DNA from: a virus
Taxonomy: Duplodnaviria; Caudoviricetes
DNA length: 53,705 nt
IMG/VR virus record: IMGVR_UViG_3300032116_014300
Span: 1-53,705 of that record
Direction: 5' to 3' (one strand)
In this document: positions 1 through 53,705 of the stretch, piece by piece
Position numbering within the stretch: the first letter of the stretch is position 1
How the letters are laid out: every line of letters starts with the position of its first letter
The notes under the pieces: model-generated
Told to the model about the DNA's origin: nothing
The model's database searches: none
The model's input: only the letters and a program-made list of their open reading frames with translations
Made by a program: the position numbers and the translations under genes

Positions 1-13
1 TGTCAAGAGGGGT

Positions 14-202
14 TCACCAAGGGGGGTTGAACCAGATGTTGAACCCATTCACCCGCTTGTCGTGCGTGGCAGCAACGGCTGGGGTGAACGTGGCTTCATC
101 ATCGTTGAACACCCACACCACCGCGTCATCGGGCACGTTCTCAAGCATCCGCCGGAGGTCAGCCACGGTCATCGTATCCTGTATAGTCACGTTGTTTGTC
201 AT
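14..202 (-). CDS. small hypothetical phage protein
   Basis: 62 aa ORF starting a few nt downstream of promoter 208-236 (possibly leaderless). Confidence 0.7.
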   Translation of the reverse strand: MTNNVTIQDTMTVADLRRMLENVPDDAVVWVFNDDEATFTPAVAATHDKRVNGFNIWFNPPW

Positions 203-207
203 ACTGT

Positions 208-236
208 ATTATAACCTATTTGTGGGCGGGAGTCAA
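208..236 (-). promoter_or_regulatory. sigma70-type early promoter
   Basis: TTGACT-17 nt-TATAAT. Confidence 0.8.
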
Positions 237-281
237 GTGGGTTATAAAACTGTTACAAATCCTTCGGGTTTTCTTCGGGAG

Positions 282-354
282 TGCTCCGCCTGGGGTACGA
301 TCCCAGAACCTACCGGTTAAAAGCCGGTTGCTCTACCAGTTGAGCTAACGGAGC
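282..354 (-). tRNA. tRNA-Lys(UUU), atypical T-loop AUCGUAC
   Basis: Cloverleaf GCTCCGT..GCGGAGC-A; anticodon loop CTTTTAA. Confidence 0.85.
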
Positions 355-402
355 AGGGGCCCTAATATTTTCACGAGGTCTAGGGCTAATCCTCGTGGGC
401 TG

Positions 403-486
403 TTAGTCCAGCCCGAACGCCTTCCCGATCAACGCACCCACGATCAACACCGTGATGAACAACCCACCTGCGACGACGACAGCCAT
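403..486 (-). CDS. 27 aa hydrophobic peptide (MAVVVAGGLFITVLIVGALIGKAFGLD)
   Basis: GGAGA RBS and own promoter; below the ORF-track cutoff. Confidence 0.65.
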   Translation of the reverse strand: MAVVVAGGLFITVLIVGALIGKAFGLD

Positions 487-511
487 ATCGTTCTCCGTTG
501 AAGTTATACTG

Positions 512-540
512 AATATAACAGGGGGAGCCTAACTTGTCAA
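512..540 (-). promoter_or_regulatory. sigma70-type early promoter
   Basis: TTGACA-17-TATATT. Confidence 0.8.
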
Positions 541-544
541 GGGG

Positions 545-730
545 TCACCGACGCCCTCGCCGGGGCACCCGATCAATCCGCTCAGCCGGGCTAGGCGGCT
601 CAGTAACAGAGGCTGGCTCTGGAATAGGGGTAGGGGAGGGCTTGTCCAGGAAACGAAGAGCGAGGACCGTGAGCGGGGTCGCTATCCCCACTGCGAGGAA
701 CGCCACGCCCAGTACGATAAGGTAGGTCAT
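545..730 (-). CDS. small membrane protein with Pro-rich, basic tail
   Basis: MTYLIVLGVAFLAVG.. TM segment; ATGA overlap with upstream ORF. Confidence 0.65.
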   Translation of the reverse strand: MTYLIVLGVAFLAVGIATPLTVLALRFLDKPSPTPIPEPASVTEPPSPAERIDRVPRRGRR

Positions 731-942
731 GAGTGGCTGCTCCCATCGGGTAGGACGGCAATCCACATAGAGCCGGTATTAATCATAAACTCCTTACCAT
801 TGGAGCCGAAGACGGGCTCCACGATCACCGTGTGCGTGAGCCCCCACTGGTGGGCAATCTCACATGCCCTCTCGTATTGGGGGAGTGTCATGTGGGCGGA
901 GAACCCATTGGCGAACTGGAACCGGTAGGTGAGCATGGGCAT
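727..942 (-). CDS. hypothetical protein
   Basis: 71 aa ORF in tightly packed operon. Confidence 0.65.
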   Translation of the reverse strand: MPMLTYRFQFANGFSAHMTLPQYERACEIAHQWGLTHTVIVEPVFGSNGKEFMINTGSMWIAVLPDGSSHS

Positions 943-944
943 GG

Positions 945-1112
945 TTACTTACCGAACCGAGCCTTCCACTGCTTGTTGAACTTCCGGTTCTGACTCCACA
1001 CATGGTACGACCCGATCACGAGGTAGGTCACGATCCCGGCGACGATCAGGAGCTCGACGATGGAGTTGACAGTGTACATCGTGGCGGCAGTTTCGATTGC
1101 GTTGGTCATCAT
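945..1112 (-). CDS. 55 aa single-TM protein (MMTNAIETAATMYTVNSIVELLIVAGIV...)
   Basis: GGAGA RBS, promoter 1136-1164; not in ORF track. Confidence 0.65.
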   Translation of the reverse strand: MMTNAIETAATMYTVNSIVELLIVAGIVTYLVIGSYHVWSQNRKFNKQWKARFGK

Positions 1113-1135
1113 GTTCTCCGTTTAGTGTATGGTGT

Positions 1136-1164
1136 ATTATAACCTATTACTTCGGTCGTGTCAA
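1136..1164 (-). promoter_or_regulatory. sigma70-type early promoter
   Basis: TTGACA-17-TATAAT (perfect consensus). Confidence 0.85.
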
Positions 1165-1168
1165 GGGG

Positions 1169-1390
1169 TTACTTCTGACAGAGTAGGGTTCCCGTCCACA
1201 CATACAGGTTCCCGTTCTGTTTCACATCGGGAACCGTGATCGTGTACTTGACACATCCCAGCTTGATCGCCGTGTGGGTCAGGTCGAACGTCACCTTATC
1301 CCGACCCAACTGCATGTCACGGGAAGAACGGGAGATGGTGACCGTGGTGTCGGTGACCAGCGTAACGGAGAGAAGAAGTGAAGTAATCAT
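1169..1390 (-). CDS. hypothetical protein
   Basis: 73 aa ORF directly after promoter 1397-1425. Confidence 0.6.
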   Translation of the reverse strand: MITSLLLSVTLVTDTTVTISRSSRDMQLGRDKVTFDLTHTAIKLGCVKYTITVPDVKQNGNLYVWTGTLLCQK

Positions 1391-1396
1391 AGTATA

Positions 1397-1425
1397 ATAA
1401 TACCATACCCCAAGCCCCCCGTCAA
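1397..1425 (-). promoter_or_regulatory. sigma70-type promoter with extended -10
   Basis: TTGACG-17-TATTAT, TG at -15/-14. Confidence 0.7.
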
Positions 1426-1667
1426 GTGGGGAGAACCATTGTTACAAAAGGATGGAGAATGTAACGATGTGCGGCGTGGACTTGACAGGGAGGTTTCTCG
1501 TAACTGACAGCGTGCCTATCGCAAGCGACCGGCGGTAACCTGTTCACGAATCGGGGCTATTTTTTTCTTGACAGCCGTTTTTTCTTATACGGTAATTTGC
1601 GAATTCCGTAATGCGAGTTCCTATTGCATTCCCCCGTCCTTTATAAAAAAATCCGCTACAAATTTTT

Positions 1668-2345
1668 TTATGGGAAAATATACGGTGTTAACTTATCAAG
1701 TACGACTTTAATATGCACGGTGCGATATCCGGTTTGCTGTCGAATCTCTTCCAAGAATTCTTTTTTATGATATTTGGTGAGCGTATGGGGATGTTGTAAT
1801 AGGGCAATAACTGCCTGTGCAATACGCTGTTGCCGAAGTTTTTTGAAGATTCTGGGAATAGCCAACTGTTGTAGCTTTTCGTGGATAGGTACTGCGTAAT
1901 TGTCACATTCGTCCATGCGATACAATAATTGTCGGGGATAGACCGTCTTGGCAGTCTTCAGAACGGTTTCATGCGTGTTACTCTGTACATCGGCAATTTC
2001 CAGGAGTTGATGCCACCCCAGTATATTGGTATGTTGCGTTTCTTCTTTATGCGCAAGTTCACGAAGATAAAAAATTCTATTCTTGATAATGACCGTGAAG
2101 TAACTGAAGCTTTTTCCACGAGCTGACGTATACTTGTCTAGTTGCAGGACCGTATAGACGAGGAGATCATATTCCAGTTCAGAAGTGATCAGTTCAGGAC
2201 TATAGAACTTCCGTACGAGAATCTGTATCATTTTCCGCAACGGAACGTCTATCTGGGTACGGTAGAGGTGTTCCCGTTCCATAGGATCCGTGGACTCATT
2301 ATAGGTTACAATTGTGGTGTCGAGCGTGTTCTGCCAATATATCAT
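1668..2345 (-). CDS. putative phage sigma factor (gp55-like), paralog of 34125-34889
   Basis: LDKYTSARGKSFSYFTVIIKN resembles sigma region 2 and aligns with LHKFTEDKGKAFSYFSVVAKN. Confidence 0.6.
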   Translation of the reverse strand: MIYWQNTLDTTIVTYNESTDPMEREHLYRTQIDVPLRKMIQILVRKFYSPELITSELEYDLLVYTVLQLDKYTSARGKSFSYFTVIIKNRIFYLRELAHKEETQHTNILGWHQLLEIADVQSNTHETVLKTAKTVYPRQLLYRMDECDNYAVPIHEKLQQLAIPRIFKKLRQQRIAQAVIALLQHPHTLTKYHKKEFLEEIRQQTGYRTVHIKVVLDKLTPYIFP

Positions 2346-2372
2346 ACGTACCTGGTGAAAGAATATGTATGA

Positions 2373-2401
2373 AGTATAAGAGTTTCGCAGATTCTTGTCA
2401 A
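2373..2401 (-). promoter_or_regulatory. sigma70-type promoter
   Basis: TTGACA-17-TATACT. Confidence 0.75.
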
Positions 2402-2454
2402 GAGTGTACTCTATTTATGAGTATTACCCGTTATGAGCGAGCTAACGAGACATT

Positions 2455-2694
2455 ATGATATCCTTATTGGACATTTTATTTGAACGCACCGAAGAGTATA
2501 GTGAAGGGGAGGTCTGGGTCACTCCCAAGAAGTTTTATGGTGCGAAGAGTGCTACGGGCGACATTCGGTACTTTATAGATCGGGAAGATGCAGTGAAGTA
2601 TGCAAGTGGGAAAACACCACCGCCACATGTTGGGCGCCCAGAACCGAAACAACATAAGCAACATCACGAGCCGGTGCAACACTACACGAAGTAA
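2455..2694 (+). CDS. hypothetical protein
   Basis: 79 aa ORF preceded by CTATTTAT motif. Confidence 0.6.
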   Translation: MISLLDILFERTEEYSEGEVWVTPKKFYGAKSATGDIRYFIDREDAVKYASGKTPPPHVGRPEPKQHKQHHEPVQHYTK

Positions 2695-3680
2695 CGTGAA
2701 TAGCAAATCGTCACATCAGCATTCTTTTGATTTTTTGCTTCAGTCTGTTGGTTGGCTTGACGCTTTGAGGACGTAACGGAAAAGATTTTTTTGGCGGGAT
2801 ATGCTTCGTGCATATGTGCAATATCTTGAATCATGTGCATCTTGCCGACGTTATGTACGTTCCAACAACTCCACCCATTGGGTACTAATTTTGCCAATGC
2901 TTTCTGTACAAGCGGATTGAGGAACTGCTCCACCCACATAGCATAGGTCGTGCATCCCGTAATAGACTGCGTAGCCTCGCGGGAATATACCTCAAGGTCA
3001 AAGTACGGGGGAGACGTAAGAATGAGATCTACGTTGGGAATCTCGTAGTGATCCATATTGAGCGCACTGTCATGATAGAGCGTTACCTTATTGCCCACGT
3101 TGAGGAAGTCCACCAATCGGAGTAGGTTGTGATACGTTTCGGTATTCGGTTCAAAGGCAGTATAATGTGCTCCTGTCGCAACTGTTCCCAACAACCGACC
3201 GCCCCAACCTGCACATGGATCCAAGACATGCTCCGCTCGGAGATTACCCACAATCATTTTTGCCATTTGGGGACGGTACATGGTGGACTTGGGGAGTCCG
3301 AAATTAAAATAAATCCCACGTTTCAATTCGGAGAGATAGGGTGTGGAATGTGACTTACGGTTCCATCGGAGTACCTTTTCCAAATTATTGGGGGTCCATA
3401 ACGAACTAAACGAAACGCCTTTCTTATCTTCAATATTATAAAAGTTGGGAAAAAAATACTCGCAGAGTTTCATACCAAGGCGTTGGGTAGACGAGATGGT
3501 ATCGGCGTTGGGAATCCATTTGCGGAGTTTCATCCAATCGGTTTTGAGCTCTGCGTCGGTATAATGGGGATGAAACGAGACAGTGGAGAGTTCGTGAGCA
3601 AGCGACGGCACAAGGGTGTTAAATTCTTCATCGGAAAGATTTCTAAGACTGTGCCGAATATTGAGAAATTTATGAATCAT
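2682..3680 (-). CDS. amino-DNA methyltransferase (m4C/m6A)
   Basis: SAM motif VLDPCAGWGG, catalytic TSPPY; start placed at MIHKF overlapping upstream gene. Confidence 0.85.
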   Translation of the reverse strand: MIHKFLNIRHSLRNLSDEEFNTLVPSLAHELSTVSFHPHYTDAELKTDWMKLRKWIPNADTISSTQRLGMKLCEYFFPNFYNIEDKKGVSFSSLWTPNNLEKVLRWNRKSHSTPYLSELKRGIYFNFGLPKSTMYRPQMAKMIVGNLRAEHVLDPCAGWGGRLLGTVATGAHYTAFEPNTETYHNLLRLVDFLNVGNKVTLYHDSALNMDHYEIPNVDLILTSPPYFDLEVYSREATQSITGCTTYAMWVEQFLNPLVQKALAKLVPNGWSCWNVHNVGKMHMIQDIAHMHEAYPAKKIFSVTSSKRQANQQTEAKNQKNADVTICYSRYFV

Positions 3681-4260
3681 GCTGGGGCGGACTGATGAGA
3701 GGGAAAAACTTTTTATTAAACACGTACCTATACGTCTGAATATTATTACGTACAAATATTACTTTGTGTGGTTGATTCATCCAATGTTTGTATGTAAAGG
3801 CAACCGTGCGAACATACGTACCTTTAATGTCCCCGTTAGGGAGTTTCTTGTTAAGAATATATTCCACACGATCTTTAATTGATGTATATGGAAACTCTAC
3901 AATGAATAGGAGCTTACCATTCTGAAAGCCGGAGATAAGCATTCGTAAATCGTCGGCAAGGTACTTATGGTGACGAGCCCACGTAAGGTCAGAAAAGTTT
4001 CCCTTGCCGTCTAACTTTCCTGTATCTGTCACATTTGATGGTTTCACCTCAATTGCTGCAAAGTCATCGTCATATCCTTTCTTACCTTCAGATGGACGAA
4101 GCCCCACGACAATCTTGGTGACATCTTCACGATATTTGGAAGAATTCTTGTCGTTGGCAAATTCTTGAATAATATCATAAATGACTTTTTCTGTGTCATT
4201 TACAGGAACAACTACATCATTCAATGCATAATGGAGCTTATATTCTTCTGCCGTTTTCAC
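3670..4260 (-). CDS. putative PD-(D/E)XK restriction endonuclease
   Basis: GYDDDFAAIEVK motif; overlaps MTase start. Confidence 0.5.
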   Translation of the reverse strand: MKTAEEYKLHYALNDVVVPVNDTEKVIYDIIQEFANDKNSSKYREDVTKIVVGLRPSEGKKGYDDDFAAIEVKPSNVTDTGKLDGKGNFSDLTWARHHKYLADDLRMLISGFQNGKLLFIVEFPYTSIKDRVEYILNKKLPNGDIKGTYVRTVAFTYKHWMNQPHKVIFVRNNIQTYRYVFNKKFFPLISPPQHDS

Positions 4261-4289
4261 AAGAAACCCCCTTGATTGAGTATCCTATA

Positions 4290-4318
4290 AATATAATATA
4301 GGTATATTCACATGTCAA
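4290..4318 (-). promoter_or_regulatory. sigma70-type promoter
   Basis: TTGACA-17-TATATT. Confidence 0.75.
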
Positions 4319-4342
4319 GGGGTTTGTAATGATTACATAATA

Positions 4343-4416
4343 CGGGATGGACGGGGATCGAACCCGCAACCTCTGGAGTGACAGTCCAGTGAGCTAACCG
4401 ATTGCGCCACCACCCC
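4343..4416 (-). tRNA. tRNA-Asp(GUC)
   Basis: Cloverleaf; loop CTGTCAC. Confidence 0.92.
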
Positions 4417-4418
4417 TA

Positions 4419-4491
4419 CACGCCGGGAGAGAATCGAACTCCCAACCCCTAGTTTTGGAGACTAGTGCTCTACCAATTGAGTTACCGACGC
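4419..4491 (-). tRNA. tRNA-Trp(CCA)
   Basis: Cloverleaf; loop CTCCAAA. Confidence 0.92.
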
Positions 4492-4496
4492 AGAAG

Positions 4497-4569
4497 CTCC
4501 CAGAGAGGGACTTGAACCCCCGACCCGGTGATTAACAGTCACCTGCTCTACCGACTGAGCTATCTGGGA
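4497..4569 (-). tRNA. tRNA-Asn(GUU)
   Basis: Cloverleaf; loop CTGTTAA. Confidence 0.95.
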
Positions 4570-4570
4570 A

Positions 4571-4646
4571 TGGTGTGCTAGGTCATACCCTTCTTTTGCC
4601 TTTAGGTCTTCCGACGTTCAGGTACCAACCGGGATGCCTAGCACAC
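4571..4646 (-). ncRNA. candidate rod-shaped small RNA
   Basis: 10-bp closing stem GTGTGCTAGG/CCTAGCACAC, apical GTC-GGAA-GAC GNRA loop, ends in CCA. Confidence 0.45.
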
Positions 4647-4665
4647 GTTATTCTTCTTCATTTCG

Positions 4666-4706
4666 TAAAAAACGATATGCGAGGTACGTTCCCCCGCACG
4701 CCGTTA
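4666..4706 (-). terminator. putative intrinsic terminator after PEP-CTERM gene
   Basis: Hairpin AACGGCGTGCGGGG/CCTCGCATATCGTT followed by T-run. Confidence 0.5.
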
Positions 4707-4739
4707 ATGCAATCACACCGAACCAGAGAAACGCACCAA

Positions 4740-5591
4740 TCATGTGAGTTTCTTTCTCCGTCCAACCATTCCCAATCCAACCAATCCCACGATCATCATA
4801 AGATAGGTGGATGGTTCTGGAACGGTCGTTGATGGAACGCCGCGATCAAAGTTGGTGTTAAGGACTTCGGTACCACCACTGGATACCTTTACGTTATCGA
4901 CGAATCCCTTGTACGCATAGGGCCATTGACTGCCCAATCCCACCCCGACACCCATCACCTGTTTGTCACCATAACACGAGACGATTTGACTAATGGTCAG
5001 TGCTTGAACCCCACCACCCCACACCGGAAGTTCGTTGGTGGAGCAGGGATTGGCACTTAAACTATATCCTTCTGCGTTACGATACCAGAAATTTCCATTA
5101 ATCATTTCAGAAGTTTGCCAACTATCGACGTAACTGAGATCGTTGTTAATAGGACGGTTGAAATAATTTTCCCATACAATTTCCGTATTATCGTCCAAGA
5201 ACACCCGAAACGCAGGTGACTTGTACTTCCAATCATAGAGCTGAATGCCGTCCTTGGTTACGTCGGCATCCCAATTCGGATTAGAACTACGGAACCAATC
5301 AAAACTCAAACTGGTTAGGTTGGATAATGCTCCCCAATTCGTATCTGCATACCGATAAGCAAATACCCAATCTTCCATCTTACCTGTCGTATGCATTTGA
5401 AGTGAACCAAATCCTACATCACCAAATCCATACCGTGGCTTAGCACCTGTAACGGTGGCATTGCCGTTACCTTGGATTTCGGTGTACCATCCAAGGTCTT
5501 TCTGTGCCAGATTGTTCTGTGATACGACTTGTGCGGCTGCGTTTGGAGCAAACAACAGAAGTCCGAGTACAATCATCATAATCTTTTTCAT
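4740..5591 (-). CDS. PEP-CTERM sorting-domain surface protein
   Basis: Signal peptide MKKIMMIVLGLLLFAPNAAA; C-terminus VPEPSTYLMMIVGLVGLGMVGRRKK; GGAGA RBS. Confidence 0.9.
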   Translation of the reverse strand: MKKIMMIVLGLLLFAPNAAAQVVSQNNLAQKDLGWYTEIQGNGNATVTGAKPRYGFGDVGFGSLQMHTTGKMEDWVFAYRYADTNWGALSNLTSLSFDWFRSSNPNWDADVTKDGIQLYDWKYKSPAFRVFLDDNTEIVWENYFNRPINNDLSYVDSWQTSEMINGNFWYRNAEGYSLSANPCSTNELPVWGGGVQALTISQIVSCYGDKQVMGVGVGLGSQWPYAYKGFVDNVKVSSGGTEVLNTNFDRGVPSTTVPEPSTYLMMIVGLVGLGMVGRRKKLT

Positions 5592-5599
5592 AAATTCTC

Positions 5600-6106
5600 C
5601 TAATCCCAAAGTCCTTCGTAATATTTGCCGAATAGACGAAACCCATTGGTAATACGTTCTTGATACTTGGTGCGACCTTCCCAATCACATTCCCCTTCGG
5701 TTTTCCATTTAAATTGATATGCTTCCAATCCATCGACAACCTTTTCTGGCGTCACTGGATCATTCCAATCAATTTCTGGTTTGGTCTTCCAGAACTGTTC
5801 TTCCCAATCGGTGAGCTTACTTTCAAATGCGAAAATCATCTCATCTAATACATACTCCCACCGTTTGAAATGATTCTCATCTACGTCATATTCACCGACC
5901 AACTGCTCCGTACGAAGTTCTTCGGGAACATCTTCCATATCAACGTTGGGAGCACCATGTTGGGTTTCCTTCAACTGCTTTAACATCGGAGTGATAATGT
6001 GGGCAAGAGTATTATCCATACTCCACGTATCCCACGGATCAATCTGGATTTTAACTTTCCGTTCACGATCCGACTTCTTTGGATACTTCCCGATAAAGAC
6101 TTTCAT
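5600..6106 (-). CDS. phage hypothetical protein
   Basis: 168 aa, Trp-rich, ends GFRLFGKYYEGLWD. Confidence 0.8.
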   Translation of the reverse strand: MKVFIGKYPKKSDRERKVKIQIDPWDTWSMDNTLAHIITPMLKQLKETQHGAPNVDMEDVPEELRTEQLVGEYDVDENHFKRWEYVLDEMIFAFESKLTDWEEQFWKTKPEIDWNDPVTPEKVVDGLEAYQFKWKTEGECDWEGRTKYQERITNGFRLFGKYYEGLWD

Positions 6107-6405
6107 AGATCTGATAGTTTCCCCAGAACAAGTGGTTCCTTTTCTACATATCCTTGACCCCGTGTCATGGTATGTATTTTATAACCCAACATAATAATGA
6201 CGACTATGAAGTTGAAAACGTAATTTAAAATAAGGGGCATGTTGCCAAGACTGATTGCGTAAATCGTCATGAAGACCTCTCCGATAAACCACAACACCAA
6301 CATGGGCCACCCGATATGACATCGTTGATCGTTGATCGTACGAATCAGTTCAGGTACGGCATTTATCGTCAAAAATACGCTACCGATATATCCAATGAGT
6401 TCCAT
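6103..6405 (-). CDS. PQ-loop/SemiSWEET-like membrane protein
   Basis: Three TM helices; IGYIGSVFLTINAVPELIRT. Confidence 0.7.
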   Translation of the reverse strand: MELIGYIGSVFLTINAVPELIRTINDQRCHIGWPMLVLWFIGEVFMTIYAISLGNMPLILNYVFNFIVVIIMLGYKIHTMTRGQGYVEKEPLVLGKLSDL

Positions 6406-6406
6406 A

Positions 6407-6766
6407 TTACTTTGCTAGACTGTGTTTGGTGGGTCTTCCGTTTTCATCGACGCACACAAATATCATTTCATCAATATCGACGATAACCTTTTGTGTGGTC
6501 AAATCACGAACCTGAACTTCCAACGTAATAGATGTGGTGCCAATCTTCTTTAATGCAATGCCGATTTCAACAACATCACCTTGAAATGCGGGAGCAACGA
6601 AGTTGATAGCTGAGATACTCTTTGTAACAACCTTCTTGTGTCTCGTTTCAATTGCTGCATAGATGGACGCTTCTTCGTCCACCCACTCCAAGCAACGACC
6701 GCCAAACAATGTACCGTTCACATTAAGGTCACCGGGCTGTACCAACTTTCGTGTAAGGAATCGCAT
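6407..6766 (-). CDS. acyl-CoA thioesterase (hotdog fold)
   Basis: DLNVNGTLFGGRCLEWVDE; FVCVDENGRP. Confidence 0.9.
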   Translation of the reverse strand: MRFLTRKLVQPGDLNVNGTLFGGRCLEWVDEEASIYAAIETRHKKVVTKSISAINFVAPAFQGDVVEIGIALKKIGTTSITLEVQVRDLTTQKVIVDIDEMIFVCVDENGRPTKHSLAK

Positions 6767-6771
6767 AGTAT

Positions 6772-7338
6772 TTATTGTTTAATGTCTTTTTGAATGTCCT
6801 TGCGAACTCTATCTAAATACTTCTCACGTTTCTCTTGGGTAACAAATGGAACACTCCAGAACTGCCGTGTCTTTGCCTTGAACCACCCGAAGACGAAGGA
6901 GTATACCCCAAGGGATAACCGTAATTTAACCGCATTGAGGTATAAAGTCAAGACGGGAAGTGCGGGAGCACCGTGGGTTAAATATGTTCTAACTTTCTTA
7001 GAAGATAATAACGGTTTTGGATATCCATACTTAGGAATTAATGGCATAAACTTATAGGCAAATCCCGGCGTAAATACCACATCAAAAAATTCTTCCATGA
7101 GTGGGGTACAACGGAACCACCAGACGGGAGATATAATATAGATTCTGTCTGCCCACGTAACAAGTTCTTGATAATGTTTAATGACTTCTTTCTTTTTAAT
7201 TGAAAGATCGTCTTTATACAAATCAATAATTTCTATATTTTGTTTATGTTGCTTGAGTTCGTGTTGAATGGTTTTCATGATTCCATTATAACAAAAACTT
7301 TTTCTGTCGGGATGACCGATAACGATGAGGTTATTCAT
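6772..7338 (-). CDS. NAD(P)H:quinone oxidoreductase (flavodoxin-like fold)
   Basis: GHPDRKSF, DLY, PVWW, FFDVVFTPGFAY. Confidence 0.9.
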   Translation of the reverse strand: MNNLIVIGHPDRKSFCYNGIMKTIQHELKQHKQNIEIIDLYKDDLSIKKKEVIKHYQELVTWADRIYIISPVWWFRCTPLMEEFFDVVFTPGFAYKFMPLIPKYGYPKPLLSSKKVRTYLTHGAPALPVLTLYLNAVKLRLSLGVYSFVFGWFKAKTRQFWSVPFVTQEKREKYLDRVRKDIQKDIKQ

Positions 7339-7357
7339 ATTAGTAAGAAAAAGGAAG

Positions 7358-7431
7358 TCCGCGTTCTAGGAGTTGAACCTAGTGCCTTCTGTGTATCAGA
7401 CAGACGTGCAAACCACTTACACTTAACGCGG
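7358..7431 (-). tRNA. tRNA-Ile(GAU)
   Basis: Cloverleaf; loop CTGATAC. Confidence 0.88.
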
Positions 7432-7434
7432 ATA

Positions 7435-7517
7435 TGGGGGTGGAAGGATTCGAACCTACTCAGCCAATGGCAGCAGATTTACAGTCTGTCGTAACTCTCC
7501 AACTTTACCGCACCCCC
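7435..7517 (-). tRNA. tRNA-Tyr(GUA)
   Basis: Loop CTGTAAA; long variable arm. Confidence 0.9.
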
Positions 7518-7520
7518 AAA

Positions 7521-7600
7521 TGCACTCAGAGGGACTTGAACCCCCACGGTTTCCCGCACGCTCCTAAGGCGTGTGCGTCTGCCAATTCCGCCATGAGTGC
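7521..7600 (-). tRNA. tRNA-Leu(UAG)
   Basis: Loop CTTAGGA; variable arm. Confidence 0.93.
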
Positions 7601-7604
7601 GTAG

Positions 7605-7679
7605 GGTGAGAGACGGGAATCGAACCCGCAACCCCCGGAACCACAATCCGGTGCTCTAACCGATTGAGCTACAATCACC
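7605..7679 (-). tRNA. tRNA-His(GUG)
   Basis: G-1:C73, loop TTGTGGT; two acceptor-stem mismatches. Confidence 0.88.
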
Positions 7680-7686
7680 ATAGAAA

Positions 7687-7771
7687 CGGACAGTGAGGGA
7701 TTCGAACTCTCGGAACCTTTCGGCTCGGTGCTTTTCAAGAGCACTGCAATAGACCACTCTGCCAACTGTCC
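7687..7771 (-). tRNA. tRNA-Ser(UGA)
   Basis: Loop CTTGAAA; long variable arm; G73. Confidence 0.93.
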
Positions 7772-7775
7772 TAGA

Positions 7776-7847
7776 TGCCCTGAGAAGGATTCGAACCCTC
7801 ACTAACGGTTCCGAAGACCGCTGTGCTCTCCATTACACCATCTGGGC
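7776..7847 (-). tRNA. tRNA-Arg(UCG)
   Basis: Loop CTTCGGA; A20 present. Confidence 0.85.
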
Positions 7848-7852
7848 GTTAA

Positions 7853-7927
7853 TAGGGGAAGAGGGATTCGAACCCCCGACCTCCTGCTCCCAAAGCAGGC
7901 GCGATAACCGGACTACGCTATTCCCCT
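7853..7927 (-). tRNA. tRNA-Pro(UGG)
   Basis: Loop TTTGGGA; A1-U72. Confidence 0.92.
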
Positions 7928-7932
7928 AAAAG

Positions 7933-8016
7933 AGCTCCCGGTGGGATTCGAACCCACAGCGTTTCTTAAGTGCTGGTTTACAAAACCAGTGCAATCAGCC
8001 ATTATGCGACAGGAGC
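7933..8016 (-). tRNA. tRNA-Thr(UGU) with 15-nt variable region
   Basis: Loop TTTGTAA; variable CACTTAAGAAACGCT. Confidence 0.85.
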
Positions 8017-8078
8017 ATAGGATATCAGCAACGTTATGGATTCTCGCACATCCCTGATATCCAAGCGAGATAAATAAA

Positions 8079-8265
8079 ACACAGCGGGAAAGATGTTGTC
8101 CTGAAATATACTGGCATGTGTAGATATCCATCAATGCCCGTCCGATAGATAACTACGCCTCCCCATCGTCGTTATTCATTCTCAAATATATAAGCGGGTT
8201 TATATATTTTTCACCGAATGTCTTTCCATACGACCACTAACCGAGTAAGACTCGTCCTGCTATGT
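8079..8265 (-). ncRNA. candidate structured ncRNA (~187 nt)
   Basis: Ends pair (ACATAGCAGGA/TCCCGCTGTGT); three internal arms. Confidence 0.5.
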
Positions 8266-8266
8266 T

Positions 8267-8650
8267 TTACCAATCGTAACCAAATTCTTTTAATCCAAAC
8301 TTATCATCAAACGTTTTATAATCTTGTGTAATCTCGTCACCAATATGTATGTCTCGTGACGCAATTGCAGTATTACCATCTTCCGTAAAGATACAATTTG
8401 GGTTATCGGAATGATTAATATATTTTTCGTTATCAATACAAATAATATATTCTCCGTTTTCTACCCAACCATATCGTTTGAAAATATCTTGACATACTGA
8501 CGGAAGTGCTTCTACAACAGCCGGCGATATTTTTTGATCTATCCCATCGTGCCATTGCCATACAACACCACCCATAGGAACAAACTCTTCACTAAAAACT
8601 CCTAATCCGTGTATCGGACTCGGTGCTAGTTTATTTTTAATCATTAACAT
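8267..8650 (-). CDS. SET-domain protein (lysine methyltransferase-like)
   Basis: SPIHGLGVF, YINHSDNPNC, RDIHIGDEITQDY. Confidence 0.92.
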   Translation of the reverse strand: MLMIKNKLAPSPIHGLGVFSEEFVPMGGVVWQWHDGIDQKISPAVVEALPSVCQDIFKRYGWVENGEYIICIDNEKYINHSDNPNCIFTEDGNTAIASRDIHIGDEITQDYKTFDDKFGLKEFGYDW

Positions 8651-8662
8651 ACAACCTCCATA

Positions 8663-8734
8663 AGCGTGTGGTGGGAGTCGAACCCACGTCTCTAGCTTGG
8701 AAGGCTAGGATAATAGCCGTTATATGACACACGC
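8663..8734 (-). tRNA. tRNA-Gly(UCC)
   Basis: Loop CTTCCAA; U73. Confidence 0.92.
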
Positions 8735-8739
8735 AACAA

Positions 8740-8814
8740 TGGTCCTTGAGGGACTTGAACCCCCGAATCGGCTGATTATGAGTCAGCTGCTTTGACCAAC
8801 TTAGCTAAAGGACC
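8740..8814 (-). tRNA. tRNA(CAU), probably Ile2 (lysidine type); elongator Met not excluded
   Basis: Loop CTCATAA; GGTCCTT acceptor resembles Ile2; no initiator features. Confidence 0.85.
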
Positions 8815-9251
8815 GAATTATAAGAATTGATTTGTTTTAATGTTGCATATTTCCTTCGCAGTTCAACATTACGAGAATCTGTTTTTGGAAATTTTTTGCT
8901 ACCACCTTTATATGTTTCGGTTTGACTGTGACAATTTGGACATAATAACCTAAGATTTTCTGGATAGTTATTGTCTGGATTTCCGTCAACGTGATCAACT
9001 TGAAGTGTTATAGGTTGATTATTCCAATTTGATAATTTACAAACGACACATTCGTATCCAAAATCTTCTATCAAAAACTTTCTAATAGCAGGACGATGTT
9101 TTAATTTACCTTGAACATATAATTCTCTATTAGTTTTTTTATTACTTACCACACGAGCATCTGCCGAACATTTTAAACTACAATATTTTCCAGTTTGTTG
9201 TGAAGGTGAGTATGTAAAATCAACACCACAATACATGCAATTACTTTTCAT
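8805..9251 (-). CDS. HNH homing endonuclease
   Basis: CxxC zinc motifs; LQVDHVDGNPDNNYPENLRLLCPNCH. Confidence 0.92.
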   Translation of the reverse strand: MKSNCMYCGVDFTYSPSQQTGKYCSLKCSADARVVSNKKTNRELYVQGKLKHRPAIRKFLIEDFGYECVVCKLSNWNNQPITLQVDHVDGNPDNNYPENLRLLCPNCHSQTETYKGGSKKFPKTDSRNVELRRKYATLKQINSYNSVL

Positions 9252-9310
9252 AATAAAATTGGTTAGAGTACGACCATCATACTATAAGTAGTCTAACTCT
9301 AACAAAAAAG

Positions 9311-9385
9311 TCCGCCCCACTGGACTTGAACCAGTATATCTTTCGTGTATAAGACGAATGCTGTCACCAATTTAGCTAGAGGCGG
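9311..9385 (-). tRNA. tRNA-Ile(UAU)
   Basis: Stem TTCGT/ACGAA, loop CTTATAC. Confidence 0.88.
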
Positions 9386-9392
9386 GTATTCA

Positions 9393-9466
9393 TGCTTCCA
9401 CTAGGATTCGAACCTAGACCTAAAAGATTAAAAGTCTCTTGTGCTAACCGTTGACACTATGGAAGC
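9393..9466 (-). tRNA. tRNA-Lys(UUU)
   Basis: Loop CTTTTAA; canonical T-loop. Confidence 0.9.
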
Positions 9467-9476
9467 AGTACATCAG

Positions 9477-9559
9477 TGCTCCGAGCCGGAATCGAACCGG
9501 CAAGCTTATTAGGCGGAAGATTTTAAGTCTTCTGTGTTTACCGATTTCACCATCGGAGC
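9477..9559 (-). tRNA. tRNA-Leu(UAA)
   Basis: Loop CTTAAAA; variable arm. Confidence 0.93.
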
Positions 9560-9564
9560 AAATA

Positions 9565-9638
9565 TGGGTAGTGACGGATTCGAACCGCCGACCCTCTGCG
9601 TGTAAAGCAGATGCTCTAACCAGCTGAGCTAACCACCC
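9565..9638 (-). tRNA. tRNA-Val(UAC)
   Basis: Loop TTTACAC. Confidence 0.95.
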
Positions 9639-9641
9639 TCA

Positions 9642-9714
9642 TGGACCTAGACGGGATCGAACCGACGACCTTTCGCTTGCAAAGCGGACGCTCTCCCAGC
9701 TGAGCTATAGGCCC
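9642..9714 (-). tRNA. tRNA-Ala(UGC)
   Basis: G3:U70; loop TTTGCAA. Confidence 0.95.
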
Positions 9715-9732
9715 AACTTCATTTCTATTACA

Positions 9733-9803
9733 TAGGCCCAGGTGGTACTGCCCCACCGACTCTTGATCCAAAGTCAAGCGTATTACTATTATACTATGGG
9801 CCA
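9733..9803 (-). tRNA. tRNA-Gln(UUG), non-canonical D/T loops
   Basis: Loop CTTTGGA; T-arm GGTGG-GGCAGTA-CCACC. Confidence 0.75.
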
Positions 9804-9805
9804 AT

Positions 9806-9873
9806 AGCAGGGGGAGGTTATTCAGATGTTTACCAGACACCCAAGGAAACCGACATTCTAGACTGTCCCCCGC
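9806..9873 (-). ncRNA. candidate degenerate tRNA-like RNA lacking a T-arm
   Basis: GCGGGGG/CCCCTGC closing stem; GGTGT-CTGGTAA-ACATC arm. Confidence 0.35.
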
Positions 9874-9987
9874 AACCTTTTGCAACAATCCAATCATGTT
9901 GCCGATATATATCACTTAACACTGGATATACTCAGCGATAGAGTTTTCGGTTTAACGTCAACTACTCTATGAAACTGACGGGATAAG

Positions 9988-10059
9988 TACGGCGTGCGGG
10001 AATCGAACCCGCCTTCTAGCCTTGAAAGGGCTATGTCCTGACCGATAGACGAACGCCGC
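9988..10059 (-). tRNA. tRNA-Glu(UUC)
   Basis: Loop CTTTCAA. Confidence 0.93.
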
Positions 10060-10167
10060 ATAGTGGGGTTGATAACTCCTCTGGTTATGTAACCCACTCT
10101 GGTTACCAACCCCGTGCTTCTTTCATATTTCACTTGTCAAACAACGTATCGTTCACTCAACTCTTGT

Positions 10168-10196
10168 AATATAACCCCGTATACATCGTTTGTCAA
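10168..10196 (-). promoter_or_regulatory. sigma70-type promoter of main tRNA array
   Basis: TTGACA-17-TATATT. Confidence 0.8.
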
Positions 10197-10207
10197 GGGG
10201 TCAGTTT

Positions 10208-10381
10208 TTACTCGTAATCGTCGTAATCGTAAATCTCGTACGGGTTCAATAGCTCATCATCGGGAATAATTTCTTCGTAATGCTTTCTGTTCTTTCTCGG
10301 AACACTCTTACCAGCAACGTCTTCTTCCTTATGACGAACCTTCTTGTCATACTTCCGCTGATCCTTATATGTCTTACCCAT
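10208..10381 (-). CDS. 57 aa protein, basic N-half and acidic/Tyr-rich C-tail
   Basis: MGKTYKDQRK...YEIYDYDDYE; GGAGG upstream; not in ORF track. Confidence 0.7.
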   Translation of the reverse strand: MGKTYKDQRKYDKKVRHKEEDVAGKSVPRKNRKHYEEIIPDDELLNPYEIYDYDDYE

Positions 10382-10550
10382 ACGACTTTACGTCCTCCAC
10401 GTTAAGTTCCAGTTCTACGTCTGGATTTGAAAGTAATTTGATTAATACCGTACATCGTTCGTTGGTTTTCCGAAAGCAATCATCTATGACAGTTGCTCTC
10501 CAACCTTTCCACCATCCGTTATTGATGATGACCGTATCTCCGATAGTCAT
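10374..10550 (-). CDS. 58 aa KOW-motif protein (NusG C-terminal-domain-like)
   Basis: IGDTVIINNGWWKGWRATV...VELELNVEDVK; not in ORF track. Confidence 0.6.
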   Translation of the reverse strand: MTIGDTVIINNGWWKGWRATVIDDCFRKTNERCTVLIKLLSNPDVELELNVEDVKSYG

Positions 10551-10559
10551 ACATATCTC

Positions 10560-11723
10560 TTAGAACTTGATTTCCCACGGATTCTCCCCGCCAAGATCAG
10601 TGGGGAGATATTTCTGGACCAACTGTCGCATGTAGGTCCGTTCGGAATCGGCACCACCTGCGTCACTGAAGAAGGGATAGATACAGACCTCTGCTGCTTC
10701 TGCGAGAGTGAATCCATCGTGGATCAGTCCAGCCATCTCTACCGTCATGCGGGACGAGATAGAGGTAGTAACCTTCGGATCATCGGAACGAACCTGCGAC
10801 CGTGTAGTGGAGGCAATTTCAGCAATTGCGTTAATATCTTTCTGGGCAAGATTGGGATACGTCATAGAGAGCAGTCGGGACTCATCATCCTTACTGAGCG
10901 GTTCCATCTCCACGATTGCTGCAAACCGATCCAACATGGCACGATCCAGAACACGAGTTGCGGTATACTCACTTCCGATATTTGCCGTAGCGATAAAGGT
11001 AACGCCCTTTGCCACCTTAATCGTCGGAGTATCGGGACGTTCGTCAATACGAAGGTACCGCTGGTTCTCGTCAAGTACCGTGATCAGAATATTCCATGCG
11101 TCAGGCGTAGCGCGGGTCAACTCGTCCATCAGAATAATTGCGTTTGGCGTCTGAATGGCCTGACAGAACAGTGCGTCGGCCACGAACGTTCCACGATCCT
11201 TACTGTAGTGCGTGTTGCCGATAAGAGCAGAACGTGGATCGGTAGTCGCGCCGAGATTGAAGTAGAAGAAGGGACGACCGTCAAGAGCCTTAGCAACCGA
11301 CTGTACAGCAAGAGTCTTACCGCAACCAGACGGACCCGTCATCATGATATTCTTGCCACGAACAACAGACCGCATCAAATACTTCCACTTGAGATCAGAC
11401 AGAATGAGATTGGTTGGACGAAGAGTATTACTCTTGGCGAGGAACTGCTCAACATCTTCATGCATTTCATCATTCCGATTATCCACGTTATCTAGCACCA
11501 CTGCCGCCTTTTTGAGTTCGTTATAAACCGAAATATCCTCACTGCGCCACTGCGTCCCGCCAGTCTTGGTTGCTACCATACGAAGACAGATGTTCTTGTC
11601 ATTCTTAAGTGCCCGTACCTTGTGGGCCGGGAGCTTCTTGGAATAATCATTACCATTTTGGTCAACGATCTTTCCCTCTACCAGTGCCACAAAAATGTCG
11701 GTACCACTCTTGGTCTTCGCCAC
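10560..11723 (-). CDS. MoxR/CbbQ-type AAA+ ATPase
   Basis: Walker A GPSGCGKT, Walker B ILMDE, ATAN, LDRAMLDRF. Confidence 0.93.
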   Translation of the reverse strand: MAKTKSGTDIFVALVEGKIVDQNGNDYSKKLPAHKVRALKNDKNICLRMVATKTGGTQWRSEDISVYNELKKAAVVLDNVDNRNDEMHEDVEQFLAKSNTLRPTNLILSDLKWKYLMRSVVRGKNIMMTGPSGCGKTLAVQSVAKALDGRPFFYFNLGATTDPRSALIGNTHYSKDRGTFVADALFCQAIQTPNAIILMDELTRATPDAWNILITVLDENQRYLRIDERPDTPTIKVAKGVTFIATANIGSEYTATRVLDRAMLDRFAAIVEMEPLSKDDESRLLSMTYPNLAQKDINAIAEIASTTRSQVRSDDPKVTTSISSRMTVEMAGLIHDGFTLAEAAEVCIYPFFSDAGGADSERTYMRQLVQKYLPTDLGGENPWEIKF

Positions 11724-11766
11724 GTGAAAATCTCCTATAAAGTGTTGTGTTGTTGATTACCTATAT

Positions 11767-11795
11767 AATATAACCTACTTACCACCGTTTGTCAA
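11767..11795 (-). promoter_or_regulatory. sigma70-type promoter
   Basis: TTGACA-17-TATATT. Confidence 0.8.
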
Positions 11796-13993
11796 GTACC
11801 CCGAGTTAATAACAATTTATTAAGGGTACGGAGTACTTCAGTTGCGTTTTCTACCGAGCAAAATACGGCATCTTCCCCGTACATTTTCTTAAATACTTCT
11901 TTTCCAATATTAGACCGATATTGTGAATAATTCCCGCCCATATCTTCGGAAATAAAGTAACTCAGTACCTTGACACCCTTTTCCTTAATTTGGTTGACCA
12001 TCGCACGAGTATGCTTGTGAGCAGTTTCACCGCCGTAATCAAACCAATCACGATCCGACTTATCCTTCACCGGCATACTCTTCTTATCGTAGGCAAATGA
12101 CGGTTCCCCATCGCTGAAGTTGATGAAGTATACATCGTGTGTATCGGCACATTCTGTAATCAGATCCAACGTTGCCTTGAAGCACAGACCCTCTGGGGTT
12201 CCACCTGCGGGTTCCAGAATACGCATGAACTTGAGACACTTATTGAAATGATCCACACGAGAATCGTATACGACATGAACAACGGGAATTTCTGATCCGC
12301 CACGAATACTGATTACTGCATCGACGTTGCGCATCTTGCTAGCAACATATCCGATTGCTACGGCGATAGTACGAACCTTCTGCCACTTTTTCCCACCCAT
12401 AGAGCCAGACGCATCAATCGTCAAGTGCAGCATGGCTGGACGATGTTGATCCACGCGAGACTTCTGGAATACCGACGTAATGTCCATACCCAACTGTGCG
12501 AGAAGCCGACGATCCAATCCACCCTGCGGGAGCCGTGTCTGTTTAGTCAGAAGTGGATCATTGCGTACTTGGAGACGATGAACAAGAATCTGACCGATAC
12601 GCTTACCTGCGGCAATTGCCTGCTCAGTGTACGGAGACGTACGTCCACTATCCCAACCATACCGTGAGAAAATAAACCAATCCTGCTTGAACAGTGATTC
12701 GTTCATCTTACGAGTCACCATGCACCGACCAAACGGAACACCGTGACCGGCAATATCCACGAGGTCTGCCTTGGACTCTTCGAATGCGTCAATTGCTGCA
12801 AGTTCTGCCTTGGTCACCTTCTTCTTAGAAAGTTCCCCGTTCATCATCTTTTTCAATTCTTTCTTTTCGTTCTTTGCACGAGTTTCGTTATACTTGACAG
12901 GATTCTTGCGAGGTGACGGTTCCACACCAGTGGGCGTCATCTCAGAAGGAGACGATGGTGCACCGTCAAGGTTCGGAAGTGATTCCAACAACGGATTGAG
13001 ATTGGGCGTAGACTGCTTACTCTCGCCCGTAGACTGACCATCCCCTTCACCATCCGGTGTACCATTCACTTCTTCTTTCTTATCTTGTTCAGCAAGTGCA
13101 ACGAATCTCAGAATGTGAGCAAAGATCTTGTTTGCTTCTTGCCACAAAATCGGCATATCAATAAACGAACAACTAGTCTTCCAAGCAGGCATGTTTTCCA
13201 GCACTCGTGGATCGTTCTCAGGCGCGACCCGATCAATATTCTGAATGTCAACGAGCTTCAACAAGGCCTCAAGACCAGGCATCGCATCAGGTTGTGCCGC
13301 CGGGTGAAACGCATAGAGCATGCGATCCAAATAATTCTCAATGGTAATCTCACGCCACTTCGGATTGAACTTGAGATTCTTCCCAACTTCAGCGGTAAAG
13401 AAATACTTATCGTACAGAGCACGATAGTAGGGACGATACCCACCTGCGTTCCGATACACATACTGGTCAATCCTACGATCTTCCAGAATATTCATGATAT
13501 CCCAGATATATCCAATCATCTGAGCAGCTGCTTCACCACGTTCCACAAATTTGGATGCAGTGGGAAGTGTCGCGGCAAGTTCGGGCATGAACATGTACTC
13601 GTATACGTCGGGCTTGAACGTATTTCCCATCCAATGTTGTGGGACGTACCCATTATACTTTTTGTACTTTCCAAGAATTTCCAAGAATTCAAAATTGGAA
13701 AGGAGAATATGGGAACCCTCGTGGAGCGCAAGTCCAACCATCGCATCAAACTTAGCGGGATTATCGTCGGCGGAAATAACCACTTCCTTGCCGTCCGTAT
13801 ATGAACTCTTCCCACTGGAAAACTTGACGGGAATATTCTTTCCGCTCATAATACTCACAAAGTTTCCGATAGCTCGACGGGCGGTCGCAAGACGGGCAAG
13901 TCGGAGAACTTGGGACTCTTCCTTACTGTCCAACTCGTCGTCAACCAGCAGATCATCGTCCAACCAATAATTTGAGTATTGTTCGGTTTTCAT
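11792..13993 (-). CDS. vWA (MIDAS) protein with N-terminal HEXXH metallopeptidase-like domain (CobT-like)
   Basis: LHEGSH, NILEDRRID, IDASGSM, GGTP, SDGEP. Confidence 0.9.
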   Translation of the reverse strand: MKTEQYSNYWLDDDLLVDDELDSKEESQVLRLARLATARRAIGNFVSIMSGKNIPVKFSSGKSSYTDGKEVVISADDNPAKFDAMVGLALHEGSHILLSNFEFLEILGKYKKYNGYVPQHWMGNTFKPDVYEYMFMPELAATLPTASKFVERGEAAAQMIGYIWDIMNILEDRRIDQYVYRNAGGYRPYYRALYDKYFFTAEVGKNLKFNPKWREITIENYLDRMLYAFHPAAQPDAMPGLEALLKLVDIQNIDRVAPENDPRVLENMPAWKTSCSFIDMPILWQEANKIFAHILRFVALAEQDKKEEVNGTPDGEGDGQSTGESKQSTPNLNPLLESLPNLDGAPSSPSEMTPTGVEPSPRKNPVKYNETRAKNEKKELKKMMNGELSKKKVTKAELAAIDAFEESKADLVDIAGHGVPFGRCMVTRKMNESLFKQDWFIFSRYGWDSGRTSPYTEQAIAAGKRIGQILVHRLQVRNDPLLTKQTRLPQGGLDRRLLAQLGMDITSVFQKSRVDQHRPAMLHLTIDASGSMGGKKWQKVRTIAVAIGYVASKMRNVDAVISIRGGSEIPVVHVVYDSRVDHFNKCLKFMRILEPAGGTPEGLCFKATLDLITECADTHDVYFINFSDGEPSFAYDKKSMPVKDKSDRDWFDYGGETAHKHTRAMVNQIKEKGVKVLSYFISEDMGGNYSQYRSNIGKEVFKKMYGEDAVFCSVENATEVLRTLNKLLLTRGT

Positions 13994-14021
13994 GTGTTCC
14001 TCATGTAGAAGGTATGTCTAT

Positions 14022-14050
14022 AATATAACCTTATAATACACAAAAGTCAA
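14022..14050 (-). promoter_or_regulatory. sigma70-type promoter
   Basis: TTGACT-17-TATATT. Confidence 0.8.
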
Positions 14051-14109
14051 CCCCCTGCCAACTTTTGTTACAATTGACAGGGGGTTATTACTATAAAATT
14101 ATATTATAA

Positions 14110-14280
14110 CTATGCTTCCATCAACTCATCGGGAGAGCAGGCAATTAATCTATTTCCAATTTCTACCATATAAAAAGTATGTCCACGGACCATATCAATT
14201 CTCCGAATAACGCCAATCTTTCCGTTATACGTGTGCTCTGCATGATCGTAAATCTGTACCATGTTACTTACATTGAACAT
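14110..14280 (-). CDS. 56 aa hypothetical protein, SH3/KOW-like pattern
   Basis: MFNVSNMVQIYDHAEHTYNGKIGVIRRID..; AGGGG RBS; not in ORF track. Confidence 0.6.
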   Translation of the reverse strand: MFNVSNMVQIYDHAEHTYNGKIGVIRRIDMVRGHTFYMVEIGNRLIACSPDELMEA

Positions 14281-14319
14281 AGGTGCCCCTTGTATGGTTG
14301 AAGGTACTACGGTGTACAG

Positions 14320-14393
14320 CCTCCCCGGAGAGATTCGAACTCCCGACCGTTCGCTTAGAAGGCGAATGCTCTATCCAACTGAGCTACGAGGAG
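14320..14393 (-). tRNA. tRNA-Arg(UCU)
   Basis: Loop CTTCTAA; A20. Confidence 0.95.
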
Positions 14394-14397
14394 AAAA

Positions 14398-14482
14398 CGG
14401 AAGGGGTGGGATTCGAACCCACGATAGGTTTCCCTATTCTTGTTTAGTAGACAAGTGCTATTAGCCGCTCTGCCACCCTTCC
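14398..14482 (-). tRNA. tRNA-Ser(ACU)
   Basis: Ser-type body (GGAAGGG, long arm ATAGG-GAAA-CCTAT, G73); CTTGT-CTACTAA-ACAAG. Confidence 0.88.
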
Positions 14483-14489
14483 AACAAAA

Positions 14490-14563
14490 TGCTTCCGGTG
14501 GGAGTCGAACCCACAAGACCAGGATTTTGAGTCCCGTACGTATGCCAGTTCCGTCACAGAAGC
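14490..14563 (-). tRNA. tRNA-Leu(CAA) with short variable loop
   Basis: Loop CTCAAAA; variable GTCTT. Confidence 0.88.
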
Positions 14564-14680
14564 AAACCATTACATTAGATCATTCTTGTGTCTTGATCGG
14601 CATGTTGAGCATCAAGACCATTTACCTATCACGCATGTATGCCCATGCAATAAAGGGAGACACATATCGTATCTCCCCTT

Positions 14681-14708
14681 AATATAACAATTATTCTATG
14701 TTTGTCAA
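14681..14708 (-). promoter_or_regulatory. sigma70-type promoter of second tRNA cluster
   Basis: TTGACA-16-TATATT. Confidence 0.7.
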
Positions 14709-15061
14709 GGGGTTGGTGTTGGTATAACTTCCCACGGCGGCGTCATTGGTCCTCGTGTGGGGTGTAATTTGTCTTGTATAGAGGCGCTTAAACTGCTTTT
14801 CATGTTGTTTATTGCTTCTTCCCCAAGTTTAGTTTCCACCCACCCAGTAACAATTTCTTTTGTTAAATCTTCAAACGGTACAAACGACCCCGTGTCAGGC
14901 GTTTCTAGTCCCACTGTTCCAATGTTTTGTACTAAAATACTTGAACTGACATGAGTTGCTTGTAACTGCCAGTGTACGACATTTACCACATTTGTTAGTG
15001 TATCTTCGTTATACACAACTTCCAGTGGATGAAAGTTCCAATTATATACTATTTCGTCCAT
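14705..15061 (-). CDS. phage hypothetical protein
   Basis: 118 aa; FVPFEDLTKEIVTGWV; GAGAGG RBS. Confidence 0.8.
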   Translation of the reverse strand: MDEIVYNWNFHPLEVVYNEDTLTNVVNVVHWQLQATHVSSSILVQNIGTVGLETPDTGSFVPFEDLTKEIVTGWVETKLGEEAINNMKSSLSASIQDKLHPTRGPMTPPWEVIPTPTP

Positions 15062-15073
15062 ATACCTCTCCTG

Positions 15074-15673
15074 TTATTTTAATAATCCGTAAAACTTCTT
15101 AAATTTTGCGATACGGTCATCTAACCCATGTGTTCCACCATTGACCTTTTTAGTAATAGCAGTTACGTCGGCATCAGTTGCTCCCTTATCCGCCAATATA
15201 TTTAGTGTACGAGAATTCCAAAACCACGCAGCAGAAAGTAATGGATATTTAGTTGCTACAAGATCGGGATTGTCTGTGGTGTTTTCGTCCACTACTTTAT
15301 CAAATGATTGATAATTCACTTTACCTGTTAGTTGGATGTATCCACGCCCCCGATATTTGAATCCATCCCCACTACTTTCTGGTCCGTTGCCCATGCGATC
15401 TGCATATACCCGATTGGCAATCTTTTCTGGCTGTCGTTCGTATTCTTTTGCCTTTGCTTCGGTTGGAAAATATTTTTTGAAAATTCCAAGTAATCCTTTT
15501 GCACCATAATTTAAATTTTCATTAACGACTTTGAAATTACCCGACTCGTGCGCGCATTGTGCAAGGAAATGACAGAGACGGAGTGGTGTATTGATTTGAA
15601 ATTTTTCCATCACGCCGGGAATTTGTGATAACACCTCGTCGGGAACTGCTCCCTTGAGCTTGTTGATATCCAT
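15074..15673 (-). CDS. glycoside hydrolase family 19 endolysin
   Basis: HFLAQCAHES, ENLNY, YRGRGYIQLTG, NGGTHGLDDR. Confidence 0.93.
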   Translation of the reverse strand: MDINKLKGAVPDEVLSQIPGVMEKFQINTPLRLCHFLAQCAHESGNFKVVNENLNYGAKGLLGIFKKYFPTEAKAKEYERQPEKIANRVYADRMGNGPESSGDGFKYRGRGYIQLTGKVNYQSFDKVVDENTTDNPDLVATKYPLLSAAWFWNSRTLNILADKGATDADVTAITKKVNGGTHGLDDRIAKFKKFYGLLK

Positions 15674-16266
15674 TACTTAATATCCTCCGACGTAAGTAAT
15701 GTATACGAAAAACTATTCCCATGAACTTTTGCTGACTTGTTGATGATTTCCATAAATAAATTGAAATCTTTTACTCGCTTGAACACTTGACATCCTTCAC
15801 TCCAATTTTCTACAAATTCTGATTCAGTTTTTGGATTTGAACGATGAATGTTGATACCAAACAATCCCGTATCTTTTGTTGCTTCATCAAACGTCATGTC
15901 TTTATTCTTATCACGCCAAACAGTTACCGGTTTCGCCTGTTTCATGGCTTCATACTTTCCTTGATGTAATCCGATTGTATGTGATCCACGATATTGGTTT
16001 GGAACAAGGCGAGCAACACCGTTGGGATTATGGAATTCCCGCACGGCTTTTGTACCGGGATCTGTGGTACACGGCCAAATGTGAAATTTCCATACGCCTG
16101 CTTCTTTATAGGAAAGAGTCATCCAATCGTCAAACACGTTGGTGACTTTCTTTCCAGGTACAGCATTTCTGACACCGACGATATTAACATCTAAGTTATC
16201 ACCCTCAAACCACGCATAACCTTTGTCTTTTACTGCTTTCTCTATCTGTTCACGAGTAAATGACAT
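15673..16266 (-). CDS. putative L,D-transpeptidase/YkuD-like cell-wall enzyme
   Basis: GINIH...WSEGCQV His/Cys motif; adjacent to endolysin. Confidence 0.55.
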   Translation of the reverse strand: MSFTREQIEKAVKDKGYAWFEGDNLDVNIVGVRNAVPGKKVTNVFDDWMTLSYKEAGVWKFHIWPCTTDPGTKAVREFHNPNGVARLVPNQYRGSHTIGLHQGKYEAMKQAKPVTVWRDKNKDMTFDEATKDTGLFGINIHRSNPKTESEFVENWSEGCQVFKRVKDFNLFMEIINKSAKVHGNSFSYTLLTSEDIK

Positions 16267-16278
16267 AGAATTTCTCCG

Positions 16279-16908
16279 TTACTGTTTTCGTAAATTATTG
16301 ACACTATCTACAGTAACTAGATGTTCCGTTATACTTTTACTTTTCTCTGGAACATTCTTAAAACTATATGCGCGAATTTCTCCTGTCTGTTGGATACGAA
16401 TGATTTTCCAGCAATAGGTTGGGACTGATACGTTTTTGATTTTTTTCAGTTCTCCCACACATCCTGCTTCCACATAAATAGAATCTAGAGAACGGGATAA
16501 TTCTCGGGTATGATCTTCTAAGGCTTTCCATTGACCCCGATTTAAACCTGGATATTGTGGAACCATATTCGTATAAAAAAAGGATTCATCCATCACGGAT
16601 TTTCCTAAACAAATATTATCACCTGCTGGACTAAGATGTCCCCTATCAAATCCTGACCCAATATAGTCGGTACTCAGATCCGTGTTGGTTAATAATGGAT
16701 CGGCTAGAAATTTATCACTACGTTTGGCGGGAAGTTTGCATGTTAATTTTTCTTTTGTCACCCACCATTGAACAAGCACAGGATACTTTTTACTCTGAGA
16801 AAAAACTGTTTCATAATTGGTATGTTTGACTCGGATCGTATCTTGTGCTTGTAATGGAAGACACCAAAAGAAAATTATTCCGACGACGAAGTTCCGCAAT
16901 TTACACAT
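16279..16908 (-). CDS. DNA/RNA non-specific endonuclease (NucA/EndoG family) with signal peptide
   Basis: GSGFDRGHLSPAGD, TNMVPQ, LNRGQWKALE. Confidence 0.92.
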   Translation of the reverse strand: MCKLRNFVVGIIFFWCLPLQAQDTIRVKHTNYETVFSQSKKYPVLVQWWVTKEKLTCKLPAKRSDKFLADPLLTNTDLSTDYIGSGFDRGHLSPAGDNICLGKSVMDESFFYTNMVPQYPGLNRGQWKALEDHTRELSRSLDSIYVEAGCVGELKKIKNVSVPTYCWKIIRIQQTGEIRAYSFKNVPEKSKSITEHLVTVDSVNNLRKQ

Positions 16909-17180
16909 TCCGTAACAGAAGCTTCGGCCTTTACTTTAGCAGCAGGAGAAAATTTTTCTAGTCCTGCAATACCAAACGATCCGATAGTCAACATTAAAAA
17001 CGAATTATAGATATAGTCTTTGATTTCCAAGTGTTGGCCGTATACGCCAGTGACTAAATCCACGCCGGCAACGATAACCATAACCGTAAACGACAAAAAT
17101 CCAATGATTGTTTTTTCGTTATAATCGTTGTTATCTTTAAAAATTTGTGTAAACCATTGCATAATCTTCTCCACGTCCAT
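16875..17180 (-). CDS. two-TM membrane protein (holin-like)
   Basis: Two hydrophobic segments near lysins. Confidence 0.7.
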   Translation of the reverse strand: MDVEKIMQWFTQIFKDNNDYNEKTIIGFLSFTVMVIVAGVDLVTGVYGQHLEIKDYIYNSFLMLTIGSFGIAGLEKFSPAAKVKAEASVTECVNCGTSSSE

Positions 17181-17221
17181 ATAGTTCTCCTATTGACGTT
17201 TAGTGTGGTTTACAAAACCTG

Positions 17222-17545
17222 TTAGTTTCTATCGCTTGCTCGACGGTTCACTCTGATCACACGGAATTTCTTTGCGTGATAGATTGCCGCCCATACAAAT
17301 AACCCACCCATACCAAGATTCAAAACGATCTCGGTAAAATTTGGGGATGATAACGTAACAAGATTTAAAAAAGCACCTGCGGTCGTAAATGCCAATCCAA
17401 GTTTGACCAACCAATGTGAGGTGGCAGGGAAACTATCTACAGCTTTGTGTCCCTTACCAATCTTGGAAAATAACATAATATAGAATGTTCCTGCGCCCAA
17501 CAAAATGCAACCGTTTGCGATAAAATTAAGAATCGTGTTTAACAT
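17222..17545 (-). CDS. three-TM membrane protein
   Basis: Hydrophobic segments, basic C-tail. Confidence 0.7.
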   Translation of the reverse strand: MLNTILNFIANGCILLGAGTFYIMLFSKIGKGHKAVDSFPATSHWLVKLGLAFTTAGAFLNLVTLSSPNFTEIVLNLGMGGLFVWAAIYHAKKFRVIRVNRRASDRN

Positions 17546-17819
17546 TTGTGTCTCCAGGAACTGCTTTATTGATAATCATTTCTACACCGCGTAAACCAAG
17601 AACACCTAATAAAAATGCAGTGCCTGATTGAACTTGTGGGGTAGCAGTCATATTCAATATGCCAAAAATAAATGGGGTTAAGAAATATGCACTAGATAAT
17701 CCTGCACCAATTGCTAAAATGTTTTCACGTAGACTTGCCGATGAGTTTTTTCCAACGGCTAACAAAGAACCAAATAATCCGGCGACTAAAAGCATCGCCC
17801 CATCACTGGTGTGTGTCAT
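17526..17819 (-). CDS. putative holin
   Basis: Three TM; AGLFGSL, AFLLGVLG. Confidence 0.65.
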   Translation of the reverse strand: MTHTSDGAMLLVAGLFGSLLAVGKNSSASLRENILAIGAGLSSAYFLTPFIFGILNMTATPQVQSGTAFLLGVLGLRGVEMIINKAVPGDTNVKHDS

Positions 17820-17837
17820 CTTTATCTCAGAAAAAGG

Positions 17838-18236
17838 TTAAAAACCCTTGTTCTTACAAGTAGTTAATAAACTTTTATCCATGTAATATGGCATAACCTT
17901 ACATTCATTCACAACTAATATTTCTGTAGATGTTTTTAACAAACCTACAGATTGTTCTAGTTCTGTGACCTTTGTTTCCAAGGCTGTGATAGCCGTTACT
18001 GCATCGGTGATTTGTGATTCGGTTATTGTATGTTTTTTCAAAGAACTTTTGTCAAACAATTGCGAAACGGTGGTCAATGTATCTAACCGTGTTTCTAGTG
18101 TTTGTATTGCGGTTTCGTTTTGATCCGCCATACGCATATACAAAACAAATTGTCCAGCAATTATAGTAACCAGTGCAGCAATAGTGCACAGTATTACGAC
18201 TTTAATTGCATGATATGTTTTGTTGGGAATAAACAT
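17838..18236 (-). CDS. N-terminal TM plus coiled-coil protein (spanin-like?)
   Basis: TM followed by heptad-rich region. Confidence 0.6.
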   Translation of the reverse strand: MFIPNKTYHAIKVVILCTIAALVTIIAGQFVLYMRMADQNETAIQTLETRLDTLTTVSQLFDKSSLKKHTITESQITDAVTAITALETKVTELEQSVGLLKTSTEILVVNECKVMPYYMDKSLLTTCKNKGF

Positions 18237-18238
18237 GA

Positions 18239-18733
18239 TTATCGCCCTCGCTTCTTCCCAGACGTTTTCATTGTGGTGTCACCCTTAGATACCACCACAT
18301 TGTCACCATCAATTTCTACATTCATAGCTTCACGAGCTTCATCTAATTGCTTGATAAGGCTCTTGATGATTTCAATTTCTGGCTTCTCTTCCTTCTCGGT
18401 GGTTCCCGTGATACCCGCCAACATACTAATCATTGCCATTACTGCTGTGGACACTAGACCAATAACGGCTGGGAGTGACTCGGATGGAAGGAATGCGCTG
18501 GATACTACTCCAACAATAACCAATAAGACAATCCACGGTACTGCGGTTTTCCCAATAACCTTACTTGCGACTTCCTTAGCGGTAGAATTACCTTCTAAAC
18601 GCTTGAGGTCTGTTTCGGTTCTCTTGAGTTCAAGTTCAGCAACCAATTCTTGCTTCTTTAACTCAATATCCGCCTCCATCTTGGTCTTCTTGAGAGCCAA
18701 ACGAGGGGAAAATCCTGCCATCTTGTCTGCCAT
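18239..18733 (-). CDS. coiled-coil/two-TM membrane protein
   Basis: MADKMAG start; two TM segments. Confidence 0.7.
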   Translation of the reverse strand: MADKMAGFSPRLALKKTKMEADIELKKQELVAELELKRTETDLKRLEGNSTAKEVASKVIGKTAVPWIVLLVIVGVVSSAFLPSESLPAVIGLVSTAVMAMISMLAGITGTTEKEEKPEIEIIKSLIKQLDEAREAMNVEIDGDNVVVSKGDTTMKTSGKKRGR

Positions 18734-18815
18734 ATGTTTCTCGGTAAACGTTAATACAACCATAACATAGACCGTAAAAACCATATAAACGTAACTCAAT
18801 TGTCAAACAGCTAGG

Positions 18816-18917
18816 CGGTAGTGGGGGATTCGAACCCCTAATCCTTGGCGTAGCACGACATAAACATAACAGTAGCGAGCCCTTTATATCGTCGTTGTCC
18901 CGACCAACTGCACTACC
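18816..18917 (-). ncRNA. tRNA-like RNA with no anticodon loop
   Basis: Acceptor GGTAGTG/CACTACC, D-like arm GTTG/CAAC, GGGG-TTCGAAT-CCCC, 10-bp stem capped by 18-nt loop. Confidence 0.7.
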
Positions 18918-18926
18918 TTTCTATAA

Positions 18927-19199
18927 TTATCTCCGTGATTTAACTTCTTCTCGTAAATCTTGGAGGAATCCATCACGTTGTTGAACTAAATATTTTTCTC
19001 GTTCAATTAACCGTATTCGTTCGTCGTCGGTTAATTTAAGTACGAGATTTTCTTTTGCTTCAATCATTTTCTTGTATTCTTCCAATTGACGGGTGAACAT
19101 CAAATTTTGATAATACATGATGCCCACCAACAAAATAATCGTAAATGATTGTTCTTTTAACTTGTCAAGAAATGTTTCACTTAACTGTTTTGCTGCCAT
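18927..19199 (-). CDS. TM plus coiled-coil protein
   Basis: 90 aa; one TM. Confidence 0.7.
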   Translation of the reverse strand: MAAKQLSETFLDKLKEQSFTIILLVGIMYYQNLMFTRQLEEYKKMIEAKENLVLKLTDDERIRLIEREKYLVQQRDGFLQDLREEVKSRR

Positions 19200-19211
19200 A
19201 CCATTCTCGGT

Positions 19212-19865
19212 TTAGATGGTAATAACCTCATTAATATCTAAGATACGAATATTTCCATCAATAACACTGCGGTGCATATGACCACAAATGAAATTTCTGG
19301 GACGTATGGTGTGATAGACTTTAGACATTCGTTGAGCCGATATATCTTCCCACTCATCAGGTAACCCCCAATACTTTGTGTTTAACGGACCAAAATGTGC
19401 GGTGATAGTGAACTTGGGTGGAACATGGGCAATTAAGAAATCCAACTGTCGGTAATTCACATTCTCAACTATTACCTCTGTGTCCTTAGCGGTAATCTGT
19501 TCTTGTTTCCACCACGAGACGTTTTCTTTTCGGTATGCTTTGTCAATACTCTCTCCACCACCAAGGAATCCAAAAAGTTTTTCTTCAATTTCCATGACAG
19601 TTCCACGAGGGATGTAAAATAAGTTACCAACCACATTGTGAATTCCTTCTCCAAATGTGGAAATATAATTAAAGTCTTCGTGGTTTCCGTCTATTGCAAG
19701 AATGCGACATGGATAGTTTTCAAAGAGGTCTGTCCATAGTCGGATATTCTCTGGATAAAACCCGAAGTCACCGACTTGGACAACTGTGTCGTCGGGAGTT
19801 ACATGTTTTTTTAATGTTTCAAGCCGCATGAACTCCCCATGTAAATCACCGACTACATAAATCAT
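19212..19865 (-). CDS. calcineurin-like metallophosphoesterase
   Basis: GDLHG, GDFG, GNHE, GHMH. Confidence 0.92.
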   Translation of the reverse strand: MIYVVGDLHGEFMRLETLKKHVTPDDTVVQVGDFGFYPENIRLWTDLFENYPCRILAIDGNHEDFNYISTFGEGIHNVVGNLFYIPRGTVMEIEEKLFGFLGGGESIDKAYRKENVSWWKQEQITAKDTEVIVENVNYRQLDFLIAHVPPKFTITAHFGPLNTKYWGLPDEWEDISAQRMSKVYHTIRPRNFICGHMHRSVIDGNIRILDINEVITI

Positions 19866-19878
19866 ACGAACCTCTTAT

Positions 19879-20253
19879 TTATTTTTTGATAACAGTCTTG
19901 GTGACCGCGTTGACACCCATTGCACTTAATGCAACAGTCAAACCGGCCACGGTGGTTTCTAGTGCAGAAATATCGGGATTAATCAACAACCCAGTCTTTA
20001 CACTGACCCACGTTGCTGCTTGTGCGAAGGCGACTGCGACCAACGCCTTGACTGGACCAGGTAGTGCGGCAACCTGTGTTGACGCCTTCTTTGCTAAATC
20101 CACAGCAAACTTGGTGATCACGGATAATCCTAATGCAACGAGTGTTGTAACTTGAGTTCCTACTTGGGTTCCAACTGTAGTCGCCAAACTATCGGCGGCA
20201 ACTTGGATGGTATCTACGGCAGATGTTGCAACTACGAGTGTGTCTTGTATCAT
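19879..20253 (-). CDS. membrane protein (holin-like)
   Basis: Ala/Val/Thr-rich with ~3 TM; GGAG RBS. Confidence 0.7.
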   Translation of the reverse strand: MIQDTLVVATSAVDTIQVAADSLATTVGTQVGTQVTTLVALGLSVITKFAVDLAKKASTQVAALPGPVKALVAVAFAQAATWVSVKTGLLINPDISALETTVAGLTVALSAMGVNAVTKTVIKK

Positions 20254-20264
20254 ATAATACTCCG

Positions 20265-20528
20265 TTAAGGGTTAGTAGACTTTGTGACCACTTCGTACAG
20301 ATTTTCATACTCCTCGTGAAGCTGTACTTCTTCACTAAAATTCTGCTTATGATAGGTTTTGGCAAGTTTGGAAAACACCTTTTTATTTAAATCCAACTCC
20401 TTACAAATATCATTCTTGACATTTTTTTGTAAATCCTTTTCCGCTTCCATTCTGGACATAGACGTACTGATATCCTTCAATGCGCCTAACAACTTGATCT
20501 TATCATTTGGTCCTAACGTGTTTAACAT
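20265..20528 (-). CDS. T4 DsbA-like dsDNA-binding protein
   Basis: 87 aa helical; ELDLNKKVFSKLAKTYHKQN. Confidence 0.65.
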   Translation of the reverse strand: MLNTLGPNDKIKLLGALKDISTSMSRMEAEKDLQKNVKNDICKELDLNKKVFSKLAKTYHKQNFSEEVQLHEEYENLYEVVTKSTNP

Positions 20529-20541
20529 AATAACCTCTTAT

Positions 20542-20934
20542 TTAAAGTTTGACTATCGTTGCCGCCGCATGAAACATTCCGGCGGCTTTCTCCAACTCCA
20601 CCAACTTTGACTTATCGTCCATTACATCTTTGTACAACATTTCTATTTCATGTGCGTAATATAGTTTATTGGTATAATCTACCAATTGATCTTGTGGTAA
20701 TACCCCGTCCAATACTCTGGACATGTTTATTGCAAAGTGTTTCATTCGTTCACATGCCCCGTGCGGGACTTCATTATTTTTAAATTTTATGACTACTTCG
20801 TCCAACGTCAACGCAACTTCTGTTAAAAAAAGACATGCTTTGCTCCTTTTTAACTCATTTAAATTTTTTGCTGATTGAATAGCGGTGAGAATTCCAGACG
20901 CTACTCCCACGATGAGCGATATCGTCTCCAACAT
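20542..20934 (-). CDS. hypothetical helical protein
   Basis: ORF track; ATG start MLETIS chosen. Confidence 0.65.
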   Translation of the reverse strand: MLETISLIVGVASGILTAIQSAKNLNELKRSKACLFLTEVALTLDEVVIKFKNNEVPHGACERMKHFAINMSRVLDGVLPQDQLVDYTNKLYYAHEIEMLYKDVMDDKSKLVELEKAAGMFHAAATIVKL

Positions 20935-21074
20935 ATTTTCACCCACACTAAAATTTTAACGAAACTGGATGAACCTTTCCACTGTTTAATTTCTCCCGTT
21001 GAACGTCTGCATCCTGTACAATATCCGTTACTGTTCAATTTACAAATTTTAAGACATGGTGATTTTATATCCAT
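20901..21074 (-). CDS. DUF1289-like small Cys-cluster protein
   Basis: SPCLKICKLNSNGYCTGCRRSTGEIKQW; not in ORF track. Confidence 0.75.
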   Translation of the reverse strand: MDIKSPCLKICKLNSNGYCTGCRRSTGEIKQWKGSSSFVKILVWVKICWRRYRSSWE

Positions 21075-21343
21075 CGTGCAATTCCAATGAGATCAATTAA
21101 CAACCATGTTAAATTGACAATAACCATTGGACGATCATGCTTCAACCAAAAACTATGTAACATGCCACCGTGACCAAAAAAGAAAAACGTATAGGGGATG
21201 AACGGAGGAATATACGGAATACGACCCGCTAACATCACCCCTCCTATAATTAACAAGAAAACTGCCCACCATTTCCGTTTGACAATAATATGTTCTTCGG
21301 TTTCTGTTAAGATTTTTGGCACATCAGATAAAATATATTTCAC
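21065..21343 (-). CDS. small three-TM membrane protein
   Basis: Hydrophobic segments. Confidence 0.7.
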   Translation of the reverse strand: MKYILSDVPKILTETEEHIIVKRKWWAVFLLIIGGVMLAGRIPYIPPFIPYTFFFFGHGGMLHSFWLKHDRPMVIVNLTWLLIDLIGIARWI

Positions 21344-21696
21344 TTATAATTTCTCCACCCAACAGGTAAAATACAATTCATTGGCGCAGTTCTAAACATG
21401 GGAGCAATGTCCGCTTCATCATATCCACCAAGACCACATCCAATCTGCGTAACTTGAAATGTGATGTCTGGGTTTAATTCTGCATATCGAAGCATCTTAT
21501 CCACGTAGGATTTTATTTTATTTAACGGTAAAAATTTAAAATTTTCGTCTTTGACGGGAATAGCAAAACTACTACCTTGTAATCCATATCCCTCGCCATA
21601 AACTGCACCATGATCTTCGTAGGCACGTAATGCAGTACCCGTCGTGTGCCTACCTTCTACATTACTTGAAAATACAAATACTCTTTTATTCTGCAT
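21340..21696 (-). CDS. phage macro-like domain protein (A1S_2505-type)
   Basis: VFVFSSNVEGRH, GLQGSSFAIP, FQVTQIGCGLGG. Confidence 0.75.
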   Translation of the reverse strand: MQNKRVFVFSSNVEGRHTTGTALRAYEDHGAVYGEGYGLQGSSFAIPVKDENFKFLPLNKIKSYVDKMLRYAELNPDITFQVTQIGCGLGGYDEADIAPMFRTAPMNCILPVGWRNYK

Positions 21697-21716
21697 AAGT
21701 GTCTCCTATATAACAG

Positions 21717-21799
21717 AGAACGGAGCCGGATTCGAACCGGCGTGGGATTACTCCTAGAGTTTTGCAGACTCCTGCTTTCAGCCACTCAGCCATCCGTTC
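21717..21799 (-). tRNA. tRNA-Cys(GCA) with long variable arm
   Basis: Loop CTGCAAA; U73; variable arm GGA-GTAA-TCC. Confidence 0.88.
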
Positions 21800-21800
21800 A

Positions 21801-22262
21801 TTATCGTTCGTTATGAACCTCAAATTCTGTGAATACTAATTCTATATCCGAATATCCCTGCGTTGCTAATTCATTTTTTAAAATATCTTCTGCCATCACC
21901 ACCAACATTTTTTCAAAGTTCGTCACAATTCCTTCTTCAATTTTACTAGTCATATTTAATTTGGTCACATCGTTTTTACATAATGTTTCCGTCCAATCTG
22001 TGAGAGGCCATAATAAACAATGTACCATCTCATGAATAGCAATTGACACCACATCATAATGACTAAGTTCTCCTAACTGTTTCGTATTACACCGAATTAC
22101 CGCTTCTTTATACTCCGGCGATGCTTCACAGTCTGCGGTATTCTTCATACGACTGGAATATCGTACAATGATCCGCCAATCCCTTAAATTCAAATATGGT
22201 TGGAGAATTTCAACTGTCTTGGCGAACAATATTTTCTTTGTTATACGTTTCTTCCGTGGCAT
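21801..22262 (-). CDS. HEXXH zincin-like protein
   Basis: IAIHEMVHCL. Confidence 0.7.
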   Translation of the reverse strand: MPRKKRITKKILFAKTVEILQPYLNLRDWRIIVRYSSRMKNTADCEASPEYKEAVIRCNTKQLGELSHYDVVSIAIHEMVHCLLWPLTDWTETLCKNDVTKLNMTSKIEEGIVTNFEKMLVVMAEDILKNELATQGYSDIELVFTEFEVHNER

Positions 22263-22282
22263 TTGAAATCCCCAAGTGGTAT

Positions 22283-22492
22283 TTACAACGGTTTAATTTT
22301 GTTTAACACCTCGTCTATTTTCTTCTGAACTTCTTCACTACAATGATTATATATATCTATGAGACGGGTTTCTAGGTACCACGCTCTCATGAATAATTGC
22401 CTAGTTTGTTTCGTACGAGTTCGGTATTTTATTGATAATACTATAGTTACAATAACTAATATAATGTTCATACTGATAGAATATTTTAACAT
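22283..22492 (-). CDS. small membrane protein
   Basis: N-terminal TM; AGGA RBS; promoter upstream. Confidence 0.65.
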   Translation of the reverse strand: MLKYSISMNIILVIVTIVLSIKYRTRTKQTRQLFMRAWYLETRLIDIYNHCSEEVQKKIDEVLNKIKPL

Positions 22493-22520
22493 ATGTTCCT
22501 TTTGGACAGAATTTCTATAT

Positions 22521-22608
22521 AGTATAACCTTAAAATTGTTTTATGTCAAGACCCCTACTTATAAAAAAATAAATTGGACTTGACAACTATAGGTTATGAT
22601 ATTAAGTT
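22521..22608. promoter_or_regulatory. divergent sigma70-type promoter pair at the strand switch
   Basis: Minus TTGACA-17-TATACT (22521-22549); plus TTGACA-17-TAAGTT (22580-22608). Confidence 0.75.
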
Positions 22609-22632
22609 AAAAAAACATTCAGGAGGACACCT

Positions 22633-22857
22633 ATGAGTAATTCTAAATTAGAACGTTATATAGTCTATGCAAAGTTAACCGTATGGGGAGAATCTCCTGA
22701 AGATGCGTTAGATTACGCGTATACTGCCGTTGACAACTCAGATTTGTTAACGCAAGACGGTATCGTTGGAATTGAAATTATTGACGATACCGACAGTATA
22801 GAACTCGTAGACGAGGATAATGGTTATGGAGATGACGAAGAGTCGGAAGATTATTAA
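22633..22857 (+). CDS. acidic hypothetical protein
   Basis: AGGAGG RBS; 74 aa. Confidence 0.75.
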   Translation: MSNSKLERYIVYAKLTVWGESPEDALDYAYTAVDNSDLLTQDGIVGIEIIDDTDSIELVDEDNGYGDDEESEDY

Positions 22858-23071
22858 AGATGTAGTATTTTATGGCGCCGTTCTTGTGGCAGTTGTTGCT
22901 GCAAATACGGTGCGTAAAAAGTATAATGAGAATGTTGCAGTAGCAGACGGTGTTAGACAGAAATCAATTTGCCCGGCACTATTGAGTATTAGTCGGTCTG
23001 CTCGTGATACTCTGATTGTGATGAAAGCTGAACCGTTGTGTAATGGATTTGTTTTGGATAGTTTAAAGTAA
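22820..23071 (+). CDS. small membrane protein
   Basis: One TM. Confidence 0.65.
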   Translation: MVMEMTKSRKIIKDVVFYGAVLVAVVAANTVRKKYNENVAVADGVRQKSICPALLSISRSARDTLIVMKAEPLCNGFVLDSLK

Positions 23072-23104
23072 ACATACTATTTATTATTAGTAGTATAAAC
23101 GGAG

Positions 23105-23314
23105 TTGGATATGGATAAAAAATCGTGTACAAATCAACATCCGTTATGTGCAACAATTGTGTTTTTTTCTGGGTGTACCCTTGGTGCGTATTTCCAACAC
23201 ACCGGGGGTATGACCCACGATTTTGTAGTTATTGGTACCGCAACACTAGCGTTTTATTTAACACAAGTTATTAATCTCAATCCAATAAAAGCGTTATGTA
23301 AAAAAATCAAATAA
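23105..23314 (+). CDS. small two-TM protein
   Basis: GGAG RBS. Confidence 0.6.
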   Translation: MDMDKKSCTNQHPLCATIVFFSGCTLGAYFQHTGGMTHDFVVIGTATLAFYLTQVINLNPIKALCKKIK

Positions 23315-23355
23315 GGTTTTTTGTAGTTTCGTAACCTTATTGATTGGAAGACAAC

Positions 23356-23706
23356 ATGACTTTGGTTGATAATTTTGGAGAATTTAACTCTGCAATATAT
23401 GGGACTGTCGGCGCATTATTGGCAGGAGCAGTAATCCAATATATTAACAAATTTGTAAACAGAAAAAAAGAAAATTTAGAAGAACATTTGTCATTACGTA
23501 AAGAACTTCGTGAAGAACTTGATACGGTAAAAGAAGAGTTGCATGAATTACAAAAGGCACTCGATGAATGGAAAGAAAAATACTATCATCAAGTAGAAAT
23601 CACAAACAAGTTAAAAGCTGAAGTTTTACGGTTGAAGGATGAAGTAGAAGAATATAAAATAATTAGTGGAGTGTACAAAACCGTTAAACCGCAGAATGAT
23701 GATTGA
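23356..23706 (+). CDS. TM plus coiled-coil protein
   Basis: N-terminal TM, long heptad region. Confidence 0.7.
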   Translation: MTLVDNFGEFNSAIYGTVGALLAGAVIQYINKFVNRKKENLEEHLSLRKELREELDTVKEELHELQKALDEWKEKYYHQVEITNKLKAEVLRLKDEVEEYKIISGVYKTVKPQNDD

Positions 23707-23730
23707 TACCCCTTGACAAAAGGAAGTTAC

Positions 23731-24165
23731 ATGACTATTGTAGAAACAGTTTTTGTAGTGTCTACCGTGTTTAATGTTTTATGTATGTTTTTAATTTTTG
23801 TCGTATTTGCTAATATGATTAAAATAAAAACATTAATAGAACAAATGCACATGGGACTTGGTGGTGTTGTAGGAAAAGTAGTTGCCATAGAACAAACCAC
23901 AAATAAAATGGCACAAAGTTTTACAGAATTTATTAAAATGGCAGAAGCAGTTGTAGATAGAATGGATGACGATGAGAGGATATCATCAATTTATAAGACT
24001 AGTGATGGAAAATTTTCAGCAAGAACTCTGGACGAATTAATTAATAAAATCCGTAGTAGTGGAGAAGAGTCTGAATATTTTTCATCGGACGAGTTGGACA
24101 AACTAAAAAATTTATTTTCAGAAGATGAAGATCTTTTTGATGACGAGGACGATGAAAATTCATGA
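23731..24165 (+). CDS. TM plus coiled-coil protein, acidic tail
   Basis: AGGA RBS. Confidence 0.7.
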   Translation: MTIVETVFVVSTVFNVLCMFLIFVVFANMIKIKTLIEQMHMGLGGVVGKVVAIEQTTNKMAQSFTEFIKMAEAVVDRMDDDERISSIYKTSDGKFSARTLDELINKIRSSGEESEYFSSDELDKLKNLFSEDEDLFDDEDDENS

Positions 24166-24344
24166 TAATGAATGAAAAACAATTGCAGTCTTTACTTAAA
24201 AAGACGCAAAAGAAATCAGAAGAAAATCTTGCTAAAAAACAAAGATTAGCAAACAAATTAGCACCAAAAGAACCAGTTGTAGAAGAAAATACGGAAGCAA
24301 CCGATATCTTTCGGGAAATGAAAAAACTTCCATTTAGTGAATAA
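24162..24344 (+). CDS. hypothetical protein
   Basis: ATGA overlap. Confidence 0.6.
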   Translation: MIMNEKQLQSLLKKTQKKSEENLAKKQRLANKLAPKEPVVEENTEATDIFREMKKLPFSE

Positions 24345-24485
24345 GTAAGCTTACAAGATCGCGATCACAACTTTAATTTAATAATACGTTATTCATACGT
24401 AGTTGTAAACGTATGTCTATATAAATGCGTCTTATAAAAGAAAAAGTACCAAAAAGAAAAGTTTAAAAACGTTATAAACAATATT

Positions 24486-24821
24486 ATGATAATATTAGAA
24501 AAGTTTGGTAAAGGTTGGAGAGATAAGTTTGAGGATAAGTTACAAACGTTATTCAGTAAACTTCCAGATATAACACTTAATAATATAGAACGTTATAAGG
24601 GAATGTTAAGAATTAATATTCAATCCCTTGACAAAGGTACGCAATACATAGTAGATTGTGTTACCTACGTCATAGAACGTGAATCGGTACGTACCTGTGA
24701 GTTATGTGGTGCATATGGATTCAGACGCCAACATGACGAGTGGATGCTAGAAACGAAGTGCCTATGTCTCCCGTGTTATACAATAGAAATTGATAACACA
24801 CTTTCTCAACAAAACAAGTAG
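24486..24821 (+). CDS. hypothetical protein with two CxxC pairs
   Basis: GKGW, ERYKGMLR, SVRTCELCG. Confidence 0.75.
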   Translation: MIILEKFGKGWRDKFEDKLQTLFSKLPDITLNNIERYKGMLRINIQSLDKGTQYIVDCVTYVIERESVRTCELCGAYGFRRQHDEWMLETKCLCLPCYTIEIDNTLSQQNK

Positions 24822-24832
24822 TAGAGGATTTT

Positions 24833-25069
24833 ATGTTTTACACAGAAGAAGATGTACAGCCAGTAGTTGACATGGCGACTGAATTGTTTGGTACGGTTGG
24901 TTCCATGTCTGCGGAAAAGAATGTATTGAAGAATATTGTTATTTTCAGTAAGCAGTATGGTAAGTTGTGGTATGGGGATATTGAAGATCAGATGGAAAAC
25001 ATTCATACTAAGTGTAATCAAATTGCACAAAAATTTAGTATTAGTGTAGAACCCATTAATGACGTATAA
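24833..25069 (+). CDS. hypothetical protein
   Basis: GAGG RBS; YGKLWYGD. Confidence 0.7.
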   Translation: MFYTEEDVQPVVDMATELFGTVGSMSAEKNVLKNIVIFSKQYGKLWYGDIEDQMENIHTKCNQIAQKFSISVEPINDV

Positions 25070-25079
25070 AAATTACCCC

Positions 25080-25108
25080 TTGACAACTCAGGTTGTATTA
25101 GTTACACT
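25080..25108 (+). promoter_or_regulatory. sigma70-type promoter
   Basis: TTGACA-17-TACACT. Confidence 0.75.
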
Positions 25109-25189
25109 ATAAAAGTGTCATGTGAAGCAAGGCACAGACATATTAAAATAATAGTCCTTGCAAAAAACTACTAACTGTAGAGGTTATGT

Positions 25190-25498
25190 ATGCACAACAC
25201 AAATTCAACAAAGCGTTTCACTGTTAAGACCTACACCCCGGCAGAGTTTGATCGTACCGCTAGCCGCATGCGGAGTTGGCTGTATAGTCTCGCCCGTCGG
25301 CGTTCAACTGGTACCGTGACTGCTGATGACGTTCACACCTATCTCGACCGTGAAGGTGTCCGTCCACAGCAGGTTCGTACCCGCCTCTCGTTCATCAATT
25401 CAGTTCTTCGTGAACCGAATTTTGATCGTGCCGGTGTAACGAATTCGACCCGTCCAGCAGCACGTGGTCGTGCCATCACGGAGTGGACGATTGCATAA
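25190..25498 (+). CDS. basic, possibly winged-helix DNA-binding protein
   Basis: GAGG RBS, own promoter and terminator; Arg-rich; TVTADDV. Confidence 0.75.
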   Translation: MHNTNSTKRFTVKTYTPAEFDRTASRMRSWLYSLARRRSTGTVTADDVHTYLDREGVRPQQVRTRLSFINSVLREPNFDRAGVTNSTRPAARGRAITEWTIA

Positions 25499-25538
25499 GT
25501 AAAATGTTGTTTTAAAAAACAACTATAATACTTATCAG

Positions 25539-25580
25539 AATAGAAATGGGGAGTTATATCCTCATTTCTATTTTGTCTTT
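25539..25580 (+). terminator. intrinsic terminator
   Basis: AATAGAAATGGGGA/TCCTCATTTCTATT hairpin followed by T-rich tail. Confidence 0.6.
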
Positions 25581-25583
25581 TGT

Positions 25584-26066
25584 ATGAGGATGCACATGAA
25601 CGAATGTGATCAATTAGAAAAAGAAATAAACAAGTTAAAGTATGAATTATCAGTGGTAATTCCCAACGATATACAAACATCTATTCAACTGGGAGACTTA
25701 TCAGAGAATTCAGAGTTTTGCGAAGTACTGTCTAGGCAATATGTTGCAAATATTAGGTTATCTCAACTTACGCAACGATTGAGTGTTTGCAAAGAATTTA
25801 CGGCACATGCAATTATACCTGATGTAGTAAACATCGGATCGTTGGTGCGTGTTAGTTGTAAAGAAACCAAAAAGAAAAATGTGTTTAAATTGATAATATC
25901 GGAATTGTCCGACGTACAGTCTGATAAGTTTAGTGAAATCACGTTGCAGTCGCCATTAGGTAAAGCCTTAAAAGGTAGAAAAGTAAAAGATGAAGTATTT
26001 GTGTTTCTGCCTACGGGAAAAGTAACTTATAAAATCTTGGATATATTAACTATGGATGATTTATAA
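25584..26066 (+). CDS. greA: transcription elongation factor GreA-like
   Basis: GDLSENSEF, VNIGSLV, ITLQSPLGKALKG. Confidence 0.9.
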   Translation: MRMHMNECDQLEKEINKLKYELSVVIPNDIQTSIQLGDLSENSEFCEVLSRQYVANIRLSQLTQRLSVCKEFTAHAIIPDVVNIGSLVRVSCKETKKKNVFKLIISELSDVQSDKFSEITLQSPLGKALKGRKVKDEVFVFLPTGKVTYKILDILTMDDL

Positions 26067-26071
26067 CTTAC

Positions 26072-26100
26072 TTGACTTTTTCGTTTCGGATATGTATATT
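26072..26100 (+). promoter_or_regulatory. sigma70-type promoter upstream of small gene and tmRNA
   Basis: TTGACT-17-TATATT. Confidence 0.7.
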
Positions 26101-26127
26101 TAGACAACATAGTGGAGGATAACGGTT

Positions 26128-26346
26128 ATGTACAAGCAGTCAACAAATAAACAGTATATGTTAGTAGATTTAGGACCGTCCACGATAATAATGTTGGCAG
26201 AGTTAATTCTCATAACATTAAAGTTGATGAATCAAATTAGTTACTCATGGACGTTAGTATTATCTCCTATTATACTGGTTATTCTAGGTGCCTCTATCAT
26301 TTTGTTTTTTACATTAATAAAAGTTATTAAAGATAATTTGTTTTAG
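26128..26346 (+). CDS. small membrane protein
   Basis: LKLMNQISYSWTLVLSPI; GGAGG RBS. Confidence 0.7.
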   Translation: MYKQSTNKQYMLVDLGPSTIIMLAELILITLKLMNQISYSWTLVLSPIILVILGASIILFFTLIKVIKDNLF

Positions 26347-26683
26347 GGCGTGTCATGGTTTCGACGGGGTGTGGGTGATTAAGTTTTGTACCCAGTTTGG
26401 TAAAACTGGTAAAACAGACCAAATAAATCTAACTGGCAACTATAATTTAGCCCTCGCTGCTTAATTGCAGCCTGATGACTTAATCTGACCGACCACATAG
26501 GGTTAATTCATTCATTAATGTGGTCTAGCCTTGCTAGGAACCGTATTCAAGGTGATTTTTCGGTTCTATATCTACTCAAGTTTGTTCCTCAACGACAAGT
26601 AGATGAAAATTTATAAGGAACTACGTACATAAACCCTTAATAGGAAGCAAGACCGGACGCGGGTTCGACTCCCGCCACGTCCA
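26346..26683 (+). ncRNA. ssrA: tmRNA
   Basis: 5' GGGCGTGTCATGGTTTCGACGGG, 3' GCGGGTTCGACTCCCGCCACGTCCA with G3:U70; tag frame GNYNLALAA*. Confidence 0.95.
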
Positions 26684-26720
26684 TTCAACGGTTGGTGTTT
26701 ACATTCTATCGGAGTGAGCA

Positions 26721-26984
26721 ATGTATGAGGAAATTAAACACTACCTTAAGAGCATATTTGGAACAGATTCAGAAAAAGAATATATTGAGTCCGAAAGTGT
26801 GAAAGTTATGCAGTTGATTACAGAAGCAAAAACGTTGGCGCAATTGTTTAACGCACGTGCTCGACTAATAGAATTAAATGAAACGGTGAAACAAATAGAT
26901 TCACCTAGTTGGGCAAAAAACAAAGTAAAATTTCTGGAAGCTCGTTGGAATAAACAATATAGACTTTGGAAAGCACGAGGATAA
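26721..26984 (+). CDS. hypothetical protein
   Basis: GGAG RBS; 87 aa. Confidence 0.7.
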   Translation: MYEEIKHYLKSIFGTDSEKEYIESESVKVMQLITEAKTLAQLFNARARLIELNETVKQIDSPSWAKNKVKFLEARWNKQYRLWKARG

Positions 26985-26985
26985 C

Positions 26986-27405
26986 ATGGCACTAAAGCGT
27001 AGAATCAAAAAGTTGACTAAATCAGAAATTCGTAAGGTTGGCGGCCGTCAGTATTTGATTTGTAGCGAATGTGGAAATGAAGATGTAGAAGTTCCAAGTG
27101 ATATTAGTCGTGTTACCTGCGCAACATGTGTTCAAAAAATGATTGCGCCACCTGTGGGTTATAAAAAGGATCCTTCTACCGCCACTCCTAGACCACGGGG
27201 TTGGCATTTCAAGGAATATTTTGAACATGAAGGAGTTGTATATTCTAAGGGTAAGGAAGTTACTGATCCCGAGCAAATTGCGCAGTTGAAAAAAGCATCT
27301 AAAAAGACAAAAACTATAGTCAAGGAAACCAAAGTGGTAAAACCAAAAAAAGTTTCCAAGACTAAAGTAAAAAGAGGACGTAAGAGTGCTCGTACTGCCA
27401 AGTAA
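26986..27405 (+). CDS. zinc-ribbon protein with Lys-rich tail
   Basis: CSEC..CATC; PRGWHF. Confidence 0.75.
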   Translation: MALKRRIKKLTKSEIRKVGGRQYLICSECGNEDVEVPSDISRVTCATCVQKMIAPPVGYKKDPSTATPRPRGWHFKEYFEHEGVVYSKGKEVTDPEQIAQLKKASKKTKTIVKETKVVKPKKVSKTKVKRGRKSARTAK

Positions 27406-27703
27406 GTCCGCAGTTGTTTGGGATAGATTTTTAACTGAAAATAAAGTCTTGGTATACAAGTATATTGTCCGTGAAATTAAACGTTGCTTGTACGATGAAA
27501 ACGAACGGGTATATTTATTCAAATTTGAAGATGATACCATGTTTGCTTGGGTACCGAAAGATAAATTACTTCAAACGTTGGAAGATGCGTTTAACATATT
27601 TGTGAAAGCAGAAGAATATGAATACGCACAAAAAACAAAAAATGTTATGAACCAATATCATGTTTATAAATTGATTAAAGAATCTACTAAATTAGAGGAT
27701 TGA
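27386..27703 (+). CDS. hypothetical protein with UVR-like C-terminus
   Basis: EEYEYAQK. Confidence 0.7.
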   Translation: MLVLPSKSAVVWDRFLTENKVLVYKYIVREIKRCLYDENERVYLFKFEDDTMFAWVPKDKLLQTLEDAFNIFVKAEEYEYAQKTKNVMNQYHVYKLIKESTKLED

Positions 27704-27706
27704 TTT

Positions 27707-28234
27707 ATGGAGTTTGAAACAACACGGTGCGTTGTTCTCAATTCTACATACGAACCAATATCTATTATAACATCAAAACGTGCGTTACTCTTGATTTTAG
27801 AAGGAAAGGCGGTTATTGTTGAAGAACATCCACATTTGGAAGTACGTTCTCCGAGACAAACATTTAAAGTACCAATTATCGTCGCATTAAAAATGTTTGT
27901 TCGGGGAAGAAAAATCTTCAGAACATCTGCCGCACTAAGTCAACGTAATCTGTTTATACGAGACAACTATACATGTCAGTATTGTAATAGAACGAAGTCG
28001 CAACTACGTAGTAACGAGTTTTTAACACGTGACCACGTAATGCCCGAATGTAGAGGAGGAAAGTCCACATGGGACAATTTGGTTACGGCATGTTCTACTT
28101 GTAATAATAAGAAAGCAGATAGTTTGTTGGAAGATACAAATCTTGTGTTAGCCAAGAAGCCTGTTACACCTACATTGTTTGAATTGTGGATGAAAAATAG
28201 TCAAAAGAAATTATCTATGTATCAACTGTCTTAA
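27707..28234 (+). CDS. HNH endonuclease family protein
   Basis: VLNSTYEP, RDNYTCQYC, TRDHV, WDNLVTACSTCNNKK. Confidence 0.92.
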   Translation: MEFETTRCVVLNSTYEPISIITSKRALLLILEGKAVIVEEHPHLEVRSPRQTFKVPIIVALKMFVRGRKIFRTSAALSQRNLFIRDNYTCQYCNRTKSQLRSNEFLTRDHVMPECRGGKSTWDNLVTACSTCNNKKADSLLEDTNLVLAKKPVTPTLFELWMKNSQKKLSMYQLS

Positions 28235-28256
28235 ACTCTAAAAAAAGGTTATTAAA

Positions 28257-28892
28257 ATGTTTACTATCGAAAATTCTGAAGAAAAGATTGAACAGAATTA
28301 CATCAAGTTCATGGAGTACATTGACGCAGACCCACGGGCGGAACAACTGAGAGCAATGTACGATGTCATGAAAGACGAACTGACGTTGGCTCCTGCTTCT
28401 GGAAAGGCACATTTCCATAATGCTTGGCCGGGTGGATACCTTGATCACGTACTTCGTGTTACGGAAACTGCCTTGAAGATGGCATCACTGTATAAGACCC
28501 TTGACGGCGATGTCAATTTCACGAAGCAGGAACTGGTTTTTGCTGCACTTCACCATGATCTTGGAAAGTTGGGTAATCCTGACGAGGGGCCGCATTACGT
28601 GGATCAAGATTCGGATTGGCATCGTAAACGGGGTGAGATGTATAAGTTGAATGACAACGTACAGTATTTTAAGGTGACAGATCGGGCACTCTTCCTCCTC
28701 CAGAAGTTTAATATTCAGATTACACAGAATGAATGGCTCGGTATTAAGTTGTCCGATGGTCTATATGACGAGGGAACAAAGAGTTACCTTATTAATTTTG
28801 CCCCGTATGCAATGAAAACGAATCTACCCCGTATTATTCACTGGGCTGACCATATGGCGTGTTCGGTGGAAAACGATAAGACACGTTTTTAA
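28257..28892 (+). CDS. HD-domain phosphohydrolase
   Basis: FHNAWPGGYLDH, LHHDLGK, HWAD. Confidence 0.9.
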   Translation: MFTIENSEEKIEQNYIKFMEYIDADPRAEQLRAMYDVMKDELTLAPASGKAHFHNAWPGGYLDHVLRVTETALKMASLYKTLDGDVNFTKQELVFAALHHDLGKLGNPDEGPHYVDQDSDWHRKRGEMYKLNDNVQYFKVTDRALFLLQKFNIQITQNEWLGIKLSDGLYDEGTKSYLINFAPYAMKTNLPRIIHWADHMACSVENDKTRF

Positions 28893-28982
28893 TAATACAA
28901 CATATTTATCTTAGGGACGCCTTCGGGGTTCCTATCCCGTTATCCAATAGTGGAAACGGAAACTTATAAAAAGGAGAAGTAT

Positions 28983-29483
28983 ATGACAAAGTGGACAGTA
29001 CAGCGAGTACCAAAATCGGTTATTGAGAAGGAAATTGAGTTCAATCGTGATAATTTGTTAAACACGTTTGACAGGTTTTTTGATGAGGCTTTCCGGGGAC
29101 AATTCCCAGATGTATACAAAAATTTTGGAATTGAACCATTCAGTAAGGCAGCATATCCAAAGGTTAACGTGTTGTCGTTTGACGATAAAGTTGAAATTGA
29201 AGCAGAAATTGCAGGATATAACAAGGAGGACATCTCAATTCAGATTGAGGACGATGTTCTAAGTATTGTTGGAAAGACTGCACAGCAGGGTGAGCAAACT
29301 GATAAATCTGTTTATCTACTTCGTGAATTGAAGCGTAGCTCGTTCAGTCGTTCATTTAGACTCACTGATCAGCTGGATCCAGATAAGGTCGAAGCAGCTT
29401 TCAACAATGGGTTACTTCATATTACTATTCCACGTAAAGTTCAAACTAAGGAGAACAAAGCGAAGACTGTGGTAATCAAGTAA
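28983..29483 (+). CDS. small heat-shock protein Hsp20
   Basis: YPKVNV, FSRSF, AAFNNGLLHITIP; AGGAG RBS. Confidence 0.95.
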   Translation: MTKWTVQRVPKSVIEKEIEFNRDNLLNTFDRFFDEAFRGQFPDVYKNFGIEPFSKAAYPKVNVLSFDDKVEIEAEIAGYNKEDISIQIEDDVLSIVGKTAQQGEQTDKSVYLLRELKRSSFSRSFRLTDQLDPDKVEAAFNNGLLHITIPRKVQTKENKAKTVVIK

Positions 29484-29510
29484 TTAAAACTTAAAAAATG
29501 GAGGTCTAGT

Positions 29511-29567
29511 ATGTGTGGATGTAATGATTGTAATTGCGGTTGTTCCACCATTAACATAACTTACTAA
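29511..29567 (+). CDS. candidate 18 aa Cys-rich micropeptide MCGCNDCNCGCSTINITY
   Basis: GGAGG RBS 6 nt upstream of ATG. Confidence 0.45.
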   Translation: MCGCNDCNCGCSTINITY

Positions 29568-29628
29568 CGAGGGGGTGATCCTTCAAAAGTTATGTTCAAC
29601 TAGTAACCCTTATTACTATGGAGAATCA

Positions 29629-29664
29629 GCACGACTAGGGAGCACAAGTTCTCTAGTCGTGTTT
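29629..29664 (+). terminator. hairpin, putative terminator
   Basis: ACGACTAGGGAG/TTCTCTAGTCGT. Confidence 0.5.
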
Positions 29665-29678
29665 CGCTTGAGACATAT

Positions 29679-30719
29679 ATGAATACACGAAAATCGTTAA
29701 TAACCATCACATCACTTACCGCAACATTTGTCGCACTCTGTGCCGCAATATTTTCCGTCACGGGTATTGCCAAATTGTTCGCAGGTGCTGCATTGAGTGC
29801 GGGTGTAATGGCAGCAGCATTGGAACTGGGAAAGATTGTCAGTATTTCGTTCTTATATCAATACTGGAAAGAAATCCCAAAAACACTTAAATACTATTTG
29901 TCGGTTGCTGCGGTAATATTAATGGTTATTACGTCTGCTGGTATCTACGGATACCTTTCATCTGCCTATGCAAAGGTGTCTGCAACTCCATTAGCGTTGA
30001 ATGCAGACATCCAAACAGTTCAAGGAAGAGTGGGTAGTCTAGAACAAGATATTAAACGTAAAGAAGATCGTCTTAATCAATTAATAACATTACGATCTCA
30101 ACAAGAAACCCGTTTGGATAATATGGTATCTAAGTCCACAACAGGAAACAGTTCGACTATTCGTACGGCACAAAACGCATTAAATCAAGCAGACAGAAAT
30201 GTTACGGCATTACAAAAAGAAATCTCTAACCTTTCAGCACAGCGAGATAGCCTCAATGGAATCAGTATTAGCAAACGTGTGGAAATTGAAACAAACGGTG
30301 ATGTTGGCACTTTCATCTATATTGCAAAAGTACTGGGCACTGACCTTGATACGGTGGTCAAATGGTTCACGCTCGTCATTGTATTAGTTTTTGATCCGTT
30401 AGCGGTAGCATTAGTAATTGCAGTTAATTTTCTCATAAAAAATGCAACCCTCGTGTCTAGTAAACCTTCATATAAAATACAAAATGATAATACCGAAGTG
30501 TTTACCGTAGAAGATACCGAGCCATATGAAATGTATTATAAAGAAAATAATATAGATGAAAATGTTATAGAAATGGAAAGTTTACATCTAGCCCAAGAGG
30601 CAGCAGATCCTCAATATTATGCTAGAGGTGATTTTGACTGGTCTAATGAACTTATGTGGAAATACAACCCAAAAGCAATAGAATATTATAACAGAGAAAT
30701 TCTTCCAAGAAAACAGTAA
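29679..30719 (+). CDS. multi-TM plus coiled-coil phage membrane protein
   Basis: LELGK, ITSAGIYGYLS, VFDPLAV. Confidence 0.85.
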   Translation: MNTRKSLITITSLTATFVALCAAIFSVTGIAKLFAGAALSAGVMAAALELGKIVSISFLYQYWKEIPKTLKYYLSVAAVILMVITSAGIYGYLSSAYAKVSATPLALNADIQTVQGRVGSLEQDIKRKEDRLNQLITLRSQQETRLDNMVSKSTTGNSSTIRTAQNALNQADRNVTALQKEISNLSAQRDSLNGISISKRVEIETNGDVGTFIYIAKVLGTDLDTVVKWFTLVIVLVFDPLAVALVIAVNFLIKNATLVSSKPSYKIQNDNTEVFTVEDTEPYEMYYKENNIDENVIEMESLHLAQEAADPQYYARGDFDWSNELMWKYNPKAIEYYNREILPRKQ

Positions 30720-30723
30720 ACTA

Positions 30724-30752
30724 TTGACAAACTATCAGTAATAGGTTAGATT
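30724..30752 (+). promoter_or_regulatory. sigma70-type promoter
   Basis: TTGACA-17-TAGATT. Confidence 0.7.
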
Positions 30753-30780
30753 TATTGTATCTCAACAAACGGTTATATAT

Positions 30781-31680
30781 ATGCCACATAATGTTGGTTA
30801 TTGTTGTATTAACATGACGTTGAACAAACAAAAAATTACTACTGGGCGTGGTATGATTCAACGTACCTTCAAAGAAAAGGGGTTGAACTATGCGTCTGAA
30901 CTTGCCCTTGCTAATGCACGTGATCTTGTAAAAATCTTACAATGGAATGCCGATAATAACATCACGGTATTCCGAATGGGGTCGGGTATTTTCCCGTGGG
31001 GTACGGAGTATGATCTGTACGACCTTCCGCACATCAACGAAATTGCACGAACACTGGCAAATGCCGGTATTCTTGCCACATCCACAAAGCAACGTGTCAC
31101 GGCACACCCTGATCACTTTGTCAAATTGGGATCGGAAAAGGAATCCGTTGTACTTAATTCTATCAAAGATTTAGAACTACATTCTAAAGTTTTTGATATG
31201 ATGGGACTGAGCAATACACCATACAACGCACTCAATATCCATGTCGGTATGAATTTTTCTCAAGACACGGCGTACCGATGGATTGCAAATTATCATAGAC
31301 TGTCTAAAAACTGTCAATCACGGTTGGTAGTAGAAAATGACGACAAAGAGAAGGCATTTTCTGTACGCCAACTCTATCATTATTTACACAACGTAATTAA
31401 TATTCCAATTACATTTGATTATTTCCATCATCAATTTCATCCTGATGGATGGGATTCAAAAGATGCTGCTAAAATAGCAGCAGGTACATGGCCAGAAGGA
31501 ATTAAACCACTTTTCCATTACAGCGAGAGTAAAAATATCAATGAGAACGTATCGGGAAATCCTCGGGCACATGCTGATTATGTGTTTAATGTACTTGATG
31601 ATTACGGTCTTGACATAGACGTTGATCTAGAAGCAAAAGCAAAAGAACTTGCCCTCTTCAAATACAGGAGTTTAACGTGA
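30781..31680 (+). CDS. uvsE: UV-damage endonuclease
   Basis: GYCCIN, HPDHFV, NIHVG, LVVENDDK, HYSES, AHAD, EAKAKE. Confidence 0.93.
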   Translation: MPHNVGYCCINMTLNKQKITTGRGMIQRTFKEKGLNYASELALANARDLVKILQWNADNNITVFRMGSGIFPWGTEYDLYDLPHINEIARTLANAGILATSTKQRVTAHPDHFVKLGSEKESVVLNSIKDLELHSKVFDMMGLSNTPYNALNIHVGMNFSQDTAYRWIANYHRLSKNCQSRLVVENDDKEKAFSVRQLYHYLHNVINIPITFDYFHHQFHPDGWDSKDAAKIAAGTWPEGIKPLFHYSESKNINENVSGNPRAHADYVFNVLDDYGLDIDVDLEAKAKELALFKYRSLT

Positions 31681-32306
31681 TGATTAGTTTCGCCGTAACT
31701 ACACATAACGAAGGACAGTATATTCAAGATCTATTGGATCAACTGGTACCATATTGTGAAAAAACAGGTGATGAAATTGTCGTAGTAGACGATAATTCTA
31801 CAGATCCATTTACTGTAAATGTTTTAGAGGGATATGAACGTTCCAATTCTATTAAGTTGCACAACCATGCACTGAATAATAATTTTGCGGCACATAAAAA
31901 CTTTTTGGCAGAACAATGTAAAGGTGATTATATTTTTCAAGTAGATGCTGACGAAACATTTCATCCCAACCTTTTAACCTATCTTCACGACATTGTTGAC
32001 AACAATACCAATATTGATCTGTTTCTTATTCCTCGTGTTAATGTGGTCAATGGACTAGTAGACGAAGATATCAAACGTTGGCGATGGCAGGTAAACGAAC
32101 ACGGGTGGGTCATGTTCCCAGATTATCAAACTCGTTTGTATAAGAGCCACGTTGATATTCGTTGGGAAGGGGTAGTTCACGAACGTATTGTCGGGTTCAA
32201 AACAATGGCCCCGCTCCCAGCCGAAGAAGAATGGTCGTTATATCACATTAAAGATATTGATCGGCAACGTAAACAGAACGATTATTACGCAACTATTCAG
32301 AGGTAA
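31677..32306 (+). CDS. glycosyltransferase family 2
   Basis: VVVDDNSTD, VDADE, VHE. Confidence 0.9.
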   Translation: MMISFAVTTHNEGQYIQDLLDQLVPYCEKTGDEIVVVDDNSTDPFTVNVLEGYERSNSIKLHNHALNNNFAAHKNFLAEQCKGDYIFQVDADETFHPNLLTYLHDIVDNNTNIDLFLIPRVNVVNGLVDEDIKRWRWQVNEHGWVMFPDYQTRLYKSHVDIRWEGVVHERIVGFKTMAPLPAEEEWSLYHIKDIDRQRKQNDYYATIQR

Positions 32307-32308
32307 TC

Positions 32309-33337
32309 ATGAGAGGACAAGCATTAACATATGACGATATTACACTCATACCACGATATAGTGAAATTGAAAGCCGTCAAAAAATTGACCTTACAACTCA
32401 ATTAACAACTAATTATAGTATTGGGGTTCCGTTGATTGCTTCTCCAATGGATACTGTGTGTGATTCCGAAATGGCTATTGCTATGGCAGAATTGGGTGGC
32501 GTGGGATGTATTCATCGTTTCAATACTATTACGGAACAGATGAATGAAGTTATGTTAGTGACGAAAAAACTACATACTTTTTTTCTGATGCAATCCCAAG
32601 TAATTCCCGTTATGGCGGCAATCGGAGCAAATGGTGATTATTTAGAACGGGCACACGCCCTTGTTTCTGCTGGAGCAAACGTTATATTAATTGACGTAGC
32701 ACACGGACATCACAAATTTGTTAAAGAAGCAATCAACACGTTAAAATATCAGTTACCGTCACACGTAGATATTATTGCTGGAAATGTTGCAACTGCCCAC
32801 GCCGCAGCAGATCTTGTTGAGTGGGGGGCAGACGCAATTCGGGTGGGGATTGGTGGAGGATCGCTGTGTACCACTCGGATCAAAACAGGGTTTGGTGTCC
32901 CAAATGTTATGTCATTAGAACGTTGCGCCAGTGAGGTTACGGTTCCAATCATTGCGTGTGGTGGTATTCGGAACAGTGGAGACATTGCAAAGGCATTAGC
33001 AGTTGGCGCAAGTTCGGTTATTCTGGGATCACTTCTTGCAGGAACCAAAGAAGCGCCTGGAGCAATCATTGAGAAGTCAAATGGGTTATATAAGAGATAT
33101 CGTGGGGCTGCTTCATTGGAGACGAAGACGGTTCACGGTCAAGCTACTCGAAATGTGGAAGGCGAGTCTACTATCGTTCCGTTCAAGGGTAGCGTGAAAT
33201 TCGTTGTGGAGGGGTTGTTGGATGGCTTGCGGTCTGCATTATCCTATGCCGGAGCAAACAATCTAACGGAGTTCAATCCAGACTATGTACAAGTCACAAA
33301 CGCCGGAATGAACGAGGCCCGTCCCCACCTTCTGTGA
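32309..33337 (+). CDS. IMP dehydrogenase / GMP reductase family (no CBS domain)
   Basis: PMDTV, IDVAHGH, IAGNVAT, GIGGGSLCTTR. Confidence 0.92.
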   Translation: MRGQALTYDDITLIPRYSEIESRQKIDLTTQLTTNYSIGVPLIASPMDTVCDSEMAIAMAELGGVGCIHRFNTITEQMNEVMLVTKKLHTFFLMQSQVIPVMAAIGANGDYLERAHALVSAGANVILIDVAHGHHKFVKEAINTLKYQLPSHVDIIAGNVATAHAAADLVEWGADAIRVGIGGGSLCTTRIKTGFGVPNVMSLERCASEVTVPIIACGGIRNSGDIAKALAVGASSVILGSLLAGTKEAPGAIIEKSNGLYKRYRGAASLETKTVHGQATRNVEGESTIVPFKGSVKFVVEGLLDGLRSALSYAGANNLTEFNPDYVQVTNAGMNEARPHLL

Positions 33338-33344
33338 GGAATTT

Positions 33345-33869
33345 ATGAAAAAACTTATTTTGGTACTTGTAATTTTAATTACGTCTGTGTATATTGTTGA
33401 TAGACTTCCAAATGTTACGGTTACACCGATTCCAAAGTCTAAACCTACGCCGGTTGAAATGTTTATGGATCGCATTGCGTCAATTGAGACACCGGGCGGA
33501 ACCCATAGAACAGTCAATCAGTTCGGTATGATGGGACGTTATCAGTTTAGTCCATCTACCGTTCGGGTTTTAGGATTTCGAGTAACGCAACATCAGTTTT
33601 TAAACAACCGACAGATCCAAGATACCGTGATGTTACGATATATGAAGGTCAATCATCGTGAATTGTCATGGTATATTCGTCGGTATAGTGGAAAAGTAGT
33701 GAATGGGGTCAAAATTACCCGTGCAGGTATCCTTGCCGGAGCGCATTTTGCGGGAAGTGAGGGGGTAAAAGCATTTTTCCGTACCGGAAGTAACAGAACT
33801 GATGCAAATGGAACGTCGGTAGCAAAATATATGTCAAAATTTAGTAATTTCCACCTACCAGAGATCTAA
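33345..33869 (+). CDS. membrane-anchored lysozyme-fold protein
   Basis: N-terminal TM; IASIET..GRYQF; LAGAHFAG. Confidence 0.7.
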   Translation: MKKLILVLVILITSVYIVDRLPNVTVTPIPKSKPTPVEMFMDRIASIETPGGTHRTVNQFGMMGRYQFSPSTVRVLGFRVTQHQFLNNRQIQDTVMLRYMKVNHRELSWYIRRYSGKVVNGVKITRAGILAGAHFAGSEGVKAFFRTGSNRTDANGTSVAKYMSKFSNFHLPEI

Positions 33870-34141
33870 TGATAATCGTTATTACAATTTTAGGTATACT
33901 AAACATAGGGTTAGGGTATGCAACCTATAATCTACTGAAAAAATTAGAAATTTATGAAAAAAGTATAGAGGAATTCTATACTTCATTGTCTTTTGTACTC
34001 CATACGATGAGAACATTAGACGAAAAACAAATGTTTGAATCAGATGACGAAGTGGGGACGGTATTTAGGCAAATGTCCGACATACTGTTCACGCTTCGTC
34101 CAATAATTTATGGAAAGGAGCAAAATGAAGAAAAAGACTGA
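33869..34141 (+). CDS. small membrane protein
   Basis: TM; FESDDEVG. Confidence 0.75.
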   Translation: MIIVITILGILNIGLGYATYNLLKKLEIYEKSIEEFYTSLSFVLHTMRTLDEKQMFESDDEVGTVFRQMSDILFTLRPIIYGKEQNEEKD

Positions 34142-34889
34142 CCTAGAAATTCGTCGTGCCAAGCTGGGTAAGGTATATTTCACCCAAGATACGGAACGAG
34201 CAATTGTAGAATACAATAAATCTTCCGATCAAGAGGAAAGAGATCAAATATTTAGAGAACGAATACACGCACCAATTGATAAATTAGCAGAAAATATAAT
34301 TAATAGATTTAAATTTCCTTATATAGATGGAAATTTTGAAGATATTAAGAATCAGGTAGTATCATTTCTAGTACTTAATTTACACAAGTTTACGGAAGAT
34401 AAAGGTAAGGCATTTTCATATTTTTCTGTGGTAGCAAAAAACTATTTAGTATTACACAACAATAATTCGTATCGTGATGAATTGCGATCAACTTACATAG
34501 TAGATTCGTCAACCGACGAGTCGTATTTATTGGAGGAAGTACTAACAACAAAACCAGAAGTTGAATCTTCTCACAAAGATACTAGTGATTTTGTAGAATT
34601 GTTAATTCAATATTGGGATTTTAATTTAGATAGAATTTTTAGGAAAAAAAGAGACAAGGAAATAGCAAATGCTGTAATAGAATTAATGAAACGCGCAAAC
34701 ACAATAGAAAATTTCAATAAAAAAGCACTATACGTACTAATTCGTGAAATGACCAACAATAAAACGGTTCATATCACGAAAGTTATTAATAAGATGAAAG
34801 TACATGTTTTGGAACAAATGAAAGAATATCGCCGGTCAGGATATTTATCAGATCCATCCATGCTTTTTGTCTATAATCAAGAAAAATAA
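34125..34889 (+). CDS. putative phage late sigma factor (gp55-like)
   Basis: KGKAFSYFSVVAKN; AGGAG RBS; directly upstream of structural genes. Confidence 0.65.
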   Translation: MKKKTDLEIRRAKLGKVYFTQDTERAIVEYNKSSDQEERDQIFRERIHAPIDKLAENIINRFKFPYIDGNFEDIKNQVVSFLVLNLHKFTEDKGKAFSYFSVVAKNYLVLHNNNSYRDELRSTYIVDSSTDESYLLEEVLTTKPEVESSHKDTSDFVELLIQYWDFNLDRIFRKKRDKEIANAVIELMKRANTIENFNKKALYVLIREMTNNKTVHITKVINKMKVHVLEQMKEYRRSGYLSDPSMLFVYNQEK

Positions 34890-34928
34890 CTATTTATGAT
34901 ATAGACCTTCACTCTATAGAAATTGCTT

Positions 34929-35315
34929 ATGGCATTTGATACGGAAATTTTTGACGGAAAAACATTGGCTGATCTGTTCTCGGATATCTACAAAAATACA
35001 GATAAAAAACGAGAACAGATCAATCAATTTGTGGCAAGTTTTGTTAAACTAATCAAAACCCCAGAAGACGCAGCCGTCCTCGGACCAGTTATAAAAGATT
35101 TTTTGGATGTAAATGTTAAAAATGACGAACATTTGGTTAGACTTGCACAGATAGCACAACGATTGGTCATGGTATCCAGTAAAGGATCTTCGTCCGGCGA
35201 CATGTTGAGCGAGGAAGAAAAAATGCAACTGTTAAAAAATATAAAAAGTGATTTTGAAACGGTTATTGCAGAACAAGACGACTTAGAAAATACGATTCAT
35301 CGGATAAAACCGTAA
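34929..35315 (+). CDS. hypothetical helical protein
   Basis: VKNDEHLVRLAQIAQR; CTATTTAT upstream. Confidence 0.8.
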   Translation: MAFDTEIFDGKTLADLFSDIYKNTDKKREQINQFVASFVKLIKTPEDAAVLGPVIKDFLDVNVKNDEHLVRLAQIAQRLVMVSSKGSSSGDMLSEEEKMQLLKNIKSDFETVIAEQDDLENTIHRIKP

Positions 35316-35316
35316 T

Positions 35317-36867
35317 ATGGCATCTGGAGACAAGTGGGTTTATAGAGGAAGGCCTGGTGGAATGCTGGCTACGTCAGGAACAACTGATTCAGCCAGACCT
35401 ATAACAACACCCATACATGAAGCAATCGTTGAAGATGTAATATTAGATCATCTTCATCCAAAATATTCGTCGGACGGGTATAACGTAGGGATGATAAAAA
35501 TCAGAATATTTTCAGTAGATAATAGTAGAGATTCCGAGACACTGGATTGGGCTCAGCCGATTGATGCAACAATACAAGAACTTCCATTAATAGGTGAGTT
35601 GGTAATAGTACAACGAGTACTAGGAGACTATTTCTACAATAGAAAAGTTTATCTTGCACACAGAATACAAGAAAACGGTATGTTAAATCTATCAAAGCAA
35701 TTAGATAACAGACCGGCTAAACTTGGCAGAAAAATAACTGCTACACAAACTGAAATTCAAAAGGAAGACCACGAGTTTGGGCAGTATTTTAAGCCTGATA
35801 ATAGAGTACGACCACTCAAACATTTTGAGGGAGACGTTCTCATTCAAGGACGCATGGGACACTCAATCAGGTTTGGTTCAAGTCAGATGGATCCAAGTAG
35901 TAAAGGAATGGCACCCAACATAATATTACGGACTGGACAGGCAAAGGATGCAGAAACTAAAAATTGTACGACGGATAAAGTCTTTGGATTAACGTTAGAG
36001 GATATTAATAGAGATGCATCATCTTTGTGGATGACTTCGGATCAAACAGTTCCTTTTGAACCCATCACGTTGAATGCGGGATCATTTTACAGATCTATTT
36101 TAAATCCACCACAAAAGTTTGATAAAGCACAGATTATATTGAATTCTGATAGAATAATTTTGGATGCAAAGAAAACACATATCATGATGTTTTCAAATGA
36201 AGAAATATATTTGAATAGCTTTAAAAGAACGTCAATAGACGCGGATGAAAGCATCATATTAACAGCAAACTTAGACGTACAGATAAACACCAGTAGAAAT
36301 ATTGATAACGTTGCAGATGAAGATTTTACTGTAAAAGCCGGAAGTGATATATCTATGTTGGCTGGTGAAAAAATTTCTCTAGTGGGTAAAAAAATTCATT
36401 TGGGTGGAATACAAAATGATGCAGAACCCGTGGTTGGTGGAACAAGTTTATCTATATTTTTAGCCAGGTTAATACAAGCTATTATGGGACTAGGAATAAC
36501 ACCCCCGCAAATACCCACATACCAGTCGGCAGGATTATCTGGACCAACTATAAATATTCCGTCAGCAATAACTCCTGGCACTTCTGCATTTTTTCATGTA
36601 CAAACACCAACTGGACCAGGAGTATTGATGCCGCAGATAGTAACCGCGCTAACGGCACTACACACCGAGTTAGTGTCACCAAACCCAGGATCACAAAAAT
36701 CTTCACCGTTTTCTGGAGCACCATTTAATAGCAATGATGTGTTTATTGCAATGTCAAATCAAGACGTAACAACTGCAATTGTTAAAAATGAATTTGAAAA
36801 CGGAACACAAATTAAAACTGAAAACAATCAATGGCTGTTATCAGACAGCTACTATAAAGTAACCTAA
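35317..36867 (+). CDS. baseplate hub/spike protein (gp5/VgrG-like)
   Basis: PLIGELV OB-fold, EGDVLIQGRMGHSIRFGS, beta-repeat segment. Confidence 0.7.
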   Translation: MASGDKWVYRGRPGGMLATSGTTDSARPITTPIHEAIVEDVILDHLHPKYSSDGYNVGMIKIRIFSVDNSRDSETLDWAQPIDATIQELPLIGELVIVQRVLGDYFYNRKVYLAHRIQENGMLNLSKQLDNRPAKLGRKITATQTEIQKEDHEFGQYFKPDNRVRPLKHFEGDVLIQGRMGHSIRFGSSQMDPSSKGMAPNIILRTGQAKDAETKNCTTDKVFGLTLEDINRDASSLWMTSDQTVPFEPITLNAGSFYRSILNPPQKFDKAQIILNSDRIILDAKKTHIMMFSNEEIYLNSFKRTSIDADESIILTANLDVQINTSRNIDNVADEDFTVKAGSDISMLAGEKISLVGKKIHLGGIQNDAEPVVGGTSLSIFLARLIQAIMGLGITPPQIPTYQSAGLSGPTINIPSAITPGTSAFFHVQTPTGPGVLMPQIVTALTALHTELVSPNPGSQKSSPFSGAPFNSNDVFIAMSNQDVTTAIVKNEFENGTQIKTENNQWLLSDSYYKVT

Positions 36868-36868
36868 T

Positions 36869-37591
36869 ATGTCAGATCCAATAAAAGACGCAATTAATAC
36901 CGTACAAGCAAAGAATTCTGATGGTAGAAAACTATTTGATTTGGCAACCAATAAAATTTCCAATAATAATGTGGAAAAATTAAAAAAATTACCGATTACT
37001 AAAGATCCCGTATTAATAAAAAAAGAAAAAGAGGCGGAAGTTTTAAAAAAGAAAACGGAGGCAGAAGAACTTAAACTAAATGCCAAACAAATTTTAATTA
37101 ATGAAGGAAAAACAAAGTTAAAAGACTTCATAGTGGCATCTATTCCATTTCCGCCAAAATTACCATTTATTGATCCAAAAATAATTCAAGCGGTTGATAT
37201 AGCCAAGCAATTAAAAAAATTGGCAGGTGAAAAAAAAGAAACAAGTAAAAATAATCTGGAAAAGGGGAAAGAGACATATACATACCCACTAACTCCAGTA
37301 AAAAAAACAGAACCCACACCAGAACCGCCAAAAATTCCAGAAGCATCTCCCCCACCCCCGACAATTTCTACTAAAATGAAATATTTTATAGAAATAAATT
37401 CTAAATCAAACAAAGGTTTGTGGGCAGTGCTGATATATGATAATACTGATGGCAACCGAGATTTTCTGGATAGTAAATATTATTCAAAATCAAAATATTC
37501 AACGGAAAACGAAGTAAAAACAGAGGTAACTAACCTAATTAAATCTAACGGCCTAATAGGATTCCCACCCCAGCCGGATTTCACTTTTTGA
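36869..37591 (+). CDS. hypothetical protein, Lys/Pro-rich
   Basis: 240 aa ORF in structural operon. Confidence 0.7.
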   Translation: MSDPIKDAINTVQAKNSDGRKLFDLATNKISNNNVEKLKKLPITKDPVLIKKEKEAEVLKKKTEAEELKLNAKQILINEGKTKLKDFIVASIPFPPKLPFIDPKIIQAVDIAKQLKKLAGEKKETSKNNLEKGKETYTYPLTPVKKTEPTPEPPKIPEASPPPPTISTKMKYFIEINSKSNKGLWAVLIYDNTDGNRDFLDSKYYSKSKYSTENEVKTEVTNLIKSNGLIGFPPQPDFTF

Positions 37592-37621
37592 TAATAATAC
37601 TCATGGTTAAGGAGATTATAA

Positions 37622-37957
37622 ATGGATAAGCAATTATTAAAAGCATATATTCGTACAATTGTTGAAGAAGAAGTTGAACGAATTTTACCGAAAATGTTAG
37701 CAGAAGCAGTTAACGAAGTAAAACAATTGACAGAAATAAAAACGTCCGTAGCAGCTCCGATAAAAAAACCTTCGCTTGATAGAAAACGGTTTGCAGAGCT
37801 CATGGATATATCTTATGACGGCAACACGTTACGTGCGGCCACCAATAATATGACAGTACCGCTCCCAGAAAATACTCCTCATGATGCTGACCCAGAAGTA
37901 ATAAAAGCAGTTACAAAAGATTATTCTGCCATTATGAAAAAATTAGGGTTAAGTTGA
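37622..37957 (+). CDS. hypothetical protein
   Basis: AGGAG RBS; IRTIVEEEV..KDYSAIMK. Confidence 0.8.
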   Translation: MDKQLLKAYIRTIVEEEVERILPKMLAEAVNEVKQLTEIKTSVAAPIKKPSLDRKRFAELMDISYDGNTLRAATNNMTVPLPENTPHDADPEVIKAVTKDYSAIMKKLGLS

Positions 37958-37965
37958 GATAATAC

Positions 37966-38346
37966 ATGACTCAAGCGCTTGGAATAACCCTACCCATCAG
38001 AATAGGAAATACTGGCTATTTTGAGCAAGGATTTGATACTTTAACACAAGTTAAATCAAACTTTATAAATTTGATACTTACTAGAAAGGGGGAACGTGTA
38101 CATCAACCCGAATTTGGGTGTGGTATACACGATTATCTCTTTGAGCAATTGACGCCAGAAAATATTGAAGGTGCTCGGTTATCGGTTATAGATGCAGTAG
38201 AACGTTGGATGCCTTTCTTAGAATTGGTACAATTTGAGTTAGGTGCGGGACCAACTGAAATAGACAATAACACACTTCGTTTATATGTCGGGTACAGACT
38301 TAAAAAAAACCCAAACATCAGAGATACCATCATTCTGACGTTTTAG
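37966..38346 (+). CDS. baseplate wedge protein gp25-like
   Basis: LILTRKGERVHQPEFGC. Confidence 0.92.
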   Translation: MTQALGITLPIRIGNTGYFEQGFDTLTQVKSNFINLILTRKGERVHQPEFGCGIHDYLFEQLTPENIEGARLSVIDAVERWMPFLELVQFELGAGPTEIDNNTLRLYVGYRLKKNPNIRDTIILTF

Positions 38347-38356
38347 GAGATAATCA

Positions 38357-40342
38357 ATGGCGGTAAACCAATCAATTACACGAAAATTTACACCAAATTT
38401 TAAAGAAGTTAATTACTTAGCAAAAAATTTTTCTGAATTCCGTCAAAATTTGATTGAGTTTGCTAAATCATACTACCCTAATACTTATACGGATTTTAAT
38501 GAAGCATCTCCCGGCATGATGTTTATGGAAATGGCCGCATATGTAGGGGATGTACTATCATTTTATATTGATAATCAATTTAAAGAAAACTTATTATTGG
38601 TGGCGACGGAAAAACAAAACGTAATTCAGATTGCTCAAGCATTAGGTTATAAACCAAAATTAACTGCAGCTGCAACGGTTGAGGCGACTATTTTTCAAAT
38701 GGTACCTGCATTAGGATCTTTACGGCAATATGAACCCGATAAGCGATTTTTCTTAAAAGTACTGACTAATTCAAAATTTTCTACAGATACACCGCCTATA
38801 CAAAGTTTCCGATCCGTGGAAGATGTGGATTTTGCTGACCCAACGAATAGATCTATACGAATACTTTCTCGGGACATAAACAATGCACCCACCATGTATG
38901 TGGTTTCAAAAAAGATAAAATTGGTATCCGCTGATACAAAAGTTGCAACGTTTTCTTTTGGTTCTGCACAAAAATTTTCAAAAATAGAATTGAATGAACC
39001 AAATATCATAGGAATACAATCGGTGGTTGATTCGGATGGGTATACTTGGCATGAAGTAGACTATTTGGGGCAAGATTTATTATTAGAAGAACGTACAATA
39101 CAAGTTAGAGACGATGCGGGATATTTGTCTGAATCTACGTTAGAAACAGGCTCATTACCACCTGCTAAATTGGCAATTTTAAGAAGAAGACCACGTAGAT
39201 TTGCAACAAGAATCAATTCTTCCATGAAAATGGAACTTTGGTTTGGTTCCGGAACAGGAGAAATGGATAGTGATCTTGTTACACTAAACTCTACACAAAT
39301 TGCAAATTCAAAGTACAATCAAGTAATTGCAAATACTTCGTTGGATCCATCTGACTTTATATCAAGTGATACATTTGGAATGGCTCCTGCAAATACTACG
39401 TTAACTGTCACGTATCTTATTGGCGGCGGCGTTCAATCAAACGTTTCATCAAATACAATAAATAAAGTAGATTTACCGTTGGTGGCCAATACGATAACTG
39501 ACTACCAACCTGCGGAGAGAAATTTATTTTCTCAAATAGTTGCAAGTCTAGCAATTTTAAATGACGAACCTGCACGTGGTGGTGGAAACGCAGAAGATGT
39601 TGAAGAAATTCGTCAAAACGCTCTAGCATTTTTCAATGCACAAAATCGTGTAGTCACTGATAAAGATTACATGGTTAGATCCCTTGCAATGCCATCTAAA
39701 TTTGGACAAATCTCAAAAGTATTTGTTGTTCGTGACGAACAAATTAACGCAATCGGCGAACAAGACCCGTCCAATTTAGTAGTAAATAACGACCAAGACC
39801 CATACAATAATAGAATATATGTAAAAGATCCAGTGGCGCCAAATTCTATAAACTTATATGTTCTTGGTTATGATTCAACCGGTAAGTTGGCAACATTAAA
39901 TACACTGGTTAAGAAAAATCTTGTTAAGTATTTAGAACAATATAGAATATTGACGGATGACGTGAACATTCTCGATGCGTTTGTTGTTAATATAGGAGTA
40001 GAGTTTAATATAGTAGTATATAGAACCTATAATATGAACGATGTTGTTGCACGTTGTATAGATGCAATAAAAGAATTTTTTGATATTAAAAAGTGGCAAA
40101 TAAATCAACCCATAATAATGAATGATTTGCGATTGGTAATAGGTTCGGTGGACGGAGTACAAACAGTAGTTGATGTATTAATTACTAACAAGTATAAATT
40201 TAAAGACGGTCGTGATTATTTTGAATATAGGTATCCAATTGAAGAGGCAGTGGTCGATGATATTGTATACCCGTCATTAGACCCATGTATTTTTGAAGTC
40301 AGATACCCAGAAACAGATATTGTGGGTCACGCTCGTCAATAA
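38357..40342 (+). CDS. baseplate wedge protein gp6-like
   Basis: TDFNEASPGMMFMEMAAYVGDVLSFY, AQALGY, GGGNAE, QNRVVT. Confidence 0.9.
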   Translation: MAVNQSITRKFTPNFKEVNYLAKNFSEFRQNLIEFAKSYYPNTYTDFNEASPGMMFMEMAAYVGDVLSFYIDNQFKENLLLVATEKQNVIQIAQALGYKPKLTAAATVEATIFQMVPALGSLRQYEPDKRFFLKVLTNSKFSTDTPPIQSFRSVEDVDFADPTNRSIRILSRDINNAPTMYVVSKKIKLVSADTKVATFSFGSAQKFSKIELNEPNIIGIQSVVDSDGYTWHEVDYLGQDLLLEERTIQVRDDAGYLSESTLETGSLPPAKLAILRRRPRRFATRINSSMKMELWFGSGTGEMDSDLVTLNSTQIANSKYNQVIANTSLDPSDFISSDTFGMAPANTTLTVTYLIGGGVQSNVSSNTINKVDLPLVANTITDYQPAERNLFSQIVASLAILNDEPARGGGNAEDVEEIRQNALAFFNAQNRVVTDKDYMVRSLAMPSKFGQISKVFVVRDEQINAIGEQDPSNLVVNNDQDPYNNRIYVKDPVAPNSINLYVLGYDSTGKLATLNTLVKKNLVKYLEQYRILTDDVNILDAFVVNIGVEFNIVVYRTYNMNDVVARCIDAIKEFFDIKKWQINQPIIMNDLRLVIGSVDGVQTVVDVLITNKYKFKDGRDYFEYRYPIEEAVVDDIVYPSLDPCIFEVRYPETDIVGHARQ

Positions 40343-40354
40343 ATGAGATAAATT

Positions 40355-41395
40355 ATGAGAACTTTTTTACCTATATCTCAAGATGCAACAATATACCAGA
40401 GATATCCTGATAATAACACGGGTCTAGATGAAATTATAGAAGTCGGCAAAGTTATTAAACCATTGGACGGAGTGGGTAAGTATGCATCTGGCTCTGCACG
40501 GATAGTATTGAATATTGATATCCCCTCAGAAAACCAATATCCAACGAATTCCGTATATTATTTGAATCTTAGAATAGCAAATGCCAAAAACGTAACACGG
40601 TATCAACAACTTAACGTCTACCCAGTATCGCGTAGTTGGACGGAAGGAAGTGGATATTTTTATCAAGATGTAAAAAATATGCAAGACGGTGTTACTTGGA
40701 ACGTTGCATCTCCGATTGTTAGTTGGTCATTGTCTGGGAGTGATTATGTTACAACTCCATCTGCTTCATATACTTTTTCAAGGGTACCAATTGAAGATAT
40801 AAAAATTGATGTTACACAAATAATACGTCCCGTTGTATCGGGATCAAATGAATTTGCGTGGAACGGATTGATAGTAAAGTTCCCAGACACGGACGAACAA
40901 CTTACTACAAATACAGGAAACATTAAATTTTTTTCCTCAAATACCCACACGATATTTGCTCCCAAACTAGAAGTGTTATATAATAATCAAACATTTATTA
41001 CAGGTAGTTTAAAACCGATCTCAACGGGAAATATTTCTATCATACCAAAAAATTTGAAAACTGCATACACGGTAGGTGAAATAGATAAAGTGTATCTTGT
41101 CGTTAGAGATAAATTTCCTGATAAACGGTTTGATGAAGCGCAACGATACAAGACAAAATATTATTTACCATCATCATCACTTTACAGAATAAAAGATCAA
41201 GTATCTGGTATGACAATTCATGATTTTGATCAATATTCTACAATTAATTGTGATACGTCTGGATCGTACATACTATTGGATACTACGGGGTTTGACGTTG
41301 ATAGATACTATACAATAGACTTAAAAATTTCTTCGGGACAACAAGTGTGGTTTCCAGAATTTGATTACTCATTTAAAGTAGATAGAAATGGCTAA
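40355..41395 (+). CDS. virion structural protein (DNRLRE-like beta domain)
   Basis: QDATIY, SWTEGSG, PKLEV. Confidence 0.7.
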   Translation: MRTFLPISQDATIYQRYPDNNTGLDEIIEVGKVIKPLDGVGKYASGSARIVLNIDIPSENQYPTNSVYYLNLRIANAKNVTRYQQLNVYPVSRSWTEGSGYFYQDVKNMQDGVTWNVASPIVSWSLSGSDYVTTPSASYTFSRVPIEDIKIDVTQIIRPVVSGSNEFAWNGLIVKFPDTDEQLTTNTGNIKFFSSNTHTIFAPKLEVLYNNQTFITGSLKPISTGNISIIPKNLKTAYTVGEIDKVYLVVRDKFPDKRFDEAQRYKTKYYLPSSSLYRIKDQVSGMTIHDFDQYSTINCDTSGSYILLDTTGFDVDRYYTIDLKISSGQQVWFPEFDYSFKVDRNG

Positions 41396-41798
41396 TAATA
41401 TTTTAAATTCGTATATATCAAAAGTTTTAGTAGAACTAAATCGTAACAATGATGATGTTATTAAAGTATCAACTAACTATCTGTCACCGGAAGGCGACGA
41501 ATATGTGTTGGATAGACAAACTGTATCACCTATATTAATACAAACCACACAATCGTTACAAGAACTGCAACCTGAAGTATCTAATGTATATCCATTTAAA
41601 ATCGTCACTCCATTAGACTTTGATGGAAGTACTATAATTTTAAGTCCAAGCGTTGACACACAACCAACTGCATCACAAGGATATTACGTACCAATTTATT
41701 TTGAAAGGTACAATACAGAAGTAGTTCAGGCAATAAATACAGAATTCACAGAACTAATCTTGGTAGAGGAAACTGGATTAGAAGTGTTGGGTGAATAA
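41388..41798 (+). CDS. hypothetical structural protein
   Basis: Packed in structural operon. Confidence 0.75.
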   Translation: MANNILNSYISKVLVELNRNNDDVIKVSTNYLSPEGDEYVLDRQTVSPILIQTTQSLQELQPEVSNVYPFKIVTPLDFDGSTIILSPSVDTQPTASQGYYVPIYFERYNTEVVQAINTEFTELILVEETGLEVLGE

Positions 41799-41800
41799 TT

Positions 41801-42661
41801 ATGCCAAATCAAAATAATTTTAGAAGTGACGTAACAAATATACAGGATGTAAGATTTTCTGCTTCAAGAATTGTTAGAATTCCTGAAGAACTGATTTTAT
41901 TTGAAGAAGTTCCTGCCAGCTTTGCATTTGACGCGGACGATAATATAGAAATTCATTTTTATACAATTCCCGAAAATCAGTTACTACTGAGCACTGTTAT
42001 TAAAACGGCAGAAAATATAATAAAATCACACATTATATCGTATGCAGATGGTACTTATAAAAATTATATAAGAATAGATTTCACAAAACTATTTATTGAT
42101 AAAGAGTTAGTATTAATACCTGGTGATTATAAAATGACGTTGAACCTATTTTCCGATGAAATAGGTAGTTATGACACCAAAAAGTTAAATATTGATATAA
42201 TATCAGACTCACGTACAGAAGTACAGTTATCCTTTAATGACACTATAGATGATGTATATTTTAAACAAAATTCTTACTTATTAAAAGAATTTTTAGAAAA
42301 AGCATTTAATAAAACCGATGCAGTGGGGTTTGCACAAAAAGTATTTATTTCGGGAGTTGAATTGAATGATCCAACCGAAGGGATAAATGCAACCAACATA
42401 TTACAAAATCTTGAAGTGGGTGGGATACAAACTACGGAAGACACTGTAGATAGAATTGAACGTATTAATTTACGAGAAATTTTTGAGACGCAATTGAACG
42501 ATTTTGTACAAGATTTGTTTAAATATATTAGAGAAGAAATAGTTATTAAAGGAGATGATAGAATCCAGCAATATGAGTACCAAAAAGTTATAACTGATAT
42601 AGTTGAACAAAAAATAAAAAATTTACGACAAACCGTAGATTCTAGAATCGTGGTTAGTTAA
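41801..42661 (+). CDS. hypothetical structural protein
   Basis: ISDSRTEV; packed in operon. Confidence 0.8.
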   Translation: MPNQNNFRSDVTNIQDVRFSASRIVRIPEELILFEEVPASFAFDADDNIEIHFYTIPENQLLLSTVIKTAENIIKSHIISYADGTYKNYIRIDFTKLFIDKELVLIPGDYKMTLNLFSDEIGSYDTKKLNIDIISDSRTEVQLSFNDTIDDVYFKQNSYLLKEFLEKAFNKTDAVGFAQKVFISGVELNDPTEGINATNILQNLEVGGIQTTEDTVDRIERINLREIFETQLNDFVQDLFKYIREEIVIKGDDRIQQYEYQKVITDIVEQKIKNLRQTVDSRIVVS

Positions 42662-42682
42662 TTAACTGGACGGATATATAAC

Positions 42683-45496
42683 ATGGCAATTTTTCCATTT
42701 GGATTCAACGACGAACAATATATAAACTCACAAATTACGCCATCCGACGAGGACACACAGGTCGGTTCAGGAGCCGGTACTGGTATAGGTGGAGGAACGG
42801 GAATTCGTAGACCAATTCTTGACAATGAAGATACAACTAGTACTATAACTGACAGTACAGGAACCGGAACTGGTACTGGAACTGGTACTGGAACAGAAAC
42901 CGGAACTGGTACTGGAACAGGAACCGGCACTGGTACTGGAACAGGAACCGGAACCGGCACTGGTACTGGAACTGGTACTGGTACTGGAACAACCACGGTA
43001 AATAGAGGTTGTCAAGCAGATGATGAATGTCCACGGGGATTTTACTGTGATTTTACAACAACTACCGTAATTGGTGATGATTTAACTAACCAATACGGAT
43101 CATGTAAACAAACTCCGACTGAGGGTACTGGAACCGGCACTGGTACCGGAACCGGCACTGGTACCGGAACCGGCACTGGTACCGGAACCGGCACTGGCAG
43201 AACTGGTACTGGGGGAGAGGGAGAAAAAATTGCTTGTTGTGGCCCAATTACGGAATACAAATGTGTGCGAGGGTTTGCTGGTCCAGATTGTCCTCGTGGA
43301 AGTGGTGAATGTACACCAGGTGAAGACTGCGGTGCTCCTCCCAAATGTGATACCACAGTAAAAACAACAGCTTGTTCTAAAATATTAGGTGACGAATTTA
43401 GTGGAGTTGCGGTACAAACGATATCAATTGAAGGTAGTCCCGCAGGTTGCGTTGCAGCAGCAGCAAGTGATTGGAACACTGACGATTGTCAAAAAATAGA
43501 TACAAATACACCATGTAATACGGTTACCGAAACCGTGTCGTGTACAACCCTTATAAATGATGGTAAAACGTATTCTGGAAGTGCATCTAGAATAATATTA
43601 AAAACTATAAACGGACAACCAACACCTTCCGGGTGTACTATACCTGATACTTCCAGTGACTGGGACACTTCTGGCTGTAGAGTAGTGGCAACCGAGGAAT
43701 GCGAAACCACAACACAAACTATAGCTTGTACAAATATCGGAGCCAACTATGTTGCGGGAACGGCAACTAGAACCGTACTTAGGAAAATAGATGGAAACAA
43801 TACGCCTCGTGGGTGTAGTGCACCAACTGGTTTATCAAGTGACTGGGATGTTAGAAACTGTATAATAAAAGAAGATGACCCGCCCGACAATCGTCCACGA
43901 ATATGTGGCAGTACAACCAGAGTACCTCTTGAATCGTTGGCATTATACACCGAGTCAACGGACGCTGCGGGTGAGTGCCTGGTTAGACGACAATATAGAC
44001 TGTGTGGAACTTCAGAAAGTTCATTAGGCATTCCACCTGCCAACTTAGTACTTAGTAGTGATAATCTGGGTGCCTGTTACGGACCACCTCAACCACGATA
44101 TAGAATTTGTGGCTCTACAAATGAAATTGAAGGGACGCCACCAAGTTCTCTTGAAGAGGGACAGGATCAACGGGGCGTTTGTTATAGAACACCCATAACC
44201 CATCGTATCTGCGGAAATCCAGACGCGCAGAGTGGATATGCACCAGAAGGATACAGACAATCAACCGATCAATATGCAGGAACTTGTTATAGAGCACCTG
44301 AGTTTTGGCGACTGTGCGGAACAACGGAACGTCGAGAAGACCAAGTTCCATCTGGATATGAACAGTTCTCAGATAATTCTGGAGCTTGTTATGGTCCATA
44401 TTTTACTTATTGTAATTCTCCCGATATTAAAAATTTAGGAACAAGACCATCTGACGATAGATATGAGTTTGATACTCAACGATTCTGCTGGAAAGAAAAG
44501 GTTATAATTCCGCCACCAGAAGAAGTATGTGAATGTCATGTTGCATCTGGATATAACGGTACCGTAACGTATGTACCGTGTGGTGGAACGGTTCAACAAT
44601 ACACTACTATACAGCTTGTTGGTGTTGATGTTGGTTTTTGTGCAAGTGATAAATATGCAGTTCTTTCCAATGGTGGAACAGTAGTTAAAAACCTAAATAC
44701 AAATTGTAAAAATAAGCAATCAGTTTGTATAATAACACCGCCACCGGACCCAGAATATCGTATATGTGAAACTCGTGCAATAGTAAAGGGAACTCCGCCT
44801 GCAGACTTTGTTCAATCTACTGATAGATTTGAGGGAGTATGCTATAGACGTAACGTAATTGAAGAAAAAACATATCGTATATGTGGAGAACCTGCGTTAT
44901 TAAAAGGAACACCGCCTGCAGAATTAATTGAATCGCGAGATCAATATCCTGGCGTTTGTTATAAACCACGAGAAATTCCAATAACACATCGTATTTGTGG
45001 CGATCCACAGTTACGTAGTGGTGATCCACCAGAAAATTATGTACAAGATTCTGACCAATATGGCGTGTGTTTCAAGCCAGAACCAGAATGGCGTAGTTGT
45101 GTCGATGGTAAAGTATATAAGGGATTACCACCTGCTGAGTACAAGCAACTAGTATACCCAGGACCAGTCGGTGGAGTATGTTGGGAACCTGCAAGTATAG
45201 TCGGCTTTGAACCAAGTTTAGCAAATGCATTTAACTTTTTATACAAACGTGGTAGTGGAGATTATCCAACTGCTGTCCGAGCAACGGCAACTAACCCATC
45301 ATATGCAGCTTCATATAGGGTTACTATGAACACAAACAGTAAAATAAAACTAAATAATGGTGACGGTACTCTACAATTTTTACTACAACCGCGAAGTTCG
45401 TACGAATTTACAGTAAATGTTACTCCTGAATTATATGAACAACTTGGTGATGGATCTAGTAATCTATCACTTGACGTTGATATAACTGAATTATAA
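42683..45496 (+). CDS. Cys-rich multi-repeat protein with (GT)n linkers
   Basis: 937 aa; two GT tracts, three ~60 aa Cys repeats, ~10 RICG..G.PP..CY repeats. Confidence 0.85.
42856..42990 (+). repeat. hexanucleotide tandem repeat encoding (Gly-Thr)n
   Basis: GGNACN repeats with synonymous variation. Confidence 0.9.
43122..43213 (+). repeat. second (Gly-Thr)n tract with 18-nt unit GGAACCGGCACTGGTACC
   Basis: Near-perfect 18-mer tandem copies. Confidence 0.9.
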
Positions 45497-45497
45497 C

Positions 45498-46007
45498 ATG
45501 CCAATACGAAATTATGTTACGGGTGATGTTCCCTACTTAACTTCATATGAACCGTTTACGTTACCGAATGGCATAACGCAAGTGGACTTCATAAGTCAAA
45601 TGATTTCGTATAATTTACAACCGTTAAAAACTCCAACCGAAATAACATATTTTATTGGTGCAGAAAATTCTTATGTTACAACGTTAGAAATAAAAAATTT
45701 GACGGATAATGTAACATTGACTGGAACTATAACGTTTAACAAAGACGTATTTGTTATATACGACGAATTTAATAGATATATAGACGGAATAGATAGAGTA
45801 GAGTTTTCCTTAGAACCAGAAAAAATTGAATCATTTAAGATTGAAGTTAATAAAAAAATATTGAACAGTGTAATTTTAAATACACCACTTAATACGTTGA
45901 TTAATATCACTATCAAAAATGTTACGACAAACGGATTAACGCTCAAAAAAATAAATCAATCTTCTTTGGCAGAAAGCACGTTCCCACAAAATATAACCGT
46001 AAAATAA
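45498..46007 (+). CDS. hypothetical Ig-like structural protein
   Basis: Beta-rich; LEIKNLT, FSLEPEK. Confidence 0.7.
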   Translation: MPIRNYVTGDVPYLTSYEPFTLPNGITQVDFISQMISYNLQPLKTPTEITYFIGAENSYVTTLEIKNLTDNVTLTGTITFNKDVFVIYDEFNRYIDGIDRVEFSLEPEKIESFKIEVNKKILNSVILNTPLNTLINITIKNVTTNGLTLKKINQSSLAESTFPQNITVK

Positions 46008-46010
46008 ACA

Positions 46011-49000
46011 ATGTCAGAAAAGATAAATTTAAAAATTACATTTCCGATAAAAGTTCAAATTGTACCGATACAAAAACCCGTAGGATTGCGTGCTCCTATT
46101 AATGTACAAATAACTCCAACACCTACAGTAGAACAAATACTGGATGTTAATTATAACTTTACCATTAACACCGTACCAATTGAAGTTAATATATCCGAGC
46201 CATTAATAGTAACTGCATTTGATTTCTTAAACACCGCATTAAATACATACGTTGACGAAGATCGTACTCTAAAAACACTATTAAATTACGGCGAAGATCG
46301 TCAATCTGTGGTTTTAAATTATAGATATGGTCCGTTGGATATAGCGGGACTAAGAACAATTCAGTTAAAATTACTACAACCTGTTCCCTCTGATATAGCA
46401 CCTACAACGCCCGTATTTTTATCCAGAGAAGTTGCAAAGAGTACTATTGATAAAGTTAGAGTAAGATTTGCTCCTCCTATTGATACCACACCATACCTTC
46501 GTCCAAAAAATACAGCAGTAAACACTGACGTGGAATTAGGAAAAACGGTGCGAAACGTTACATTAAATCGTCTCGCACTAAAAACAGGATCGGTGGGATC
46601 TGACGACGTTTATAAAAACAAAACGTTTGAAGACGAAATATTTAGACAGTGGTACTCATACGATTTTAATTCATCTGAATTAAACATAGACTTTACTAAT
46701 TATAGTAATTTTATATTTTATGGATCTGCTGCAATGCGATTAGCGGCGTTCAGAGAAAAAATAATAAAGTTAGAAAGTATAGATAAAAATAGATTACAAT
46801 TTTTATCATCATCAACGTATACAAATCTTACCGCATCTGTCGGATATAATTTCGTTCAAGAAAAAACGGCAGAATACGCAAAGGAAAAAGAAAATGTAAT
46901 AAGATCGTTTGATAGATACGAACAGTATTTGTATTTCACACCATCCGGTTCTAATAGTGCATATAGTGCTTCTTTTGTATATGCGGACACGGGCACAGAG
47001 TATAATAATATTGGATACTGGCCCAAGACGGTATCAGGAAGTATACACTCAGTTTACAGTACAGAGGCGGTAAACTGGTATTCTACACAGAGTTTAATTG
47101 CCCAAAGATTTGATGAGTTTAATGAAAACAATTTAATCAATACTATACCAACGCACATACGTGAAGATGATAGTAATTCTGCATACATTACCTTTGTGTC
47201 AATGGTCGGACACTTTTTTGATCTCATTAAACCATATATTGACCACATGTCAGATGTGTGGAGTCGTAATTTAAATCCAAACACGGAATTATCAAAAGAT
47301 TTAATTAATGAAATTGTAGAATCCGTTGGATTTAAATTGCCTACGTTGTATTCTACATTTGATCTGACAAATAATATTTTGGGAACAAATGATCAAACTC
47401 CTCGTAGAGATTTGGTGGCAGAAATTTACAAACGACTGTTACACAACTTACCATTTTTTACCAAGGCGAAAGGAACAAAAACTGCATTACAAACATTCAT
47501 AAAATCATTTGGAATAACACCACAAATTTTTGATGTTAAAGAGATAGGAGCTCCTGTAACTAGTTCATATTATGTGTTTGATGAATTTACGCAAGGATTG
47601 GATTTTGACGAAACTAAAATAGCCTACGTTATTTTACCGTTCTATCTAGGTTCTAAAACATTACAGTTTAATTGTAGTGTTGCAAAAAGTAAACAAATGA
47701 CTGTTCTAGTGGGTGATAATAAATGGGCATTAAATGTCGTTCCGCATCCATCAAATAAAACGTTGGGACGATTTGAATTAGCATCCGGTAGTGCTCATAT
47801 ACCAATTTTAAGTAGTAGTTATCAAGAAATCTTCGGAGATGAATTACTTAATGTAGCAATTAAAGTAAATGCTGGATATGCAAGTTTGTATGTAACGCAA
47901 GTAGAAGGAGAAGACATACTACATACATCGGCAATGTCGGAGAACAGTGCATTTGCTTCTTTATGGAATACTACTTCTATTCTGTATTTTGGAGGAGGTA
48001 CATCAATCAGCGTTGGTAATTTTGATGGTACATTAGACGAAATGCGGTTATGGAGTGACGCATTGTCCGATGAAACTATTTTGAACACAGCGTTTGACCC
48101 AGGATCAAATGCAGGTGATACGTACGATGCTGCGTCAGATAAATTGTTGATACAACTTTCGTTTAACAAGTTAAATTCTGATCTACTTGTAGCATCTTCA
48201 TCCCTTGTAAACGAAAGTCCATACAAAGATAAAACTTTAAATAACATAGATACGGTTCTCACATATAACATATCCGAATCGGATTTTTCACGGTATAATC
48301 GTACGGTTAGACAGGAAATGATGAACGTAGGATCATCGGGTATATTGACAAGTAAAATTAAAGTAGCGCCACCACCGGTGTTTATAGACGCATCACAGGG
48401 AAACAGATTATACAGAACAAAAAGTATAGTTAAACCTGAACAGAAAAAACTACAACGTGGACGTAATAAGATTATACTAACTGCGTCCCCAACGGAAATA
48501 GTAAATCAAAATATTATTCGTAATTTTGGATTGGAAAATATTAATGCAGTATTGGGTTCTCCAACCACGTTGTACACTACATTCGAAAAATCATTACAGA
48601 CATTAAAGCAACATTATCAACAATATTATTATGTGAGTGTGGATCCAAATAAATTTATCAGAATTCTTTCCGAGTTTGGATCTATTTTGAATCAATCTAT
48701 TGATTATTTTATTCCATCAAAGGCAACTATACTAAGTGGAATAACAATAGAACAAAATATTCTTGAACAAGTAAAAATTCCACCTTTGAAAAATATCAAA
48801 GTTTATGGAAAAGATACTAGACGTACATTGAACGCCGCGGCCTCTCTTACGCAAAGTAGAGCAGACTATGGCGCTACATTTAATCTATCTCAGACCGTGG
48901 AGGCGACCAATGATGCTGATGCACTGGGTAATTTAAATTCAATAAATTCAAATATTCAAGATATCGGATTTATAGAAATTGGAGGTGGATACCTTAATAA

Positions 49001-50711
49001 ATCTGGATCATTGGTGGTAGATACTTCACTAGAAGGTAAAAATGAAAGACTGTCGGGAATATTAGACCCAAACAAACCAGTACCAGACGCACAGTATCTG
49101 CCGGCAAAGGGCGAGTTAAAAATTGTAAGTGATAATACCGGTAGTTTTGATTACTATAAAACGGCGCTTCCAATAAGAATGGAATCCAGTGCAAGTTATC
49201 AAACTTGGGTAACCGAGCTAGTTCCTATTATAGAATCAACTGGAAGTTATTCCACTGTTACCGCACAACTAGTTCCGAATTATGAAGTTGCCTCAAACGT
49301 GACTACGTACAATATAAAACATGAACAGTGGAACTCTAAACAATTCTGGCAAATTGAACAGTATGGCACGGGATCACCATTGCCTGCAAAACAATCAAGT
49401 GCAGAAACATATGTGGACAATTTAAATAAAATAAAATACGATGATACTAATCTAGGAAATGAAGGAGCGGAACCGTATAATAGACTATATAGTAGAAAAT
49501 TATTTGAGACAGAAATAAATAATAATAGAGATGGTGGACTTACAAGCATGTACATTCCCGCATTGTATGACATACCACCCTCCGCAGATTTTACTGATTC
49601 TGGAGTATATACATATTTCAATAATTCTACTGGCGTTTATTATTTTGAAGAATTATTCAAAACACCTGCATATCAAAAACCATTAAATGCATCCTGGGAT
49701 GTGACAAATCAAACATTTATAGGGGCAACTACGTGGTCGTATGAAGAAAAATATAATATATATGATGTAGTCTACCAACAAGTAACAAGTAATGATAATA
49801 ATACGCTGGGAACTTCTATAGTTAAATCTGCTCGTGCAGGTAACAATCTATACTATGCTTTCAAAACACGACCAGCATACAGAGCACCTACAAATAATAC
49901 CGCATTTTATACAGGAAGTGTTCCTTCATATTTACCCCCGTCGTTGGATAAAGAGAACTGGGAAATCATAAGATTTACTCCAAGTGTAAAACGTATTACT
50001 AAACGAGTAATATTTGATGTGTTTAAAACACCAAATCCAGACGATAATAATTTTAGAACAACAACGGCGCCTGTAGAGACTAGAATTGATATTCCAGATA
50101 GATATGTTGATATTTATCCATTAACTGCAGTTGGTGCAGGATCATATGTAACTGGTGAAATCTTAGTACAAAATATTGCCACGTTATTGGCAATGCAATT
50201 AAATGTGGATAATATTCGGGTACGACTATACAGAACTTCTACGGATCGTGATGCGGATATATTAAGATCGGCAGAAACCAAACCTACGGGGTCACATGGC
50301 GTTCTTTTAGATACTACAATTAATGTAGCAAATGTTGCAACGTTAATTAATCCCGTGATCAATTTAGTGGCAGGTTCAACACCTACTGCGGGTAAACTAT
50401 TTTATACTATAAATAATTTAAACCCCGTATCAAAGTTGGGAATAACAATGACGTTGTTATATTTTGCATTAGAAATTAATCCAAGAATTCCTTCCGGTTA
50501 CTTACCGAAACATTATAAATTCTTTAGAAGTAATTCTACTGCTACAAAACGTAGTAATTATGTTGGGTGTAAAAATACGAAAAGTACGACTATTGACGGA
50601 CAAGAACCAATACAAATTTTCTTGAGCGAAGGCGTAGATCTACGAGTAGCACCATCAATAGTAAACGAAGAAATTATCACCGGCGGTGGCGGAATATTAG
50701 ACGCAACGTAA
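46011..50711 (+). CDS. large virion protein (baseplate wedge-like with LamG-like domain)
   Basis: 1566 aa; KAKGTKTAL; FDGTLDEMRLWSDALS. Confidence 0.8.
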   Translation: MSEKINLKITFPIKVQIVPIQKPVGLRAPINVQITPTPTVEQILDVNYNFTINTVPIEVNISEPLIVTAFDFLNTALNTYVDEDRTLKTLLNYGEDRQSVVLNYRYGPLDIAGLRTIQLKLLQPVPSDIAPTTPVFLSREVAKSTIDKVRVRFAPPIDTTPYLRPKNTAVNTDVELGKTVRNVTLNRLALKTGSVGSDDVYKNKTFEDEIFRQWYSYDFNSSELNIDFTNYSNFIFYGSAAMRLAAFREKIIKLESIDKNRLQFLSSSTYTNLTASVGYNFVQEKTAEYAKEKENVIRSFDRYEQYLYFTPSGSNSAYSASFVYADTGTEYNNIGYWPKTVSGSIHSVYSTEAVNWYSTQSLIAQRFDEFNENNLINTIPTHIREDDSNSAYITFVSMVGHFFDLIKPYIDHMSDVWSRNLNPNTELSKDLINEIVESVGFKLPTLYSTFDLTNNILGTNDQTPRRDLVAEIYKRLLHNLPFFTKAKGTKTALQTFIKSFGITPQIFDVKEIGAPVTSSYYVFDEFTQGLDFDETKIAYVILPFYLGSKTLQFNCSVAKSKQMTVLVGDNKWALNVVPHPSNKTLGRFELASGSAHIPILSSSYQEIFGDELLNVAIKVNAGYASLYVTQVEGEDILHTSAMSENSAFASLWNTTSILYFGGGTSISVGNFDGTLDEMRLWSDALSDETILNTAFDPGSNAGDTYDAASDKLLIQLSFNKLNSDLLVASSSLVNESPYKDKTLNNIDTVLTYNISESDFSRYNRTVRQEMMNVGSSGILTSKIKVAPPPVFIDASQGNRLYRTKSIVKPEQKKLQRGRNKIILTASPTEIVNQNIIRNFGLENINAVLGSPTTLYTTFEKSLQTLKQHYQQYYYVSVDPNKFIRILSEFGSILNQSIDYFIPSKATILSGITIEQNILEQVKIPPLKNIKVYGKDTRRTLNAAASLTQSRADYGATFNLSQTVEATNDADALGNLNSINSNIQDIGFIEIGGGYLNKSGSLVVDTSLEGKNERLSGILDPNKPVPDAQYLPAKGELKIVSDNTGSFDYYKTALPIRMESSASYQTWVTELVPIIESTGSYSTVTAQLVPNYEVASNVTTYNIKHEQWNSKQFWQIEQYGTGSPLPAKQSSAETYVDNLNKIKYDDTNLGNEGAEPYNRLYSRKLFETEINNNRDGGLTSMYIPALYDIPPSADFTDSGVYTYFNNSTGVYYFEELFKTPAYQKPLNASWDVTNQTFIGATTWSYEEKYNIYDVVYQQVTSNDNNTLGTSIVKSARAGNNLYYAFKTRPAYRAPTNNTAFYTGSVPSYLPPSLDKENWEIIRFTPSVKRITKRVIFDVFKTPNPDDNNFRTTTAPVETRIDIPDRYVDIYPLTAVGAGSYVTGEILVQNIATLLAMQLNVDNIRVRLYRTSTDRDADILRSAETKPTGSHGVLLDTTINVANVATLINPVINLVAGSTPTAGKLFYTINNLNPVSKLGITMTLLYFALEINPRIPSGYLPKHYKFFRSNSTATKRSNYVGCKNTKSTTIDGQEPIQIFLSEGVDLRVAPSIVNEEIITGGGGILDAT

Positions 50712-50768
50712 TAAAACGTAGTAAACTATATATTTATATTAGACCTCTTCTATTTGGAGTAAAATTTT

Positions 50769-51407
50769 ATGGGATATTTAAATAAGGCAACGGTCACCGT
50801 TGACGCAATTTTGACAAAAAAGGGACGAGAATTGCTGGCGCGAGGACGTTCCGCGTTTAACATCACCCAATTTGCGGTCGCAGACGACGAAATTGATTAT
50901 GGACTATACGATCCAGCACATCCATTGGGAACAGAATATTACGGTTCAGCAATTGAAAACATGCCAATCGTAGAAGCATCTACCGACGAAACACAAAATC
51001 TTCGGTATAAACTAGTAACATTGACGAGAGGAACCAACCTGATTCCGACCATCCAAACAGGCATTTCTTCAATACAACTAACATTCAGCAATACACAAAA
51101 TCCAGTAACTACTATTACTCCAACAACAAGTCAAGGACTAAATGCGCTTCCATTCGGCTATACAGCAATTTTATATGATCGTGAAGCGGCAATTTTAACA
51201 AGTAATGGACTACCGGGAACTGCTACCGTGCCAACATTCTTGGGAGACTCGGTATCACAAAACGCAATTGTCGTTCGTGGTACGATTTTTACGATTTCAC
51301 CGAGAGATGTAAATTCAGTAACACAGACACAATTGGTAATTGTTGGAAATCAAACTGGTGCATCGGTAACGATTCCGGTAACAATCAATCCAGCCACCAT
51401 AATTTAA
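50769..51407 (+). CDS. virion structural protein
   Basis: DAILTKKGRELLA, FAVADDEIDY; GGAG RBS. Confidence 0.8.
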   Translation: MGYLNKATVTVDAILTKKGRELLARGRSAFNITQFAVADDEIDYGLYDPAHPLGTEYYGSAIENMPIVEASTDETQNLRYKLVTLTRGTNLIPTIQTGISSIQLTFSNTQNPVTTITPTTSQGLNALPFGYTAILYDREAAILTSNGLPGTATVPTFLGDSVSQNAIVVRGTIFTISPRDVNSVTQTQLVIVGNQTGASVTIPVTINPATII

Positions 51408-51426
51408 TACATAGGAAGAATATATT

Positions 51427-52614
51427 ATGAGTATTTATAATCAATTTACAGACGACGATCTAGTATCAGCAAATCCTACAGTAGTCACAACAGGATTATG
51501 GTCTGGAGATACAGGATCGTTAGCATCAACCCTATGGCTAGGTACGGCGGCTGGTCAACAAGTACCGATTAGCGGTGAATATTATTTAGACGTATTTGAT
51601 AAACGTCCTGATACCGACCCAACTGCGGAAGTACAATTTTCTGTAACCTATGGTCACATAAATGGCGGTGGTTCGCCGACGTTAGACGATAATGATCTGT
51701 CCACATTGTCAACGCAGGCAATTTATAGTCAATATAGAAATTTATTATTGGACCCATCGGATACAAAATTTACATTTAACAATGTAGAATCTGACCACAT
51801 TTTTGTAATTAATTTTCAACGTTCTAGAATAAGAGAGCAACTGGATCCTGGTAACTGGGAACTCCCATTGTCAGGAACAAAGGGTATTAGTACATTCATC
51901 GATGATAGTGGTCAAACATTAGGTGCATTGACAGCAAACAGTAAGGCCGGTCGTGTGTTTAATGTTGTGTCTGGAGCACTGGACATATTAACGGGTTCAG
52001 TAGTACATAGTTCTGGTTCTACCAACGGTGGTGGATACGGATTGATATATCCCGATCTCGGTATTATTGTATTAAACCCAAATGCAATTGGTCCTACGGT
52101 TGGATTTGTAGCAACGGGGTCATCAAACGAGGGTAGCGGTTCAGCGAATATTACGGTTACAACACCATTTTATTCAAGTACTGATTTTAATACCGGCACA
52201 ACTAGCGTAACGGCAGTATATGCACCTGTAACACACTCTGCGGTCGTTTGGGGTACTAAAAAATCTGCGTATAACCATACAGCACTATTTAATTCAATAA
52301 AAGGCGCCACTGCAGCAACAGGTACTCCTTCGGGTTCTGCATTTAAAGCACGTTCGGCAGAAACCATTTCTTCTACACACTATTTTGTACGTCTTAGAAA
52401 TAAGGAATTCAATTATTCAAACAACCCCACGTTCTATAATCCAGATACGGGAGTACTAACCAATCCAGATTTCCGTAATGATCCGCGAGTATACGTCACT
52501 ACAGTGGGATTGTATAATAGTCAGAACGAATTACTCGCCGTTGCAAAGTTGAGTAAGCCGGTGCGGAAGAGCTTCGATGAGGAAGTTTTGTTGAGGGTAA
52601 GATTAGATTTTTGA
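51427..52614 (+). CDS. virion structural protein (baseplate/tail-associated)
   Basis: YVTTVGLYNSQNELLAVAKLSKP..VRLDF. Confidence 0.8.
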   Translation: MSIYNQFTDDDLVSANPTVVTTGLWSGDTGSLASTLWLGTAAGQQVPISGEYYLDVFDKRPDTDPTAEVQFSVTYGHINGGGSPTLDDNDLSTLSTQAIYSQYRNLLLDPSDTKFTFNNVESDHIFVINFQRSRIREQLDPGNWELPLSGTKGISTFIDDSGQTLGALTANSKAGRVFNVVSGALDILTGSVVHSSGSTNGGGYGLIYPDLGIIVLNPNAIGPTVGFVATGSSNEGSGSANITVTTPFYSSTDFNTGTTSVTAVYAPVTHSAVVWGTKKSAYNHTALFNSIKGATAATGTPSGSAFKARSAETISSTHYFVRLRNKEFNYSNNPTFYNPDTGVLTNPDFRNDPRVYVTTVGLYNSQNELLAVAKLSKPVRKSFDEEVLLRVRLDF

Positions 52615-52647
52615 CGGAGAGTAAATAATAAGTGAACGTTTGGAAAT

Positions 52648-52690
52648 AATGTCCCCTATTTATATATAGAACGTATAAATAGGGGACATT
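52648..52690 (+). promoter_or_regulatory. 17-bp inverted repeat sequestering the endonuclease RBS
   Basis: AATGTCCCCTATTTATA / TATAAATAGGGGACATT, 3 nt before ATG. Confidence 0.75.
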
Positions 52691-52693
52691 ACT

Positions 52694-53584
52694 ATGACTA
52701 CACCTGAGCAAAAAGAACGTTATAAACTAAAAGCACGAGAAAAAAGAGCAAAATTACGTAAACAAACCGATTCTGATATAACTTGTAGACTATGTAATTT
52801 ATCAATAAATCCGAAAGGGATGTCTATACATGTGAAAAATGTACATACGTTAGAATTTACCGTATATTTAGATCAATATCTATCCGATTTTTCTGCGCTT
52901 GGTTGGATACAATGTTCCGTATGTAAAAAAATTACCAAAGGTACAACTTGTTCAAGAAAGTGCATGGGCGTATTATACAAAGAAACTTATAGTGGACGAG
53001 AACCGTGGAATAAAAATTTAACTAAAGAAACCAACGAAAGTTTACGACAAATGGGCCAATCCATAAGTAAACGCAACACAGGTAACCCAAAAATAATGGG
53101 AACAAACAATCCAGCCAAACGAACGGAAGTTCGTGAAAAAATTTCAAAAACACGAATAGAACGTGGTGTTGCAAAAGGTCACAACAATCCCATGTTCGGA
53201 AAAGCGCACACCGAAGAAGCATTGAGAAAAATTTTTGATAAACGTTCCATGACTAGACCGGAACAGCAACTCAAAGAAATTTTAGAAGAATTGCATATTA
53301 CTTATAAATCACAATTTTTTATTAACACGGGTGACCGCACTTTTTCGTACGACTTCTACCTACCAGATCATAATATTATCATTGAGGTTGATGGGGATTA
53401 TTGGCATGGCGGACCAGGAGTATCAAAATATTGGCATGGCGTAGAAGTCACCAAAGAAACGGATATTCTGAAAGATAGTGTTGCTCAAGAACGTGGATAT
53501 ACTATAATTCGTTTATGGGAAAGTCAACTAAATACTGACAAAAAACTAATTATTGATATACTTCAATCCGTACTACACACATGA
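52694..53584 (+). CDS. homing endonuclease (Zn finger, NUMOD3, DUF559/Vsr-like nuclease)
   Basis: PWNKNLTKET, NPMFGKAHTEE, YDFYLP..IIEVDGDYWH, IRLWE. Confidence 0.88.
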   Translation: MTTPEQKERYKLKAREKRAKLRKQTDSDITCRLCNLSINPKGMSIHVKNVHTLEFTVYLDQYLSDFSALGWIQCSVCKKITKGTTCSRKCMGVLYKETYSGREPWNKNLTKETNESLRQMGQSISKRNTGNPKIMGTNNPAKRTEVREKISKTRIERGVAKGHNNPMFGKAHTEEALRKIFDKRSMTRPEQQLKEILEELHITYKSQFFINTGDRTFSYDFYLPDHNIIIEVDGDYWHGGPGVSKYWHGVEVTKETDILKDSVAQERGYTIIRLWESQLNTDKKLIIDILQSVLHT

Positions 53585-53705
53585 AAACATTTGGTACACT
53601 TGACGCAAAAGATTACAACGTAGAAGAAATGTATACATCTGCGCCTATGTCGTGGGAGTTAGTTTCTTCTTCAAACGGTGTTCAAGTAACTTCCCCCGCC
53701 GATTT
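53581..53705 (+). CDS. partial CDS running off the window
   Basis: ATGA overlap; open frame MKTFGTLDAKDY.. to the end. Confidence 0.55.
   Translation, partial: MKTFGTLDAKDYNVEEMYTSAPMSWELVSSSNGVQVTSPAD

What the first reader, a model, noticed from the sequence alone, without database searches (positions are those of the whole stretch)
282..21799. Phage tRNA set with many non-canonical members, interleaved with unassigned structured RNAs
Seen: 25 tRNA genes, none encoding CCA. Many deviate from bacterial norms: Ser(ACU), Ile(UAU), long-variable Cys and Thr, short-variable Leu(CAA), altered T-loops in Gln and Lys, A1-U72 in Pro. At least four non-tRNA structured elements sit among them, and a tmRNA lies at 26346. 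Inference: a translation-takeover or anti-defence RNA system that decodes AU-ending codons and may evade host anticodon nucleases or modification dependence. This is my best candidate for an undescribed system in the window.
Basis: partly seen in the sequence, partly recalled or inferred. Interest (0 to 1): 0.85.

Follow-up and report, generated by a model that had tools for sequence, protein, structure and literature searches.

The report
Jumbo-phage tRNA island with new RNAs
This is the transfer-RNA gene island of an uncultured freshwater giant phage, whose oddly built tRNAs are conserved and recur in many other viruses, and which also holds at least two conserved folded RNAs that match no known RNA family.

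Summary
There are 25 tRNA genes, all on the minus strand (282-21799). None is followed by an encoded CCA. A tmRNA lies at 26346-26686.

The window is a whole IMG/VR record, estimated at about 24% of a jumbo myovirus genome.

The main oddities are not decay. Ser(ACU), 7/5 long-variable-arm Cys(GCA) and Ile(UAU) are kept in related phage arrays, with compensatory stem changes. Long-arm Thr(UGU) and short-arm Leu(CAA) occur as alternative alleles at the same array positions.

They keep the sequence identity elements of the expected synthetases. Ser(ACU) is already annotated in cultured E. coli phage 121Q and occurs in Patescibacteria MAGs. Codon usage fits (AGT 200 against AGC 31; ATA is 32% of Ile).

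Two oddities are specific to the window and may be decay: the Gln loops and two mismatches in the His acceptor stem.

Four non-tRNA elements sit between the tRNAs. Two are strongly supported structured RNAs:
- RNA#1 (8075-8269): 9 helices including a pseudoknot, 19 of 57 pairs with changes on both sides.
- RNA#2 (9804-9987): 23 of 35 pairs with changes on both sides.

Neither matches Rfam or any GenBank phage record. Contigs from RNA libraries cover both.

Overall this is a known kind of thing, a phage tRNA island like that of T4 with rnaC/rnaD or islands holding ROOL/GOLLD. It carries new RNA families and under-described tRNA architectures. The anti-defence reading is untested.

The parts
282..354 (-). 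tRNA-Lys(UUU) with T-loop AUCGUAC (A54...U58)
   Evidence: A similar T-loop (AUCGUUA) occurs in L024 Lys(UUU).
512..540 (-). Sigma-70-like promoter upstream of a small ORF and tRNA-Lys
   Evidence: 11 of 12 consensus matches, with TG extension. A consensus match only.
4343..4569 (-). tRNA cluster Asn(GUU) 4497-4569, Trp(CCA) 4419-4491, Asp(GUC) 4343-4416
4573..4646 (-). RNA#4: long hairpin with a conserved core, directly upstream of tRNA-Asn
   Evidence: Fold z-score -4.2 for 4570-4739. 89% identical copy in L395, and the core is shared with L086. Only 3 real homologues, so support is weak.
7358..8016 (-). Eight-tRNA cluster, in 5'-to-3' order on the minus strand: Thr(UGU, long arm) 7933-8016, Pro(UGG, A1-U72) 7853-7927, Arg(UCG) 7776-7847, Ser(UGA) 7687-7771, His(GUG) 7605-7678, Leu(UAG) 7521-7600, Tyr(GUA) 7435-7517, Ile(GAU) 7358-7431
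8075..8269 (-). RNA#1: conserved structured RNA with a closing helix, 9 helices and a pseudoknot. The window copy has a divergent 3' domain.
   Evidence: Alignment A6 of 14 distinct copies: 96.5% of cells paired, 19 of 57 pairs with changes on both sides, 0 of 500 shuffles reach this. No Rfam match. RNA-library contigs cover it.
8267..8650 (-). SET-domain ORF inside the tRNA island
   Evidence: PF00856, E 2.8e-09.
8663..8814 (-). tRNA with anticodon CAU (Met or Ile2) 8740-8814 and tRNA-Gly(UCC) with a short D arm 8663-8734
8805..9251 (-). HNH endonuclease ORF inside the tRNA island
   Evidence: HNH_3, E 2.2e-06. T4 has the homing endonuclease segB in the same kind of place.
9311..9803 (-). tRNA cluster Gln(UUG, odd T and D loops) 9733-9803, Ala(UGC) 9642-9714, Val(UAC) 9565-9638, Leu(UAA) 9477-9559, Lys(UUU) 9393-9466, Ile(UAU) 9311-9385
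9804..9987 (-). RNA#2: conserved structured RNA filling the Glu-Gln spacer
   Evidence: Alignment A7 of 8 sequences: 35 pairs, 23 with changes on both sides, 0 of 500 shuffles reach this. Found in 18 rows of held loci by nhmmer. A contig of RNA run X2 covers 9789-9973.
9988..10059 (-). tRNA-Glu(UUC)
10065..10113 (-). Long hairpin between the promoter and tRNA-Glu
   Evidence: Fold z-score -3.7 for 10060-10207. Kept in L005 with one-sided changes only.
10168..10196 (-). Sigma-70-like promoter heading the Glu...Ile(GAU) run of tRNAs
   Evidence: 11 of 12 consensus matches. Conserved in L005. A consensus match only.
14320..14563 (-). tRNA cluster Leu(CAA, short arm) 14490-14563, Ser(ACU) 14398-14482, Arg(UCU) 14320-14393
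14564..14649 (-). RNA#3: conserved two-hairpin leader directly upstream of the first tRNA of the cluster
   Evidence: Alignment A8 of 7 sequences: 16 pairs, 5 with changes on both sides. Eight rows by nhmmer.
14681..14708 (-). Sigma-70-like promoter of the Leu(CAA)-Ser(ACU)-Arg(UCU) unit
   Evidence: 11 of 12 consensus matches, with TG extension. Nearly identical in L001.
21717..21799 (-). tRNA-Cys(GCA): 7/5 cloverleaf, long variable arm, U73
26346..26686 (+). tmRNA, tag GNYNLALAA
   Evidence: 128 bits, cut-off 47.

Best explanation
This region is the tRNA island of an uncultured freshwater jumbo myovirus.

At least three transcription units with sigma-70-like promoters hold 25 tRNA genes. By anticodon these cover 19 amino acids. 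Phe is missing from this genome fragment. None encodes CCA, so the host or a phage CCA-adding enzyme must finish them.

The set is tuned to the phage's A/U-ending codons. It has U34 tRNAs for most codon boxes, a Ser(ACU) that would read AGU, and an Ile(UAU) for AUA. This gives the phage its own decoding capacity during infection.

The non-standard architectures are working alleles that circulate among phages and keep the identity elements of their cognate synthetases. These are A34 Ser, class II (long-arm) Cys and Thr, and class I (short-arm) Leu(CAA).

Between the tRNAs lie conserved structured RNAs. They are co-transcribed with the tRNAs and are probably cut out by the tRNA-processing enzymes as stable RNAs, as in T4 (rnaC/rnaD) or ROOL/GOLLD. 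Their function is unknown. My best guess is a role in tRNA processing or in translation.

Shown here: the genes, their conservation, the covariation, and the codon match.
Inferred: charging identity, processing, and function.
For: What the contig is:
- The window is a whole virus record, about 24% complete.
- It has baseplate PHROG hits.
- The relatives are large viral contigs.

The tRNA genes:
- 25 tRNAs above the Rfam cut-off.
- 0 of 25 are followed by CCA.
- Promoter-like sites with 11 of 12 consensus matches lie at 14708-14681, 10196-10168 and 540-512.

Codon match (36 ORFs, 11819 codons):
- AGT 200 against AGC 31.
- ATA 263 of 823 Ile codons.
- A-ending codons dominate: GAA 78%, CAA 71%, AAA 65%, GCA 55%.
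- In E. coli an orthogonal tRNA with anticodon ACU read AGU, while AGC and AGA stayed below detection (PMC11066159, passages).

Conservation in related arrays:
- Ser(ACU) in 5 of 5 relatives that were not found through it (L001, L005, L009, L024, L254), with compensatory stem changes and G73.
- Long-arm Cys with U73 in 5 of 5 relatives that hold a Cys gene and were not found through it (L001, L005, L009, L032, L086).
- Ile(UAU) in 7 of 7 arrays.
- Thr(UGU): long arm in 3 of 7 arrays.
- Leu(CAA): short arm in 4 of 8 arrays.

- Ser(ACU): 65 of 80.
- Long-arm Cys: 59 of 80, and 57 of those 59 have U73.
- Long-arm Thr(UGU): 67 of 80, all 67 beginning GC.
- Short-arm Leu(CAA): 47 of 80, and 42 of those 47 have A73.
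- Cultured E. coli phage 121Q is annotated with tRNA-Ser(act).

Structured RNAs:
- RNA#1 and RNA#2 show strong covariation.
- G-U pairs fit the tRNA strand.
- Contigs from RNA libraries of three studies cover RNA#1, and one covers RNA#2.

Precedents:
- T4's tRNA cluster holds rnaC, rnaD and segB.
- ROOL and GOLLD lie 'often near tRNA islands'.
Against: - No aminoacylation, modification or end-mapping data exist.
- The RNA-library data are assembled contigs. They cannot show RNA ends or strand, and they could include carried-over DNA (tool note).
- The host is unknown, so 'compensates for the host tRNA pool' is not tested.
- Window-specific defects may mean that some genes are decaying. Gln has an odd T-loop and a D-loop without GG, unlike 4 of 4 relatives. 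His has two acceptor-stem mismatches.
- The window's copy of RNA#1 lacks the canonical helices 8 and 9. It scores 127 bits, against 170-204 bits for the other full-length copies.
- RNA#3 and RNA#4 rest on few sequences and could be ordinary processing or terminator hairpins.
- In viral loci pulled in through other patterns, Ser(ACU) is rare: 2 against 85 Ser(GCU). So it marks certain lineages and is not a general phage rule.
Confidence: 0.6

Rival explanations
1. Anti-defence set. The non-standard features exist mainly so that the phage tRNAs escape host tRNA-cleaving defence nucleases, or replace host tRNAs that these nucleases destroy. The features meant are the class-switched variable arms, A34, the altered T-loops and the second Lys(UUU).
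For: - Phage tRNAs that evade or neutralise tRNA-targeting defences are documented (PMC10264068, PMC11555353 and PMC11464382; listing and abstract starts only).
- The island is nearly a full set.
- It has two Lys(UUU) genes, one with a T-loop variant conserved in L024.
- Alternative class I and class II alleles swap at the same array positions between close relatives, as expected under diversifying selection.
Against: - No host, defence system or cleavage was examined.
- The anticodon loops, the usual target, look ordinary.
- The features that deviate lie mostly outside the anticodon loop.
- The codon-usage match explains the choice of anticodons without any role in defence.
Confidence: 0.2
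2. Recoding or deliberate mistranslation. The long-arm Cys(GCA) or Thr(UGU) tRNAs are charged by SerRS or another class II-recognising enzyme, or the short-arm Leu(CAA) is charged with something other than Leu. This would change what UGY, ACA or UUG codons mean during infection.
For: - Mukai et al. argue that a long variable arm plus G73 or U73 suggests serine identity in allo-tRNAs (PMC5389517, passages).
- The nearest GenBank-phage match of the window's Cys gene is a tRNA-Ser.
Against: - The Cys variable arm has only a 3-bp stem followed by 3 unpaired bases. That is the geometry of the relatives' Tyr gene, not of their Ser genes, which have a 5-bp stem and 1 unpaired base.
- U73 plus GCA are the CysRS determinants (Krahn et al., PMC7609411, passage), and 57 of 59 viral long-arm Cys have U73.
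- 67 of 67 long-arm Thr(UGU) begin GC. I recall G1-C72 and C2-G71 as the ThrRS acceptor determinants.
- 42 of 47 short-arm Leu(CAA) keep A73 and a Leu-type D arm.
Confidence: 0.08
3. Decay or artefact. The odd tRNAs are pseudogenes or assembly errors, and the 'structured elements' are chance folds in spacers.
For: - The window's Gln T- and D-loops and the two mismatches in its His acceptor stem are not shared by relatives.
- Spacers 355-544 and 9804-9987, folded alone, are not more stable than shuffled sequence: z -0.03 and -0.97.
Against: - The main oddities are conserved with compensatory changes across relatives that are 75-94% identical in marker proteins.
- They recur in dozens of unrelated contigs.
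- RNA#1 and RNA#2 exceed all 500 shuffles and all slid controls.
Confidence: 0.05

Closest known systems
T4 tRNA gene cluster with rnaC (species 1) and rnaD (species 2) small stable RNAs and the segB homing endonuclease
   Same: A minus-strand run of tightly spaced tRNA genes, with small stable RNAs of unknown function and a homing-type endonuclease ORF embedded in it (T4 record NC_000866). The window has an HNH ORF at 8805-9251 and RNA#1 to RNA#4.
   Different: T4 has 8 tRNAs, against 25 here. There is no sequence similarity between the A6 or A7 profiles and the T4 region, and A8 gave only a spurious hit inside a protein-coding gene (nhmmer). RNA#1 and RNA#2 are longer (about 190-280 nt) and pseudoknotted. 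T4's Ile gene has anticodon CAT, not TAT.
ROOL and GOLLD RNAs (large ornate phage and prophage RNAs near tRNA islands)
   Same: Structured RNAs of unknown function, encoded in phages and often near tRNA islands (bioRxiv 10.1101/2024.12.08.627333, passages). Like them, RNA#1 has many helices and a pseudoknot.
   Different: No Rfam match to either family at E <= 1 over 1-27000, or at E <= 10 on an RNA#1 copy. RNA#1 and RNA#2 are much smaller (about 200 nt, against about 580 to over 800 nt from recall). No evidence of multimer formation.
Phage tRNA arrays of jumbo and huge phages, and the codon-compensation and anti-defence hypotheses
   Same: A large set of tRNAs plus a tmRNA in a big phage genome. 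The anticodons match phage-preferred codons. Anti-defence roles for phage tRNAs are published (abstract starts).
   Different: This lineage combines A34 Ser, class II Cys and Thr, and class I Leu(CAA). The anticodon-loop mutations stressed by the title of PMC10264068 are not evident here.
selC* tRNA-Cys and allo-tRNAs (Mukai et al. 2017)
   Same: [quoted passage not shown] For selC* tRNA-Cys, the combination of U73 and a GCA anticodon (PMC5389517 and PMC7609411, passages).
   Different: Those have 8/4 or 9/3 acceptor/T-stem structures resembling tRNA-Sec. The window's Cys and Thr are ordinary 7/5 cloverleaves with a Tyr-like short variable stem.
Unmodified A34 tRNAs (Mycoplasma Thr(AGU); engineered ACU tRNA in E. 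coli)
   Same: An A at the wobble position outside Arg(ACG). The engineered ACU tRNA read AGU selectively (PMC11066159, passages).
   Different: [quoted passage not shown] Here Ser(ACU) is natural and recurrent: 65 of 80 viral loci examined, 32 of 80 cellular loci examined, and phage 121Q. Whether A34 is modified here is unknown.

Membership tests
tRNA (Rfam RF00005) | Score at or above the curated gathering cut-off (29 bits) | tested here: met
   25 of 25 score 42.9-69.5 bits.
tmRNA (Rfam RF00023) | Gathering cut-off of 47 bits and a tag reading frame | tested here: met
   128 bits over the full model (1-374). ARAGORN gives tag GNYNLALAA.
Class II (long-variable-arm) tRNA | Variable region of 10 or more nucleotides (Krahn et al., passage) | tested here: met
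   Cys has 14 nt with a 3-bp stem. Thr(UGU) has 15 nt. Leu(CAA) has 5 nt and so fails this test, being class I in form.
tRNA-Cys identity | U73 discriminator and GCA anticodon (Krahn et al., passage) | tested here: met
   U73 and GCA are present in the window and in all 8 clade copies, and U73 in 57 of 59 viral long-arm copies. The tertiary G15:G48 element (recalled) was not examined. Charging was not tested.
tRNA-Ser identity | Long variable arm and G73 (Krahn et al., passage) | tested here: met
   Ser(ACU) has a 5-bp variable stem and G73 in the window and in relatives. Charging was not tested.
tRNA-Thr identity | G1-C72, C2-G71 and anticodon positions G35 and U36 (recalled from E. coli work) | tested here: met
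   The window's Thr begins GC, ends GC before the discriminator and has anticodon UGU. 67 of 67 viral long-arm Thr(UGU) begin GC. Charging was not tested.
tRNA-Leu identity | A73 and a Leu-type D arm. The long variable arm is typical but, as I recall, not required by E. coli LeuRS. | tested here: inconclusive
   A73 and a 3-bp D stem with an 11-nt loop are present. The long arm is absent. 42 of 47 viral short-arm Leu(CAA) have A73.
allo-tRNA / selC* tRNA-Cys | 8/4 or 9/3 acceptor/T-stem configuration | tested here: not met
   The Cys and Thr genes fold as 7/5.
GOLLD / ROOL / other Rfam RNA families (for RNA#1 to RNA#4) | A match to the family covariance model | tested here: not met
   No match in the spacers at E <= 1 over 1-27000. 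At E <= 10 on L254:9020-9290, the only matches were artefacts of the flanking tRNA.
RNase P RNA (considered for RNA#1) | A match to the RNase P models, with the conserved P4 and CR-I/CR-V sequences | tested here: not met
   No RNase P family hit at E <= 10. Only a loose likeness in topology: a closing helix, a hairpin, a GGAAAG stretch forming a long-range helix, and a GACAACA stretch before its 3' strand.
T4 rnaC / rnaD | Sequence similarity, and a position inside a phage tRNA cluster | tested here: inconclusive
   The position criterion is met. Sequence similarity is not met (nhmmer).

The most novel reading that the evidence does not exclude
RNA#1 is a new functional RNA class of phage tRNA islands. 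It is a pseudoknotted RNA of about 200-280 nt with long invariant single-stranded stretches. It may be a ribozyme or a tRNA-binding RNA that acts on the phage's own CCA-less tRNA precursors. RNA#2 may be a second such class. Separately, the class-switched tRNAs (7/5 long-arm Cys and Thr, short-arm Leu, A34 Ser) may be a general viral strategy to insulate phage translation from host tRNA-targeting enzymes.
Probability: 0.15. Interest if true: 0.85.

Novelty: new variant of a known kind. Interest (0 to 1): 0.6.

Why it matters
Textbook bacterial tRNAs with long variable arms are Ser, Leu and Tyr, and A34 is confined to Arg(ACG).

This island, and the scans it prompted, show that phages widely carry other forms:
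- ordinary 7/5 cloverleaf Cys and Thr tRNAs with long arms,
- Leu tRNAs with short arms,
- an A34 Ser tRNA.

All keep the identity elements of their cognate synthetases. In the review and papers I could read, these viral forms are not treated. If the tRNAs are charged as predicted, they are natural experiments on what synthetases, EF-Tu and the ribosome tolerate. They are also candidate parts for orthogonal translation.

Ser(ACU) occurs in a cultured E. coli phage (121Q), so this part can be tested directly.

The two covariation-supported RNAs add to a small set of enigmatic RNAs tied to phage tRNA islands (T4 rnaC/rnaD, ROOL, GOLLD), none of which has a known function.

Tried and rejected
Considered and dropped:
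- Host inference. The distant relative Microcystis phage Mel-JY01 has only 1 tRNA. The Ser genes of Synechococcus phages S-WAM2 and S-CAM7 are TGA. No host was established. The runs that hold the sequence are labelled freshwater metagenome.
- RNA#1 as RNase P RNA, T-box or hammerhead. I noticed a GGAAAG/ACA-type likeness, a GGGUGGU stretch and a CUGAUGA stretch. The last is not conserved across copies. No Rfam model matches. All three ideas were dropped.
- Contig ends as RNA ends. RNA contigs of three studies all end at 8247. This lies at the edge of the invariant block shared by strain variants, so I read it as an assembly-graph break and not an RNA end.
- Parts without cover. In runs X2 and X4 no contig lay on the neighbouring SET and HNH ORFs.
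- Spacer 355-544. No special fold (z -0.03). It holds a promoter and a small ORF.
- Flank conservation. The flanks of the 14.3-14.6 kb cluster are better conserved than its tRNAs between the window and L001. Overall identity is 87%, so only the leader is unusually conserved. I dropped 'accelerated tRNA evolution' as a claim of its own.

Searches that found nothing:
- One search was badly posed and wasted.
- One search found nothing relevant for Ser-ACU or Ser-ACT.
- One search found 0 papers with 'Ser ACT', phage and tRNA together.
- One search found 7 papers for tRNACys, long variable arm and phage. In the two I opened I saw no 7/5 long-arm viral Cys.
- These searches cover only the held library.
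- The supplementary tables of Fremin et al. 2023 (PMC10690425) could not be seen. They may already list RNA#1, RNA#2 or the odd Cys tRNAs among their 10,006 candidates.

Full report
What the window is. The 53,705-base window is a complete IMG/VR virus record with no end repeats, estimated at about 24% of a genome. It has baseplate-wedge PHROG matches and a CobS-like AAA protein (10560-11723). A 733-aa neighbouring protein has only two distant GenBank-phage matches: an uncultured 484-kb phage and Microcystis phage Mel-JY01. I read it as a fragment of an uncultured jumbo myovirus. All six RNA runs that hold parts of it are labelled freshwater metagenome. The host is unknown.

Checking the observation.
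- ARAGORN finds 24 tRNAs and a tmRNA.
- Rfam finds 25 tRNAs above the cut-off and the tmRNA. The extra one is Gln(UUG) at 9733-9803.
- All tRNAs are on the minus strand, and 0 of 25 are followed by CCA.
- By anticodon they cover 19 amino acids. Phe is absent from this fragment but present in relatives L009, L086 and L254.
- 15 have U34, 6 have G34, 3 have C34 and 1 has A34 (my count).

Are the oddities real? I found relatives through two proteins. L001 is 94% identical in the 733-aa protein and about 87% in DNA. L005, L009 and L024 are 81, 78 and 75% identical in the CobS-like protein. Later scans added L032, L086, L254 and L196.
- Ser(ACU), class II with G73, is in 5 of 5 relatives that were not found through it. 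It has compensatory changes in the acceptor, anticodon and variable stems. None of these loci holds a Ser(GCU).
- Cys(GCA) with a 3-bp variable stem and U73 is in 5 of 5 such relatives that hold a Cys gene.
- Ile(UAU) is in 7 of 7 arrays.
- Thr(UGU) is long-armed in the window, L009 and L086. It is ordinary in L005, L024, L032 and L254, at the same place next to Pro.
- Leu(CAA) is short-armed in the window, L005, L024 and L086, and long-armed in L001, L009, L032 and L254. The window and its nearest relative L001 differ at the same position while sharing an identical acceptor stem.
- Pro has A1-U72 in 3 of 7 arrays.
- The Lys T-loop variant recurs in L024.
- The Gln loops and the two His acceptor-stem mismatches are found in the window only.

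So the main features are inherited and functional-looking, and some behave as exchangeable alleles. Two features may be decay.

How far do they reach? I scanned IMG/VR with anticodon-loop plus T-arm patterns.
- 65 of 80 hold an ARAGORN tRNA-Ser(act). With the clade copies these make 70 sequences in 44 clusters at 85% identity.
- 59 of 80 hold a Cys(gca) of 80-90 nt, and 57 of the 59 have U73.
- 67 of 80 hold a long-arm Thr(tgt), all 67 beginning GC.
- 47 of 80 hold a short-arm Leu(caa), and 42 of the 47 have A73.

In loci pulled in through the other patterns, the frequencies are more sober:
- Ser(act) 2 against Ser(gct) 85.
- Long-arm Cys 2 of 43.
- Long-arm Thr(tgt) 9 of 58.
- Short-arm Leu(caa) 14 of 38.

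The same Ser(ACU) pattern in cellular genomes gave 32 of 80 loci with tRNA-Ser(act). Many are in Patescibacteria MAGs, and 15 of the 32 have a Ser(gct) in the same 8-kb locus. Cultured E. coli phage 121Q is annotated with tRNA-Ser(act). So these are recurrent natural tRNA types, not peculiarities of this contig.

How they probably work.
- Codon usage of 36 ORFs shows AGT 200 against AGC 31. This is the strongest U-over-C bias of any NNY pair.
- ATA is 32% of Ile.
- A-ending codons dominate.
- An engineered ACU tRNA in E. coli read AGU, with AGC and AGA below detection (PMC11066159, passages).
- The long-arm Cys and Thr share a short variable stem followed by three unpaired bases, as in the relatives' Tyr gene. 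The Ser genes have a 5-bp stem and one unpaired base.
- The long-arm Cys and Thr also carry the Cys and Thr identity elements.

I infer cognate charging and ordinary decoding, tuned to the phage's codons. Charging has not been shown.

The interleaved RNAs.

RNA#1 (8075-8269, minus strand). An alignment with four relatives showed an invariant block and a hairpin with four different compensating versions.
- The block occurs in 14 IMG/VR stretches.
- The full element is in 9 of the 118 metagenome stretches that matched a 16-mer. Most of the rest look like chance matches.
- Fourteen distinct copies align into 9 helices, including a long-range pseudoknot whose end pair is G-C in 8 copies and A-U in 6.
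- 96.5% of cells pair, and 19 of 57 pairs change on both sides. 0 of 500 shuffles reach this, and slid controls give at most 5.
- It has no Rfam match and no GenBank-phage match.
- A profile search of all 507 held loci found only the motif-seeded copies.
- It always sits between tRNAs.
- The window's copy is divergent in its 3' half.

RNA#2 (9804-9987) fills the Glu-Gln spacer.
- Eight sequences give 35 pairs, 23 of them changed on both sides. 0 of 500 shuffles reach this, and slid controls give at most 10.
- It is present in 18 rows of held loci.
- It has no GenBank-phage match.

RNA#3 (14564-14649) is a two-hairpin leader behind a promoter. Seven sequences give 5 of 16 pairs changed on both sides.

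RNA#4 (4573-4646) has only three homologues.

Contigs from RNA libraries of three studies lie on RNA#1 with 0-2 differences, and one lies on RNA#2. This shows presence in those libraries, not RNA ends or expression level.

Comparison with what is known.
- T4's tRNA cluster holds two small stable RNAs of unknown function and a homing endonuclease.
- ROOL and GOLLD are phage RNAs 'often near tRNA islands'.
- Anti-defence roles of phage tRNAs are published.
- The 2020 review of non-canonical tRNAs has no occurrence of 'phage' or 'virus'. It names only Ser, Leu and Tyr as class II, and describes the 8/4 selC* tRNA-Cys.
- Mukai et al. describe 8/4 and 9/3 forms.
- Fremin et al. noted viral candidate RNAs that overlap ARAGORN tRNA-Cys calls.

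My searches found no paper on viral Ser(ACU) or on 7/5 long-arm Cys.

Verdict. The kind is known, but the tRNA architectures are under-described and at least two RNA families appear to be new.

Noticed in passing
window 4740-5684 (-): A 314-aa ORF ending in a PEP-CTERM sorting motif (PF07589, E 1.9e-07). This is unusual in a phage and hints at a host with an exosortase system.
   Followed up: no
window 10560-13993 (-): A CobS-like AAA/CbbQ_C protein lies next to a 733-aa protein with no Pfam match. The pair sits between two tRNA clusters and is conserved in relatives.
   Followed up: partly
L014 7542-7907, L016 6125-6417, L017 7783-8073: More distant relatives (57-62% identical in the CobS-like protein) carry ARAGORN 'tmRNA*' (permuted) genes a few kb upstream of the CobS-like gene. 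Their tags end in MAMAA.
   Followed up: no
L024 10798-10871 and L086 3857 onward: A second, very different tRNA-His(GUG) type with a 6-bp acceptor call and a G/C-rich D arm replaces the ordinary His gene in two relatives.
   Followed up: no
window 355-544 (-): Behind a strong promoter-like site lies a short ORF for a hydrophobic peptide of about 27 residues, just upstream of tRNA-Lys.
   Followed up: no
Genome-contig loci L261, L274, L276, L278, L289, L301, L315, L324 and others: In Patescibacteria (CPR) MAGs a canonical-looking tRNA-Ser(ACU) sits beside tRNA-Ser(GCU) inside ordinary Ser/Arg tRNA clusters. This suggests a regular extra isoacceptor in that group.
   Followed up: partly
viral loci (counts): Leu(UAG) and Leu(UAA) genes shorter than 80 nt are common in these viral loci: 41 of 84 and 22 of 81. 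So short-arm Leu tRNAs are not confined to the CAA anticodon.
   Followed up: no
RNA#1 copies L086, L388, L395, L413, L505: An inserted sub-domain with a conserved hairpin (loop region ...UAGGGUUCACCCUA...) is present in some RNA#1 copies and absent in others, including the window.
   Followed up: no
window 16279-16908 (-) and 8267-8650 (-): A DNA/RNA non-specific endonuclease (PF01223, E 5e-38) lies close to the tRNA island, and a SET-domain protein lies inside it.
   Followed up: no

Follow-up and report, generated by a model that had tools for sequence, protein, structure and literature searches.

In the textbook view, the UAU anticodon has been lost from prokaryotes, or is "prohibited" there, given the risk that it misreads AUG. 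A 2021 review likewise holds that UAU was lost from prokaryotes and that phage tRNA sets lack the same genes (PMC8007984). In Mycoplasma mobile, AUA is read without lysidine by a tRNA of bacterial type whose UAU anticodon is of the unmodified type; tilS and tRNA-Ile(CAU) have been lost there, and both the IleRS (R865) and the ribosome are adapted (Taniguchi et al. 2013, PMC3575796). The same paper reports that a UAU tRNA is a poor substrate of the E. coli IleRS, except when W905 of the enzyme is Arg or Lys, and that the UAU anticodon also reads AUG on E. coli ribosomes; these limits were measured with E. coli components, which may not be those of the host of the phage studied here. Both tRNA-Ile(TAT) and tilS are reported for L. 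casei, L. plantarum, Cyanothece PCC 7424 and Ferrimonas balearica (PMC3575796). The redundant decoding of AUA by LAU and UAU tRNAs in these four bacteria resembles the arrangement described below, but theirs are cellular genomes and ours is a fixed tandem in a phage array.

Among phages, an Ile2-like CAU tRNA is found in all five of the tRNA-bearing T4-like genomes tabulated by Nolan et al. (2006, PMC1524935), and the CAU tRNA of T4 carries the same acceptor marks (4:69 and 5:68) as the one described here; the tabulated T4-like phages differ in having no UAU tRNA. The cultured cyanomyovirus S-CREM1 (OP535465.1) does have a tRNA-Ile annotated with the anticodon TAT, and roughly 1 kb upstream of it a CAU tRNA, but its two tRNAs are not in tandem, no HNH gene lies between them and its UAU tRNA is only 78% like that of one IMG/VR locus (L024). 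In T4 the gene order is tRNA-Ile, segB, tRNA-Arg. The site of the SegB nuclease includes a tRNA T-arm motif and SegB drives the inheritance of the tRNA region (PMC2330249); SegB also shows a statistical association with tRNAs and is capable of amplifying them in the face of defences that cut tRNAs (PMC13096335). The literature searched, which did not extend to subscription journals, contained no functional work on a tRNA-Ile(UAU) from a phage.

The window analysed here, 53,705 bases long with 39.4% G+C, is the whole record for its viral genome and is a piece of an uncultured freshwater tailed phage. The public runs that contain this stretch are labelled freshwater and fungus metagenome. A megablast of positions 7300-10100 against the cultured phage collection returned matches to a tRNA-Leu only (3% of the query, 49 records), and the UAU tRNA alone gave a single weak match in the same collection. 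The best cultured match of the CobS-like protein was from Microcystis phage Mel-JY01; at 53.5% it was judged too distant for naming a host, and that assignment was rejected.

ARAGORN located 24 tRNAs and a tmRNA in the window, all the tRNAs on the minus strand, and Rfam found the same tRNAs plus a tRNA-Gln(UUG) at 9733-9803, which raised the count to 25. Read along the minus strand, the locus of interest consists of tRNA-Lys(UUU), tRNA-Ile(UAU), a 58-nt leader, an HNH gene, a CAU tRNA and tRNA-Gly(UCC) (Table 1). Both the UAU and the CAU tRNA scored above the gathering score of 29 of the Rfam family RF00005. In comparison with M. mobile, the UAU tRNA is phage-borne, lies beside an Ile2(CAU) gene and must use the IleRS and ribosome of a host.

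Table 1. Features of the UAU-CAU tRNA locus and of the related regions of the window
Feature	Position	Strand	Basis and remarks
tRNA-Ile(UAU)	9310..9385	-	ARAGORN; Rfam RF00005, 59.1 bits, E 1.4e-10
Leader of the inserted cassette, 58 nt	9252..9309	-	Consensus matches; missing in HNH-less relatives
Free-standing HNH endonuclease gene, 148 aa	8805..9251	-	Pfam, PHROG
CAU tRNA, Ile2-like, probable lysidine substrate	8740..8814	-	ARAGORN; Rfam RF00005, 67 bits, E 9.6e-13
tRNA-Lys(UUU), conserved neighbour upstream of the UAU tRNA	9392..9467	-	ARAGORN, relatives
tRNA-Gly(UCC), downstream of the CAU tRNA, likewise in L001 and L020	8663..8732	-	ARAGORN, relatives
tRNA-Ile(GAU); CCGC start, C1:G72 and C38 in common with the UAU tRNA	7357..7431	-	ARAGORN
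Tail/baseplate gene block, ATA-heavy	33869..53584	+	Codon counts; baseplate wedge PHROGs at 38357-40342

The UAU tRNA has the acceptor stem CCGCCTC/GGGGCGG (C1:G72) followed by A73, and its CCA is not encoded. Read by hand, its anticodon arm (TTCGT/CTTATAC/ACGAA) gives a 7-nt loop with anticodon UAU and C38. The marks of an Ile-type body were taken from the tRNA-Ile identity set of E. coli. A73 and C4:G69 are both present, C4:G69 being kept in seven of nine relatives, and A38 is replaced by C or U38. When nine related UAU tRNAs were aligned, 11 of the 19 predicted pairs were preserved through changes on both sides and the loop CUUAUAY was invariant, indicating that this tRNA is conserved and is more than a chance resemblance.

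The UAU anticodon does not appear to be an assembly slip, because a contig from the public run X2, possibly the source sample of the window itself, spans positions 8689-9427 with zero differences, and because none of the 40 differences listed (of 62) in four public runs falls within the tRNA. The earlier note had named a CAT or GAT anticodon in reads as one result that would overturn its proposal; the X2 contig agrees with TAT. An identical 327-nt contig from the RNA run X18 covers positions 8795-9121, that is, the 3' part of the HNH gene and 20 nt of tRNA, where carry-over of DNA is possible; there was no cover on the UAU tRNA in that run.

The anticodon arm also bears on the origin of this tRNA. 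The arm GT/CTNATAY/AC (G30 U31 / A39 C40) is common to the UAU tRNA and the phage GAU tRNAs, and in one relative (L001) the anticodon stems of the two are identical (TCCGT/ACGGA). Duplication of the neighbouring CAU tRNA was considered as a source and rejected, since the arm matches that of the GAU tRNAs and is unlike that of the CAU tRNAs. The match of the CCGC start and C38 of the UAU tRNA to those of the phage Ile(GAU) tRNA, already pointed out in the earlier note, was confirmed, and C1:G72 proved to be present in both as well. The UAU tRNA thus looks like a derivative of an Ile(GAU)-type tRNA in which G34 became U. The same origin, from an Ile1-type ancestor, has been proposed elsewhere: the UAU tRNA of M. 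mobile is likely to descend from a tRNA of the Ile(GAU) kind (Silva et al. 2006, PMC1635315), and a suppressor of tilS in B. subtilis arose by the same G34-to-U route (cited in Taniguchi et al. 2013, PMC3575796).

For tRNAs with a CAT anticodon, the Ile marks given by Silva et al. (2006, PMC1635315) are C4:G69, C5:G68 and the absence of C3:G70. The acceptor stem of the CAU tRNA of the window (GGUCCUU, with U3:A70, C4:G69, C5:G68 and A73) passes these marks. Its U3:A70 lies outside the pairs named in that paper, and the homologue in L005 has G3:C70, a pair that is listed there. The initiator marks that were checked (C1xA72, A11:U24 and G29-31:C39-41) were absent, the tRNA having G1:C72, U12:A23, a GCTA D-stem and the anticodon stem GCTGA/TCAGC. 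With E. coli and T4 tRNAs as the only references, it was 73% identical to the E. coli Ile2; for Met and fMet the identity was 59% and 46%. A search of E. coli genomes matched 5249 records, and 10 of 10 sampled rows were annotated as tRNA-Ile; the match in E. coli K-12 was 77% identical, with anticodon CAT and the acceptor GGCCCTT in place of the GGTCCTT of the window. The CAU tRNA is then Ile2-like and a probable substrate of TilS, as the acceptor marks and the nearness to E. coli Ile2 suggest, in line with the probable Ile2(CAU) first proposed.

Relatives of the locus were gathered through the neighbouring CobS-like AAA protein, which gave 22 loci, and three of them (L001, L005 and L020) have the Lys(UUU), Ile(UAU) and CAU tRNAs in the same order. 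A tandem of UAU followed by CAU was found in eight relatives altogether (L001, L005, L020, L025, L066, L102, L139 and L358). The same lineage of UAU tRNA is seen in L025, L066, L102 and L139 as well, and in two copies in L111. L025 and L066 look like one phage seen twice. The two tRNAs are 3 nt apart in L005, 10 nt in L001, 13 nt in L102, 15 nt in L358 and 44 nt in L025 and L066. In the window they are separated by 495 nt; the spacer of L020 (586 nt) contains two small ORFs, and that of L139 (728 nt) has no match to the HNH family. The comparison indicates that the UAU-CAU pair is ancestral, an old conserved tandem at which the HNH gene arrived later. The Ile2(CAU) gene stays beside the UAU gene in the window and in 8/8 relatives; as far as gene content goes, the TilS route is kept by the phage and not replaced by the UAU tRNA.

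In an alignment of the locus with its relatives (A1), the extra DNA of the window falls exactly between the UAU and CAU tRNAs. The HNH gene is missing from that spacer in L001, L005, L025, L066, L102 and L358, and in L020 a 34%-identical homologue is located in the neighbouring spacer, between the Lys and UAU tRNAs. Because six of the eight tandem relatives have spacers of 3-44 nt and no HNH gene, the HNH gene is read as a later insertion of about 484 nt. Searches for the uninterrupted form gave little: no contig of four public runs joins across 8815-9309, as an HNH-less allele of the same phage would, and a metagenome scan for the HNH-less junction returned eight matches, of which only L358 is a tRNA pair. 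The other seven are without tRNA, look like chance and were discarded.

The protein encoded by the inserted gene was assigned to the HNH endonucleases by Pfam (HNH_3, PF13392, 27.6 bits against a cut-off of 24.8; HNH, PF01844, 21.5 against 21.4) and by PHROG, in which 22 families matched, 20 of them named HNH endonuclease (best 3.8e-28). The Pfam margins are small and the PHROG match is strong. Its translation contains DHVDGN...NLRLLCPNCH, the CxxC pairs CVVC and CPNC, and a DH...N...N...H core. The ORF shares its last 10 nt with the 5' end of the CAU tRNA, so that its TAG stop corresponds to bases 8-10 of the tRNA; a gene that separates the two tRNAs and overlaps the 5' end of the CAU one had been described in the earlier note, and the overlap is now fixed at 10 nt. 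In the leader, a run of T follows the tRNA, and there are also an imperfect inverted repeat of 16 nt and a weak sigma-70-like site (TTGTTA-18-TATGAT, 9/12). Scanning of the cassette for promoters and terminators gave such weak consensus matches and nothing stronger.

At least 587 relatives of this HNH protein were found in IMG/VR, and the context was read for the best 80. All 80 had a tRNA within their 2.5-kb flanks, which was within 100 nt in 57 and within 1000 nt in 78, and together these loci held 606 tRNAs in 391 kb. The nearest tRNAs were of many isotypes, Thr most often. Among 57 HNH loci with a downstream tRNA on the same strand, 17 ORFs stop inside the tRNA, five of them with TAG at tRNA bases 8-10 exactly as in the window, and a further 20 have their stop no more than 20 nt from it. 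No near-identical copy was present among the IMG/VR matches listed; the best there reached 54% identity. The three closest relatives (53%; L271, L272 and L289) have an identical layout, with the HNH gene 43-44 nt after a different tRNA-Ile(UAU). The family is also represented in 254 records of GenBank phages, and one homologue, in Tequatrovirus PBM-1, is followed after 6 nt by a tRNA-Leu. The best GenBank match (44.5%) was from Synechococcus phage DSL-LC03, with no tRNA annotated nearby. Taken together, these contexts indicate that the family is specialised in the spacers between phage tRNA genes.

T4 SegB is the known parallel: it too is a free-standing nuclease gene between tRNA genes, placed straight after tRNA-Ile, statistically associated with tRNAs, missing in related phages, and described as promoting the inheritance or amplification of adjacent tRNA genes. 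SegB, however, has a GIY-YIG fold, and the nuclease of the window, known here from its sequence, is an HNH protein that matched only HNH families in Pfam and PHROG and has no GIY-YIG domain; it therefore resembles SegB by position and is no member of the SegB type. The ORF that ends inside the next tRNA was counted as a further difference, being a trait of the HNH family. By analogy with SegB, local co-conversion of the flanking tRNA genes is plausible.

The suggestion that the UAU tRNA spread by homing held only in part. On one side, the HNH family is tied to tRNA arrays, and its closest relatives are directly 3' of a different tRNA-Ile(UAU). On the other, HNH genes of this family were nearby in only two (L020 and L080) of 121 other UAU-tRNA loci, and comparison with HNH-minus relatives, which the earlier note had asked for, showed the tandem standing without the gene in six of eight. 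This distribution argues for a sporadic late arrival of the HNH gene, not for a vehicle of the tRNA, and spread of the UAU tRNA by homing is weakly supported.

The demand for AUA decoding was evaluated from codon usage. ATA makes up 360 of the 1072 Ile codons in 67 crude ORF calls of the window. In the genes at 33869-53584 it makes up 240 of 497 (48%; 37.2 per 1000 codons) and is the commonest Ile codon of these late structural genes, against 106 of 548 (19%) in the genes elsewhere (Fisher p 1.8e-23); the abundance of ATA codons in structural genes, which had been judged by eye, is thereby put in numbers. The CobS- and CobT-like genes have zero ATA. Avoidance of Met in ATA-rich genes was considered (rho -0.38, p 0.025, 34 genes) and set aside, the correlation being confounded with GC3 and protein type. 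The tail/baseplate block is the likely client of the AUA decoders.

Neither TilS nor IleRS was detected by Pfam scans of 40 ORFs of the window. The TilS family PF01171 was found in 0/5 of the relatives' records scanned and the IleRS family PF00133 in 0/1, and these scans took in the 164-kb record of a relative that is rated 90% complete. That relative carries the UAU tRNA, an Ile2-like CAU tRNA and an initiator-like CAU tRNA, without an Ile(GAU) tRNA, so that the Ile tRNAs it supplies are just the two AUA readers. Since it encodes neither TilS nor IleRS, the CAU route must rely on the TilS of the host.

The explanation that we favour, and hold to be reasonably probable, is a module with two routes of AUA decoding for the late genes, one TilS-independent through the UAU tRNA and one TilS-dependent through the CAU tRNA, into which the HNH gene came later as a selfish cassette. 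The two tRNAs would jointly supply AUA decoding for the late structural genes, the CAU tRNA being converted to the lysidine form by host TilS and the UAU tRNA presumably pairing directly with AUA, which would bypass any limit in TilS capacity. The redundancy of two AUA decoders was counted against this explanation. The HNH gene would be a compact cassette of about 484 nt that entered a spacer of about 10 nt between the two tRNAs, with a leader of about 58 nt and a frame that enters the next tRNA, whose U8-A9-G10 would serve as its stop; its mode of spread is probably homing, in which tRNA arrays without the gene would be cut, as in the case of T4 SegB.

The pair could instead be read as a UAU tRNA with an elongator tRNA-Met, the latter kept to out-compete the former at AUG and so to limit Ile-for-Met errors. 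Competition by tRNA-Met can lower AUG misreading by UAU (Taniguchi et al. 2013, PMC3575796), a CAU tRNA is next downstream of 17 of the 123 UAU tRNAs listed, and ARAGORN found no second CAU tRNA in the window. The homologous phage tRNA is also labelled tRNA-Met in most GenBank records, but tRNA-Met is the default label for any CAT anticodon (Silva et al. 2006, PMC1635315; Nolan et al. 2006, PMC1524935), and a 76%-identical tRNA of Citrobacter phage Citrof4 is annotated there as Ile2(CAT). What makes an elongator improbable is the tRNAs themselves: the UAU-adjacent CAU tRNAs lack C3:G70 and have C4:G69 with C5:G68, or A3/G3, and in the window and 7/7 relatives (L358 being left out) their identity is 70-75% with E. 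coli Ile2 but 58-68% with Met. Relatives have, in addition, separate CAU tRNAs that are Met-like or initiator-like. L025 has two further ones, of which one is Met-like (at 10347, 71% to Met) and one initiator-like, and initiator-like CAU tRNAs were found in L020 (at 7761, 70% to fMet) and L139 (at 6805, 79% to fMet). For the second CAU tRNA in each of L001 and L005 the class is ambiguous; that of L001 is 59% identical to Met and 58% to the T4 Ile tRNA, and its search against E. coli gave no significant match (four records at E >= 2).

Slightly less probable still is that the UAU tRNA, perhaps by its odd C1:G72 and C38, serves mainly to evade a host defence that cuts or depletes Ile tRNAs, codon supply being secondary. 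Carrying its own tRNA genes can protect a phage against defences that cleave tRNAs, and SegB amplifies genes of this kind (PMC13096335). Both phage Ile tRNAs, UAU and GAU, differ from the E. coli type at 1:72 and 38. We know of no defence that targets tRNA-Ile, however, and the sharp ATA bias of the late genes directly fits codon supply, as does the presence in many phages of the UAU tRNA as the sole tRNA or together with Arg(UCU), a classic rare-codon pair. We give the least credit to the view that the UAU tRNA takes no part in decoding and is an uncharged relic or a structured RNA, for example a signal for processing of the array. The poor charging of UAU by E. coli-type IleRS (PMC3575796) and the published view that prokaryotes and phage tRNA sets have lost UAU (PMC8007984) would agree with it, but the stems covary around an unchanging anticodon loop, the arm is present in at least 120 IMG/VR stretches, often in the only tRNA of the contig, and in the arrays around the HNH relatives UAU is about as frequent as GAU (12 and 13 of 606 tRNAs).

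The spread of the UAU tRNA was estimated by scanning IMG/VR for its anticodon arm together with a T arm, which gave at least 120 stretches. ARAGORN confirmed 123 UAU tRNAs in 122 sequences of the UAU-bearing set, the window included, and many of those listed were the sole tRNA of the contig or were paired with Arg(UCU). The best 80 HNH loci, which were not selected by anticodon, had 31 CAU tRNAs besides the UAU and GAU tRNAs counted above. The same UAU arm is frequent in genome bins of Patescibacteria and DPANN archaea (at least 120 stretches).

A broader reading, which we put forward as tentative and rather doubtful, would take the phage UAU tRNAs as a widespread means of reading AUA without lysidine in ordinary TilS hosts, in which the IleRS and the ribosome had been considered unsuited to the UAU anticodon, with the UAU-CAU pair as a two-route module and a dedicated HNH family that homes into tRNA spacers and is held down through RNase P. 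As the stop codon is at U8-A9-G10 of the next tRNA, RNase P processing would sever the nuclease mRNA from its stop and thereby limit expression.

On the whole, what the earlier note had observed was fully confirmed and its interpretation was partly supported. Phage tRNA-Ile(UAU), phage Ile2(CAU) and homing-type nucleases of tRNA clusters are each of known kinds, so the locus is no new system; its value is in the conservation of the UAU-CAU tandem, in client genes that are clearly rich in ATA and in the tRNA-spacer habit of the HNH family. Against the view that UAU is lost from prokaryotes and their phages, UAU tRNAs are routine in the tRNA arrays of uncultured phages, one clade retains UAU beside a lysidine-type tRNA, and UAU accompanies late genes in which ATA encodes half of the isoleucines. 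The HNH result is an HNH counterpart of the association of SegB with tRNAs, and the recurrent layout, with a frame that ends in the next tRNA, hints at the way in which these nucleases are inserted and restrained. S-CREM1 on Synechococcus CB0101 is a cultured phage-host pair that has a UAU tRNA. Should the UAU tRNAs prove to be charged, and to decode accurately, in normal hosts, the rules for IleRS and ribosome drawn from M. mobile would not be the whole story.

Besides the pair of isoleucine tRNAs, we found that the array carried a serine tRNA with an ACU anticodon. According to the review PMC8007984, ANN anticodons are universally missing from split boxes. The tRNA-Ser(ACU) was also kept in the related contigs L001, L005, L020 and L025, as well as in the phage contig L287, and it accounted for 4 of the 606 tRNAs of the HNH loci (the best 80 of at least 587 relatives). 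A further split-box ANN anticodon was observed in the cultured Synechococcus phage S-CREM1 (L351), where ARAGORN called a tRNA-His(AUG) that is absent from the GenBank annotation.

Several other tRNAs of the window had unusual bodies. The variable loop of the 'Leu(CAA)' tRNA was just 5 nt long and, therefore, this tRNA is not class II. In the tRNA-Gln(UUG), detected with Rfam, U1 and U72 formed a mismatch and the T loop (GGCAGTA) was unusual; ARAGORN did not call this tRNA in the window and called its homologue in L001 and in L020, another of the related contigs. Separately, UAU-anticodon tRNAs with a long extra arm (91-95 nt) were seen in other phage contigs, and these may not be Ile tRNAs.

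Features of the window and of other phage contigs
Feature	Sequence	Positions	Strand	Details
PEP-CTERM sorting motif protein gene	window	4740-5684	-	
tRNA-Thr(UGU)	window	7932-8016	-	variable region 15 nt
SET-domain protein gene	window	8267-8650	-	Pfam SET, 2.8e-09
tRNA-Gln(UUG)	window	9733-9803	-	Rfam, 49.4 bits
CobS-like (AAA_5/CbbQ_C) gene and adjoining large gene	window	10560-13993	-	
tRNA-Ser(ACU)	window	14397-14483	-	loop CTACTAA, long variable arm
'Leu(CAA)' tRNA	window	14489-14564	-	variable loop only 5 nt
tRNA-Cys(GCA)	window	21716-21799	-	long variable arm
GreA/GreB-like gene	window	25584-26066	+	
tmRNA, one-piece	window	26346-26686	+	128 bits; tag GNYNLALAA
second HNH gene	window	27707-28234	+	different family (HNH/HNH_5)
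UvdE UV-endonuclease gene	window	30781-31680	+	
GMP reductase/IMPDH-family gene	window	32309-33337	+	
tail-fibre-like genes	window	40355-52614	+	
long-arm UAU-anticodon tRNA	L279	4004-4094		
long-arm UAU-anticodon tRNA	L287	3323-3417		
long-arm UAU-anticodon tRNA	L297	1439-1529		
long-arm UAU-anticodon tRNA	L298	2918-3008		
long-arm UAU-anticodon tRNA	L300	4171-4263		
long-arm UAU-anticodon tRNA	L313	4638-4732		
tRNA-His(AUG)	L351	508-579		DNA ATG

The tmRNA began 280 nt past the GreA/GreB-like gene and was one-piece, whereas that of the more distant relatives L010, L012 and L013 was permuted. Among the other cargo genes, the SET-domain gene was placed within the tRNA array, with a tRNA-Thr on one side and a tRNA-Gly on the other.

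ATG was very scarce in the tail-fibre-like genes: the 936 codons of one gene included a single internal ATG, and the 394 of a second included none. The overall frequency of ATG per 1000 was 10.8 in the structural block compared with 24.1 elsewhere; the link between ATG scarcity and ATA use was weak (rho -0.38) and confounded. In the CobS-like gene and its large neighbour, none of the 62 Ile codons was ATA and GC3 was about 0.5, differing from the remaining contig, which suggests either a recent gain from a cell or a different timing of expression.

Finally, the same UAU anticodon arm and T arm were frequent in genome bins of Patescibacteria (CPR) and DPANN archaea (at least 120 stretches), two groups for which isoleucine tRNAs of the UAU type may be the norm.

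Follow-up and report, generated by a model that had tools for sequence, protein, structure and literature searches.

The gene considered here lies in the tRNA array of a large freshwater phage and appears to specify a serine tRNA with the anticodon ACU, that is, with adenosine at the wobble position (A34) of a split codon box. It raises the question of whether such a gene is real and, if it is, which codons it reads and why A34 has been kept. The stretch of DNA analysed, referred to below as the window, is an IMG/VR contig of 53.7 kb (53,705 nucleotides) with a CheckV completeness estimate of 24%. A preliminary description of its sequence had offered three readings of the gene: a dedicated decoder of AGU that escapes TadA, a variant that escapes an anticodon nuclease, or a source of ambiguity at AGA codons.

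ARAGORN identified the gene as a tRNA-Ser with the anticodon act on the minus strand, and positions 14398-14482 matched the Rfam tRNA family (RF00005) at 52.8 bits (gathering score 29, E = 8e-9). The cloverleaf is the minimum-free-energy fold. It comprises a 7-bp acceptor stem (GGAAGGG/CCCUUCC), an anticodon stem (CUUGU/ACAAG) closed by the loop CUACUAA (14444-14450), a T arm (GUGGG-UUCGAAU-CCCAC) and a variable arm of 5 bp (AUAGG-GAAA-CCUAU), the last placing the tRNA in class II. The sole flaw is an A-A opposition at the third D-stem pair, a position at which the window gene alone, of the 64 unique members of the family described below, is unpaired. The claim that this is a genuine serine-type gene with the loop CT-ACT-AA is therefore confirmed by ARAGORN, Rfam and the fold alike.

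Seryl-tRNA synthetase (SerRS) identifies its tRNA by the long variable arm and the acceptor end and not by the anticodon, and the identity elements of the E. coli enzyme are G73, G1-C72, G2-C71, A3-U70 and C11-G24. All of these are present in the window gene, including G73 as the discriminator. Across the family G73 occurs in 77 of 93 genes, while among the unique sequences G1-C72 is found in 63, A3-U70 in 53 and C11-G24 in all 64. From these elements we infer charging with serine by SerRS. Since the synthetase ignores the anticodon, ACU should leave charging undisturbed, and this may explain why serine is the split-box amino acid able to take A34. LeuRS and AlaRS are likewise indifferent to the anticodon; if this indifference is what allows A34, the base would be expected, outside Arg(ACG), in Ser, Leu and Ala tRNAs alone. 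The best explanation of these features is a functional phage tRNA-Ser gene, presumably expressed and charged.

ARAGORN places 24 tRNA genes in the window array, every one of them on the minus strand, and also calls a tmRNA; Rfam gave the same set and one more tRNA. Within it the tRNA-Ser(ACU) gene is the middle member of a trio (Table 1). A strong promoter-like site approximately 115 nt upstream of the trio, nearly identical in a relative (L001), and a terminator-like hairpin enclose these three genes together with a conserved 56-aa open reading frame. Based upon this layout, tRNA(CAA), tRNA-Ser(ACU) and tRNA-Arg(UCU) would probably be cotranscribed from the promoter-like site, and the hairpin is the probable end of the tRNA transcription unit. 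Metatranscriptome contigs (runs X20 and X21) map to the region of the neighbouring DUF7936 gene (14722-15177), outside the tRNA-Ser; in the same mapping, tRNA-Arg contigs from other organisms accumulate on 14317-14410.

Table 1. Features of the tRNA-Ser(ACU) locus and the second serine tRNA gene of the window
Feature	Position	Strand	Basis and remarks
tRNA-Ser(UGA), the phage's other serine tRNA, for UCN codons	7687..7771	-	ARAGORN, Rfam
Terminator-like hairpin of 16 pairs with a T run after it	14048..14087	-	Sequence scan; conserved in L001
56-aa ORF just downstream of the trio	14110..14280	-	Conserved in L001 and G062; no Pfam family
tRNA-Arg(UCU), reads AGA, third of the trio	14319..14393	-	ARAGORN, Rfam (65.4 bits); 3 nt downstream of tRNA-Ser(ACU)
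tRNA-Ser(ACU), class II, long variable arm, G73	14397..14483	-	ARAGORN, Rfam RF00005, fold, relatives
Anticodon A34-C35-U36	14446..14448	-	Direct sequence reading; A34 is the plus-strand T at 14448
tRNA(CAA), called Leu, first of the trio	14489..14564	-	ARAGORN, Rfam; 5 nt upstream of tRNA-Ser(ACU)
Sigma-70-like promoter match	14681..14708	-	Consensus scan: TTGACA, 16 nt, TATATT, TG extension, 11/12

Several other components of the array and its surroundings are unusual in their own right. The tRNA(CAA) is only 76 nt long in the window and 74 nt in a second relative, G062 (L299 1111-1184), and at this size it has no long variable arm, which is unusual for a bacterial-type tRNA-Leu; the L001 copy measures 83 nt. 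The tRNA called Cys(GCA) (21716-21799, minus strand; 2080-2163 in L001) has 84 nt, and in the window it shows a serine-type D arm GGCUGAGUGGCUGAAAGC, a long extra arm and the discriminator U73. It appears to combine a class-II-like body with a cysteine anticodon, an arrangement conserved in L001. At 9733-9803 (minus strand) Rfam detected a tRNA (49.4 bits) that ARAGORN missed, with the anticodon loop CUUUGGA (UUG, Gln) and an odd T loop, GGCAGUA. The tRNA-Thr(UGU) (7932-8016, minus strand) has 85 nt and a variable region of about 15 nt with no clear stem. The array also includes tRNA-Ile(UAU) and tRNA-Arg(UCG) (9310-9385 and 7776-7847, both minus strand), and UAU is among the anticodons listed as missing from bacteria (PMC8007984). 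The tmRNA (26346-26683, plus strand; Rfam 128 bits) would encode the tag peptide GNYNLALAA, and a GreA/GreB-like gene (25584-26066) lies just upstream of it. In addition, a 314-aa protein (4740-5684, minus strand) carries a C-terminal PEP-CTERM sorting motif (E = 1.9e-7), which may hint at a host with an exosortase.

Reads supporting GCT, which the preliminary description had named as one outcome that would overturn its claim, were not encountered. The gene is spanned by DNA contigs from two more public runs, X7, which carries no flag as a possible source, and X12, from another year; they show 0 differences, and nothing is listed at the wobble position, 14448. The relatives likewise keep ACT. 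In L001 the neighbouring 733-aa protein is 94% identical and the trio recurs as Leu(caa)-Ser(act)-Arg(tct). Its tRNA-Ser matches that of the window in only 67 of 88 alignment columns; all four stems (acceptor, anticodon, variable and T) carry paired changes, with the anticodon loop unaltered. When 14040-14760 is aligned with 9160-9960 of L001, the promoter, leader, 56-aa ORF and terminator are almost identical, but the three tRNA genes between those flanks are strongly diverged, their three anticodons being identical. The tRNA genes themselves therefore look as if they had been exchanged in a cassette swap. L001 also has about 70 nt of additional spacer before the Arg gene, carrying a promoter-like motif of its own. 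In the more distant G062 (164 kb, 90% complete) the counterparts of the 733-aa protein and the AAA protein are 54% and 74% identical and sit in synteny between Arg(tct) and Glu genes, and Leu(caa)-Ser(act)-Arg(tct) is again retained.

The preliminary description had suggested searching phage tRNAs for Ser-ACT, and this proved productive. A pattern combining the serine D-arm layout with the loop CTACTAA gave 78 matches in viral contigs, mostly inside tRNA arrays, and ARAGORN called tRNA-Ser(act) in all 78. Among them is E. coli phage 121Q, in whose GenBank record (KM507819) gene 131 is already noted as 'tRNA-Ser(act)'; such a gene is also present in Salmonella phage Munch and Erwinia phage Hallingskeid. 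The GCT version of the pattern had at least 118 viral matches, 80 of which were listed, a figure that supports only the comparison of 78 with at least 118. An exact 26-base pattern for the anticodon region found 0 matches in the viral contigs; it is over-specific, and the record of the window possibly lies outside the collection. Megablast of the 3-kb neighbourhood against named phages returned short tRNA-Arg matches only. BLAST matches in S-WAM2, Ruegeria V12, BillNye and fGh-Ecl04 were ruled out as Ser(ACU), being Ser(tga). Adjacency to tRNA-Arg(UCU), to which the preliminary description drew attention, holds for the window but is not general: Arg(tct) lies within 400 nt of Ser(act) in 17 of the 78 viral loci.

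Among prokaryotes, represented by one genome for each of 185,579 species, the pattern had 20 matches, of which 16, in 13 genomes, were real Ser(act) genes. The anticodon is thus very rare in cells, as had been claimed, but not in phages. Eleven of the 16 genes are betaproteobacterial, mostly from Polynucleobacter, and five lie on MAG contigs, two of these with other tRNA genes within 1 kb; one Patescibacteria MAG is among the matches. That Polynucleobacter relies on ACU alone was ruled out, since the four genomes checked all have a canonical Ser(gct) as well. Among L084-L102, which come from Polynucleobacter and related genomes, several Polynucleobacter genomes possess 1-4 extra tRNA-Ser(act) genes in addition to a normal Ser(gct), often beside Gly(ccc)-Thr(cgt); these extra genes cluster with an IMG/VR provirus (L058), which makes a mobile element likely. 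Three contigs named GVMAG and labelled as giant-virus MAGs (L005, L036 and L040) have tRNA-Ser(act) genes of 82-83 nt in tRNA clusters. In G039 (L298, a 64-kb record rated complete) tRNA-Ser(act) adjoins tRNA-Ser(aga) at 1366-1543, and both serine boxes of this one small phage appear to be served by A34 tRNAs. ARAGORN also reported a 99-nt tRNA with a four-base anticodon (taaa) in the carrier G008 (L297, 2559-2657) and a tRNA with a two-base anticodon in the carrier G029 (L296, 12464-12539).

In these phages Ser(ACU) takes the place of a phage Ser(GCU). As the preliminary description had observed, the window contains no Ser(gct) among the ARAGORN calls, in a fragment that is about 24% complete; nor does one occur among the 21 tRNAs of G062. 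A relaxed Ser(GCT) pattern, insensitive enough to miss the canonical Ser(gct) of four Polynucleobacter genomes, was found in one of 75 ACT-bearing records and in none of the eight that are at least 90% complete. Conversely, the ACT pattern was found in 0 of 43 GCT-bearing records among the matches listed. Five near-complete carriers (121Q, G029, G008, G039 and G062) have no Ser(gct) in the tRNA sets found, with the reservation that at least one tRNA annotated in 121Q escaped the Rfam search, and in three of the five Ser(act) is paired with Ser(tga). These absences are strong but not absolute.

The history of the family was reconstructed from 179 serine tRNA sequences. Fourteen, which were short or had a poorly paired acceptor stem, were dropped, leaving 165, namely 93 ACT and 72 GCT, the latter drawn from the matches listed out of at least 118 viral matches. 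On a tree built with the wobble position masked, 10 switches between ACT and GCT are required, against a mean of 50.2 and a minimum of 43 in 200 shuffles. The window gene groups with ACT genes, its nearest relatives being 79% identical. Clustering at 90% identity gave 44 ACT clusters, none mixed with GCT. Among the 64 unique ACT sequences, 21 of 25 stem pairs have changed on both sides with pairing at 81-100%, the variable arm covaries, and A34 is retained down to approximately 65-70% sequence identity. The few switches, the unmixed clusters and the covariation indicate that A34 has been kept through long divergence under normal tRNA constraints, and the ACT genes make up old, diverse lineages.

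We consider it probable that tRNA-Ser(ACU) is a dedicated reader of AGU with an unmodified A34. The loop CUACUAA is without the G36 of the TadA motif YUACGAA, so that A34 would most likely stay unmodified and pair in Watson-Crick fashion with the U of AGU; A37 would presumably carry t6A. The tRNA would then supplement the host tRNA-Ser(GCU) at the commonest serine codon of an AT-rich phage and read AGU only; AGC would be left to the host, and AGA would be read by the phage's own tRNA-Arg(UCU). Editing by TadA is reported to require YUACGAA with its core UACG in a stem-loop, mutations at single positions having abolished or nearly abolished it (PMC12255301). The window loop has U at position 36 and departs from this motif, which may not be that of the host's TadA. 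In E. coli, an orthogonal tRNA given the ACU anticodon brought about reassignment of 9.4% for AGU and 0.36% for AGG; for AGC and AGA it was below detection, and sequencing of the reverse-transcribed tRNA revealed no inosine (PMC11066159). These values rest on an archaeal tRNA-Tyr body and not on a phage tRNA-Ser. With U36 off the motif and the E. coli results, the AGU decoder that escapes TadA would be the best fit of the three initial readings. Ambiguity at AGA, the third of them, is unlikely on the E. coli data, where AGG was the only codon read off target. Of the preliminary description, then, the observation itself holds and the AGU-decoder reading is favoured; AGA ambiguity is unlikely, Arg adjacency is not a general feature, and rarity applies to cells and not to phages.

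Codon usage in the window follows the proposed decoding, AGT being its most used serine codon. AGT outnumbers AGC by 266 to 51 (0.84), as compared with 0.685 for six other NNY pairs pooled (Fisher p = 2e-9); against the Cys pair alone the skew has p = 0.010. Across phages, we compared 30 ACT-bearing with 30 GCT-bearing contigs of equal GC, sampled at 17-20 kb each (the window whole) and with crude ORF calls. The AGT preference had medians of 0.77 and 0.71 (p = 0.65), and the AGT excess over other NNY pairs was 0.07 and -0.01 (p = 0.43). Since AGT use does not differ between the two sets, no advantage of A34 over G34 is shown. At equal GC the carriers do use less AGA than the Ser(GCU) carriers (-4.8 per 1000, p = 0.0009) and less AGG (-1.4 per 1000, p = 0.008), and p = 0.036 and p = 0.023, respectively, were obtained after related contigs were collapsed. 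This depletion, one of about 16 exploratory tests on crude ORF calls from 17-20-kb samples, is a hint only; it is the pattern expected from a real misreading cost of A34 at AGR codons.

Perhaps the host TadA or an enzyme of the phage instead converts A34 to inosine, giving a tRNA that reads AGU and AGC, possibly AGA, and fully replaces Ser(GCU). The loop is one position away from a TadA substrate loop, ACU is the only phage AGY tRNA found in the near-complete carriers, and AGC use in carriers is no lower than in GCT-bearers. With TadA in excess, 29.3% of edited mRNA sites were one base off TACG (PMC12255301), and the range of the S. pyogenes enzyme has been broadened to a second tRNA, although the relaxed positions are 35 and 37 and not 36, where G belongs to the core UACG (PMC11472039). 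We nevertheless regard conversion to inosine as unlikely. The ACU anticodon in E. coli acquired no detectable inosine and did not read AGC, and AGA, which I34 would translate as serine, is a frequent codon in the window (188 codons, 12.2 per 1000). The host retains its own Ser(GCU), so that full replacement is unneeded. A Pfam scan of the 59 window ORFs found no deaminase family; the window is about a quarter of the genome, and a phage deaminase or a Ser(GCU) gene could therefore lie elsewhere in the phage.

In an extension of the second of the initial readings, A34 might serve mainly to evade a host defence which cuts or inactivates tRNA-Ser(GCU) in the anticodon loop, the phage copy restoring AGY reading during infection. 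Phage tRNA arrays have widely been proposed, reportedly by van den Berg in 2023 and by Azam and Burman in 2024, to counter tRNA-targeting defences. The lineages with A34 are of long standing and occur in many phages that are unrelated to one another, and the similar codon usage of ACT- and GCT-bearers leaves room for a driver other than decoding. ApeA is reported to cut several tRNAs in the anticodon loop, one for serine among them (bioRxiv 10.64898/2026.01.26.701840). We know of no nuclease specific for tRNA-Ser(GCU), however, and none was found in the literature searched. Moreover, an A34 tRNA cannot restore the reading of AGC, Ser(GCU) itself is common in phages (at least 118 viral loci), and the Pfam scan of the window ORFs revealed nothing defence-related adjoining tRNA-Ser(ACU). 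On balance evasion of this kind seems an improbable main function.

A34 might also be a tolerated, nearly neutral alternative to G34 that persists and spreads with tRNA cassettes and confers no specific benefit. With a SerRS that is indifferent to the anticodon and a Ser(GCU) provided by the host, a change from G34 to A34 would cost little. The equal AGT/AGC usage of the two sets of contigs agrees with this, as do the exchange of tRNA cassettes within conserved flanks and the occurrence of either form in related phages, one protein-sharing cluster consisting of 7 ACT and 8 GCT contigs. A neutral state should flip often, however, and the 165-gene tree has only some 10 switches, with every 90% cluster purely of one form; ACT and GCT are hardly ever found together (1 of 75 records and, among the GCT records listed, 0 of 43), and A34 persists to the low identities given above. 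Near-neutrality is accordingly very doubtful. The last alternative is a Ser(GCU) pseudogene in decay, or a mistake of sequencing or assembly: ACT is one base away from GCT and the window gene has its one D-stem mismatch, but the exact match in two further runs, the conservation of ACT with compensatory stem changes in L001, G062 and the 64 unique sequences, and the presence of the gene in 78 viral contigs and GenBank phages refute it and leave it virtually no credence.

Returning to the dedicated AGU reader, an intact and structurally conserved gene that recurs in phages, we would extend the interpretation only tentatively. It is conceivable, if a good deal less than probable, that tRNA-Ser(ACU) is a widespread, ancient phage decoding device which breaks the rule forbidding A34 in split boxes and which may mark the genomes of its carriers; the alternative driver of such a device would be a still unknown defence targeting tRNA-Ser(GCU). 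ANN anticodons other than Arg(ACG) have been listed as missing from bacteria, and phage tRNAs as lacking the same set (PMC8007984). Against the set that reviews give as absent stands a structurally selected Ser(ACU) in at least 78 viral contigs and several cultured jumbo phages. No paper describing a phage tRNA-Ser(ACU) was found in the literature searched, and the text of Morgado and Vicente 2019 (PMC6409571) contains no passage on it. The tRNA is already known as an annotation, tRNA-Ser(act), in public phage records, and the family is essentially undescribed. The window locus is one more member of that family and a clean example of compensatory conservation, and not a new kind of element. 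In genome annotation, Ser(act) calls should be retained and not 'corrected' to GCU. How unmodified A34 decodes in a split box, and why cells avoid it, are questions for which the family is a natural test case, and the presence of the gene in E. coli phage 121Q makes it directly accessible to experiment.

The closest known counterparts are the tRNA-Ser genes of 121Q, Munch and Hallingskeid, which share with the window gene the class-II body, the loop CUACUAA and the location in a phage tRNA cluster; 121Q, like the window, has no Ser(gct) that we could find. They are only 72-79% identical to the window gene, and the phage lineages and hosts differ; the Munch and Hallingskeid records list a plain tRNA-Ser with no anticodon given. 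The tRNA-Ser(GCU) of bacteria and phages has the same class-II architecture, D-arm layout, G73 and loop except at position 34, but its G34 reads both AGC and AGU, whereas A34 of Ser(ACU) should be limited to AGU; the ACT genes group in lineages of their own, and the two forms are almost never found in one genome. A natural tRNA with unmodified A34, the tRNA-Thr(AGU) of Mycoplasma capricolum, was reportedly described by Andachi in 1987. As in Ser(ACU), its A34 is encoded and is not an expected substrate of TadA. It serves a four-codon box, where misreading is harmless, whereas ACU operates in a split box in which AGY specifies serine and AGR arginine. The engineered M. jannaschii ACU tRNA of Schmitt, Tittle and Fisk 2024 (PMC11066159) has the same anticodon and was used in the host species of 121Q; its body is an artificial one of class I, charged with tyrosine and in competition with the tRNAs of the cell, and not that of a natural serine tRNA. 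Lastly, known TadA substrates, as far as the cited accounts describe them, likewise present A34 in a 7-nt loop of the form C/U-U-A-x-x-A-A, and Ser(ACU) differs from them in having U instead of G at position 36, which breaks the core UACG.
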